Shown: piece by piece, positions 1-64,000 of the stretch
Position numbering within the stretch: position 1 is the first letter of the stretch
How the letters are laid out: every line of letters begins with the position of its first letter
Assembly (NCBI RefSeq): GCF_004010195.1
Contig: NC_057718.1
Span: forward strand, 69,433,098 to 69,497,097
DNA from: Chiloscyllium plagiosum
Lineage: Eukaryota
Direction of reading: 5' to 3'
Length of the DNA stretch: 64,000 nucleotides
The notes under the pieces: generated by a model
Told to the model about the DNA's origin: nothing
Databases searched by the model: none
Seen by the model: the letters and a program-made list of their open reading frames with translations, nothing else
Made by a program: the position numbers and the translations under genes

Positions 1-160
1 CAATAGGTGAGTGGGGGAGGGGATGAAGGTGATAGGTCAGGGAGGAGAGGGTGGAGTGGATAGGTGGAAAAGGAGATAGGCAGGTAGGACAAGTCCGGAC
101 AAGTCATGGGGACAGTGCTGAACTGCAAGTTTGGAACTAAGTTGAGGTGGGGGAAGGGAT
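1..160 (-). mobile_element. Penelope-like element 3' region fragment
   Basis: Reverse complement resembles the pyrimidine-rich PLE 3' segments at 29870-30090 and 38020-38240. Confidence 0.65.
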
Positions 161-2148
161 AGGGACACTAGTACTGCATGACAAGGGGCCTGAGCCAATA
201 GGATAATGTTCTTTTAGCTGCTTCATTAACGATCGTTGTTCTACTACAAGGTCAGACACAGGCATGTTAATTGACTACGTAATGTTCAGCATATTTCAGT
301 ACTGACATACTGAAGCAGTCAATGTACATATGCAGCAAGAATTGAACAGCATTCAGGCTTGGGTTGCTAAGTGAACAAATCACAGGCAATGATCATCTCC
401 AACAAGAAAAAATCTAAACACTGCCCTCGGCATTTAATATCGTTGCCATCACTGAATCCTCCACTATCATAATTCTGGAGTTACTGTCAATTTGGATCCA
501 AGTCAGTCAGGGAAACAGAAACAGAGGCACTTTTCTTTGTGGATAGAGTTTATTAAATGTTCAGGCTTCCAACTCTTTCCAGGAAATCAACATGGCCATG
601 GAATAGCAGGGTTGTGTGTGGGCCCTTGAGCCTGCGGCTCATCTGCTTTCTTTCTTTTTTTCTTCTTTTCACTTCTGTGCACCTTTTCTTCCTTTTGTTT
701 ATTCAATTCATTTTTCTCTTCCTTCAAGCCTTTTGCAGTGATTTAATGGTCAGCATTGGCACAGCAGCGAGAGTGTGCCATATGCAGAATGACGGCAGCC
801 TCCTGGCGATTGGAGGTGGCAGTGGTAGCAAAGATGTCCTCTGATGTTCAGAACTGGCAGTGGTGGCAAAGCACTTCCAGCAATTGGAGGCGGCAATGGC
901 AGCAGAGATTTCAAACTGGCAACACCAGCAAGCGACATCTCAGAGAAGGGTGACCTAGCCTGTCAGCGGAACCAGAATTGCTCGTTGCAGTAGGCCTCCA
1001 GCAGAGAGTCCTGACATTGATGAGACGGCGGTGGAAGTATCATATCGCTCGGAGCAGGAACCCCTGGCATCAGAGTTCATACCAGAGCTGGGGGTTCCTG
1101 GTTGCAGTCAAGGCAGGCCCGGAGGCAGCGGCAGCAGCTCTGGGTTGTGGTAAGCCCTGAGTCGGGAACTCCTGGTTATCAGTGAGGTGGCAGCAGAGCT
1201 GGGTCTCCTGTTGTGGGGAGACTGTGGGTTCAGCATGGGAATTGGCCTTGGTAGCTGTATCAGTGAGGTGGGCCTACCAGTGAAGAGATGGCGCCTAAAA
1301 AGTGTCAACTCCTAAAGTTGGTGCGTCCAGTGGAGGCAGTGGCAGGACAGTGGAGGTGTGGCAACACAGGCGTCATTGGTGAACTGGATCAGAGCTCAGA
1401 TCTCATGGTGATGGCAGTGGAATGAAGATAGTCTCTCAGTTATATCTTTTTATTCTTAAACGATTCGAAATGGCACCAGATTGTGGCAACAGTTAAAGCT
1501 TTGAATGCAAGTGACAATAAATCATTCAATTCAATTCAGACACCAGTCTCCCTGTTTTCCTTCAGATATTTTTAACCAGCCCATTCAGATGTGTTATGAC
1601 ATATGTCTAGGACAGATGGGACTTGAACCCAGAACTTCTGCTCCACTATCACTGCATTACGAGAGTTCTCTTTCTACCCAGTTGAGTCAATTTATTATCA
1701 ATCACCTGCTTAGCTATTTCCTATATTAGCAGTTACCATTGATTAACTGGATCAGCCATTAAAATAGTGGGATTACAAGAACAGGTCAGAGGCTGGCAAT
1801 TATTTGGCAAGTATCTCAACTCCTGACTCTTCAAAATCACTTGTCTACAAAACACAAGCCATGAAAGTGTTGAAATACTTATCCCCTTTCTCGAAAGAGT
1901 GCAGCTCCAACAACATTCAAGAAACTTGGCACTATACAGGGTGAGCAGTTTATATGATTGGCACCCCATCTGATGCAAATCATAGCAGTGTGCACCACAG
2001 ACCAGATGCAATGCAGCAAATCATTATCCATCAAGACCGTGACTTGGACTACTAAGGAGGACAAAGTCAACAGGTGCATAGAAGCTCCATGACCTACAAA
2101 TTCCCTCCATGTCCCCACTACCCTGACATCATTGTAACTGAGTCAAAA

Positions 2149-2445
2149 TGGTCAGCATGGTGGCACAGTGTTTATCACTGCTGCATCACAGTTCCAGGGA
2201 CCCAGGGTGGACAATCTCATATCTGTGTGGGTTTCCATCAGGTGCTCTAGTTTCCTCTCATAGTCCAAAGATGTTCAGGTTAGGTTGAATGGCCATGTTA
2301 AATTGTCCCATAGTGTTCAGGCATATGCATGCTCGGCGGATTAGCCATGGTAAACACAGGCTTACGGGGATAGAGTAGGGGTGGTTGGATCTGGGTAGGA
2401 TGCCCTTCATACAGACTCAATGGGCCGAATAGCCTCCAACTGTTT
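2149..2445 (+). mobile_element. HE1-type V-SINE (decayed)
   Basis: tRNA-like head, V-domain tctgtgtgggtttcc...gtccaaagatg, CR1-like tail gggccgaatagcct. Confidence 0.8.
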
Positions 2446-3089
2446 GTTTGATTTGTTTGATTCTAAAATCCTGGAACTCCCTCCCTAATTGTGCCTTTAC
2501 CTGTGCAACATAGTTAAGGTAATTGCTCACTTCGGTTTTATAAAGGACAGTTAGGAATGGGGAACAAATGTAGCCTATCCAATAATGTCCACATTTTATG
2601 AAGGAATTCTAAATAAAATATGCAGTAAGGAGCTAAAGTCTACAAAGTGCTGGTTTTAGGCGGAGGAGCTCTATTATGGTCAACTGAATGACCTCCTTCT
2701 TAGCTATTTATTTTTCTATATTCTGAAAATGGCCAAGAAATTAGAGATCACAAATCAGTTTCACTGATTGCTTAATTTAATAGCGGAGCCCAGCATAAAC
2801 TTGAAAAGGCAAAACTCCAGTTGTTTATGCATCTACATTTAACCATAAATCCAAGTGGATAATGTAACCATGGCCTCCTCCAATGCAGACATCTATCTTA
2901 AAACCAATTCAATTCAGTGCATGGATTATCACAAAATACTGAATGCATGGGAAAAAAACAAAGGCTATCAACTGCAACAACATCCTTATTGTGGTGTTGA
3001 AGAAATGTGTTTTTTGAATTGACTCAATGTGATGGGAATGGTCATTGACAGTACTATCGAGCATCACATATTCATCAGTAATGTAAACC

Positions 3090-4330
3090 TAAAAACCAAA
3101 GAACTCCGGATGATGGAAATTAGAAACAAAAACAGAAATTGCTGGAAACACTCAGCAGGCCTCTGAGCATCTGTGGAGACAAAGCAGAATTAATGTTTCA
3201 GGAGCAGTGACATTTCTTCATAACTGATTGTAGCTGAGGAAATGTTGGTATATATGCTAAGGATGGGATAAGGGGAGCAGGAAGGAGTCAATGATAGGTG
3301 GAGATGGAGCCCAGAGAGGGAAAAACAGTTGGGCAGGCAAAGGAATGGGTAAAGGTCAGCCTGGGGAATGAATAGCTGCTAATGGGGCTATTAGTGGTTG
3401 ACAATGGGTTATTTGTGGTAGCAGCTCATGTGATGACAAGGCATAGTGTGTGGGTTGGGGTAAGGACATGAGAGAAGGTCCTCAAGCCCTAAAATTGTTG
3501 AACTTGATATTGAGTCCAGAAGACTACAGGGTTTTCAAGCAAAAAATGAGGTGTTATTCTTTCAACTTGTGCCGAGCTTCACTGGAGCATTGCAGCAAAT
3601 TACTGCGGATGCTGGAATCTGAAACCAAAAGAGAAAATGCTGGAAAATCTCAGCAGGTCGGGCAGCATCTGTAAGGAGAGAAAAGAGCTGACGTTTCAAG
3701 TCTAACTGACCCTTTGTCAAAGCTCTTTTCTCTCCTTACAGATGCTGCCAGACCTGCTGAGATTTTCTAGCATGTTCTCTCAAGACAGCAATGTTGGTCA
3801 GGAAACAGTGGTGTGAAGAAATGGCAGGCAACCAGAAATTCAGTGTCATTTTTGCAGACAGAATACAAGTGTTCTGCAAGATAGTTACCCAGACTGAGCT
3901 TTGTCTCCTCAATGTAGAGGAGACCACATTGTGAGCAGGGTCCAGATTAAGTGAAGTGCAGTTAAATTGCTGCTTCACGTGGAAGGTGTGTCTGGGGCCT
4001 TGGTTAGTGAGGATAGAGAAAGTAAATAGGCAGATATTATACCTTCTGCGATTGCATGGGAAGGTGCCATGGGGTGTGGGAAGATGTTGTGAGTGGAGGA
4101 GGAGTGGACCTAGATATCCTGGAGGGAACGGTGCCCACAAAGAGCTATCAAGGGAGAGGAGGAGAAAATGTGAATGGTGGTGGCATCCTGCTGGAGGTGG
4201 GACATGTGGCAGCTTTTGGGTGTGGATGCTGGTGAGATGGTAGGCGAAGACGAGGGAGGCTCGATAGATGTTGCAGGAGGAAAGAGAGGGGTAGAAGATC
4301 GAAGTTCGGGAGATCGATGGGACACATTTG
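3090..4330 (-). mobile_element. Decayed Penelope-like element (GIY-YIG region and terminal repeat) with nested fold-back insert at ~3605-3780
   Basis: ORF 3736..4140 GTFPCNRRRYNIC...QGPRHTFHVKQQFNCTSLNL, typical of the PLE linker before GIY-YIG. Confidence 0.7.
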
Positions 4331-4339
4331 AACGCCCTG

Positions 4340-5028
4340 TGTGGTGCTGTTTGTGCCCTAATGTTTAGACTGATTGTAATCTAAAAAATGAGTTAATAGA
4401 GTCTTACATAGATCCATGCAATGTTTGAGCAAAGTACAATGTAACTCTGCAAGTATAAATTCACCCCACAAACATATATGTGTATGTGTACATGTGATGT
4501 GTGTGTGTCTCTGTCTGGGATGGGGGGTTCTAAGTGTCTGTGAGAGAGAGTGCGTGTGTGTAAAGGGGTCTAAAGTCTGTGAGAGGGTGCATGTGTGAGT
4601 GTGTGTGTGTCTGGAGTGGGGGGGTTGAGAGTGTCTATGAGAGAGTGTGTATGTGTGTGTGTGGAGGAGTGTGTGTTCAACACATTATCTGTGCTGACAC
4701 CAACTGTTAAAGTTAACCTGAGAATGTAACTTTTAAAAAAGGTTTTGTGATTTACATATGAAAGAAGTGAAACTATCATGGTCATTCTAACAGATGAGAG
4801 ACGTAACAAACAATCAAGGTATTTTTCAATGTATAATTTCAATTACATCACACTGTAAACTTTTCCTATAAATTCTGTGTCTTACAATTGTATCCTCCAC
4901 AACCACCTAACGAAAGAGCGGCACTCCAAAAGTTAGTGCTTCCAATTAAACCTGTTGGACTATAACCTGGTGTTGTGTGATTTTTAATTTTGTACACTCC
5001 AGTCCAACACCGGCATCTCCAAATCATG
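4340..5028 (+). mobile_element. PLE family B 3' fragment with (TG)n-rich tract and terminal repeat
   Basis: Ends in the same repeat as 19539-19662 (cttccaattaaacctgttggactataacc...ccggcatctccaaatca); degenerate hammerhead at 4904-4938; TG/GA low complexity at 4475-4680. Confidence 0.6.
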
Positions 5029-5081
5029 ATTTAAAAAAAACATCAATTGTGCCTTTCAAATGAGGATCTCTGTGCACTTAC

Positions 5082-5111
5082 CAGGTGGCCTGACAATAAT
5101 CTGTGGGTCAT
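5082..5111 (-). CDS. FNDC1: FNDC1 30-nt micro-exon (DDPQIIVRPP-G)
   Basis: Acceptor gttttctgtttttacag|AT, donor CCT G|gtaagt, phase 1 to 1; resembles recalled human DNPLLVVRPPG. Confidence 0.9.
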
Positions 5112-5404
5112 CTGTAAAAACAGAAAACAATCATCGTTCAAATACTGGCTATATTTTGATGAAATTAATAAAATGGTTGTAAATCAGACTTAATAAGTAA
5201 CTCAATTGTTACACGAAAAATGAAGAAAAACAGAATATAAGGAAGAGGAAATGCTATATGACTGATCGACAATTTAATTTTCTGCATCACTTCCACTTTC
5301 TGATCCTGTCCTCATTTCCATTGGCCCTGTAGTGTCCAAACATTTGTTAATCTCAGTCTATTGAGAACTCATAGCCCTTTGGACTAGAACACAGATAACA
5401 TACG

Positions 5405-5840
5405 ATAAGCAGCTGAGGATCCTGGGACTGTATTCATTAGAGTTTAGAAGGTTGAGGGGAGATCTAATAGAAACTTAAAAGATAATGCATGATTTAGAAA
5501 GGGTGGACGCTGGGAAGTTATTTCCGTTCGGCAGGGAGACTAGGATCCATGGGCACAGCCTTAGAATTAGTGGGGATCAATTTAGGACAGAAATGAGGAG
5601 ACATTTCTTCAGCCAGAGAGTGGTGGGCCTGTGCAATTCATCGTCATGGAGCACAGTGGAGGCTGGGACGTTAAATGCCTTCAAGGCACAGATTGATAAA
5701 TTCTTGATCTCGCAAGGAATTAAGGGCTACGGGGAGAGTGCGGGTAAGTGGAGTTGAAATGACCATCAGCCATGATTAAATGGCGGAGTGGACTTGATGG
5801 GCTGAATGGCCTTACTTCCACTCCTTTGTCTTATGGTTTA
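5405..5840 (+). mobile_element. CR1 LINE 3' end
   Basis: ERVDAGKLFP...TRIHGHSLRI...RRHFFSQRVVGLCN, CR1 ORF2 C-terminus and 3' UTR. Confidence 0.9.
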
Positions 5841-6639
5841 ATATACCAAACTCAATCTTCTGAATGAAAGGAGTCTCCCATTTTCATTCCTAAATGACTG
5901 ACTCTTATTCTAAATCTATGATCCTTAGTTTCAGAACTTCAACTAGGGGGACAAAAAACTTCTAAAATTTACCCTGTGAAGCCCTCTAAGAATTTTACAC
6001 ATTCCAGTTAGGTCACTTCTGTTTTATTTAGGTTGCTTTGTTGAACTGATTTGTCTCAGAGCATTGCAGAGATAACTCTAGTCGTAAATCCAAAAATCTA
6101 TTTACAAACCTTTAAAGAATTCTCAGAATTTATAGAATTTCCAAAACACACATTGTCTTTGCTAGGTCTCAGATATTCTAGCTAGAAGCTTATATATGGA
6201 GTTGGTCACTTGACAAAGATCAGTTACAAGACTAGCCTGATCAAACATAGAAGAACTACCACTGAACACTCCACTCATTTCTCATGAAACTCCAGAGAAT
6301 ATAGGTCCATTCCACTCGCTCACTTCATCGGACTTAGGGACTAACCTAATACTGAAGAAGTACTCTCACTAGAGTCGTGTATAATTGTAACAAGAATTCT
6401 TCACTTCATGCATTCTTCCTACATCATTGACAGCAAATGCATTAATTGATTGTCAAATTATTTGAGAAATATGGACATGAGAAGTGCTGCATAAATGCAT
6501 CTTTTAGTATTTCTATACTCTAACTACTTTGCAATAAGGGCTAACATAGCATTTGCTTTCCTAAGTATTTGCTGTGCTTGCATGCTAACATCTACAAATT
6601 CATATACAAGGAATCTATAGCCCTTAAATGCGAATATTT

Positions 6640-7260
6640 GCTTATCATTCAACTTAAAGCTGGCACACAGGTGCAGCAGATAATCAGGAATGCTAATGGA
6701 ATGTTGATCCTTTTTTCAAGTCTATTGAGTATAAGAATAGGGAAGTCCTATTGCAATTGTATGTGATGCTGGTGAGACTACATCTGGAATACACAGAGCA
6801 GCTTTGATCACCTTATTTAAGAGAAGGATAATCCATTGAAGGCAGTTCAGAAAATGTTCACTAAAATGATCCCCAGAGGGGATTGTGTCATGAGCAAAGA
6901 TTAAACAGGTTGGGATTTGACTCACAGGAATTTAGAAGAATGAGAGGTGGTCTCATTGTAACATTTGGGTTTGACAAGGTAAGTGCTGGGAGGATATTTC
7001 CCGTCATGGGAGTGCCTAGGACTAGAGGGCATAAGAATTTTTTCTCTCAGAGGGTTGTGTCTCTTTGGAACACCTTGCCACACAAAGCTGTGGAGACAGT
7101 CTCTTGTGTATATATAAAGCTGAGGTAGATTCTTGATCAGTAGGGGAATCAATGGTTGCAGGCAAAGGATAGTAAAGTGGACATGAGGAATGTCAGATCT
7201 TATTGAATGGTGGAGCAGACTTGAGGCCTACTCCTGTTCCTATTTCTGATGGTCTTTTAG
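6640..7260 (+). mobile_element. CR1 LINE 3' fragment
   Basis: EQRLNRLG...RRMRGGLI...TRGHKNFFSQRVVSLWNTLP. Confidence 0.85.
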
Positions 7261-7545
7261 AATGGCTTGTTTTCCCACTGAAGTGAATAATTTCACATGG
7301 CACCATCAGCAATCCTAGACTTTTCTTATTAATTTCTGTTTCTTTATTTCAACCTTACCATCATGGGTTTAACAGTTTCCATTGGAAGGAAGGTTGATAA
7401 CTAAAGCTTTTCATCATAAGACAAACAAACCAAAGAGATGAAGTTTTTTTTAATCGAAGTAGATTTGATTTAGACTTTATTGTCATGTATACACAAGTAC
7501 AAAAGTCCAGGAGTACAGTGAAAACTTTTCAATGTCACCACGCAT

Positions 7546-7880
7546 AGGTCATACAGTGGCTCAATGATTAGCACTGCTGCCTCACTGCACCAGGGACCTG
7601 TGTTTGATTCTGGTCTTGGGTGTCTGGAGTTTACATGTTCTTACTGTGTCTGCACTGGTGCTTTAGTTTCCTCCCACAGTCCAAACATGTGCATATTAGG
7701 TGGATTAGCCATGCCAAATTGTCTGTAGTGACCAGGGAAGTATAGACTAAGTGGATTAGACATGGTAAGTGCAGGCTCATGGGGATAGGGTAGAGGGCTA
7801 ATTCTGTGTGGGATGCTCTTCAGGAGGTTAGTGCAGAGTTGAAGGCCTCTTTCTATAATGTGGGCATTCTATTCTATTCT
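7546..7880 (+). mobile_element. HE1-type V-SINE (decayed)
   Basis: Same head and V-domain as the other copies. Confidence 0.8.
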
Positions 7881-9489
7881 AGGTTTTTATTCATTGTTTG
7901 AAGGGTAGTGCAAGAAAATTATATGGAAATTTTCAAAAGGGAACAAGAAACAGTGCATAGTTATATGGGAAAATAAAATACAGTGCAATAGAGAAGCAAG
8001 AGAATGGGGATAATTACAAAGATTTAACAAAACCCAATAGTCCAGAAGGGCTCTTCTTTCTGTGAAATTTTTTCACCTTATGGCTGAAGTAAAGGAATAC
8101 GTTAACTTGGAATTTCTAATATTCATTATGGCATATTGGAAAATCCTCTGTATATATTAGGATACTAGATTTTCCAAATATTATGAATAGAAATTTGTGC
8201 AGATGTTGCCAAAGATTTCCTGGTGTGGAGTTTCATGATTTCACCAGGTAGGCAGGTTTGGAAGATCAGTAAGCAAACGCTTTATGAAAAATGCTGCACA
8301 GTTTGCAGTGAACCCAGAGAATTTAGCAATCTCTAATTCTTGCCTCTACCAAGTAAGGCATTGTGCTAGTTTAATTCACCTTGATATACTATGACTACTT
8401 GATATTTAAGCATTATGAATTGTCCCTTACAAAGGTCAAAATTTACTGTGCATTTTTGTATTTTATTTCTGGGATGTGGGTGACACTATATTGCTTCTGC
8501 TTTGGTGATGTAAGAACATGGAAGCCTTCTTGATTGAATGCCTATACAACTGGGTAGTCCTTTAGCCACTAGAGCACTTTGAATTTCTATTTTGCTGTTT
8601 TTGTCAGAGTCAAGGTCAGTTTTCTTGGAATGAGCCAATTCTATAAAGCAAGGCAAGGTCAAAAAGTATCTTGGTTCTGCAGACTGTGCTCACAATTTCG
8701 TGGATAGTGTGACTTTACCTTGGCTCCTGCTACAGCATTAGAAATGGTTAGACCAGTCAAGATGCAGCAAAGTTCAGCACTGGATGATAGTGAATGAGAA
8801 CATCCAATACTTAAATAGTAGCTGCAAGGGAGTGAGGAGAAATGACAAAATCAAGAAATTTTCCCCATAGCTTACTCGCACTGATCTTACTGCAAGTTTA
8901 TGATACTATGGTAAGGTACAAGAGAATTCAACCAAAGAAAGTTTGGAGCCGCTCTTAGGGATAAGTATGTAGCAGTAGATCTCCTCATCCCAACCACTTT
9001 GGTCCTCCACTCCAGGAAGTAACTTCAAGCCAAGAATACATGATGTAATGTGGGACTGGAGTCAAATTAGGTTAGACTTAGTACAATGGCAGAATCACTT
9101 CCCTCAAACACATCGGGTGAACAGTTGGATTTGGGTGAATAGTTGTATTTTTATAATAATTCAACAGCTTTCAAAGTCATGTTGTCCAGTTGTCCCTTAT
9201 CACAGATATTTTACGGAAACTCACACATTATTTTGTAACATTTGAAAATCTAACTCAAATTTTTAAAGTCAAAAAGTATCCCAGGAACAGGAGAGTCGAT
9301 GTTTCGGGCATAAGGCCTTTACCATGCCCGAGACAGCGACTCTCCTGCTCCTCGGATACTGCCTGACCTGCTGTGTTTTTCCAGCACCACCCTTTAGAAC
9401 TCTGACTCTCCAGCATCTGCATTCCTCACTTTCTCAAATTTTTAAATCCTGGGTTACAAATCTAGTATGATAATCATTTCAAAACATCA

Positions 9490-9594
<105 letters not shown>

Positions 9595-9867
9595 TTAGCA
9601 GTTAATCATTTAACTTAAGATTGGCTTACAAGATGCCAATTCCCTCCCTAACAGCATTGTAAGCTTACCTACTGCACATGGATAGCAGCAGTCAAATCAC
9701 AGACTCATTGCAACCTTCTCCCTTTTCTATCCCACTTTGAGTCATACATTCATTTCTAATCTTATTTGCACTTGTCTAATTTACACGTGCCTTGGGTAAT
9801 ATTCTATAGATTACAACAATTGATAGTCTGCTTTTTAATTTGGTACTTGGCTTCTTGTATTGGTTCA

Positions 9868-10168
9868 CAGAATCCCTATGGCCCATGGAGTCTGCGTCAA
9901 CCTCCGAAGAGCATTTCACCCAGACCCAGCCCCCCACCATATCCCGTAACCCAGCATTTGCCATGGCTAATCCACCAAGTCTACACATCTCTGAACACTA
10001 TGGACAATGTCAGCATGGTCAATCCACCTAAACTGCACATCTTTGGATTGTGCAAGCAAACCCACAGCGAGAATGTGCAGACTCCACACAGAATTCTGAG
10101 GCTGAAATCAAACCCAGATTCCCGGCACTGAGAAGCAGCAGTGCTAACCACTGAGCTACCGTGATACT
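9868..10168 (-). mobile_element. HE1-type V-SINE
   Basis: gcagcagtgctaaccactgagctaccgtg head on the minus strand. Confidence 0.8.
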
Positions 10169-12214
10169 CCATTATGTAGAATCTTACTCGTTGTCCTGCC
10201 TATGCCACCCGTACCTACATGGACCAAGATGCCCAGATTTTCCCTTCCCACAGTAAGTTCCTTATCACTGTGAGCACTGCCTAAACCCTGGCAACTCAAC
10301 ATTCTGGACTTTTGCTCTTGACTACAGCGAATAGTGCCACTCCCCCCTACTACATCATCTCATATTGCCACTACATTTTTTATGCTCCTCACACTTAAAT
10401 GGCTTCTAATAACACAGTGCCATGGTTAGCTGGTTTATTTATGTGCAGTTCTACTGTCACCAAAACAAAGTGAAAGAATCGCAAACATTTTGGACACTCA
10501 AAGGCTGAGGTTTGTGCACCTTTGCCTTCAGGACCCCCTTGCCTGCCTCAGATGCAACGCCAATCCCCTGACCACTTATCAAGTTAGAAGACCCTCTCCT
10601 AAGGGGTGCAACTGTTCCTTTGTACAAATGTCCAACTAACTTTCCCCCCTTCCTGTTGTGTTATAGGGTCTATAGCTTGACTTTCAGTTCAATGACTCTG
10701 AGCTAAAAATCCTTGAGCTGCAAACATTACTGCAGACATATTTTTCATGGACACAAAAAGCAAATTGCTGGAAAATCTCAGCAGGTCTGGCAGCCAATGT
10801 GGAGAGAAATCAGAGTTAACGTTTCAGATCAAGTGATTTCTCTCTCCAGATACTGCCAGACGCATTGAGTTTTTCCAGTTTTTGTTTCTGATTTATAGCT
10901 TCCGCAGTGTTTTGGTTTTAGTTTAAAATTTTCCATGGATCCTGGCATCCACATGTTGTTGCCATAGCTCATCACTCTTGACATCCTTAATGTGGTTTAA
11001 TTAATTGCTTAATTGTTTCACACAATTATTTATTTCATTTTTAAAATTGATTTTATCCTTACCATTAGCTCCTGTACTATTTTAAAACTTGGAAATACCA
11101 CAGACCCTAACACTTACCAAATACTCACCAAACAGGTCTTTCTTTACCTGTACCAGAGCAAGAATTAATTTCCCCAAAGGTGAAAAAGTTAGAAACAGCA
11201 AAGAAGTACCTTCTCCCTGTCTTCACCTAATCCCCTTACTTACCTATCTCCCAGGACTCCATTCAAAGTCACACTGAAAAGCTATACTTCGTTGCTTTGA
11301 GTTAGGTCAGCTCTGCATACAAAAAATAGTTTAAACTAGTTTCCTGCTCTCCAGTGGAGAGCTTGTATATACCATCTCTGCCTAAGCCTGAATGAAATTC
11401 AGAATTTAATCATTTAAAGCCACTGAACTACTGTGACAATAAAGTAAGGGATTTGGTATTGATGTGTGGGAAAGAAAGAATTCCTCCATTTTCAGTTTGT
11501 TATGCAAGAAAATGCACCACGTCTAGTTTAGTCATTCACAGAAATGGCTGCAAATAATATTCTCTTCATACTCATTTCACAGAAGACAAGAAAAGCATCT
11601 CTGAATAGACCACAAGTAGCTGCAGCCACACTCTTTAGATTGGCACTAAATTAAATATTATATCAAGCATATTCACCCTGAGTTCAAAATTTGAAATCTT
11701 CGTATGTGGCTCACTATTAGAGTATTTATTCAAGAATTGCTTGATTTGTTAAGAGCATTAAAAAAGGAAGATTACAACTTAACCATTCTGTGGAGGCAAG
11801 ACCAGTTTGTAACTGGCTACACCCCCAAACAGCAGTATAATAATCATCAGCTGGGTAAATTTTAGAAAGCTGGAACCAATCTCCTATCATCACTGTTACA
11901 GCAGATTTAAAACTGTAGGTTCCACCAATTGTGATTTTTCCATTAACAACCCTCAGTAAGTGTGTGTTCTAAAGGTTAATTTTCATTTCCTCTTGTATTT
12001 CTTGTGCATTACCAAAACTTTCAAAGGAATTACTTTTTCAAATAAGGTCAACTCTGCAGCAATAGTTTTCTAACTTTACCATCAAATTTCTTTCCAGACA
12101 GAAAATCCTTAGCACAATGTGAAGCAAATAATAAGGCATAACTGAAGTAGCATAATAATCAATGGTCTTTCAGTTTTAAAGGCAATTCTTTTTCTCAGTT
12201 TATAAATATCATAA

Positions 12215-12782
12215 TAGAGTCATACAGTCCTAAGTATGGAAATAGACCCTATGGCCCAAACTGGTCCATGCCGACCAAAATGTCCATCCACGCTAACCCC
12301 ATTTCCCTGCACTTGGCCCATATTCTTCTAAACTTTTCCTATCCATTTATTTATCCAAATGTCTTTTAAATGTTGTTAATGTACCCACCTCAACAACTTC
12401 AGCTGGCAGCTCATTCCATATGTGTGCCATCCTCTGTGTAAAAAAAAGGTTGCCCCTCAGGTTCCCTTTTATTCTTTCCCCTCTAACCTTAAACTGATGT
12501 CCTCTAGTCCTCGATTCACCAATTGTGGGAAAAAAACTTTGAGTGTATTCATCCTATCCATGCCTCTCATGATCTTACATACATCTATATGATCTCCCCT
12601 CAGTCTTCTATGGTCTAAAGAAAGATGTCCTAGTTTGTCCAACCTCTCCCGACAACTCAGATTGTTGAGTTCTGGCAACATCCTTGTAAATTTCTTTTGC
12701 ATTCTTTCCAGGTTAATAACATCTTTCCTATAGTGGGGTGACCAAAACTGAACGCAATACTCCAAAGTGTAGCCTCACCAAT
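12215..12782 (-). mobile_element. CR1 LINE 3' end
   Basis: EYCVQFWSPHYRKDVINLERMQKKFTRMLP...RRLRGD. Confidence 0.9.
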
Positions 12783-13127
12783 GATAATGTGATTAAATCT
12801 ATGGTTTTAAAACTTGAATCTTTCGAGGCAGATCCTAATTGAAATGGAAACTGACTCTTGTGGTTGCTAAAATAAACTAAGATCAAATGGAAACCAAAAC
12901 TTCTGGCTGAAACTACACAAAGGTTGACAAAGCCATTGAAGGTCATCAAATGACAGTTCCAGGTGTAGTAAAGGCACACTGAAGAAAATAGGTTTAGATT
13001 CACAAGCTGAGAATAAACAAAAAGAACATAGCTGCAGCTGTTTCAGTTATTTTAATTTAGGTGATGCACACCATCTAGATCATTGTAAGCAGAGTTTAGG
13101 CCATTCTGCAAATACATACAATTTTGG

Positions 13128-13420
13128 TGATGAAATAACTTCACAAAGCCTGGTATCCTGTCACCACGTTACTCTTTATTTACATGTGTGCAGTACTGTA
13201 CTTGACATCGGTGTGGCTTTCTTAGAGCCAATCCTCAGAGCCACTTGAAATAGTGAGAATCTCTGAGACTCCTGTTAATCTTTTTGAGATGCTGCACACT
13301 ATTATCTTATTTGCGAGGAGACTCCTGTTTATAACCATCAGCCAGAGCACCCAGGTCAATAACCTCCATCAGGGATCTCACACACAGTAAGATCCGCCTA
13401 ACCCTGGTTAGATTATGCAT
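13128..13420 (-). mobile_element. Solo LTR related to the Gypsy relic
   Basis: tgaaataacttcacaaagcctggtatcctgtcaccacgttactctttatttacatgt resembles 42426-42481. Confidence 0.6.
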
Positions 13421-15649
13421 TGCAATCGACTGAGGATCAAATTTAATTCCAGAAGGGGGACTGAAATATTTTGAGGATGACAGTGTTGTGGAGAAAATAA
13501 AGTACTAGGAGGGGAAAAAAAAAGAACAGGTGGAGCAGATGAGCGGCTGACTGGAACATTCTACTCTGTCACCATCTTGGCCAGTCCAGTTGCAACTTGC
13601 TATTGCAAGTTATCCAACAGAATATTTAACTTTTTCTTTGTTTGACTTGTATATATTTTTTAAAAAATCTTTTAAACTGTGAACCTTATAGCTTTATTCA
13701 TTCAGTAAATAAATGGGATTTTGGATTTCTTGTTTATCAAAAGAAGTTACTGGTCTCATTTGACATTATAACAATAACAGCATTCAAAACTACTTCAGAA
13801 GTTACACTGTATTATAATAGTATACTGAGCAAATTAAAATTGTCATTGACAATCACTTGCTAAGAAGTATGGTTGTCCACCTAGAAAATATTAACACATC
13901 AACACCTAGTGCTACAATACAAAATCTGAATCATAAACACTTTACTTCTGTTTCAGTAGCATCCTAAATATTTATATGTCATTAAGTTTCTGTCACAATA
14001 CTTGCTGGCAATACAGAACTTTATTCTATTCTCTAAATAGAATTTATGAATTAGAATTCTTGTGTAAGCAACCTCTTCAAGAAGCCATCTGGATCAGCCA
14101 AGAGTGTTGCTATGTGAGATGAACACGATGACAGGTCTTGGATGTTATGAGAAATGTCTATAAACTCTGTTAGTCTTGATTTATTCATAACAAATCTACT
14201 TTAGCCCGAAACCACTTGCAAACAGATTATTCAGAAAAAAAACTACATCAAGCTTCAAATTATTTTTGTTTATAATGGAGCTCAAACTTTCAATAGTGTA
14301 CCTAAACAAACATTAATTACGGTGACACAAAGGATATACTCTCTTGCCTTTGATAGTTGGTCAGAAACTGCTATTAGAATTTAACACAGCAGAACATGTT
14401 GAGCACCAAGGATCTCTAGCAGTCAGAAGTTAGTAATTCTGAGAGACCCCTTCTTGTTCAACATTGGAAAATATCCAACTGGTGCATGCATTTTTTCAAA
14501 TTCATTTGCAGGATATGGACATCGGTGACTGGCTAAACGCACTTGAGATAGTGATAGCGAGCTGTCTTCTTCAACTGTGCCTACCCATAATGCTGTTATG
14601 AAGGGAGTTCTAGGATTCTGACCCAGTGACAGTGAAAGAATGGTGATATATTTCCAAGTCAGGATGCTGAGGGGCTTGGAGGAAAACTTGCAGGTGGTGA
14701 TGCGCCCATATGTCCTTTTAGACTGATGTGGCCATGGCTTTGGCAGGTGCTGTTGAATGATCTTTGGCAAATTTCTGCAGTGCTTCTTATAGATTGCACA
14801 TACTGCTGGAACTGAGCATCAGTAGTGGAGGGAGTCGTTGTTTGTGGATGTAGTGTCCATCAAGTGGCCTGCTTTGTCCTGGATAGTGTCAAAATTCTTG
14901 TGTGTTTTTGCAACTGAACTCATCCACGGAAGTGGGAAGTATTCCCTCCTGACTTCTGCCTTGTAGATGGTGGTCTGGGGGTGAGTTATTCACTGAGTAT
15001 TTCTAGTCCATGACCGGCTGTTGTAGCCAATGTTTTAACATGGTCAGTCCAGTTGAGTTTCATGTCAATGGTAAGTCCCAGGATGTTGATATGGGGATTC
15101 ACTGATGGTAACCCCCATTGAATGTCAAAGGGCAGTGCTTTGATAATCTCTTATTGGAGTTGGTCACTAATCCATTGAGTTGGTTAACTGTCCACCAACA
15201 TTCATGACTGGTAATGGCAGGACTGCAGAGCTTAGACCTGATCTGTTGGTTGTGGGAACCTTTAGCTCTGTCAGTCATTTATTTCTTATCCTGTTTGGCA
15301 AGCAAGTTGTCCGATTTGGTAGCTTCACCAGATTAACACCTCAGTTTAGGTGTATCTGCTGCTGTTCCTACCATGCGCTCCCACACTCACCATTGAACCA
15401 TGGTTGATCCCCTGGCTTGAAGGTAATGGTTGAGTGGGAGGTGTGCTGGATCAAGAGGTGGCCAATTGTGTTGGAGAATGATTGTGCTGGAGAATGATTG
15501 TGCCATAGTTAACGGCCCAAAACACTTCATGCATACTCAATTGTGAGTTGCTAGATGTGTTCGAGGTCAGTCCCATTTACCACAACAATTGTGCCACACA
15601 ACATGATTGAGGGTAAAGGGAAAGGTAAAGGTGAGGTAAAGTCTCCATA

Positions 15650-15975
15650 TTAAGTGGTTAGCACTGTTGCCTCACAGCGCCAGGGAACCGGGTTTGATTC
15701 CAGCCTGGGCAACTGTCTGTGTGGAGTTTGCATATCCTCCTTATGATTGCGTGGGTTTCCTCCGGGTGCTCCAGTTTCCTCCCACAGTCCAAAGACATGC
15801 AGATTAGGTGAATTGGCCATGTTAAATTGCCCACAGTGTTCAGGGATACGCAGGTTAGTCAGGGGAAAATGTAGAGTAATAGGGGTAGGGGAATAAGTCT
15901 GGGTGGGATATTTTTCGGAGGGTCGATGTGGACTTGTTGGGCCAAATGGCCTGTTTCCACACTGCATGGATGCTA
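15650..15975 (+). mobile_element. HE1-type V-SINE
   Basis: agtggttagcactgttgcctcacagcgccaggga head, V-domain, tail ggacttgttgggccaaatggcctgtttcc. Confidence 0.9.
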
Positions 15976-16318
15976 TGATAATTCTGTAGGGATTCCAGTC
16001 TTATCAGACCATAGTCTTCTTTCTCATATGTGAGAGACATGACTGATGGTGGTCTAACCTAAGTATCACCATTCCTCAGGCGAGAGGAGAGGTTGGGGGT
16101 GGGGGTGAGGTGGAGAATCTTCATAGAAACCTCTGCCAGTCTGAAATTGAATCCATGTTACTGACATCACTCGGTGTCACTCACCAGCCATCTAGCCAAC
16201 TGAGCTAACTGACCCCCTTGATGATGGAGGGTATTCTCAATGTGAAGGTGGGAATTCATCTCCACAAAGTTAAAAATCACACAACACCAGATTATAGTCC
16301 GACAGATATATTTGGAAG

Positions 16319-16353
16319 CACTAGCTTTCGGAGTGCTGCTCCTTCATCAGGAG
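16319..16353 (-). ncRNA. Minimal hammerhead motif (family B) inside a fold-back insert
   Basis: Minus strand ctc-CTGATGA-A-GGAG-cagca-CTCC-GAAA-GCTA-gtg. Confidence 0.65.
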
Positions 16354-16544
16354 GAGTAGCACTCTGAAAGCTAGTGCTTCCCAATTAAACCTGTTGGATT
16401 ATAACCTGGTGCTGTGTGATTTTTAACTTTATACACTCCAGTTCAACACTGGCACCTCCAAATCATCTCCACAAAGGCTGTGTATTGGTCACTCTTACCA
16501 ATATTATCTTGGGCAGATGCATCTGCAGCTGGCAGATTGGTTAG

Positions 16545-16893
16545 AATCATAGGATGTGTACAGCGTGGAAACATGCCCTTCGGCCCAACAAGTCCACACT
16601 GACCCTCTGAATGTAACCCAACCAGACCCATCACTACCCTATCACTCTGCATTTACTCCTGACTAATGCCCCTAACCTACACATCGCTGCACACTATGGG
16701 CAATTTAGAATGGCCAATTCACCTGATCTGCACATCTGTGGATTGTAGGAGGAAACAGGGGCACCTTGAGGAAACCCACGCTGACACGGGGAGCATGTGT
16801 AAACTCCACACAGACAGGCGCCCAAGACTGGAATTGAACCGGGTCCCTGGCACTGTGAGGCAGCAGTGCTAACCACTGAGTCACTGTGACGCC
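16545..16893 (-). mobile_element. HE1-type V-SINE
   Basis: Full-length reverse copy. Confidence 0.9.
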
Positions 16894-18679
16894 ATTACGA
16901 TGAGATCAAATATGTTTTCCTCTCTTGTTGGTTCCCTCACCACCTGCTGCAGACCCAGTCTAGCAGCTATGTCCTTTAGCACTTGATCAGTAGTGCTGCT
17001 GCTGAGCCATGCTTGGTGGTAGACATTGACATACCTCACCCAGCGTGCTGCCCCCTTGCCAACCCTCAATGCTTCATCCAAGTGTGGTTCAACATAGAGG
17101 AGTACTGGTTCATCAGCAGAGAGACAACAATTCATAGTAATCAGGAGGAAGTTTCCTTGCATGTTTAACCTGATGCCAGGGACCTGCTGTCATGAAGCCT
17201 AGACTCACTATTGACAACTCCCAGGGCAACTTGTTCCTGACTATATACGGTTGTGCCACTTCTGCTGCCTCTATCCTGTCAGTGGGACAGGCCATATCAA
17301 TCGTGGTGATGGTGGTGCCTGAGACATTGTCTATAAGGTATGATTCATTGAGTATGACTGTATGAGGCTATTGCTTGATTAGTCTATGAGACAGTTCTCC
17401 CACTGGCACTAGCCCCCAAAATGTTAATAACAAGGACCTAGCAGGGTCAACAGGATTGTTTCTGCCAATTTCTCGCACCAGGTAGTCTGTCCGGTTTTGT
17501 GTCTTTGTTGAGGCTTTGTAGCAATTGATACAAATTAGTGGCAGTTGAGAGTCAACTACATTGCTGCGTGTCTGGAGTCACATGTAAGCCAAGTGTGAAT
17601 AGCATATTTCCTTCCCTGAAGGACATTAGTGATTCAGATGGGTTTTTCCGACAATTAACAGTGGTTTAATGGTGATCATTAGATTCTTAAATCCAGGTTT
17701 TAAATTCCATTACTCAAACCTGGGTCCCCAGACTATTAACTATGTTCCTGTATTATAAGACCATTAGGCCATGACCTCCCCACAATGGAAGCACTGACTG
17801 CATGATGTCTGTCCTTCATTTTTCTCCATTTGTACTTTTGAAAGTGAAGTTCCTCTGATCAACTGAAATTAATATATAAAAGCAAAATACTGAACGCTGA
17901 AAATTTAAAACAATTACAGAAAATACTGGAGAAACTCAGCAAGTCTTATATCATCTGAGAGAGAGAAATAGAGTTAACATTTCACATCTAACCTAACTAT
18001 TGTTCAGAACTAAAAATGGTTGGAAAATGGTTTTTTTTATACTTTTGACAAAAGGGGAGAAGTGGGGGAAACTGATAGGTAAGCCCAGTGCAAAGGTCAG
18101 AGCACCTGCTAACTGTGATGAAAGAGAGAGACGTAAAATAGGCGTGAAAGTGAGAAAATGGGTCTTCTTTGCTGATAGCAAAGCAATGAAGACACAAATA
18201 AGACTGTTGAGAAGGGAGAGATTGGGGGGGAAAGAATTTAAGGAAAATGGAGGACAGACCTTATATGGTCAGTTTGTTAAATTGTGGAATTCAATATTGA
18301 GTCCTAGAGATGTAAAGCAGAAACCGAGTGACCAAGTGAAAACAGATGTGTCGCTCCTTGAATCTGTATTGTGCTTCACTGAAACATTGCAGCAGCCTGA
18401 CTTCCATCCCCCATCCCCACCCACAACCTTACCTTGTTTATTTTGCTCTCAGCATGGAGGGGCTTACTTTCAAATTCAGGATATTGCTGTTCAGAAGTAT
18501 ACAGAATTCTGTAATGATTGGAACAAGGGCTAGGTAGATGTTGTTGAGTTTGAGATCCCACATTGGTGTTGTTTACCTGGGCCAATCAAAGGGCCCTGGC
18601 TGACAGATCCAACCAGGAGATTTAGAAAGTCTCCTCATTTTCAGGACTGGCTATGAACACGCTAGTCAGTCAATGTACT

Positions 18680-19230
18680 GTTGTGGTTGTGGGTTTGTTC
18701 GCCAAGCTGGGAAGTTGATTTGCAGACATTTCATCCCCTGTCTAGGTGACATCCTCAGTGCTTTGGAGCCTCCTGGGAAGTGCTGCTGTACTGTTTCTTC
18801 TGGAATTTATTTGGTTCCATTCCTTCTGCTTCTGGTTGCTGGTCCCAGTTGTTCATGTTAGTGGCCAGTATATTGGGTTTAGGTCTTTGCGTTTGTTGAT
18901 GGAATGCATGGATGAGTGCCATGCTCCTAGGAATTCTTTGGCTGTCCTCTGTTTAGCTTGTCCTATGATTGTTGTGTTGTCCCAGTCGAATGTTTGGTCC
19001 CTGTCATCTGTGTGTATGGCTACTAGGGACAGCTGATCATAGCATTTAGTGCCTAGTTGGTATTCATGGATGTGGATTGCTAATTGTCTGCCTGTTTGCC
19101 CTATAGAGTGTTTCATGCAGGCTTTGCATGAAATCTTGTAAATTACGTCGGTCTTGCACATGATGGATATAGGGTCTTTTGTCCTGGTGAATTGTGGACT
19201 CATATGCTCCCATATGCTCATTACGCTATA
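18680..19230 (-). mobile_element. Penelope-like element 3' end (GIY-YIG endonuclease remnant)
   Basis: ORF 18853..19233 DVIYKISCKACMKHSIGQTGRQLAIHIHE...HTDDRDQTFDWDNTTII...EFLGAWHS. Confidence 0.85.
18722..18761 (-). ncRNA. Hammerhead motif of a third PLE family (slightly decayed)
   Basis: Minus strand gca-CTGAGGA-T-GTCACC-tagaca-GGGGAT-GAAA-T-GTC-tgc, about 90 bp downstream of a GIY-YIG ORF remnant. Confidence 0.6.
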
Positions 19231-19538
19231 CATTCAAAATATTTCTATGTTGGAGGTTGGAGTGGGGACAGAGTTGTGGAGAATTGTCTTCAGAAAACCA
19301 TCTTTAATTTATCTGGTCTAATCTAACTATAGTTTATCCCTACAGTGCCGCCTTAGGTGGCATAGCAAGTCACTCAAGTCATAAAAATTCTGAGAAAAGT
19401 ATTTGTTTAACTTATTGATCACACTTCAAATGTTGCATCAGGATATGCAGTGCATTTGCATTAAACTTGAAATTGCTGATGTAACACCATTGTGGGAGAA
19501 CTTTCACATAAAGGGTTATAGTGACTCAAAGTGACAAT

Positions 19539-19573
19539 CACCTGATGAAGGAGCTTCGCTCCGAAAGCTAGTG
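19539..19573 (+). ncRNA. Minimal type I hammerhead ribozyme motif (PLE family B terminal repeat)
   Basis: cac-CTGATGA-A-GGAGC-ttc-GCTCC-GAAA-GCTA-gtg: intact core, 5-bp stem II, palindromic AGCT stem III, 3-bp stem I. Confidence 0.75.
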
Positions 19574-19780
19574 TGCTTCCAATTAAACCTGTTGGACTAT
19601 AACCTAGTGTTGCGTGATTTTTAACTTTGTACACCCCAGTCCAACACCGGCATCTCCAAATCAAGGTTAAGTAGAGTAGCAGAAGGCTTGTACAGAGCAT
19701 AACCAGCACTCAATCAACCACTGAGGGTGTGTCTAATATAAAAGGGAAATTTATCAAAACTGTACATAATGATGTTTTCA

Positions 19781-19960
<180 letters not shown>

Positions 19961-20064
19961 CTACCAAAAGCCTCACTTTCCATTTGTGATCTGAAATTTT
20001 AATCTATTTTTATTTAGAGGTTCAAATTTCTTTTTGCATTTCCTCCAAAATGCAAAATCACCGA

Positions 20065-20365
20065 GGGACAGCACGGTGGCTCAGTGGTTGCCACTGTTGT
20101 CTCACAGTGCCAGGGAAGCGGGTTCGATTCCAGCCACGGACGACTGTCTGTGTGGAGTTTGCATATTCTCCCCATGTCTGCGTGGGTTTCCTCCCACAAT
20201 CCAAAGACGTGCAGGTCAGGTGAATTGGCGGTGCTAATTGCCCATAGTGTTAGGTACATTAGTTAGAGAGAAATGGGTCTGGATGGGTTACTCTTCGGAG
20301 GGTTGGTGTGGACTTGTTGGGATGAAGGGCCTGTTTCCACATTGTAGGGAATCTAATTAATAATC
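20065..20365 (+). mobile_element. HE1-type V-SINE
   Basis: A box tggctcagtgg, B box ggttcgattcc, V-domain, tail. Confidence 0.9.
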
Positions 20366-20380
20366 TGATTTAATGTGCAT

Positions 20381-20648
20381 GATTTAGATTAGATTCCCTA
20401 CAGTGTGGAAACAGGCCCTCTGAAGAGTAACCCACCCAGACCCATTTCCCTTTGACTAATGCACCTAACACTATGGGCAATTTAGCATAGCCAATTCACC
20501 TGACATGCACGTCTTTGGACTGTGGGAGGAAACTCATGCAGACACGGGGAGAACTTGCAAACTCCACACAGATAGTCGCCAGAGGCTGGAATCGAACCTG
20601 GGATCCTGGTGCTGTGAGGCAGCAGTGCTAACTACTGAGCCAGCATGC
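20381..20648 (-). mobile_element. HE1-type V-SINE, tail-to-tail with the previous copy
   Basis: Reverse copy with (attag) tail at 20381-20395. Confidence 0.9.
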
Positions 20649-21944
20649 GATTTAATAGCTTCTTCCACTCCAGCAAGTATGTGTCTGGTTTGAGTGTCTA
20701 AAATACAAATGGTGACTAACTCACCACCCCTAGGCTGACCTTCTTAATGTGTATGTGGCTGGGTATTGCAATAAACAGCCCACTCACTATTTTTAAAAGA
20801 AATTATCGATGGTCAATAGAGATTGCTGCCAATCCAACTGGTGAGCTGCCATCTTCAACCATCTGGTATAGGTACATCCACAGTGCTGTTAGAGTTTATG
20901 GGTTTAGAAGTTTGTGTCAAAGGAACTTTGGATAGCTTTTGCAGTGCATCTTGCAGACAGTACACACTGCTGCCCCTATGTGTATTAGCAGTGGAGGGAA
21001 TGCATGCTGAAGGTGTTATATTGAGTGTCAATCAAGTCAGCTGCTTTGTCCTGGATAGTTTTTATGCACAGACACTGTTCTAAACTGAAGAGATAAAGAG
21101 GTGGGAAGGAAGCAGAAGGATGCCTTTCACGGGATGCCTTAATGCGCACTGGGGTCATCTCCTGCTCCAAGATGCTTCCCCACTCCCCATTATTCCTCTA
21201 CTGACCTCCAAAACACACCCTCAACATCTTGCCTACTCTCTGGGTTGCCAGATTTGCCCTGCCCAAAAGAAGCTGTGATCTACTGAGCCCCAGACACTGA
21301 AGTTTTTCTAGGTGCCTGCTTGTAGTCTCAGAAGTGATCTTTGGAGATAACAGCTAATCTGACTGGCCATGATTTCTTGAGGGTATGAACCAATGATGGG
21401 TGGAATTCCCATGATCCACCTGTTTGGCCTGTCCATTCACAGCAGATTTCCACTGCAGGTGGGTTTCTTTTAGGTGCGTCAGCTGCTGGCTGACTCTTGT
21501 AATAACAGGTTAGAACGGCGAAGGCCAAGCAGTGTGTACATTGCCCATCCACCTCACAAATGAAATCCAGCTCAACATCTTCCACGGTGGATCAGTGTCT
21601 AATGGTTCCAGTGAAGTATTTTCAACTGTTTGTTAGATTAATAGCGTGATGTGATTAAGTTACTTTCTAAAAATGTTTAAAAACTGCCAATGACATTGTT
21701 TAACTTGACAAAATCTTTCCTAATTTTAGATTCCACAAATGAGAAAAAGAATATACTATGTTTTTAACTTACCTTACCTGCTAGAAGCAGGGACTGATGA
21801 TAAAGTTTGAGGGACCCTGGGGCAGCACAGTTGTTCACACTGCTGTCCCACAATGCTGGGACCTGGGCTCAATTCCAGCCCTGGGTGACTGTGTGGAGTT
21901 TGTAAATTCTCCCTGTGTATGCATGGGTGTCTGCTCTGCTCTGC

Positions 21945-23270
21945 TCCACCACTTCCTCTGGCAGCTCATTCCATACTCACACTACACACTGCACAAAAAA
22001 GTTGCCCCTTAGGATCCTTTTAAATCATTCCCTTCTCATCTCAAATCTATGCCCTCTAATTTTGGATTCTCCCATCCCAGGCAAAAGACCTTGCCTATTC
22101 ACCTTATCCATGCTCCTCATGATTTTATAAACCTCTATAAAGATCACCCCACATTTTCCAATGCTCCAGGGAAAATAGCCCCAGCTTATTCAGCCTCTCC
22201 CCGTAGCTTAAACATTCCAACACTGGCAACATGCTTGTAAATCTTTTCCGAACCTGTTAAGTTTAACAACATATTTCCTATAGCTGGGAGACCAAAATTG
22301 AATGCAGTATTCTAAATGTGGCCGAATCGATGTCCTGTCAGTTGGAGAGTTGATCCATGTTACCTGGAGAACAGGGCAGCCAGGATAGGGGAGAGAGCAA
22401 TCTACAGGAGGAGGGAATAGCATAGAGTCCATGATTAGGAAAATTTATGAGGGTTACTGAGGTTTTAAGGGTTGTGGTGTTTCGGGGGTAGGTAGGGGAG
22501 TTGTTGGGGCAGCTGGTGGACAAACTCCAGGATTATGATACATTTGAAGTCTAAGGGAGAGGACACCTGAGAGAGGGTGGAAGTACATTCACCCTATTTA
22601 TATCTGTCATGATCTTATACACTTCTATAAGGTACCCCTCAGTCTCCTACGCTATAAAGACAGAAGTTCTAGCTTGTCCAAACTTTCCCTTTAACTCAGA
22701 CCCTTCAGTCCTGGCAACATCCTTGTAAACTTCTTCTGCACTCTTTCCAGTTTAATAATATCCTTCCTATAACAAAACGGAACACAGTACTCCAAATGCA
22801 GCCTCAGCAATGCCCTCTACAACTGCAGCTGAAACTTTATTGCTGGAACAGCACAGCAGGTCAGGCAGCATCCAGGGTATTGCTGGAACAGCACAGCAGG
22901 TCAGGCAGCATCCTCTACAACTGCAACATAACTTCCCAACTTCCATAATCCATGCCCTGACTGATGAAAGCCAGTGGGCCAAAAGCCTTCTTCACTGCCC
23001 TGTCTGCCTGTGACTCCACTTTCAGACAACCGTGCACCTGAATTTCAAGGTCGTTCTGTTCCACTGCACTCCTTAAGGCCCCACTGTTCACCATGAAACT
23101 CCTACCTTGATTTGACTTTCCAAAATGCAAGCCTCACTCTTATCTATAATAAACTCCATTTGCCATTTCTTAGCCTACTTCCCCAGATGATCAAGGTCCT
23201 GCTGCAATTTCCGATAACCTTCCTCACTGTTGATGTGCCAACTGCAAACTTACCTATCATGCCTTGTACA
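21945..23270 (-). mobile_element. CR1 LINE fragments
   Basis: RPHLEYCIQFWSPSYRK and HFGKSNQGRSFMVN...QVHGCLKVESQADRAVKKAFG. Confidence 0.8.
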
Positions 23271-23695
23271 TTTTGTGGGATATAGGTAAAGTAGTGTTAC
23301 TTCTGCAATCATAATTACTTATGCAAGGTAAATGAACTCACACCAGTGTAGAATTGTTTCAACCAAGAGCTGAGTCAACAAGAATGAAAACTATGTGAAG
23401 GAAATATATAATTGTTTTTGTATTAGCTAAAATGTGCATACAAGAATGAAATGTGCCTGCTAACAATGTTATAGACAAATAAGGTGCTGTGAGGATGTAG
23501 GTTAAGCCAGATATGCTTGTACAAACAGTAGTTATAAGCATTTGTTTCCCACTTCTGCAAAAACAAAAAAAACCCAATTAAAAGGTCATAAGGTTCAATA
23601 TGGTTGAGGAATGGGAGGAAATGTCACAAGTAAGGGAAATAGATGGCAGTGAAGGAGGATATACCTAACAATGGACCACAGCAGGATGTGGTGAA

Positions 23696-24012
23696 ATTAG
23701 ATTAGATTACTTACAGTGTGGAAACAGGCCCTTCGGCCCAACAAGTCCACACCGACCCGCCGAAGCGCAACCCACCCATACCCCTACATTTACCCCTTTT
23801 AACCTAACACTACGGGCAATTTAGCATGGCCAATTCACCTAACCCGCACATCTTTGTGACTGTGGGAGGAAACCGGAGCACCCGGAGGAAACCCACGCAG
23901 ACACGGGGAGAATGTGCAAACTCCACACAGTCAGTCGCCTGAGTCGGGAATTGAACCCGGGTCTCTGGCGCTGTGAGGCAGCAGTGCTAACCACTGTGCT
24001 ACCGTGCTGCCC
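23696..24012 (-). mobile_element. HE1-type V-SINE, full-length and apparently young
   Basis: CpGs retained, intact A/B boxes, (TAATC)n tail. Confidence 0.95.
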
Positions 24013-24234
24013 ACATAGCCAAGTAAAACTTGTACTTTGTTATGCACAAGGCCGGATAAGGCAAGAGATAAACAATAGTAATGGGCACCGGGTTTGGAGT
24101 ACTGAATCCTATATAGGATTTGTACTTGCTAAACTCTGCGTGTCTATTTTAGGCACCACGCTTGCATACTGATTGCTTCAGATCTTGTCTCGGGCTGAAA
24201 TTATTGAAGTGAGTGAGCTTTGTTTCTCACAATT

Positions 24235-26180
24235 TTGTGCATTCTCATCCAAATTATTGAAATAGATAACAAACAGCAATGGGCCCAGCACCAACCTCTG
24301 AGGTACACCAATAATCACAGGCCTCCAGTCTGACAAGCATTCTTCAATTATTATACCCTGCTTCCTACGTGAAGCCAGTTTTGTATCCAATTTGCTAGCT
24401 GCCCCTGGATTCCATGGGATCTAACCTTTCAGAGTAGTCTACCATGTGGAACCTCACCAAAGGCCTTACTGAAATCCATAAAGACTACATCTGCCGTCCT
24501 GCCCTCATCAACCTCCCTGGTCACTTCATCAAAGAAATCTAACAAATTTGTGAGGCATTATCTTGCAAGCAAAAAGCCATGCTGACTACTCCTAATCAAA
24601 CCCTGTCTTTCCAAATGCATGTATATCTTATCCCTCAGAATCTTCTCAAGTAACATAGCAACCACAGGTGTTAAGCTATTATGAAAGAAGCAATAGCAGG
24701 GCACTTTTTATTCAAGGTAATTAGAAGGATTCAACATGATAACATGAAAGTAAAATCATGTTTCCCCAATCTATTGGAGTTCTTTGAGGAAGTAACATGC
24801 TGTGGATGAAGGGCAAACTGAGGATGTACTGTATTGAAAAGTATTCAAAAGTCATTTGATAAAGTATCACATCAAAGGTTGTTGCAGATATTGAAACTTC
24901 ATGGACTACGGGTAGCATGTTAACATGGATAAAAGATTAGTGGGCGACACGGTGGCACAGTGGTTAGCACTGCTGCCTCACAGCGCCAGAGACACGGGTT
25001 CAATTCCTGCCTCAGGCGACTGACTGTGTGAAGTTTGCACATGTCTGCGTGGGTTTCCTCCGGGTGCTCCGGTTTCCTCCCACAGTCCAAAAATGTGCAG
25101 GTTAGGTCAATTGGCCATGCTAAATTGCCTGTAGTGTTAGGTGCAGGGGTAAATGTAGGGGAATGGGTCTGGGTGGGTGTGCTTTGGCGGGTCGGTGTGG
25201 ACTTGTTGGGCCGAAGGGCCTATTTCCACACTAACTAATCTAATCTAATTAGGTGAAATTGAGGACTGCAGATGCTGGACATTAGAGTCAAGATTAGAGT
25301 GGTGCTGGAAATGCACAGCAGGTCAGGCAGCACCTGAGGAGCAGGAAAATTGACGTTTCCAGCAGGAGCCCTTCATCAGGAATGGGTAAAAGATTGGCTG
25401 GCCAACACAAGGCAGAGGAGACAAAAGTGGGTCTTTCATGTTGACAGGATGTAATGAGTGGTATGCCATAGATATTGATGCTGGGACCTCAACTGTTTCA
25501 GTGCAGAAAAACGACTGGAGGAAATGATGGAAAGTATGGCTGTTACATTTGTTGATGACACAAATATAGCAAAAAGGCAAGTTGTGAAAAACCATAAGGA
25601 GACTACAAAAAGATAGGTTAAGTGACAGGCAAAGATCCTGCAAATATAGTATGCAAGAAAATATAAAATTATCTATTTTGGTAGCACAAACATAAATGCA
25701 TATATTGAACTGGTGAGAGCTTGCTGAGCTGAGATGCAAAGGGATCTTGATATCCGAGTGCATGAATCATGAAAGGCAGTACAGCAAGTAATTAGGAAAA
25801 GTTAATGGAAAGTTGTTATATACCACAAGGGGAAATGAATACAAAAATAGGAGATTATGTTTAGTTGTACAGGGCACTTGTGAGACCACTTGTGAGTGCT
25901 GCGTACAGTATCACTTAAGGATGTAAATGCGTTTGAAGCAATTTGGAGAAGGTTAATTAGATTAATCAGATGAGATGGGCAGTTGTCTTATGAGTGAAGA
26001 TTAGACAGGCTAGGTTTGTATCCACTAGAGGTTAGAAGAATCAAAGGCAACTTGATGAAATGGAACAATCTTGACAGGGTAGATGATGAAAGGATATTTC
26101 CTTTCATGGGAGATTCTTTAAATGGATATCAATATCTAGAAATAAGGGAGTCAGACATTTACAAACAGAGATAATAAATT
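24235..26180. mobile_element. CR1 RT fragments (minus 24235-24670, plus 24680-26180)
   Basis: SDWRPVIIGVPQRLVLGPLLFVIYFNNLDE motif and a decayed plus-strand RT. Confidence 0.75.
24942..25249 (+). mobile_element. HE1-type V-SINE, near full-length
   Basis: gggcgacacggtggcacagtggttagc head; ctaatctaatctaat tail. Confidence 0.95.
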
Positions 26181-26457
26181 ATATAAACATCTGGGCTCCT
26201 CAAATTCTGGCTTTTTTGTGCACCATTGATTTTAATTGCTCACTGTTGGCTGCAGTGTCTCGAGTTACGTCGGCAATAAGCTGTGAAGTTCTATCTTTAA
26301 GCTGCTGATCTCTTTATCACTCTGTCTTTCTAGTATCTCATGTGGGCCAATATAAATTTTTTGGCTGATCTTGCCTGTGAAGCACTTTGAGACTAAACTT
26401 GCTGTGCAAATGCGAGCTGTTGTTACAGTGATCTTTTCATGAAAGATCTTTCTGCTA

Positions 26458-26871
<414 letters not shown>

Positions 26872-28738
26872 TCACTATTAAAAACCTAACATTGTATCTA
26901 GAAAACTACCGACTTACAAGCTTGCTAAACTGTATTTAGGACTACTGTCTTTTTAATTAGTCACTTGGTAGAACAGAGTTTGAGTAATGCTGAAGAGACA
27001 TACTGATAAAACTTTTTATTTTGCACTCAACAGAACAAAATTGTAAGAAACCCAAACCTCAAAAGGAATAAAAAAATTGACTTCTTATTCTTGAAGTTCT
27101 ATCCGGATGAATACATTGAAAAACTTGGACAATATGTCTTTTATTCAGCAAGGCCCTTATAATGATAAATAATGGGTTTATGGTCTTTGATGAAAACATA
27201 ATCTAGATAAATAAAAACATCTTTCTGATGGTATTTTTAAGGAAGGTGGTGAGTCTCAGGAATCAAGTGCAACTTCACATAAAATTCGCATACTTTTTTA
27301 ATGGCTAGCAAATTAGTTATTGTTTGTTGTGGTTAATAATCCATTCAAGAACTACAGCTAATGGAATGTGAATGATTGTAAAGCCTGCCGGAATGGATCT
27401 CTCCACACAGAAACTCAATTTATGGGTGATGGTCTGGTATGGATTACCACAATCCCAATTTGAACTGTTACTTATATTCTACTTGTTGAGCAAGTGGCAG
27501 TATCTTTTTTGGACCATCCACAAGTGGTTAAGGATTGTCCAGACTTCCAATGGAAAGTTGAAATTGGAGATGTACTTATATCCTAGAACTCCTCAGCCAC
27601 TAACATTGTTGGAGCATCTATATAATCAGTTCAGGGTAGAGGTTCACTATCCACCTTCTTATAAAAAACTAAGGATGTCCAATAATGGTGGCCTTCCCAA
27701 GCATGAATCTTTCAAACCTCTATACATTTTTAATATAGTGGTAGCATAGCATGGATAGTGATTTATGTAACCCAGTAGGGTCCATTGAAATCTACTTAAT
27801 CTATTTTTACAGCTGAGTGGCAGAACTCCATCATCACAATCACAAAGACATATAAAATAAAATTATTTTGAGGCAAAAATTGGATGAGGGAGAGAAAGGT
27901 AAGAAGATCATTCAGTATAATTAACCCAGAAAAGCACACACTATTGAGTGGCTGCATACTGCAGCAGAAAGTCAAAGGTCACAGCTGGCACCAAAAAAAT
28001 CAGCCTGCATGACTTAAAACAAGTCTGAGAGCAGGCATTCGAAGTGGCTTGGTAAAAGAGTCAGACTTGGAAGAAGTCTAAACATGGCACAAGAGAACAG
28101 AAAGCATGGCCTGAGAAACAGCACTAGAGACCCTGGTGATGTAGATAGCAGAAGAGACCTTCTATTCATCAGCAACTGTTTAGATACTGTGAAGGTAGCA
28201 AAAGAACTGCTAGAGATGGCCAGCATTCTAACTCTGAGTACCTGAATGCAGTGTCTCAAGTTCAATAATCCTTCTCACGTGATGTGAAAGCATCAAATAA
28301 AGCCACAAAATCTGTTCAGTTTAGCAGCCCATCTTCATTCACACAGCAACAATTTGTATCAGATTCATGGTTTAATAAACTCACCCTATTTGTTAAATAG
28401 AGTTAGATTGCTCCTTTTAAAACTGGGAAAAATATAAGCCCGAGGAAAGTGATCATTTTTACATTAATCTTGTTGAAATTGACCAAGGAGTGGATGAATA
28501 GAGAAGGTGAACCAGTTCATTCTTTCTCACTCAAAAACCAAATGGTTTGAGATTGTACTGAACAGGGGAATTTCACGTGGGATCCAACCATAATGCTAAC
28601 CATAGTAGAACAACACTGAAAGTTGATATTAATTCAGTGAATGTGGTCGAAGCTTGCTATTTCAATGAGAATATATGATATTGAGTAATCGAGGGGGCAT
28701 TAAGTCTACCAGCAAAATATTTAAAGATAAGTACACAC

Positions 28739-28867
28739 CTACAAATCGTTTCTTTCCTGCTACGTCAAACTCTGATTGTGGAATCATGTGGAATGGCCGT
28801 ATGGTGTGCTCCTTCTTTGTTGGAGGATCAGCTATGGTTGGCAAAGTAGTTGTAATCAGCTGAAAAC
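28739..28867 (-). CDS. FNDC1: FNDC1 exon (GFQLITTTLPT...IPQSEFDVAGKKRFV)
   Basis: Acceptor cttttcttgtattttccaag|GT, donor GTA G|gtgtgt, 129 nt, phase 1 to 1; EFDVAGKKRFV motif. Confidence 0.88.
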
Positions 28868-29537
28868 CTTGGAAAATACAAGAAAAGTGCTGTTAAGGTA
28901 CTACAAGAAACAGGATTAATCAATCTTTCCGCACTTGTTTCAATACTGCCATCAAAAGGACACAGCGTTCAGTTATCACAAAAATCAAGAAAGTGTCAAG
29001 TCATAGGACACAATCATTCAGCCCACTGTATCTGCACCAGCTCTCCAAAAGAGCATCATGACTTAATGCCACCCTCAATACACATTGTTTCTATTTAAAT
29101 AATCATCTAACACCCTCTTGAATATCTTGATTGAAACTATCCCCATCATGGATCCAGGCAGTACATTTAGACTCAAACCACTTGTGAATAAAGCTTTTAC
29201 TCACATCATACCTGCGTCGTTTGCAAATCACTTTAAATCGCTGCCCTCTCATTCACTATCTTTTTACAAGTGGGGAGTTTCTCCTCTATCTGGTCCCCTC
29301 ATGATTTTGAGAATGTCTATTAGATCTTTTTTTAGACTTTTCTTGAAGGAGAATCTTTCCAATTTATCCTCATAACTGAAGTTTCTCATCCCTTGAACTA
29401 TTCTTGTAAATCTCTCCAATGCACTCTCTCCAGTGCATTCTCATCCTTTGTATAGTGTGGATACAATACTCTTGGTGATGTCAAACAAGTTCAGTATAAC
29501 CTCCTTACTTTTGAATGTTATGCTCCTATTGATAAAA

Positions 29538-30185
29538 TCTTTGAGGAGAAAGTGAGGTCTGCAGATGCTGGAGATCAGGTGGGAAATTGCAGTCCTTGAA
29601 GAAGGAGGCCATCTGGGTTGTACGTTTTTGGAACTGGTCCTCCTGGGAGCAGATGCGGCGGAGACGAAGGAATTGGGAGAATGGGATGGCGTTTTTACAG
29701 GGGGCAGGGTGGGAGGAGGTGTAGTCCAGGTAGCTGTGGGAGTCGGTCGGTTTGTAATAGATGTCCGTGTTGATTCGGTCGCCTGAGATAGAAATAGAAA
29801 GGTCGAGGAAGGGGAGGGAGAAATCTGAGACTGTCCAGGTGAATTTGAGGTCGGGGTGAATTCGGATTTCACCAGTTTCCTCATTTCCCCTCCCCCCACC
29901 TTGTCTCAGTCAAATCCATCGAACTCAGCACTGCCTTCCTAACCTGCAATCTTCTTCCTGACCTCTCCGCCCCCACCCCAGTCTGACCTATCACCCTCAC
30001 CTTGACCTCTTTCCACCTATCGCATTTCCGACACCCCTCCCCCAAGTCCCTCCTCCCTACCTTTTATCTTAGCCTGCTGGACACACTTTCCTCATTCCTG
30101 AAGAAGGGCTTATGCCCGAAACGTCGATTCTCCTGTTCCCTGGATGCTGCCTGACCTGCTGCGCTTTTCCAGCAACACATTTTCA
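29538..30185. mobile_element. PLE family A insertion with internal inversion and 16-bp TSD
   Basis: TSD gctcctattgataaaa at 29522-29537 and 30186-30201; inverted terminal piece, minus-strand RT thumb segment, then plus-strand 3' end with hammerhead. Confidence 0.85.
30095..30128 (+). ncRNA. Minimal hammerhead motif (PLE family A terminal repeat)
   Basis: ttc-CTGAAGA-A-GGGC-ttat-GCCC-GAAA-C-GTC-gat; palindromic ACGT stem III, very short stem I. Related, variably mutated copies begin at 34121, 36126, 38251, 39861 and 54738 (+) and near 25379, 34609, 39851 and 58535 (-). Confidence 0.7.
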
Positions 30186-30214
30186 GCTCCTATTGATAAA
30201 ACCCAGGATACTAT

Positions 30215-32900
30215 ATAAACATAGAACATAGAATGTTGTGCCAAATTAAACTAATCCCTTCTTTTTGCCCTTGGTCCATATCCCTTCATTCTTCAAATAT
30301 TCATGTGTTCATCTAAAAGTCCATTAAACACCCCTAATGTATCTGCTTCTACCACCCCTTGCAGAGTGTTCCAGACTCCTAACACTCTGCGCAAAAAAAC
30401 ATCTCCTTTGAACTTTCTCCCTCCCACCTTAAATGCGTACCCCGAATATCAGATATTTCAACTCTGGGAAAAAGATTCTGACTGTCAACCCTATCTTTCC
30501 ATCCAATAATTTTATAGACTTCTTATCAAGTGTCCTATTAGACTCCACACCTCCAGAGAAGAAAATCAGAGTTTTTCTAGCCTCTCCTTATAGTTCATAC
30601 CCTCTAACCAGGCAGCATCTGGGTAAACCTCTTCTGCACACTCTCCAAAGCCTCCACGTCTTTTGTGTAATGTGGCGACCAGAATTGAATGCAATACTGT
30701 AAGTGTAGCCGAGCCAAAATCTTATAAAGCTGCAATGTGACATCCTGACTCTTGTACTCAATTCCCCAACCAATGTAGGCAAATACACATAGGCCTTCTT
30801 TACCACCCTATCTACTTGCATGGCCTCTTTGAGGGAGCTATGGACTTGAACACCAAGATCCCTCTGCATATCAATGCTCTTCAGAATCCTGCCATTAACT
30901 ATACTTTTCCTTACCATTTGATCTTCCAATTTGTGATTAAACCCCATCTGCCAGTTCTCTTCCCATGTCTGCAATGATCAATATCCCATTGTATCTTTTG
31001 ATAATTCCTATCAAATTGCATTACCTCACACTTCACTGCATTGAACCTCCTTGCCACTAACCACCCACTCCACCAACACATCCATGTCATTTTTAAGTTC
31101 TAAGTTGTCCTCCTCTCAACTTACTATGCTTGTAAGTTTTGCATCATTTGCCAACTGTGAAATTACCACCTGGACATAATTATCTAGATCATTAATATTG
31201 TCAGGAAAGCAAGGATTCCAGTATTGACCCCGAGAGAACCTCATGACAAATGTTAGCCCAACTTGAAAAATATCCTTTGACCATTATTCGCCATTTCATA
31301 TTATTCAGCAAAATTTGTGTCCAGATTAGATTACTTTTTTACATTACTTACAGTGTGGAAACAGGCCCTTCGGCCCAACAAGTCCACACCGACCCGCCGA
31401 AGCGCACCCACCCAGACCCATACCCCTACATGTACCCCTTTTTACCTAACACTATGGGCAATTTAGCATGGCCAATTCACCGGACCTGCACATCTTTGGA
31501 CTGTGGGAGGAAACCGGAGCACCCGGAGGAAACCCACGCAGACACGGGGAGAATGTGCAAACTCCACACAGTCAGTCGCCTGAGTCCACATTGCTACTGT
31601 TCCTTTTATTCTATTGCTTTTACTTTTCTCACAACCTATTTTGTGACACTATACTGAATGCCTTTTGGAAGTCCATGTACACCACATTAAGTGTATTATC
31701 CTCACTATCTGTTCCCTCTTCAAAAACAATTCCAGCAAGTTAGTTAAGCACAACGTCTTTAAAAATCCACATGGGCCTTTCCTAATCAATCCCTTTTATT
31801 CCACGTGTTCCAAATTCTATCCTGAATAATTGTTCCTAGAAGCTCTCTGGTCTGTAATTGCTGGGGTTTTTCTTATAACTGTTGTGATACAAAGGTGTGA
31901 TGTCTGCAAATCTCTTTATTTCTGGCACCTCCCCCAGGTCTCTGAAAGATTATGTAAGATGGGCCAATGCCCTGTGCAATTTCAACTCATTCTTCCTTCA
32001 ATATCCTGGGATTTACTTCATCCACTTCCAGTGACTTGACAACTTAAAATATCCACAGTCTATCCAAAAGACCTTCATTATAAATTTTTAGCCCTTTTAG
32101 TGATACAATTTCCTCCCATATTTCTATGGTCTGAGTGGCATCTAGCTCTTTGGTAAGGTCAGATGCAAAGCATTCATTTAACACTTTAGTCATACCCTGC
32201 TTCCACATGTACATTTCCTTTTGGGTCTATGAACAGCCATTCTCCTCCTTTAACCTGTACTTTACAATTTATATGCTTAAATTCTGTGTGGCTGTTAGTC
32301 TCTTCTCAGATTTTCTATTTGCTTCCGCTATTACTGTTTTGACCTCCCTCTGAACTTCCTATATTCCTCTTACTTATCAATTAGACTTTCTACCTGATGT
32401 AGAACACTTGTTCTTTATTGTCTTTGTCATTAGGGAAACTTTGGATTAGCTTGTCCTACCTTTCCCTTTTGAGGAAAGATACTTGAACATCTCTTTTGAA
32501 GGTAGCCAATTGTATAGTGACAGTTTTTCTCATCAACCTTTCATTCCAATCTATCCATCTCAGCTCTATTCTTGCCCCACTGAAGTCTACTTTCCACCAA
32601 CTGAATTTTCTTACTCAGGATTGACCATTTTCATTCTCACCATTATCCTGAACCTTATAATACAATAATCTCTGTCTCCTTAATGTTCGCACAGAATCTT
32701 GATCCATTTGGCCCAGCTCATTTCTTAGAACATGGTCCAACAATGCATCCTTTCCTGTTGATTAGAACCATATTGCTGCAGGAAGTTCTTTGGAACACTA
32801 TCTAGAAATGCTTGTCCTTTGCTGCTCTTACACCCCTAATATCCTGGTCTATATCTAGGTCATTGCGATGTTGGCATCTCTTTGTAATTTCCCCGCAGAT
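30215..32900 (-). mobile_element. CR1 LINE fragments
   Basis: ENWQMGFN...QRDLGVQVHSSLKEAMQVDRVVKKAY plus older ORF2 remnants. Confidence 0.7.
31323..31586 (-). mobile_element. HE1-type V-SINE, 5'-truncated
   Basis: Very similar to 23696-24012 but lacks the tRNA head. Confidence 0.9.
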
Positions 32901-32975
32901 TTGATTGCCAAATTATTCAATAACGTGGAGGCCTTTTAGCCTATTGAGTCTGTACCACAAAAATTACATAAACGT

Positions 32976-33322
32976 GGGGCGGCACGGTGACTCAGTGGTT
33001 AGCACTGCTGCTTCACAGCGCCAGGGACCCAGGTTCAATTCCAGTCTTGGGCGACTGTCTGTGTGGAGTTTACACATTCTCCCCTTGTTTGCATGGGTTT
33101 CCTCCGTATGCTCCAGTTTCCTCCCACAATCCAAAAATGTGCAGGTTAGGTGAATTGGCCATACTAAATTGTCCCATAGTGTTCAGGGATGTGTAGGTTA
33201 GGTACATTAGTCAGGGGTAAATATAGGGTAGGGGAATGGGTCTGGGTGGGTTACTTTTCGGAGGGTCGGTGTGGACTTGTTGGGCGGAAAGGCCTGTTTC
33301 CACACTGTAGGGGTTCTATGAT
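32976..33322 (+). mobile_element. HE1-type V-SINE
   Basis: Full head, V-domain and tail. Confidence 0.9.
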
Positions 33323-33384
33323 TTACACTAAATATACACTAGTCCCACTCTGGAAGTAGGCCCATCGTGTGTTCAGTGAATTGG

Positions 33385-34245
33385 GAATACCTCCGTCTCT
33401 GCCGTATCTGCTCCCAGGAGGACCAGTTCCACCACAGAACACACCAGATGGCCTCCTTCTTTAGAGACCGCAATTTCCCTTCCCACGTGGTTAAAAATGC
33501 CCTCCAACGCATCTCGTCTACATCCCGCACCTCTGCCCTCAGACCCCACCCCTCCAACCATAACAAGNNNNNNNNNNNNNNNNNNNNNNNNNNNNNNNNN
33601 NNNNNNNNNNNNNNNNNNNNNNNNNNNNNNNNNNNNNNNNNNNNNNNNNNNNNNNNNNNNNNNNNNNNNNNNNNNNNNNNNNNNNNNNNNNNNNNNNNNN
33701 NNNNNNNNNNNNNNNNNNNNNNNNNNNNNNNNNNNNNNNNNNNNNNNNNNNNNNNNNNNNNNNNNNNNNNNNNNNNNNNNNNNNNNNNNNNNNNNNNNNN
33801 NNNNNNNNNNNNNNNNNNNNNNNNNNNNNNNNNNNNNNNNNNNNNNNNNNNNNNNNNNNNNNNNNNNNNNNNNNNNNNNNNNNNNNNNNNNNNNNNNNNN
33901 NNNNNNNNNNNNNNNNNNNNNNNNNNNNNNNNNNNNNNNNNNNNNNNNNNNNNNNNNNNNNNNNNNNNNNNNNNNNNNNNNNNNNNNNNNNNNNNNNNNN
34001 NNNNNNNNNNNNNNNNNNNNNNNNNNNNNNNNNNNNNNNNNNNNNNNNNNNNNNNNNNNNNNNNNNNNNNNNNNNNNNNNNNNCTTATCTCTCCACGCTC
34101 CAGGCTCACTGCCTTTATTCCTGATGAAGGGCTTTTGCCAGAAACGTCGATTTTACTGTTCCTCGGATGCTGCCTGAACTGCTGTGCTCTTCCAGCACCA
34201 TTAATCTAGAATCTGGTTTCCAGAATCTGCAGTCATTTTTTTACC
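33385..34245 (+). mobile_element. PLE family A fragment spanning the assembly gap
   Basis: YLRLCRICSQEDQFHHRTHQMASFFRDRNFP before the gap; terminal repeat with hammerhead after it. Confidence 0.75.
33568..34083. other. Assembly gap (516 N)
   Basis: Run of n. Confidence 1.
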
Positions 34246-34349
34246 TTCAGTGTTATGATACTTCCATTGCTCATCCAATTAAATTTTAGGTTGGGAGGTA
34301 CTTTACTCAACTCCCCCCGCACCCGCTCCGCTCCCAACCCACTCCAGAC

Positions 34350-36590
34350 CTCTACCCCCTTCTAGTTGAAAAAACTTTTCGTCAAGTCCTCTCTGAACAT
34401 TCTGTCTTTCACCTTAAAAGCGGCCACATTATTATTGTCCCTTTGACTAATGCGGATAGCAACTTTCTATCCAGGACGAGAAAGTGAGGACTGCAGATGC
34501 TGAGATCAGATCGAGAGTGTGTAGCTGGGAAAGCACAGCAGGTCAGGCAGCATCCAAGGAGCAAGAGAGTCAACATTTCAGGCATAATGCCTTCATCAGG
34601 AAACCCTCATGAAGAGCTTGTGCCCAAAATGTCAACTTTCTTGCTCGTCAGATGCTGCCTGACCTGCTGTGCTTTCCCAGCAACACACTGTCAACAGCAA
34701 CTTTCTATCCACCTTGTAACTTTCTGTATGTGCCCCTAATAATCTTATACACCTCTATCAGATCCTCCCTCAAATTTCTCTGCTCCAAAGAAATCATCTG
34801 AGCTTATCTAGCCTCTCTTCATAGCCAAGATGTTCCATCCACACAACATCCTCTTGATCTCCTCTGCACCCTGTCCAGTGCAATCACATCCTTCCTGTAG
34901 TGTGGAGAACAGAACTGCACACACTTTTCCAGCTGTGGCCCAACCAAAGTCTTGTCCAGATCCAATATAATCTCTTTGCTTTTATAATCAATGCCTTGAC
35001 TGATAAAGACAGAAATCTTGTATGCCTTAACAACTCTGTTAACCTGTTCCACTGCCATCATGAATTGGTGGATAAGAAACATAAAAACCCTCTTGTTCTT
35101 CTGAGCTTCCTAGTGTCCTGTAATTGCATTGCCTTGTCCTGTTTCTTCAACCTCATATTTACTTTAAATTTACCTTAAATCATGTTAACTGATCTGCCCA
35201 TCTGACCAATCTGTACATATCCTTCTATAACTTCCTTCTTCCTCATTGTCAATGACGTAGCCAATCTTCATATCATTCACAAACTTACTATCATCACCTC
35301 TACATTCTCATTGACATTGTTTCTGTATATCACAAATAACAAAGGACCTAACTCTGAACCACTGGACACAGGCCCCCAGTCACACAAACAACTTTCTGCC
35401 ACCACCCTCTGTTTCTTGTCATTGAGCCAATTTTGAATCCAACTTCCCAAGTTACTCTGGACCCCAGGTGCTTTTACCTTCTTTGTCAGTCTTCCACTCA
35501 TTGAAGACCTTACTGAAATGCATATAAACTACATCAACTGCAATTCCTTCACCTCCACACTTGGTCAACTCCTGAAGAATTCAAACAGATTTGTTTGGCA
35601 TTACCTTAGTAATGCTATCATTTGTCAAACCTTGCCTCTCTAATTTTCTCCTTCAGAATTTTCTCCAAAAGATTCCCTACCAATGATGAGAGATTCATTG
35701 CTATGTAGTTCCCTGGTCTATCTCTATCTCTCTTCTTGTAAAGTGGAACCATATTAGCTGTCCTCCAGTCCTCTGGCAACTTCCCTGTGGCTGGAGAAGA
35801 ATTAAAAATTAGTGTCAGCAGCCCTATGATTTCCTTCCTCATCTCCCACAGTAGCCAGGGATAGATCGCATCTGGATCTTGAGATTTTTCGACTATTAAA
35901 TCTGCGAAACTTCCAATACCTCCTCACTCTCTATATCAAACTCCTCACGAACCTCACATCGCCTTTTCAAATTCTGTACCTACATCCTCCTTCACCTGAG
36001 TAAAGACAGATGTGAACTTTAATACTCTCCAAATGTCCTCCTCCTCTGACTTCTTCTCCAATTGAGCCCTACCTCTTTCCTCTTGATATACTTCTAGAAT
36101 ATGTTAGACATCTCTCTAATCTTTCCTGAAGAAGGGCTCATGCCTGAAATGTCGATTCTCCTGCTCCTTGGATGCTGCCTGACCTGCTGCGCTTTTCCAG
36201 CAACACATTTTCATCTCTCTAATCTTGCCTGCCAATATTTTCCCACATGTTCTCTTTGTTCTCCTAACTGCCTAATTTAGATCCTCTCAGTATTTTCAAT
36301 ACTTCGCTAGGGCCTCCATTGATTTGTTGCGTATGCGTCTGGTATATTTTCCTTTTCCTTTTTGTCCAGTCCTGAATATTTTGGACATCCCAAGTTCTCT
36401 GGGCTTGTTGCTCTTACATTTCACCTGAAAGGGAATATATTGGGCCTGTACTCTCCCCAGTACTGTTTTGATTGTCTCCCGTTGTTCTGAAGATACACCC
36501 TCCAGTAACTGTTGCTAAATCCCACCCTATTTTACTAAAATCTGCCTTCCCCCAATCTAAAACACTTTTTTGTTGGCCATCTTTCTCTTT
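34350..36590 (-). mobile_element. CR1 LINE ORF2 remnant
   Basis: ATGKLPEDWRTANMVPLYKK...PGNY; WIQNWLNDKKQRVV...GPLLFVIY; LEKCVQFCSPHYRKD. Confidence 0.85.
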
Positions 36591-37337
36591 TTCGATATGT
36601 TATAAACAGGAAAGGTCGAACCCCTATGATAATTAAAACCGACATACCCAGAGAAGCTTGCCTTGCCTTTATAATCTATTAAAAGTGTGGTTAGGTGAAA
36701 GAAAATCCATGATCTTCACTTTATAAGCAACAAGTAACAATTTATTGATTTAACCCTAACAGTGAACAAATTAACTGAATTACTAGCAAACTGAACAATT
36801 CCCCCCTAACTGCTAACTGTTCCCTGACCGGACCAAATTCTACTGGGATGCTGTTCCAATTAACACAAGCTCCGCTTATATAAACCCAAGTAATAATAAA
36901 AAATAAATTAAAACTTAGTCTCTCAAAGTCTATACAGAATGTGCCTTCTGGAATGCTCTGCCTTCACTGCTGTCTCTAGTCAGAAAAGCCTTTCTTCTGC
37001 TGTTCTCAAGTCACAAACAGCTTTCTTCTGCTGATCCTACTGTCAGGAGTGTTTTCTCTGTGACTTCTTCTCTGAGGATTCTTAGCTAGAAGTGCCTTCA
37101 TGGATAGATGGTGCTTTCTTAAAGAGTTTAGAGATAATTTGTAAGAGCTAGATGTTTATTTCTCAGATGGCAGTTCCCTCTGACCCGATTTTCAAAAACC
37201 CTCTCCTTATATACCTTGGATGACAAATCAATTTTTGTACATTGGTCCAAGGTTGTCAAAACCATCTGATTTAAATTTAATTGGCTTTCAGTCTATAAGC
37301 ATTTGGTTTAAATTAATTGACTGATTTAAGCTAGTTG

Positions 37338-38345
37338 GAGAAAGTGAGGACAGCAGATGCTGGAGATCAGAGTCAAACATTGTGGCGCTGGAAAAGCACA
37401 GCAGGTCAGACGTCCTTCCTCCAGGTGTCGGGTGGCTTAGATTTGGCAGTAAAGGAGGTCCAGGACTAACATGTTCTGGGTGGAGTGGGAGGGGCAGTTG
37501 AAGTGGTCGGCCATAGGACAGCGAGGTTGTTTGGTGCGTGTCCTCCAGAGATGTTCTCTGAAACGTTCCGTGAGTTGGCATCCTGTCTCCCCAATGTACA
37601 GGAGTCCACATCGAGAGCAATGGACACAGTAGACAGGTGTTTGAATGTGCAGGAAAATCTCTGCCAGATGTGGAAGGATCCTTTGGGGCCTTTGACAGAG
37701 GTGAGGGGGGAGGTGTGGGCACAGATTTTACACCTCTTGTGGTAGCAAGAGAAGGTGTCAGGAGTGGAGGGTGGGTTGGTGTGGGAGGGGTGGAGGGGCA
37801 TGTAGAGCTAATGAGGAAATTATGGAGGGAGTGGTCTCTGCGGAATGCTGACAGGGAATGGGAGGGAAATATATCTCTGGTGGTGGGGTCTGATTGTAAG
37901 TAGCAGAAATGGTGGAGAATAATGCGTTGTAATGCCACTTGAAACCTGGAGGAAGAATGTCTCATCTTCTGCCTTGGGATCTTCCAACCACATGACATTA
38001 ACATTGACTTCACCAGTTTTCTCATTTCCCGTCACGCCCGCCTCATCCCAGGACCAACCCTCCAACTCGGCACCACCCTCTTGAACTGTCCTACCTGTCC
38101 ATCTTCCTTCCCACATATCCACTCCACCCTCCCCTCTAAGCTATGACTATCACCCACCACCTCTACCTACTCATCGTCTCCATTTACCCTGAGCCCCACT
38201 CCATCCTTCTACTTATCTCAGTCCCCTTCACCACCACCACCCCCACATTCCTGATGAAGGGCTTTTGCCTGAAACATTAATTCACCTGCTCCTCAGATGC
38301 TGCCTGATCTGCTGTGCTTTTCCAGCATCACACTTTTCAATTCTA
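37338..38345. mobile_element. PLE family A insertion with inverted GIY-YIG segment
   Basis: Inverted terminal piece 37338-37408, minus-strand CKICAHT...KGPKGSFHIWQRFSCT segment, plus-strand 3' end with CTGATGAAGGGCTTTTGCCTGAAAC at 38251. Confidence 0.8.
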
Positions 38346-38699
38346 GTTCAAACTAGTTGACAAAACATCAAAACAAGCCTAAGATTTCCAATCACACAGC
38401 TAATTGATACATGTTTCAATTTCAGAAGTGTCTGTAATCTGCAGCTACTTACAGATACATTTTTCTGTATAAATCTTAGAAAAACACTTTACCTCTTAAA
38501 GGAACCACACACTCCTCCACCCCTATCATTTTTGCTTTCACAAACCAATTCTAGCTTCCTGCCTTCCAATTCATGATTACTGTGCATAGCTTCATAACAC
38601 AAAACGCAAAAATGTATGGTGTAGTAGTCACTAAAATGCTCTCCATCATGCCATCTTCAACACCTGTCTGACATCATTCCTCAGAATTTGGTCTAGTTC

Positions 38700-39080
38700 T
38701 TATAGAGGTTTATAAAATCATGAGGAGCTTGGCTAGGGTGAATAGACAAGGTCATTTTTTCCCCCAGGGCAGGGGACTCCAAAACTAGAGGGAGTAGTTT
38801 TAAGTTGAGAAGAGAAAGATTTAAAAGGGACCAAAGGGGCAACTTTTTCATGCAGAGGATGGTTCATGTATGGAATAAGCTGTCAGAGGAAGTGATGGAG
38901 GCTGGAACAATTACAACATTTAAAAGGCATCTGGATGGGTATATGAATAGGAAGAGTTTAGAGGGATATGGACCAAATGTTGGCAAATGGGACTAGATTA
39001 ATTTGGGATATCTTGTTGGCATGGGCGAGTTGGACCAAAAGGTCTGTTTCTGTGCTGTACAATTTTGTGACTCTCTATGA
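38700..39080 (+). mobile_element. CR1 LINE 3' end
   Basis: ERFKRDQRGNFFMQRMVHVWNKL...FKRHLDGYM. Confidence 0.9.
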
Positions 39081-40639
39081 TCCTATCAATTTTTTTGAAT
39101 TCACTCATAAAACATGGGCATTGCTGGCTTGCAGCACCTACTGAGCATCTCTAATTACACTTGAGAAGATGGTGCTGAGCTGCCTTCTTGAACTGCTACA
39201 GTTCACATACCGTAGGTTGACCCATAATGCTCTCAGAGAGGGAATCCCAGGATTTTGACCTAGCAACAGTGAAGAACACCAACATATTTCCAAGGATGTG
39301 AGTGGCTTGCAGATGGTGACGTTCCCATGTATCTGCTTTGCCCTTCTAGATGGACATTGTGGTATGTTTGAAATGTGCTATCTAAGGATCCTTGGTTAAT
39401 TTATGCAGTGTATCTGGTAGATTATACACACTGCTGTTACTGAGCATCAGTGATGGAGGGAGTAGATGCTATGGAGGAGGTACCAATCAAGTGAGTTGCT
39501 TCCTCCTGGATAGTGTCAAGCTTCTTGAGTGTTGACGGTGCTGCACCCATCAGAAATGCATTCCATCACACATCTGAATGCATGCCTTGTTGATTTTGGA
39601 CAGGCTTCGATGAGGCAGGAGGTGAGCTACTGGCTGTATTCATAGGCTCTGTTCCTGCTCTTGTAGGCACTGCATTTACGTGACAAGTCTAGTTGAGTTT
39701 CTGGTCAATGAAAGCCCAAGGACATTGATAGTGGGGGATTCAGTGATGGTAATACCATTGAAGCAAGAGTGTGGTGCTGGAAAAGCACAGGAGGTCAGGG
39801 AGCATCCGAGGAGCAGGAAAATCGACGTTTTGGGCAAAAGTCCTTCATCAGGAATGGTTCCTGATGAAGGGCTATTGCCCAAAACTTTGATTTTCCTGCT
39901 CCTCGGATGCTCCCTGACCTCCTGTGCTTTTCCAGCACCACATTCTCAACTGTTATCTCCAGCATCTGCAGTCCTCACCATTGACTGTCAAGGGGCAATA
40001 CGATTATATTGCCTTTTATCGGGGTTGCGCATTGTCTGGCACTTGTGTGGTGCATATGTTACTTTTAAATCATCCCAAGCCCAGATATCGTCCAGAACTT
40101 GTTGCATTTGAACATGGACTGTTTCAGTATCTGAGTCATCGTGAATGGTGCTGAACATGTTCACGAATGTTTGCATAATCTCCACTTCTGACATAACATC
40201 AGCTCATTAATGAAGCAGTTGAAGATGGTTGGCTTTTTCATGCAGAGGGTGGTGTGTGCATCAATACCACTTAATTGATGATTGAGTGACTGATGGGGTA
40301 GTAATTGGCTGGGTTGGACTTCAAACCACTTTTTGTGTACAGGACGTATCTGAGCAATTTCCAATATTGAGATGCCAGTGTTGTAACTGTACTAGAACAG
40401 CTAGTCAGGGTAGCTGCAAATTTTGGAGCACAAGTTTACAGTATCATTGCCAGAATGTTGTCAGGGGCCCATAGCCTTTGCTACATCCAGCGCCTTCAAC
40501 AATTTCTTGAAATCACATGGATTGAATCGAATTGGCTGAAGACTGGAATCTGTACTGCTTGGGACTACTTGAGGAGACTGAGGTGTACCATTCATTTGGT
40601 ACTTCTGGCTGGAGGTTGCTGCAAAATACATCAGCCTTA

Positions 40640-40942
40640 CCGTAGCACTGTTCCCTCACCAGGGACGAGTATCTGTGTGGAGTTTGCACATTCTCCCCAT
40701 GTCTGCGTGGGTTTCCTCCAGTTTCCTCCCACAGTCCAAAGATGTGCAGATTAGGTAGATTGACCATGCTAAAAACTACCCAGTAGTGTACAGGGATGTG
40801 CAGATTAAGTGGGTTCAGCATGGTAAAATCCCCAAGCAGGGTTATGAGCATGGGTTGAGGGTAGGGTCTGGGTGGGATACTCTTCAGAGAGTATAGACTC
40901 AATGGACCTAATTGCCTGTTTCTGCACTGTAGGAATTCTATG
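40640..40942 (+). mobile_element. HE1-type V-SINE (truncated head)
   Basis: V-domain gtgtggagtttgcacattctccccatgtctgcgtgggtttcc. Confidence 0.85.
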
Positions 40943-41199
40943 TATTTATTATTCTTTTGCACACTCACTCCTCACAACTGAGACTTCTCATTCCAGGCAA
41001 CATTCTGGTGAATCTCTTCTCATCATTCTGTTAGAGTAGTGACCAGAACTGCACACAGTATTCCATGAGTGGCATACTCGATGTTTTAGAAATAAGACTT
41101 CTTTGCTCCTGTATTGTACACTCCAGCCAATGAAGACAGCTATTTTTCTAATTGAAAAATGTTGAATCAATCTAGGTGAATCTTTCTCAACCAATTTCA

Positions 41200-42590
41200 G
41201 CACAACAAGCTTGGTCCAAACTGTTTACTACAATCAGTGGTAACTGAACCAGCCACTTCTCATAAGAGACCAAAACCAAAGTTGTACTCTTAAACTCTAA
41301 AGGTTCCCTGGTATAGGTTCTCAGTCCAGCTGAGGTCTTGCACAAACTTAAGGCTTGGTGTTCAGAGCGAATTTTGCTAAAGAATGCTTCTGCAATCACT
41401 GAAATGGCTGTGCCAGTATTGACCTTTATTTGAACTGGGTGACCATTTCATCAGACATTTATTTTGATTAGTTCTGATTTTCACTTTCTTAAGCAATTTA
41501 ACTGTTCCAAACCAGATATAGGTGGATTTTCCAGGGTGTGCACTCTCCTGGATACTGGCCTAGGATTGATCTTGCTCAATCTAGGTCTAGTAGAGTCTTT
41601 TGCTGTCTCATATCTGCATATGTGGTAGCAACAACAACGGCTTGACAGGCCGGATCCAAAGAACATTTTAACTGTTTGGCCAAGTCTCGGTTTTATTTTG
41701 AGGTTTTGCTATGAGCTGACCTACAATCCCTCTGTTCAGGATGTGTCCTGAGTGAGGCAATGCAGTTGCCTTCACATAAGTGGTGTTCCCCAAACTCAGT
41801 CGGACTGGCGAGGATGTCCACTTCCATCGGAATACCGTGCTACTCATAGCTTCCAATTGCCTCATAGCTTCCAATGATAAAGCCAGTTATAGTCCCTGTT
41901 TGGAGTCTGGTTGGGCTTCAGCTATTACTGTAGATGCTTTTGCATGGTTGCATCATTAATTGCACATATCAAACAGTCTCTCAGCATCTCATTAAGAGTC
42001 AAACCAAAGTCACATGTCTCTGCCAGTTGTCTTAACCGAGTCAAAAATCCCAATATGGATTCTCCCAGTTCTCAAATTGCCATGTAAAACTGATAGCATC
42101 TTAGAATTAGAGGTCATAATATTCCTTAACTAAATCTATCAATTCCTGAAAGATTTAAGGATCTTGTGCCTCCGGAAAGTCAGGCTCTGAATAATTGAAA
42201 AAGCTTTGGGTCAGGAGAATTTCTCATTGCTTTTCATCTACCCCAATGTCATCTGCCCGGGGAAACTAATTAATTCTTTCCACATACTGGGTGCAGTCTT
42301 CATCTGCAGGGTCAAATGAATCAAGCTTCCCAAATAACAGCATGAGGCCAGAAATGCTTATCCCAACTCATAGACAACTGTTGCAGGTGAGTTTCTTCAA
42401 GAGTATGCTTTTCTCTTGTCACCAATGAAATAATTCCACAGAGGCTGGTATCCCATCACAAGTCACCCTTTATTTACATGTACCTTGACACTGATCCAGT
42501 TCCTTCAGAGCCAGCTCTCAGAGTGAACTTGACATCTGACACTCTTGCTATTCTCTGTCAGCCATGACTCCCTAGTTGGACCAGAGAGTT
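41200..42590 (-). mobile_element. Gypsy-type LTR retrotransposon relic (partial LTR, PBS, gag, protease)
   Basis: Minus strand: LTR end ...tttca at 42426, then PBS-like TGGTGAC; gag-like LFGKLDSFDPADED and LAETCDFGLTLNEMLRDCLICAIND; protease-like NGHPVQIKVNTGTAISVI. Confidence 0.75.
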
Positions 42591-42679
42591 GCGACAGAGA
42601 GATCTGAGTCTTTTGACTACTGTGCAAGGTTGTGCAATCAGTTTCTGGATTGTTGTCTGTAGTTAATAAGGTTTGAAAT

Positions 42680-45010
42680 GGCAGGAGAACTTGGCCACAT
42701 GGAATATTCTTCTTGAAATATGTGGGAAATGAGGGACACTTCTTGTATGCAGGCAATGTGTTGAGCTGCAGCTCCCAGTTTGGCACAAGGAATGCCTGAA
42801 GCTGTGGATGAACTGACAATGGTACATCAATGAGGCTGAGAATGTTGTGGATAGCATGTTTAGCGTGCTGCTCACACGCCTGTAAGGGCTATGCAGATAG
42901 AGAAAAGTTGGGTGACCACCCAGAAGACCACAAAGCTTGGGCAGGCAGCGCAGGAGTCTCCTGTGGCCATTCCCCTCCCAAACAAGTGCACTGTTGGAGG
43001 GTTGCCCTCTCTAGTAAAGCAGCAGCAGCAACCAGATCAGTAGTAGCCTCAGAGCAGTAGCGATATTAGACTCTAGAGTCAGGGGCACAGATTGGCATTT
43101 CTGTCGCTGCAGGCGAGTCTCCAACAGGCAATAGTGGAACAGATATGTGGTCAGATTATGGTGCCAAGATCAAGGATGTTTCTATGGGTGTAAGGCATGT
43201 GAGGAGTATGATAGGTAAGGCAGAAGAAGTTATAGTTTGGATTAATACATATAACTATGATGCTGTAGCTGTTACAGAGACTTGGTTGGGGGGGGGGGGG
43301 CAAGACTGGCAGCATAATATTCTAGGATTTAGATGTTTCAGACGAGATAGAGGGGGATGTAAAAGAGACAGGGAGTTGTGTTACTGATCAGAAAGAATAT
43401 CACAGCTATACCGAGGGAAGACATTTCAGAAGGTTCTTACAGTGAGTCTATGTGGATGGAGCTCAGGAATAGGAAGGGTGCAATCACTTCCATGGAATTT
43501 TAATACAGGCTTTCTGACAGCCAGCAGGCAATAGTGGAACAGATATGTGGTCAGATTATGGTAAATATGTAACAACAACAGGATGGTTATGGTGAGTGAT
43601 TTTAACTTCCCCTCTGTTAACCAGGACACGCTTAGTGCTAAGAGCTTGAATGGGGGTGGGGAATGTGGAGGTTTGTTATGTGCTTCCAGGAAGACTTCTT
43701 GAAACAATCTGTAAATAGTCCAATGAGGAGGGATCCATTCTGGACCTGGTATTGGGCAGCAAGCGCAGCCAGGTGATCCATGTCTCAGTGGGGAGTAGTT
43801 CAGGAACAGTGACCATAATTCTGTACATTTTTAATTACTTATGAATAAGGACAAATGTGGTCCTTAGGTGAAAGCATGAAGTTGGGGGAAGATTAACAAC
43901 CACAATATTAGACAGGAACTGGGGAATATAGATTGTGGGGTGGTTGTCTCAGAATAAATTCCAGCCTCGGGTGACTGTCTGTGTGGAGTTTGCACATTCT
44001 CCCTGTATCTGCGTGGGTTTCCTCTGGGTGCTTTGGTTTCCTCCCACAGTCCAAAGATGTGCAGGTTATGTGAATTGGCCATGCTAAATTGCCCGTAGTG
44101 TTAGGTGCATTAGCCAGAGGGAAATAGGTCTGGGTAGGTTACTCTTCGGAGGGTCGGTGTGGATTGGTTGGGCCGAAAGTCTGTTTCCACTCTGTAGGGA
44201 ATTTAATCTAATCAAAATTCACATCTGGCTGTGGGAATCTTTTAAAGGCCAATTGATTTGAATTCAGCACAAACATGAAGATGAAGGACAAGCCTGACAA
44301 GATTCAGGGACCTTGGAAACAGAGTAGTTGTGGGCTTGTGCAAAAGAAAAAGGAGATATATATATAAGGTTTAGGAAACTGAAGACAGTCAGGGCTCTCA
44401 AAGAATACAAAGACAGCAGGGAAAAACTTGCACAATGAATTAGGAGGGCTAAAAGGGGTAATGAACTTCCTTTGGCAAAAGTAAATCATAAGGAATTTTA
44501 CACTTAAAGAGCAAGGGGGTAGCTAGGGAAAGGCAGGTAGAAAAATGGGGGAATTTATGGGTAGATCAAGAGGAAGTGGGCATGAGGTCCTTAACAAACA
44601 CTTCGTATCGGTATTCTTAGAGGAGGAGGACATGGTAATGGTGAGTTTTGAGAGGGTGTGTTGATTTCTTAGGCATATCATTATAAAAATTGAGGTAGTG
44701 TTGAGTGTTTTCAAAAACATGAAGGTTAACAAGTCCCCAGGACCTGATGGGATCTAGCCCAGAATGCTGAGGGAGACAGGTGAGGACACTGTTGGGGTCT
44801 TGTTTGAAATTTTTGTATTCTCTTTGGTCACAGGAGAGGTCCCAGAGGACTGGAGAATAGCCAACGTTGTTCTGTTTTTTAAAAAGGCAATACGGATAAT
44901 CTGAGGAATTACAGGCCAGTCAGCCTTATGCTTGTACTAGAGAAATTATTGGAGAACATTATTAATGATAGGAGTTACGTATTTGGTGAAATATGGATTT
45001 ATAAAATTCC
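42680..45010 (+). mobile_element. CR1 LINE (ORF1 remnant, endonuclease, RT start)
   Basis: YDAVAVTETWL...GFRCFRRDR endonuclease; KSPGPDGI and GEVPEDWRIANVV motifs. Confidence 0.85.
43948..44213 (+). mobile_element. HE1-type V-SINE inserted in CR1
   Basis: V-domain and tail interrupt the CR1 ORF2 remnant. Confidence 0.85.
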
Positions 45011-45036
45011 ATTGCCTTAACAAAAGGATGTTTAAT

Positions 45037-45362
45037 AGAATCCCTACAGTATGGAAACAGGCCAGATGGCCCATCAGGTTCCCATTGACACTCCAAAGAG
45101 GCATCCCACCCTATCCCCATAAGCCTTCATTCGCCATGGCTAGTCCACCTAGCCTGCACCTCCCTGGACACTATGGGCAATTTAGCATGGCCATCCACTT
45201 AATCTGCACATCTTTGGACTGTGGGAGGAAACCAGCGCACCCCGGAGGAAACCTACACAGCCAGAGGGAGAATGTGCAAATAGTCGTCCAAGAGTGGAAT
45301 AGAACCTGGATATGTGGCGCTGTGAGGCAGCAGTGCTAACCACTGAGCCATTGTGCCACCCC
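45037..45362 (-). mobile_element. HE1-type V-SINE
   Basis: Reverse head gcagcagtgctaaccactgagccattgtgccacccc. Confidence 0.85.
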
Positions 45363-46379
45363 TATGAAATGTGGACAATGCACATTGCCTGGACAACGAA
45401 GCAGCAGTGCAGCCCTGTTTCTGCCTGATATTAATCCAGGGACCTTTCGTATGGCCATAGAAACACAGTGTGGCTACTGACCCACTGGAGATTCCATGTT
45501 GACCCTCATCAGAGATCACTTTGGAAGAAACAGATTACATTTTGTAAGAAAATTATGTTCTTTTCTCCAACTAATTTTTTGAATGAAGCCCCTGTCAGTA
45601 TAAACAAGATTGGATGTTGAAAAATGCGAGCTGGTTAGATTCAATGGTTTCGACTGACCTATAATTTTGCATATTCCCTGACCATTTTGTTTTATACTTA
45701 TAAAGTGTCTGGCTTGGATCCACTTCAAGTTTCAACATTTGAACTCATTAGCTTATCACTGTCTTGCAGCATATATTCCATGAAATATATTGAGGGCAAA
45801 ATGTGATTCCTGTGAACATGAGCCTGATTTGGCCCTGCACAGCCTTAGATTACCTAAAAACATGTCACCAATACTGATTCTTTGAGATTTCAATTCCAAT
45901 ATGCTGTAAGTAAAACTTATTTGTTGACACATTAAGTGAGCTGACAGATCTTTTGGCAAGATAAACTACATCTGAAACACATCATTCCCTTCTGGTTGAC
46001 ACACATGTTTTTCTGTAGAGCTCGCACATTTTACTGTGTGCTAATTCCAAGAGAAGCAGAAAACATTCACACAAACCAGAAAACAGAAGGACTTGCGCAA
46101 ATGAGAAGTGCCAGTTAGTTGACATTATAAGGGTGAATGGCAGCCACTAGTAAGTTCACAGAGGTTTCATGACTGCTGACAACTAGCAGTTTTTCAGTTA
46201 GTCTATACAAACCATTCTAACGCAGTTGCACGTTATTTATTTGGTGTATGCCAACTTTGACTATTTGATACAGTATTAAAAGTAGTCTGAGAAAGTATTA
46301 AATTGATCAAAGAGACATTTCATCTTTCACCTTAAACATGGTAGAAACATGTTAGCTAAAACAGGAATAAGACGACAGA

Positions 46380-47160
46380 TCAGATAAATGCATGGCTCGA
46401 GAAACGGTATACCAGGGAGGGGTGTAGATTCTTAAGGCATTGGGACCATTTCTGGGGAAGGTGGGATATGTACAAGCCTGACAGAGTGCACCTGGGCAGA
46501 GCTAGAACACATATCCTCGTGGAGGCTTTTGCTAGTTCTGTTGATGATGTTTTAAACTTGTATAGTGGGGGGTTGGGGACCAAGTGTAGGCTTAGTGGGT
46601 CAGATTCAGATCAGGAAATGGGAGGCAGAACATTAGTTAGTAATGTAGTCAGCAACTCAAAGACAAAAGTAATGAAGATTTAAAACCATTCAGGAAAGAA
46701 AATTGACAGCGCTGAGCTGCTTATGCTTCAATGCAAGGAATATTATAAACAACGCAGAAGAACTAATGGCATAGACAAGTACATGGCAGAAGAATGTCAT
46801 TGCTATAATGGAAACCTGGCTAAAGGAGGGGCAAAATCAGCAGGTCAATATCCCTAGATATAGAGCTTTCAGACATGACACAGTGGGTGTCAAAAAGAGG
46901 GGTACAGTTGGTAAGTTGTTAAAAAAAATCACAGCTGTGAGAAGGAATGAAGCACTAAATGGGTTAACAAATGAGGCTTTATGGGTTGATCTTAGGAAAA
47001 AAAAAGAGGCAGTCAAGGTATTAGGAATATGCAATAGAACCCCAATAGTGGGAGGGAGATAGAAGAACACATAAGTAGACAGGTTTCTACCTGTAGGAAT
47101 AAGAGGGCAAAAATAGTAGGCTACTTTAACGGGGTTTGAAACAATACAGGGAACGTTGAG
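46380..47160 (+). mobile_element. CR1 ORF1 end and endonuclease fragment
   Basis: YKPDRVHLGRART (esterase end) and METWLKEGQNQQVNIPRYRAFRHD. Confidence 0.75.
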
Positions 47161-47184
47161 GGTGAAAGATTCATGTTCTGTGTA

Positions 47185-48290
47185 GAGATGCACAGTCTGG
47201 AAACAGACCCTTTGATCTAACTCGTTCATGCCAACCATAATTTTATCCCATTTGCCAGAATTAGGTCCATATCCCTCTAAGCTTATTCATGTACCAATCC
47301 AGATGCCTTTTATATCCACAAACTTACTAACTATAGCTCTTATGCTCGCAACCAAATCATTTATATAAATGACGAAAAGTAGAGGCCCCAGCACCGATCG
47401 TTGTGGACTCCACCGGTCACAGGCCACCACCACCCTCTGTTTTCTACCATTGAGCCAATTCTGTATCTACCTTGTTGAACGCCTTACCGAAGTCCATATA
47501 GATCACATCTACCGCTCTGTCCTCATCAATCTTCTTTGTTACTTCTTCAAAAAACTTAATCAAGTTTGTGAGACATGATTTCCCACGCACAAAGCCATGT
47601 TGACTATCCCTAATCAGTTCTTGTCTTTCTAAATACGTGTACATTCTGTCTGTCAGGATTCCCTCCAACAACTTGCTCACCACCAATGTCAGGCTCACTG
47701 GTCTATAGTTCCCTGGCTTGTCCTTACCTCCCTTCTTAAACAGTGGAACCATGTTAGCCAACCTCCAGTCTTCCGGCACCTCATCTGTGACTATTGATAA
47801 TACATATTTCTCAGCAAGAGGCCCAGCAATCATTTCTATAGCTTCCCACAGAATTCTAGGGTACACCTGATCAGGTCCTGGGGATTTAACCACCTTTATA
47901 CGTTTCAAGACATCCAGCACTTCCTATTCTGTAATATGAACATTTTTCAAGATGTCACTATCTATTTCCCTACGTTCTATATCTTCCATGTCCTTTTCCA
48001 CAGTACATTCTGATACAAAATATTCATTTAGTACCTCCCCCAGTTTCTGTGGCTTCACACAAAGGCTGCCTTGCTGATCTTTGAGGGGCCCTATTCTTTC
48101 CCTAGTTACCCTTTTGTCCTTAATGTGTTTGTAAAAACCCTTTGGATTCTCCTTAATTTTATTTGCCAAAGCTATGTCCCCTTCTTGCCCTCCTGATTTC
48201 CCTCTTAAGTATACTCCTACTGCCTTTATACTCTAAGGATTCATTTGATCTATCCTCTCTATACCTTACATATGCTTCCTTCTTTTTGTA
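47185..48290 (-). mobile_element. CR1 LINE RT fragment, internally deleted
   Basis: KSPGPDQVYPRIL...VPEDWRLANMVPLFKKG...GNYRPVSLT...QHGFVRGKSCLTNLIKFFEEVT...VDVIYMDFGKAFNKV. Confidence 0.95.
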
Positions 48291-48349
48291 AAAGCCCAGG
48301 GAAACAAGCCAATCTGTTGATTTTGATTCAAAGTTGATTTAGTATTAGA

Positions 48350-49040
48350 AAACAAAGTGTAATGGTCAGGCAGGAAAGTAGATGTAGTTCAACTTTGGTA
48401 AGTACGAGTTAATGCTTTTAGAAAGGTCAAACTATTAAAAGGAACATACAAAAAAAAACTGCGAGCGATAGATGAAATGACAGATCTTGGCATGCAAGTA
48501 TACAATCTCTAAGGGTAGCAGTATAGGGAGACAAGCTTGTAAAGAAGACATATGGAATGCTCTCCTGCATTTGGCAGAGGTATAGAATACAAAAATAGGG
48601 ATATAATTATGAAACTGTATAAGACACTGGTGAGGCCACAACTGGAATATTGAAAGTGTGGGCATAATTGCAATGGAAAGATTGCAAAGATGATTTACCA
48701 GAATATTGCCGAGGCTTGAGAATTGTGGTTATGAGGAGCAATTAGAAAGACTGGGATAGTTTTCCTTGGAACAGAGAAAGCTGCGGGGTGACATGATTGA
48801 GGCATATAAAATTGCGAGGGGTAGAGATAGAGTAGACAGGAGAACTCTGTTTCCCCTGATACCTTAAACATTTCATCCAAGTACCTGGATCTGCACCTTA
48901 CGTGCTTGTAAGATGCAGGGCAATGGGCCATATGCAAGAAGATGGGATGAGAAAAGACACTGAGGTGGCTTTGGGTCAGCCTGGACAAGATGGGCAATTG
49001 ACCCTCTTCTGTGCTCCATCATTTCTATGGTTCTGTGGTT
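48350..49040 (+). mobile_element. CR1 LINE 3' fragment
   Basis: LYKTLVRPQLEY, and RKLRGDMIEAYKI, read on the + strand. Confidence 0.75.
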
Positions 49041-49132
49041 TTGTTTCTATACCTCATAGACATTTATAAGAGAGTGTACAGAACATTAAACAATGCAGAG
49101 CAGAAAGAGAAGCAACCACAACCAGACAGTAC

Positions 49133-49213
49133 CTTCTTTAATGTCTAAAGAATCCAATGAATCGCCTTCTGCGGGAATGGTTAGCAGATCCCAGTCCATT
49201 CCAGAAGCCTCTT
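49133..49213 (-). CDS. FNDC1: FNDC1 exon (EEASGMDWDLLTIPAEGDSLDSLDIKE)
   Basis: Acceptor ttttcaatag|AA, donor GAA G|gtactg, 81 nt, phase 1 to 1; resembles recalled human EDEFSGLETD. Confidence 0.75.
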
Positions 49214-50934
49214 CTATTGAAAAGCAAAATTGTATAAAATGAAAATGATATGCAATTGAGAATTTGAATTTCTGTAAATCAATGTAAAATATCACTTCCT
49301 ACTGATGATAGGCAGCTTGATAATTATTATCACTGCTGTACAATGTTCTATTGCAATTCCTTTGGATATTATTTTAGTAATGATATTAACTAATCACAAG
49401 TAGCTAAATACCTTAATAATGGAAATGGATTTTCATTTAGATGCTGTCAGAATTTAGATTTAGGTCACTTTGTAAGTTTAATGTGAAGCTAAATTCAACT
49501 AAATACACAAAGAAAACTTGATTCATTTACTAGGTCATCTACATGAAAACAAATCATTTTTGGAAAAGATAATGAAAATTCTTGTAAAATTCTTCTGTGA
49601 GAAAGTATTTATCACTTAGAAAGGATATATTCTTTTTCAAATTAAAGCCAAATGCTGGAAATGTAAATCCTTGGGTAGTCTTTCTGGATGAAGACCCTTC
49701 ATCAGCACTATATCATTAACTGTTTCTTTATTGATCTCAACTGATCCAATATTGACAGCACTTTCTGTTTTGAATCTAGCTTTATGCATTTGTGGTTTCC
49801 ATATATCTATGTGTGCTTATTCAATCTTAAAAGGAAATTCAAATTTTGTTGGTTGTCAGTGGCTCTTATGAATCTAATGCATCTATCAATTTCCCCATCT
49901 AAATTCAACTTTCTCCCAATTAATTACCTCTGCAGACAGATAAGGAAACAATTACAATTCACATAGTTACTTAATTTTAATGATTGAAAGAGTTTTTGAG
50001 CAGAAATAATATGCTGCTTTCACACCATTTGAAAACTAATTTGTAACCAAAATTTTAAAAATACTATAAATTGACTTTTTATTCTGTGACATATTATTAT
50101 CAGAGAAAGTGGCATTCATAGAGTGTGGTGGTCATGAAGTGCAATCTGTAGCTCTGGATTTGCCCTTGATTAATTTAATTGGAGAAGGAAACAGAGCAAC
50201 TATTTCTCGACTGATGCTTGAATGTGTGAAGATTACTCAGCATTGGAAACACTGATTTTATAAGAACCAAATTAATTTTAAAACATCCTTTCAATTAAGG
50301 AGATGCTGCATGTTATGTTCCAACACCTTAATTTCAAGAACACGAAGAAACACACTGTTAAATGTTTTGTTGTTGAAGTATTTCTAATTGCAATGTGTTC
50401 TGATCAATTCCAATATTGCCAAGAGGGCATTTTGGTTTAAATAGTCTGCATTGAAAAGGTACAATCTACAACTAAAATTGCTGAATACAGTATATTATTT
50501 TTCCTAATTATTGTATAGTATGCTGGATTAATTTAGTACATCAGCCTTTAGCACAGTGTTACTAAAGCACATTTTTCTCCTCGTTAGGAAAGCTTTGCTA
50601 CTATGGAAAAACAGACTTAAGTTCAACATTTCAACAATGCATCTAAGCAGAATAAAATGTACTTACACATTTTAACAACATAAGTTTTACTGATTGAATT
50701 ATTAAAATGTTGCAAAAAGCAATTTCTGTCAATTATCTTCAATTATTCTAGTATTGTAACAATAACGTAAGGTGATAAAATGGAGATGAATTTCTTAATT
50801 ATGTTCAGGAGAATATTCTTAGCAAGCACCTATGGAGGTGATGTAGCTGGATCTGGTTTGAGGGAATTAAGTGCATCATGACCACTGTATCGTCAATTTT
50901 TCTCACTGAGAGTCAGTGTGAAAGAGGAAATAGT

Positions 50935-51930
50935 TTAGAGTGAGGGACGAATCAGGAGAGCACGACAGGAATGAAGGGAGCAACAGACCAGGGCAGCATG
51001 ACACAGATGGAGGGAGCAATGGACTGGGAGAGCACAACAAAGGATGGAGGGAGCTAAGGACTGGGAGACCACGGCAGATTGCAAGGAAGCGATGACCTGG
51101 TAGGAAGTGATGGACTGGGAGGGTTTGGCGGAGCAGCAGGATAGGGAGAGGAGAGAGAGAGAGGGAGGGAAGAATTGGAGATAGAGAGAGAAGGATTGTG
51201 AGTGAGAGAGAGAGAAGATAAAAATAAAAGAGGATGAAAGAGGAAAATGTACGGTAGCGAGGGACTGAGAGATTGGAAGACTGAGAGCATGTAGGGGAAT
51301 TGGGGGGTTGGGTATGATCAAAAGAGTAAGACTTGAGGTTGAGAAATGGAGACGATATAAGCAGAGAAAGGTAATAAAGAGAGGAAATAGAAGTTTGGAT
51401 AAAAGATACAGGAAAATAGACTGTGCTGTAGTGAGAGAAATGCAGAGAGAGAGAATGAAATCCTCAGAAGAGACAGACAGAGAGACAGAGAGAGAGAGGG
51501 AAGAGAGAACACAAGCAAGCCTTTGTGGGTTGTGTTGATGGGAGAGGAGGAAAACATAGAATTAGAAACATAGAAAATAGGTGCAGGAGTAGGTCATTTG
51601 GCCCTTTGAGCCTGAACCACAAAACAGAGAAATAGGAAGAGATGGATTGAGGGAGTGGTGGAGAGCCAGAGAGAATGGTGATTATGAGTAGAGACAGAAA
51701 CCAGTGGTTGATGGAGAAATAGACTTACTAGGTGAAGGGGCAAAAGTAGATACAGTGGGTGTGGGTAGGAGAGAGAAGAGGATGCCTGTGGGTGGAAGAG
51801 ACAGATTGTGAGAGGAAAGGGGAGTTGGGAGGGTGTGGAGAATGGGTGGGAGGATTCATCAGGAGAGTTGGGGTGGTCAATAGGAAAGTGAAGAGAGGGA
51901 TTTGTAGAGATGTCTAGTGAGTGTCAAAGG
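50935..51930. repeat. ~1 kb purine-rich (GA) low-complexity tract
   Basis: Strong A/G bias on +, with (GA)n runs near 51146, 51204 and 51470-51510. Confidence 0.85.
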
Positions 51931-53156
51931 GCTAAAGGGGACTTCTGGGTTTTATTCCCAGCTGTTGGTTCAGTGATTCTAGGATTCTAGGAGTTGTCTT
52001 TACCAAAATGGCAGATTTTGCATTTCCATTGCAGAATATGCACTGACACACCAGTCTTTGGATTGCAATATTAGCCGTTTGTTTTAGGATTCTGAATGAG
52101 GTGAGACATAATAGAATTTCTATGGGTTTCTCACATCCCCACATCTAGTTAATGCTCCAAGACAGTTGAAGCAAGGGCCAGGATTGTGACTCTTCAACAT
52201 TTCAGAATCCAGCACAAACAAAGGGCTCGGATAGGGCAGGGCTGAAGACAGCATGAATGGGAAGAGAGCACCTGTGCACTTTTAATGGTGGAGTAAGGGC
52301 AAGAAAAATTAGGGTGGGAGAAACAGAAAAAGTGAGGCTCAACAGGCAGCAGCCATTTTAGGTAACTAATTGAGACAAAGGCACCTTGGATGCAAGAGGC
52401 TTTCTCTGTTCCACATAAAACTGTGACAACCATTTCTGCTTTGGTTGGGGCAGGGTACAGGATGATTGCAGCAATGATTAAATTTATGAGTGTCCCCAAA
52501 CCAGCACCTCACTGGAATCCTACTAGTGAAGGACAATCCAAATCCTGTTGGATAACTTTGCTGTTGCTGTTGATCACAGAGTTTTTAGGTCTTTTCATTT
52601 GTAACAGTCAACCTGACTGTTCGGTTGGTTCAATTCAGAATTTTAGTATTCTCATTAATCTCTGTATTACCCTTAAGTTAAAATTTGGTTTGCATCCAGA
52701 AGAACAAAACAAATTAGCTCTTTCTAAGCTTCACCTGAAATACAGTGATATCCTGGTTGAAGACAACATAGTTATGTCTTTGATCACCGATTCCAAAGTC
52801 AAGTTAAAGTACCAACATTTAATAACCAACAGTTTGTAGAGTGCAATTGACGGCTAAAATGGTGCCCTACCCCTGACTGTCACCATATTATTAAAATCCA
52901 TATCACAGCAGTGAGCTGGGCATGATATAATCTGCCCCATACCTTCTTGTGTGATCTTTGCAGTTAAGTACTGACTCCAACGCGGCATACAGGATTTGTG
53001 AATTCTACACAATACTAAATCATGGGCACATATGTACATTGTCAGGACAAATCAGAGACAAATATCATAAAGTTTACTTAAATAACAATTTGTCAAATGC
53101 TCTTAATTTGGAAAATTGTATTTATAATGGTTAACGAAATGCCTAGTGGTTCTTAC

Positions 53157-53558
53157 CTGTAGTCAAACTGTCAACAGTATCAGCAGAACCTAGAACAGGG
53201 TAACCAGCTTCGTTCAATCTTAGATAACTGGCTGTGGGATATGTAGGAATTACAGTAGTAGGTTTAGTTGTTAGTTCTGTTGTAGTTGGCTTTGGTGTAG
53301 TAGTTGGCTCCGGTGTGGTAGTTGGCTCCGGTGTGGTAGTTGGCTCCGGTGTGGTAGTTGTGGTTGTTGCAGCCGTGGTTTTAATTGTTGTGGTTGTAGG
53401 CGCAACTGTCGTTTTAAAGTGATGGATCAATCCAATGACGGGCTTTCCCCCGACTGACAAAACTGGCTTGCCTTTTGGGTCAACTAAAGGCTTACTGTCT
53501 CGTCCATGTCCAAACAAAGGTAAACCATCAGGACTCAGAATTGGAGTTCCTTTTTTAT
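53157..53558 (-). CDS. FNDC1: FNDC1 exon with Thr/Pro-rich mucin-like stretch
   Basis: Acceptor tttaaag|AT, donor ACA G|gtaaga, 402 nt, phase 1 to 1; DKKGTPILSPDGLPLFGHGR...GGKPVIGL...TTTPEPTTT. Confidence 0.93.
53280..53365 (-). repeat. Coding 18-bp tandem repeat (PEPTTT x3 plus PKPTTT)
   Basis: Unit gtagttggctccggtgtg repeated on the + strand. Confidence 0.9.
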
Positions 53559-55039
53559 CTTTAAAATTGGACAGAAAAATGTTAGTCAGTTTAGAGCAAA
53601 GTCTTAAAATCCTTTTTTCTCATTTTTCCTCGAGTAGCTCCTGCACAGGTTGATTGAAAATATCTACCAAAATACTGAAGGACTTTTCTGCTATGGTGAC
53701 AGTGTTTCGACCTCTGAGCCAGGAGACCTGGGCTCAAGTCACACCTGCTCCCAAGTGTCATCACATGTCTGCACAGGTTGATGAAACTAACTATCCAAAC
53801 ATTGAATGGGGGCTCTTTTGTGCAGTGGTAGTTTTCCTACCAAGAGCTAAGAGGGCAGGATTCATGACCCACCTGCTCCAGAGGTACGTAATAACATTTC
53901 TGAAAGGTCAATTAATAATATCTACTCAAGTACTGGATAAGGCTGTTGTGCAGTGGTAGTATCCACTACCCTGAGCCAGGAGGCTCAGATTTAAATCCTA
54001 TCTTGCGATTGTGTTGTAACATATCTGACCAGGTTGATTAAAAAAGATCTACCCAACTACTGATCTGCTCTTGAAGTCACAATATTTATATGACTGATCC
54101 AGTTAAATTTCTGTTCAATTCTTACCCCTAGGATGTTGATTATGGATTATGGCACTGCTAGACTTCATGTGAGAGATGGTTAGATTTTCATAAATTGGAG
54201 ATAACTTTTACCTAGCATTTGTATGAGTTTCTTTTGAGTGTTACTTGCTACTATCGTTCCAATCCTGAACATTATTCAGGATTTGCTGCATGAAGACAGA
54301 GGGTGCTTCATCATCTGAAGATTTGCAAATGATACTGAACAATAGCTAATCATCAGTGTATGTCCTTACTTCTCACCTTACTTTGGAACAAATGTTATTG
54401 ATGAAGCAGTTAAGTTTAGGACATTAATGTGAGGCACTCCTGCAGAGATGACCTTGGCCTGAGATGGTTTACTTCCAATAACTACAACCAATTACTTTTG
54501 TGCTAGGTATGATTCCATCCAATGGAGATTCTCTACCCATTCCCCCACCTGAATCAATTCCCATTGATTGAATTTTATTAGGGTTTCTTGATGCCACACT
54601 CAGTCAAATGTTATCTTGAAGTCCAAGATAATCATTCTCACCTCAACTGTGGAATTCAGTTTTTTTAATCATGTTGACCAAGACACTATTAAGGAAGTGA
54701 GGACTGCAGATGCTGGAGACCAGAGTTTTGGGCATTCCTGAAGAAGGGCTTATGCCCGAAATGTTGATTCCCCTGCTTCTCGGATGCTGCCTGACCTACT
54801 GCGCTTTTACAGCACCACACTTTTCAACTCAAGACACTATTGAGGCATGGAGTAAGTCTATGATATTGGCAAAACCAAATTCAGCAACAGCAAGCAGATT
54901 AGTTTGAGCTAGCGTTAATTGGTAATGTTTGATGACACCTTCCATCACACTGACTGATAATGGTCTGATGATGCAGTAATTGGTGGATGGATTGGCTATG
55001 CTTTCAGCAGACAGGACATACTAAAAGACGGCTAAACAC

Positions 55040-56595
55040 CAAGGGCCTGTCTGCACTGAAATTTAAGAAAATGAAATGGGTCTTATTTGAAACATAGAAG
55101 ATCCTGAGGGAGTGCTGAATGTTTTCCCTTGTAAGGTTGACTGGAATTAGGAGCAGAACAAAAATTAAGCATCTCCCAATTAAAATTGAGGTGTGGAGAA
55201 ATGTTTCTCTGGGGCTGTTAGTCTGTGGATTTTGTTCTGCAGAGATCAGTAGAAGCTGCATCTTTGAATATGTTCAGAGTTGAGTTGATACAATTTTGTT
55301 GAAGAAAGGAATCAAAGGTTACGTGAGGCAGTCAGGAAAGAGAACTCAGTTATAATCTTATTAAATGGTGGAATAGGCTTGAGAAGCTAAATGGCTAACT
55401 CTGACTTCACCTATTAACTTGCTATTGTCTATATCAATGATCTTTTCAGCCACGCAATCATCTGCCTTTTTCAGCGTTTCCTTGCATATAGTACTAAGAG
55501 TAATCCAGAGATTACTACATTGAAGGTTACTAGTTTTCTACTAAGCACCTAATTCTGATTACAGCATTACATCCCCTTCTTCCTGAAATCATTGATATCA
55601 CAACCTCAGGCCGTTCAACCCCTCCCAACTGAATGTCCTGCAGCTGTCCTGAGATATTCTGGACCCTGGCACCAGAGACACAACATTCCATCCAGGAGCT
55701 ACCTTGACAGTCGCAGAAATGCCTGATTGTTCCCCAAACTAGTAAATCCCCTATCACTTTTTCCTCACTCCTGTACAGCTGACCTACTTGTGATGCCACA
55801 AATCTGGCCCCGAGTGCACTCACCTGAAGAATCTGTGCTCTCATCAATTTCCAGAATGGAAAACTGATTTGTCAACTGGATTGAACTGACTGGCAGTCAC
55901 TGATTCCATTCCTCCCTCCAGGCTCTTAAACTGCACTGCAACCACTCTTGGCATCCATGTAACTCTCAGCCATGCAGATGTGCCACAAACCACTAGACAT
56001 CATTCAAGCTCTAAAACTTGGAGCTCAAGTTTCTGCAGTGCAATGCATTTCCTGCACATACAGTCATTGGTGACTCTGGTACGACCCCCGACTTCCTACA
56101 TATTACAGGCCACACATTCCACTCGAATGGCTTGTGCTGTCATATCTTAAATCTTTCTTAGTCTGAAACTTACTTCCATTCTGCTAACTTTACTCTACTT
56201 CCCTTACACTACTTTGCTTACTTACATTTCAAATCCAGTGCCGAATCTGATGCAGAATAGTTTTCCAATTTCTTGTACAGGTTTGGTACAATGGAATGGC
56301 TTGATCGATCATTTCAGAGGGTAGTTAAGAGCTAACCACATTGCTGTAGATCAAGAGGCACATATAGACTAGCTGATTTAGAACACAGAACATAGAACAG
56401 TACAGCAAAGAACAGGCCCTTCAGCCCACGATGTTGTGCCGACCATTGATCCTCATGTAAGGTAAACCTAATGTATGAACCCTCAAATTTTTGTGACCAT
56501 ATGCATGTCCAGCCGTCTCTTAAATATCCCCAATGACCTTGCTTCCACAACTGTTGCTGGCAATGCATTCCATGCTCTCTCAACTCTCTGCGAAG
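55040..56595. mobile_element. CR1 fragments incl. ORF1 esterase remnant (55510-56150, minus)
   Basis: VIGDLLVWGTIRHFCDCQGSSWMECCVSGARVQNIS resembles the CR1 ORF1 SGNH esterase; 3' UTR pieces at 55040-55400 (+) and 56380-56595 (-). Confidence 0.7.
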
Positions 56596-57039
56596 GTTAT
56601 TTCCCCAAAGGTTGTTAATGAAGCAGATTTTTAATGAAGCAGGTTTTTAATGTGAAATCAGTAACTTTATGGTTGCCATCATTGAAACTAGATTTTATTC
56701 TTAATTTTATTTAATTAATTCAATTAATCAATTCAACTTAAATTTCCCTAGCTGCTGTAGCAGGATTTAAATTTATGTCTCAGAAGGATTAATCGTAGTC
56801 TCTGGCTTATGAGTCACATTCCCAATGCTAAGTATCATATTGTAACCAGAACAGTGTATAATAAACAATTGACAATATAGAAATATCAAATACTTTAACT
56901 GCACAGGAAAATTCATAGGCAACCATTTTGTTTTGAGTGTCATGTAAAGAAATCTATTCAGTATCCAATGTTGATAAAGTAGTACTTTTCTTTATGCAAC
57001 CAAATGTATCTTAAAAGATTTGACTAGAATCGTACAAAC

Positions 57040-57151
57040 CTAGTATTGTATGTCCATCTGCTCCCAGTTGTATTGGGAGGGGTTTTCCATCTGTATCCTG
57101 GAGGATTTGTCCTTCAGGGTTCATCAATACTCCTCGATCAAAATCTACAAT
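57040..57151 (-). CDS. FNDC1: FNDC1 exon (IVDFDRGVLMNPEGQILQDTDGKPLPIQLGADGHTIL)
   Basis: Acceptor ttcaaaaag|ATT, donor CTA G|gtttgt, 112 nt, phase 0 to 1; preceded by a 137-nt intron. Confidence 0.92.
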
Positions 57152-57288
57152 CTTTTTGAAGATAGAAGCTCGTAAGTCACAGAAGCAACCCTCATCCAAT
57201 GAGCAGATTAAAATGCTTTTTAAAAGTGATTTGATTTTGACATTGCATTTGATATTTTCATAATCCAGTTGTACAAGGAATACTTTAC

Positions 57289-57398
57289 CCATTTAGTGTC
57301 TTGAGGTCCAGTGATGACCCTACGCCCAGTTGCCTTGTCATTACTATCTCTGCTGGGAGAAACCTTGCTCCCTGTTAAATTTGGTCTCCCAGACTTCC
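57289..57398 (-). CDS. FNDC1: FNDC1 exon (KSGRPNLTGSKV...GRRVITGPQDTKW)
   Basis: Acceptor ttgcag|GG, donor TGG|gtaaag, 110 nt, phase 1 to 0. Confidence 0.92.
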
Positions 57399-57969
57399 CT
57401 GCAATTTGATACAATATTTCAATCTGTAAATGAGTGATATCCATTTAAAATCTGTATTTAGACCTTGTTTAAAGTTTCTTAATAGTTAATTGAATTATTT
57501 TTAATCTTATATAAAATGTAAAATACATCTTGTTTATTTAACTGAACCTAATTTTACATGTTTTGAGAATATAGCAGATAGTGTTTGAAAATGTCCACCA
57601 TTCCCAGCTTTACTTGAATTGTGGTGACAATTCAGTTTCTGAGGTAATTCTGCACATAAAAATAGAAACATAGGAAGAGTATTGGGCCTTTCAGTTCTTT
57701 GAAAAAAACAATTGGGTCATGATTGATCTGTAGCATTACTCCATCTACAATATTTAGTTCTCTAACCCTCAATTTATTTGCCCAAGAAAACATCATCAAT
57801 CTTAGTTTTGAAACCCACAACTCGACTGTTTTGGACGAAGACTACCTTTAGCATGAAAATCTATCAGATATTACCCCTGATCAACCAAACTCTATAGAAG
57901 ATAAAATAATTCTCCAATTTTTCCATCTCCTTTGTATCTGTTCTGATGAAGTCACTTTTCAAATGGGGT

Positions 57970-60850
57970 CCTCGAAAACGCCTACCTTTCTCCACAATTG
58001 AGGATTTCCCACCACTGTGGTTTAGAGCGGCCTCAGATACATCCGACCCATTTCCTGCATTTCTAACCTCACCCCCTCTCTTCCCTCCCACAACACCGAA
58101 AGGTTCCCCTATTTCTCACTTTCAACCCCACTAGCATCCACATCCAAAGGATCATAAACCACTATTTTACCCACCTCAAGCAGGATCCTGGACAAATACC
58201 CTCCTCTCTTCCATTGTCAGCACTTTGCAGGGACCATTCTCTCTGGAAAATTCAGGTCCACTCCTCCTTCACTCTCAATCACTCTCCATATCCCCACTGC
58301 AATTCCCAGTTGCAGAAGATGCAACGATTGCCTGTTTACCTCCTCCCAGCTCACTATCCAAAGTTCCAGACCCACCTGCCAGGTGAAGTGATTTACCTGC
58401 ACTTCATTTAATCTAGGCAAAAGTGAGGACTGCAGATGCTGGACATTAAAGTCAAGAGAGTAGTACTGGAAAAGTACAGTAGGCCAGGCAGCATCCGAGG
58501 AGCAGGAAACGTTTCGGGCAAAAGCCTTTAATCAGGAATGAGGCTGAGACCCTAGGGGATGGAGAGATAAATGGGACGGGGGTGGGGCTGGGGGGAGGGA
58601 GCTGAGGGTGCAATAGGTGGATGGAGGGGGCAGTAAACGTGGAGCTGGTAAGGGAGTCGCGGAGGGAATGGTCTTTGTGGAAAGCAGATAGGGGTGGGGA
58701 AGGAAATATATCTCTGGTGGTAGGGTCCGTTTGTAGGTGGTGAAAATGGCGGAGGATGATGTGATGTGGTGGGGTGGAAGGTGAGGACCAGGGAGTTCTG
58801 TTCTTGTTACGGTTGGAGGGGTGGGGTTCGAGGGTAGAGGTGTGGGAAGTGGCTGAGATGCGTTGGAGGGCATCATCAACCATGTGGGAAAGGGAAATTG
58901 CAGTCTTTAAAGAAGAAGGCCATCCGGTGTGTTCTGTCATGGAACTGATCCTCCCCCTGGGAACATGCTGGGGCCCATGCGGGTGCCATGGCTACCACTT
59001 TCGTCTGGAGGAAGTGGGAGGATTTGAAGGAGAAATTGTTGAGAGTGAGGGCCAGTTCAGCCAAACGAATAAGAGTGTAGTGGAAAGGTACTGGTGGGGA
59101 CATCCGGAGAAGAAGAAACAGAGGGCTGGGAGGCCCTGGTCAAGGCGGATGCAGCAGAGACAAAGGAATTGGGAATAAGGGATAGCATTTTTGCATAGGA
59201 CAGGGTGGGAGGAGGTGTAATCCAGGTAGCTGTGGGAGTCGGCGGGTTTGTGGAAAATGTTACTGTTGAGTCATTCTCCGTCCATGGAGATGGAGAGGTC
59301 CAGGAAGGGGAGGGAGGTGTCGGAGATGGTCCAAATGAACTTAAGGTTGGGGTAGAATATGTTGGTGAAGTCGATGAACTGTTCAACTTGCTCATGGGAG
59401 CAAGAGGTGGCTCCGATGCAGTTATCAATGTACCAGAGGAAAAGATGGGGAGTGGTGCTGGTATAACTGTGGAAGATGGACTGTTCCACATCACCAACAA
59501 AATGACAGGCATTGCTGAGGCCCATGCGGATGCCATGGCTACCACTTTTGTCTGGAGGAAGTGGGAGGATTTGAAGGAGAAATTGTTGAGAGTGAGGGCC
59601 AGTTCAGCCAAACGAATAAAAGTGTAGTGGAAGGATACTGGTGGGGACATCCAGAGAAGAAGAAACAGAGGGCTGGGAGGCCCTGGTCAAGGCGGATGGA
59701 GGTGTAGAGGGACTGGATATCCATGGTGAAGATGAGGCGATGGAGGCCAGGGAAACAGAAGTCTTGGAGGAGGTGGAGGGTGTGGGTGGTGTCCTGAATG
59801 TACGTGGGGAATTCCTGGATTGGGGGCGGGGATAGGACAGTATTGAGGTCAGTGGAGATGAATTTGATGGGGCAGGAGCAGGCTGAGACGATAGGCGAGC
59901 CGGGGTAGTCAGGCTTGTGGGTCTTGGCTAGGAGGTAGAACCAAGCGGTGCGGGGTTCCCGAAATATGAGGTTGGAAGCTGTGGGTGGGAGATCCCCTGA
60001 GGTAATGAGGTTGTATGTGGTCTGGGAGATGATGGTTTGGTGATAGGAGGTGAGGTCGTGGTTGAGGGGGTGGTAGGAGGAGGTGTCTTCAATTTGGTGC
60101 AAGACTTCAGCAGTGTAAAGGCCAGTACGCCAAACTACCACTGCACCCCCTTTGTCCGTTCACTTAATCTAGTCTATTGTATTCACTGCTTACAATATGC
60201 TCTCCTCCACATATGGGAGTCGAAAAAACTACTAGGTGACCGCTTTGTGGAGAAGCCTATATTATCTGTAATTGACAAAATAGAAATAGCAAGATCATGT
60301 GAGATACAAAGATTAAGGTGACAGCCATGTGTAAAGGTTAGGGAATTTAACAAAGGAAACAATGAATTCAGGGAGAGAGATAATATGTTATGTCCACAAA
60401 GACAATCCCAAGCTTCCAGTTGCCTGCTACTTCAAACCACCATGTTTCCTGGCCAATATTACTGTCTTGAATCTGTTGTAATGCCCCAACGAGGCTCAGC
60501 ACAAGGTGGAGGTACAGCATCTCATTTTCCACTTGGGGTGCCTGAAACTTTAACTTTCAATAATTTTAGAATCTGACCACTTTTTCTATGTCTTTTACCC
60601 AGCCCACACCCTCTCACGACATGTGTTGCTTTCAGCATGACCAATCTGTTTTCACTTCGTGATTAGCTTCTCTTTCCCGGGCATACTAACATCCATTCCT
60701 TTGTCTGCCTAACTGTTATTGTGTCTCCCTGGACTTCATTACTACCTATCCACTCACTCCTTTCTCTTCTCTTCCTTTAACTCTGCTTTCAGTCCACAAA
60801 TGCTGCCAGGCCTGAGCTTCTCCAGCAATTAACTTTTGTTCCTGTTTTTA
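57970..60850 (+). mobile_element. Older plus-strand PLE (host of the nested insertion)
   Basis: Linker ends ...FTCTSFNL at 58416 and resumes SLNLVYCIHCLQYALLHIWESKKLLGDRFVE (GIY-YIG) after 60159. Confidence 0.7.
58417..60158 (-). mobile_element. Penelope-like element RT region (family A), nested in an older PLE
   Basis: Frameshifted RT motifs YLLAKTHKPDYPGSPIVSACSCP, FTMDIQSLYTSI, AMG, WYIDNCIG, LPFLDLSI; terminal repeat at 58419-58540; near-perfect TSD ttca(t/c)ttaatctag at 58403-58416 and 60159-60172. Confidence 0.9.
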
Positions 60851-61779
60851 AGATTTTAACGTTTCCCACTAATAGTTCACCACTATCTACTGCATTAAAC
60901 ACTTCAATCAGATTCTTTAATCCTCAATATTCATGGTTTGGAGTCTATTCTTGGGAATAGTCCATAGAGCTGTTGCATGTAAACCTTTTTTGCTCATACC
61001 TCAGGGCATGCAGGGTATATACAGCTCAGTACCAAGACTTATGCCTATAGTTGGTATCATAATGGCAAGCATGGGTAGCCTAGATCTTGTACCAACTAAC
61101 ATCATTGGGATGAGTTTTAGTTGTGTCACTTCAACAATGACCTTCACTTTCTGAGCTTAAATAATTGCTTATAATTTATGAGCTTCCCTTCCTGTGTCTA
61201 TTTATGTCATTCCCTGATCTGCTAAATTCTTGTTAAATTCTTCAATTACAATTGATTGATTGATAATTTTACAGAAAAGTTTTTTAACACGCAGATTAAC
61301 TATACAATTTGAAGAAGCAATAAAAGAGTGGAGACAAAATCCCAATAAAGATACTCTTTCAAACTCCTAAAGAAAACTACTTTGGTTGTTGGAGTTCTTA
61401 AAAAAATATACAGGAAATGCCAGAAACACTTTGGTCAAGCAGCATCTGTGGAACAAAAACATAAATTTCTGTCTCATGACATGGTTCATCCTACATCTAA
61501 GAAATCAAACACAGATTGGATCATTATTTTGTGAGCCCCTCTAGTAGTCTGAGAGTTCCCAGTTGTTTACATCTTTAATTCTTTAGCTATTCCCATGTCT
61601 CACCTCAACCTTCAACACTATTTCAGTGAAGCTTAACTTAAGTCCAAGGAACAGCACCTTATCTTCCTGTGAGACACTTTACTTGCTTCTGGCCTAAAAT
61701 CAAGCTTAAAACTTTAGATATTGTAGCTCCCCTTTTTTCAGACAATAAATGGAGAATGCTTGTATGATAACCATTGGGG

Positions 61780-62350
61780 GTTGTTGACTTGGAGCTTAAA
61801 TTTGAGATGTTTACAATTATAAAAATGATTTAGATGAAGGAACGGAAGGTATGGCTGCCAAATTTGCTGTTAACATAAAAATAGGTGGGAACGTAGGTTG
61901 TGAAGAGGATAGAAAGATGCTATAACATGATGTCGGGGAAATACTGTGCAGGCCAATCCTGTACCTTTTGGAATTCAGAAGAGTAAGTAGTAACTTGATT
62001 GAAATACAGGATCCAGCGAGGTTCTGACAGGGTGGATGCAGAGAGGATATTTTGTTTTGCAGGAGAATCTAAAACTAGGGGAACACTATTTAAAAAAATG
62101 AGGGGTCACATATTTAAAACAATTATTAGGCTAAATTTCTTCTTTCAGGGTTGAGTGCCTTGGTCCTCTCCCCCTGAAAACGTTGGTGGAAATAGAATCT
62201 TTGAATATTTTCAAAGGTAAAGGTAGATTGATTATTTCGAAGAAGTGAGTAAAAGATTATCAAGTGTCATCAGAAATGTGGATTTGAGGTTACAATCAGA
62301 TCAGCTGTGATCTTACTGGACAGCAGCACGGCTTTGAGGGTCCAAATGGA
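61780..62350 (+). mobile_element. Decayed CR1 3' fragment
   Basis: NDLDEGTEGMAAKFA and 3' UTR-like sequence. Confidence 0.65.
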
Positions 62351-62698
62351 GTTCAAATGTTATTTAGTTATGGAGTTATAAAACAAGGTGGTCTGCACTG
62401 CTAGGCTACAATTTGCACCAGATCTCTTTGCTAGATTTTCTTTGCATCCCTTATTAGCTATAAAGACTTAGATCTACACTGGTCCACGTTTGCTTTGTAA
62501 CTTGCACTTTTCACCTTGCACCATCATTCCTCATATCTTTAAATTATTTCTTACCTCCACCTATCACACACCTTGCCCTTTTGTTTCTTCCCTCACAGGT
62601 TACCAGTTTCCCTGGTACTGTTTATGTCCTCATGTAGATGCTGCCAGGCCTGTAGTGTGTTTCCAGAATATCCTGATTTTTATTTTGCACATACTCAC

Positions 62699-64000
62699 AT
62701 TGGTCTGGAGGAGACTTGCCAAATTTCCGAAACCTTCCTGAACGTAAAAGGTCTCCAATGATATTTGACCTGGAAGGAAATCTTGTCCTTATCCCTGGGA
62801 AACGGTGTCGAGGTGAAGATGATGACAGGGGATGAGAAGCAGAAAGCTGTGGTGAAGATGGAAACAAAGGTCGCCTTCTAGCTGTTTCCTTGGAGCTTGA
62901 AGAAAGTGAACTTGCTTGCTTCCTGGAGTGTCTTGAAGATGACAGAACCGATGAAGAAGGGACAGACTGAGTCACAAAAGAAGTAACTGGTTTTGTTGGG
63001 TGACTAGCTACAAGTTTTTGTTTGGCACCATTCGGACTTAAGTTAGAATTTCTTAGTTCAGTTCGATGAGTATGTCCCTGTGAAATTGGAGAGGAGGAAT
63101 TTTGGAAAGGTACTGAAGAGAAAGATGGTTTACTTTTACTGTCAGATATTCCAGCATTTGCAAAGTGTAAGGTAGATAGGTGATTTGTTGGCAAAAATGA
63201 ATGTGAATCCTCCAAAGGTCCAGAAGCAGAGGTTAGGATTGATGAAAATGGTTGTGACTGAGAGGAAATGGAAGATGAAACTGGCTTTCTTTCAGCACTT
63301 GATGTCAGCATGGTATTAGAGTGTCTAGAATGTGTACTGGGATTTAATTGTGAAGATTTGTCTGAGTTTCTTGAAGGTATAGAGGAACTCTGAACTGATG
63401 AAGATGGAATGTGCTGCAAAGAACGGTTAGAGCCAGTTAGTTTTCTTTCAAAGTAAGAAGAGGACACCTTCTTAGTATCAGTACCAGGCATGAGCTTGTT
63501 ATTTCTCGAATGAGAGGCAGGATCTGCCCATGAAGTTCTATGATCATTTCCAAAGGATGCTGAAGATGAGGATAACACAGGAGGAGGATTAGGTGGTGGG
63601 GAAACAGAAGAAAATTTTTTTTTTGGCGTTTCGTATACAAGTCTGGTTTTAATAAAACTTGATCCTGTGGCACGACTTCTTTGTGAAGTTGAGTGTGTTG
63701 AAGATATGGAAGCTGGCTTTTTATCATGATCACTGACCACCTTTCTTCCATTAGAATTTGGCCAAGACAGGGAAGCTGCAGTCAGAGAAGAACGTGAATT
63801 TGAAGTTGTTCTTGATAACGGCCGTGCCAATCTAGGATCAGGAGCAGAAAATGACTTTGGTGACTGCGAAACTAAAGTCTGTCTATTCAACGTTGAACCA
63901 TGGTAAGATTGTTTCAGCTCTGTTAAAATGGGATTCTTTTTCATTACATTTACCTCTTTAGCTGCATCTTCTTCCTCCACTTCTACACTTTCCTCATTCT
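62699..64000 (-). CDS. FNDC1: FNDC1 large Ser/Pro-rich exon (5' end beyond window)
   Basis: Frame open from the window edge through ORF 62622..63980. Donor CAA T|GTGAGT after ...KSPPDQ (phase 1). Joining to the next exon gives Q-W-K-S-G-R-P-N, in register with recalled human Q-G-Y-N-G-R-P-N. Confidence 0.88.

What the first reader, a model, noticed from the sequence alone, without database searches (positions are those of the whole stretch)
4904..58540. Three families of hammerhead-ribozyme-bearing Penelope terminal repeats scattered through FNDC1 introns
Seen: more than a dozen motifs of the form CTGANGA-N-[stem-loop]-GAAA-[short palindrome]-NUH. Family A is CTGA(T/A)GAAGGGC-NNNN-GCCCGAAACGTC, family B is CACCTGATGAAGGAGC-NNN-CTCCGAAAGCTAGTG, and a third is GCACTGAGGATGTCACC...GAAATGTCTGC. 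The core is constant while stem II sequence differs yet still pairs, and family A loops vary (ttat, tttt, tcat, tatt). Family A and the third family adjoin PLE RT/GIY-YIG remnants. Known: minimal type I hammerheads with palindromic stem III occur in PLE pseudo-LTRs and are thought to cleave as dimers. Inference: this shark genome carries a very high-copy, multi-family ribozyme-retroelement system; whether these families are already described cannot be determined here.
Basis: partly seen in the sequence, partly recalled or inferred. Interest (0 to 1): 0.75.

Follow-up and report, generated by a model that had tools for sequence, protein, structure and literature searches.

The report
Hammerhead stubs of shark Penelope retroelements
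These motifs are the already described minimal hammerhead (predicted self-cutting RNA) at the ends of at least four very abundant Penelope-like jumping-gene families in a shark-type genome, and most short copies begin just before the motif, about 30 bases after a TATA-like box and often with one extra G, so they likely record the capped start of the element's RNA rather than a cut.

Summary
Observation confirmed; known kind. The window holds 17 recognisable minimal hammerheads in FNDC1 introns (11 with all core bases), from four families, not three. Exact patterns match 63,857 (A), 12,186 (B), 14,011 (C) and 883 (D) times genome-wide; reversed controls give 0. A, B and D are pseudo-LTRs of Neptune-type Penelope-like elements (PLEs); C looks Poseidon-type. 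Stems covary across families, and D has fixed the published U3-A8 core swap, so master elements were likely selected for the fold. Cleavage is untested.

An extra G precedes 18 of 26 and 16 of 21 such junctions (controls 3 of 16, 1 of 4). Likely reading: reverse transcription starts at the internal tail and runs off an uncut, capped RNA end. Against: one A subfamily shows no G excess (4 of 15), D little, and C has no pile-up. No FNDC1-specific role is seen. This scan already reported the same readings on other DNA.

The parts
3621..3780 (-). Family D fold-back stub; hammerhead 3690-3720 with U3-A8 core; inverted partial partner 3721-3780
3123..3281 (-). Older A-related (F) pLTR copy, 10 of 11 core bases
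4672..5028 (+). Family B copy with about 235 nt of 3' UTR, decayed core (9 of 11) and long tail; an inverted piece of B 3' UTR lies upstream
9275..9434 (.). Family A fold-back pair, both arms truncated inside the hammerhead
16264..16466 (.). Family B fold-back pair; intact core on minus strand (16322-16350)
18683..19233 (-). Family C (Poseidon-type) 3' end: endonuclease remnant 18853-19233, decayed TATA-like word, hammerhead 18725-18758, short tail
19534..19663 (+). Family B stub starting exactly 8 nt before the core, G at 19533; hammerhead 19542-19570; long tail
25257..25386 (-). Older family A stub, core intact, stem II damaged
29545..30189 (+). Family A insertion: inverted RT piece 29571-29858 (minus strand), endonuclease 3' end and UTR, consensus-like hammerhead 30098-30125, short tail
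33385..34244 (+). Family A (TTTT loop) copy with RT remnant across an assembly gap; hammerhead 34121-34148
34478..34686 (.). Family A head-to-head fold-back pair
36120..36218 (+). Family A stub with a 15-nt target-site duplication; hammerhead 36126-36153
37339..38344 (.). Older family A insertion: inverted RT/EN remnant 37407-37932 and pLTR with hammerhead 38251-38278 (plus strand)
39771..39978 (.). Family A fold-back pair, arms starting 4 and 3 nt before the core
54691..54830 (+). Family A stub preceded by an inverted tail; hammerhead 54738-54765
58428..60168 (-). Decayed Neptune-type PLE: RT remnant 58638-60168 and pLTR with a 10 of 11 core
1..64000 (-). Host context only: FNDC1, nine exon matches between 9493 and 63968; the gene runs beyond both window ends

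Best explanation
The motifs are minimal hammerheads in the pseudo-LTRs of three Neptune-type and one Poseidon-like Penelope-like retrotransposon families, and most short copies are likely reverse-transcription run-off products of an uncut, capped element RNA that likely starts at the first bases of the ribozyme. Shown: layout (TATA-like word, start of stem I, hammerhead, two tail ends about 35 nt apart, then the likely ORF start), 12-17 bp target-site duplications, a pile-up of 5' ends just before the core, and an extra G in two families. Inferred: the element's protein nicks the target and primes at the internal tail, as shown for anole Poseidon. Priming on the tail near the RNA's 5' end would give 95-130 nt stubs; priming on the 3' pLTR would give long, variably truncated copies; a second cDNA or a template jump would give the fold-back and partial-tandem forms. 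The ribozyme is predicted to cut only as a dimer through its ACGU or AGCU palindrome, or with protein help. It was likely kept by selection in master elements, while genomic stubs decay and are likely inert.
For: PLE identity: the L137 frame has DKG, RT, a CxxxxCxxC linker and GIY-YIG directly upstream of a family A hammerhead; B and D have Neptune-type endonuclease remnants upstream, B with a clear CX4CxxC linker; C lacks the linker. Covariation; U3 in 96 and A8 in 100 of the first 100 of 883 D matches. 5' ends: 201 unique A-type copies picked by the part 3' of the cut site, 177 uncensored: 45 at -5..-1 (9 per nt) versus 0.06-0.18 per nt further upstream and 3 at +27..+29. Young copies at least 90% alike to a reference: 35 of 58 at -7..+6. 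Family B: 16 of 50 uncensored at -10..-1. Independent reads and contigs show loose ends at 30094, i.e. -4. TATA-like word 30-33 nt before the pile in most A and B references. Extra G 18 of 26 (p 4e-6) and 16 of 21 (p 2e-6) against a background of about 0.25; controls 3 of 16 and 1 of 4. G lies outside the target duplication in L241 and L260. Untemplated G marks capped L1/SVA RNA (PMC4859970, passages). Internal priming, an uncut template and a protein-assisted ribozyme in anole Poseidon (PMC11167929, parts 1-2 of 4).
Against: The TTTT-loop A subfamily shows no G excess (4 of 15) and D shows little (by eye). Family C has a clear TATA box at -53 but no pile-up near the predicted start (1 of 25 uncensored at -21). 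Several direct junctions share ATT with the target and have no G (L232, L233, L252, L259), as microhomology alone would give. The pile is ragged (-10..+9). TATA-like words sit 35 and 41 nt before the pile in two old A references, and one B reference has none. Short hammerhead segments are no more stable than shuffles (z -1.4 to +0.6), and the modelled hammerhead dimer is 5-15 kcal/mol above the best two-strand fold. No transcript start or cleavage product was observed.
Confidence: 0.7

Rival explanations
1. The 5' pile-up comes from a reverse-transcriptase stop, endonuclease cutting of the element's own ATT, or microhomology-guided joining, not from the RNA's capped start.
For: Anole Poseidon endonuclease prefers ATT (PMC11167929) and family A has ATT at -4. 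ATT microhomology with the target is seen. Many junctions are fold-backs with shared TTC or CCTT. No G excess in one subfamily.
Against: Family B piles up at a different word, partly lacking ATT on either strand. TATA spacing fits a start in both families. G lies outside the duplication in two direct insertions. A structure-caused stop would be expected at the 3' side of the ribozyme (inference).
Confidence: 0.2
2. The stubs are a separate non-autonomous element (ribozyme SINE or retrozyme) that copies itself using PLE protein.
For: Stubs outnumber long copies (99 of 177 start at -10..+9) and carry their own target duplications. PLE-derived retrozymes are described, including in one cartilaginous fish (bioRxiv 2026.07.22.740005, parts 1-2 of 5).
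Against: Stubs lack the upstream TATA-like box, share loop and tail variants with long copies of the same subfamily, have ragged ends, and are dispersed or fold-back rather than arrayed head to tail.
Confidence: 0.08
3. The motif is kept as a promoter or protein-binding element and no longer cuts.
For: It coincides with the likely start site; copies do not begin at the cut site; published in vitro activity of such motifs is low (PMC4209133); Naiads spread without canonical hammerheads (PMC8557442, passages).
Against: Paired changes in stems I and II and the U3-A8 swap keep RNA pairing, not DNA sequence. The anole Poseidon motif cuts with protein help (PMC11167929).
Confidence: 0.15
4. The intronic hammerheads were co-opted to regulate FNDC1 pre-mRNA.
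For: Five of 11 intact-core window copies are sense to FNDC1.
Against: No strand bias (9 sense, 14 antisense in the mapped gene span). Density is ordinary (5 in 64 kb versus 61 per Mb). Copies carry decay changes.
Confidence: 0.02

Closest known systems
Minimal hammerheads (min-HHR) of metazoan PLE pseudo-LTRs (Cervera and De la Pena 2014, PMC4209133; parts 1-2 of 4 read, supplements not seen)
   Same: Type I, no real helix III, palindromic 15.2-16.2, extra base after A9, G10.1-C11.1, many families per genome, mostly single truncated copies, opposite-strand pairs, and a U3-A8 variant (there in Schistosoma).
   Different: No shark is named in the parts read. Copy number here (90,937 exact matches over four patterns; about 61 per Mb by descriptor) far exceeds the 4,000 (coelacanth) and 9,000 (Xenopus) reported with a different descriptor. 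Stem I is only 2-4 bp.
Poseidon from Anolis carolinensis (Frangieh et al. 2024, PMC11167929; parts 1-2 of 4 and a term search)
   Same: Two internal priming sites 30-40 nt apart giving the tail; uncut RNA as template; hammerhead about 100 nt upstream of the priming site.
   Different: There the ORF starts in stem II; in family A the likely start codon lies after the tail, about 165 nt past the core. No start site or cap run-off is described in the parts read or found by the term search.
Neptune and Penelope/Poseidon clades of endonuclease-positive PLEs (PMC8557442, passages)
   Same: RT plus C-terminal GIY-YIG, zinc-finger-like linker in Neptune, 5' truncation, inverted 5' copies, tail.
   Different: A fixed 5' pile-up at the ribozyme is not mentioned in the passages read. 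In Drosophila Penelope the start lies 46 bp before an intron (PMC2377424, passages) whose end maps to helix I (PMC4209133).
Non-LTR retrozymes (bioRxiv 10.64898/2026.07.22.740005; parts 1-2 of 5)
   Same: Hammerhead-bearing, PLE-related, non-coding repeats in vertebrates, including one chondrichthyan.
   Different: Defined by head-to-tail arrays with a ribozyme in each unit; the copies here are dispersed stubs or fold-backs.

Membership tests
Minimal PLE hammerhead | Core C3UGANG8A9 ... GAAA ... UH with an extra base after A9 | tested here: met
   18 of 18 correctly anchored representatives (F1 was mis-anchored and is dropped); the two D rows have U3-A8; some old copies carry decay at 15.2-16.2
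Minimal PLE hammerhead | Palindromic helix III remnant and G10.1-C11.1 | tested here: met
   ACGU in A, C, D and AGCU in B; first stem II pair G-C, or G-U in decayed copies
Minimal PLE hammerhead | Covarying stems I and II | tested here: met
   Stem II pair 2 G-C to A-U (A_gagc, F2); C1 versus C2 pair 3 C-G to U-A; stem I differs in all four families yet pairs 2-4 bp. Related sequences; no phylogenetic correction was made.
Minimal PLE hammerhead | Located in the pLTR of a PLE | tested here: met
Minimal PLE hammerhead | Self-cleavage as dimer or with protein | not testable with these tools
   Needs an assay; the one informative RNA run is a polyA single-cell library
Neptune-clade PLE (families A, B, D) | DKG, RT, zinc-finger-like linker, C-terminal GIY-YIG with CCHH | tested here: met
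   A: L137 frame, RVT_1 E 6e-8 and GIY-YIG E 3.5e-4, slightly under Pfam's cut-off. B and D: only linker and endonuclease remnants were examined.
Neptune-clade PLE (families A, B, D) | Phylogenetic placement against named Repbase/Dfam elements | not testable with these tools
   No named PLE library is on hand; relatives are unnamed
Penelope/Poseidon-clade PLE (family C) | GIY-YIG without the zinc-finger linker | tested here: inconclusive
   The linker is absent in the stretch before the endonuclease, but no intact RT was examined and Pfam gave no hit on the decayed window copy
Endonuclease-positive PLE insertion | 5' truncation, inverted 5' copy, 30-40 nt tail | tested here: met
   Two 3' ends about 33-36 nt apart in A, B and C; frequent fold-backs; duplications of 11-17 bp in 19 of 30 and 17 of 30 family A loci, counted by eye
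Non-LTR retrozyme | Head-to-tail arrays with a hammerhead in each unit | tested here: not met
   No arrays in the window; only occasional two-unit partial tandems in loci; no genome-wide array search was made
Rfam hammerhead families | Covariance-model match | tested here: not met
   13 matches at E<=1, none a hammerhead

The most novel reading that the evidence does not exclude
In shark Neptune elements the hammerhead fills the first 30-odd nucleotides of the capped mRNA, so cutting would remove the cap and act as a self-decapping switch between translation and copying or decay; the hundreds of thousands of stubs are a genome-scale footprint of capped, uncut templates and map the promoter and priming sites to the base.
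Probability: 0.4. Interest if true: 0.6.

Novelty: new member of a known kind. Interest (0 to 1): 0.33.

Why it matters
The role of hammerheads in Penelope-like elements is open. If the reading holds, these genomes give base-level coordinates for start site, ribozyme and priming sites in young vertebrate families, and show that the templates which made the stubs were uncut, extending the in vitro anole result to insertions made in vivo. The ribozyme class, the U3-A8 variant and PLE abundance in a shark (whale shark preprint 10.1101/443036, passages) are already in print.

Tried and rejected
Rfam scan: no hammerhead, only hairpin look-alikes on fold-backs. DNA search of the genome with a family A copy returned nothing because common words are skipped; patterns were used instead. 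Start codon inside the hammerhead, as in anole Poseidon: the loop often reads ATG, TTG or GTG, but that frame stops after about 26 codons in the subfamily translated; the likely ORF start lies after the tail (by eye against P0012; tblastn gave no significant match). 5' ends at the cut site: not found (3 of 177). Missing-reference artefact for the pile-up: tested on young copies at least 90% alike, and it persists (35 of 58). Sequencing runs: no RNA holder listed; raw polyA single-cell reads lie on both strands (1,581 of 12,955,460 in X20, 0 in X21) with no common start or end, which is no test of cleavage. No full-length, gap-free master element with both pLTRs was found among 20 loci with long frames; 17 of them hold assembly gaps. 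Folding energies do not single out the motif. Two further CTGANGA...GAAA words (49681-49705 minus, 57943-57977 plus) matched no family and were left out. Lunse et al. (PMC5785218) is not held; I saw it only as cited in PMC6765202, so shark motifs may be in its tables. Supplements of PMC4209133 and the 2026 preprint were not seen. Literature searches; no listing, and no passage I read, describes a cap run-off pile-up for PLEs.
Full report
Observation. A pattern scan finds the three motif families at the stated places. Aligning the window to 12 natural reference copies gives 31 pieces; 11 keep all 11 scored core bases, 4 keep 10 and 2 keep 9. A strict descriptor (core, stem II of at least 4 bp, stem I of at least 2 bp) hits 59 times in 972 kb of non-N sequence from 97 stretches (the window, 200 kb of flanks and 76 ten-kb pieces at round coordinates, so not a random draw), 5 of them in the window, against 0 in five shuffles and 0 reversed. 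That is 61 per Mb (Poisson 46-78), or roughly 200,000 genome-wide by extrapolation. Exact patterns give 63,857 (A), 12,186 (B), 14,011 (C) and 883 (D), each with 0 for the reversed control. The host gene is FNDC1 on the minus strand, closest to shark orthologues, and spans the whole window.

What the motifs belong to. Locus L137 holds an 893-residue frame (its N-terminus a repeated, probably mis-assembled stretch) with DKG, RT, a CxxxxCxxC linker and GIY-YIG, followed by a family A hammerhead. This is the Neptune layout described in PMC8557442 (passages). B and D have Neptune-type endonuclease remnants upstream, with a clear CX4CxxC linker in B; C has an endonuclease without the linker, as in Penelope/Poseidon. 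In the window, RT or endonuclease remnants adjoin the A copies at 30098, 34121, 38251 and about 58535, and the C copy. Copies stop at one of two 3' points about 35 nt apart, the tail that anole Poseidon makes by internal priming (PMC11167929). Target duplications of 11-17 bp flank 19 of 30 and 17 of 30 family A loci (counted by eye). Beyond the long tail the family A sequence continues into a frame beginning MPSLKK about 165 nt after the core, resembling the start of an unnamed relative (by eye, not significant by tblastn), so ribozyme and tail likely lie in the 5' UTR.

Is the ribozyme under selection? In 18 correctly anchored representatives the core is kept while stem II (4-7 bp) and stem I (2-4 bp) change sequence and still pair, including double changes within the A/F and C groups; helix III is reduced to ACGU or AGCU. 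Flanks fall to about 40-55% alignment identity between families. This points to selection on the fold in master elements; the sequences are related and I made no phylogenetic correction. Against activity of single copies: the segments are no more stable than shuffles, the modelled dimer is above the best two-strand fold, and most window copies carry decay in stems or palindrome.

Where copies begin. Copies were picked by the part 3' of the cut site, so the ribozyme did not bias the pick. Of 201 unique A-type copies, 24 were dropped as censored by gaps, locus ends or reference ends. Of 177, 45 begin at -5..-1 from the first core base, 15 at -10..-6 and 39 at 0..+9, against 27 over the 390 positions further upstream and 3 at +27..+29. 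Among 58 young copies, 35 begin at -7..+6. For B, 16 of 50 uncensored begin at -10..-1 (one duplicate row). For C there is no pile (25 uncensored of 34). Raw RNA reads and assembled contigs independently show loose ends at window 30094, which is -4 (96 reads, 121 contigs); these reflect genomic junctions, not RNA starts.

Why there. A TATA-like word lies 30-33 nt before the pile in most references: TATAAAT or CATAAAT in 8 of 9 B references, a weaker YTTATC in A (lead taken from e1-8021936). The base before the junction is G in 18 of 26 (A, GAAG type) and 16 of 21 (B) junctions not explained by an adjoining element piece, against a background near 0.25; controls one or two bases in give 3 of 16 and 1 of 4. 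By eye, the first 100 genome matches give 54 G for A, about 63 for B and 11 for the control, these including junctions where the G could be templated by an inverted partner. In L241 and L260 the G lies between the target duplication and the element; in L235 and L245 it is shared with the target. An untemplated G is the accepted mark of a copied cap in L1 and SVA (PMC4859970). Against: the TTTT-loop subfamily gives 4 of 15, D shows little, C has a TATA box but no pile, and four direct junctions join by ATT microhomology with no G.

Mechanism. Shown: anatomy, counts, end positions, G excess in two families. Inferred: transcription starts at the foot of stem I; the protein primes at the tail; priming on the 5' tail runs off the cap and gives stubs; priming on the 3' pLTR gives long copies; second-strand events give fold-backs and the partial tandems seen. 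Since copies do not begin at the cut site, the templates were likely uncut, as in vitro for anole Poseidon. Cutting, if it happens, would remove the capped first 32 nt or release a unit-length RNA from a transcript with two ribozymes (the latter proposed in PMC4209133); neither is tested. There is no sign of an FNDC1-specific role (9 sense, 14 antisense in the mapped gene span).

Novelty. The ribozyme class, its U3-A8 variant, the inverted and tailed insertions and PLE expansion in whale shark introns are published. My nine literature searches showed no shark family description and no cap run-off reading, but Repbase/Dfam, Lunse et al. and supplements could not be seen. Verdict: real, a new member of a known kind, with a testable mechanistic clue; interest 0.33.

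Noticed in passing
window, e.g. 7553-7830, 20057-20360, 23695-24012, 32968-33322: An abundant repeat of about 300 nt with a tRNA-like head, more than ten copies on both strands; probably the shark HE1 SINE (name recalled, not tested).
   Followed up: no
window 47444-47923 (-), 12469-12774 (-), 30588-30977 (-): Decayed LINE reverse-transcriptase remnants; Pfam RVT_1 on the first; CR1-like by recall.
   Followed up: partly
window 3123-3281, 10752-10893, 17896-17984, 60777-60830, 62636-62680: Older A-related (F) pLTR copies sharing the tail core with A and D, showing a long series of Neptune subfamilies.
   Followed up: partly
L329, L331, L339, L342: Partial tandems in which an upstream copy runs about 100-160 nt past the tail into the ORF start and then joins a downstream copy starting near -4 (at about -33 in L339), suggesting a template jump after run-off.
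   Followed up: partly
listing: About 14 of 100 junctions read G-T or G-A-T before TTCC, as if the first RNA base were miscopied or slipped next to the extra G (by eye).
   Followed up: no
window 49681-49705 (-) and 57943-57977 (+): Hammerhead-like words with no relative in the window; the second lies within a very old PLE-like protein remnant.
   Followed up: no
window 33568-34083: A 516-base assembly gap inside a family A insertion; most long PLE loci fetched have such gaps.
   Followed up: no
L194, L080, L226, L219: Further Poseidon-like families (C2, C3) with longer stem II and their own covarying stem I.
   Followed up: partly
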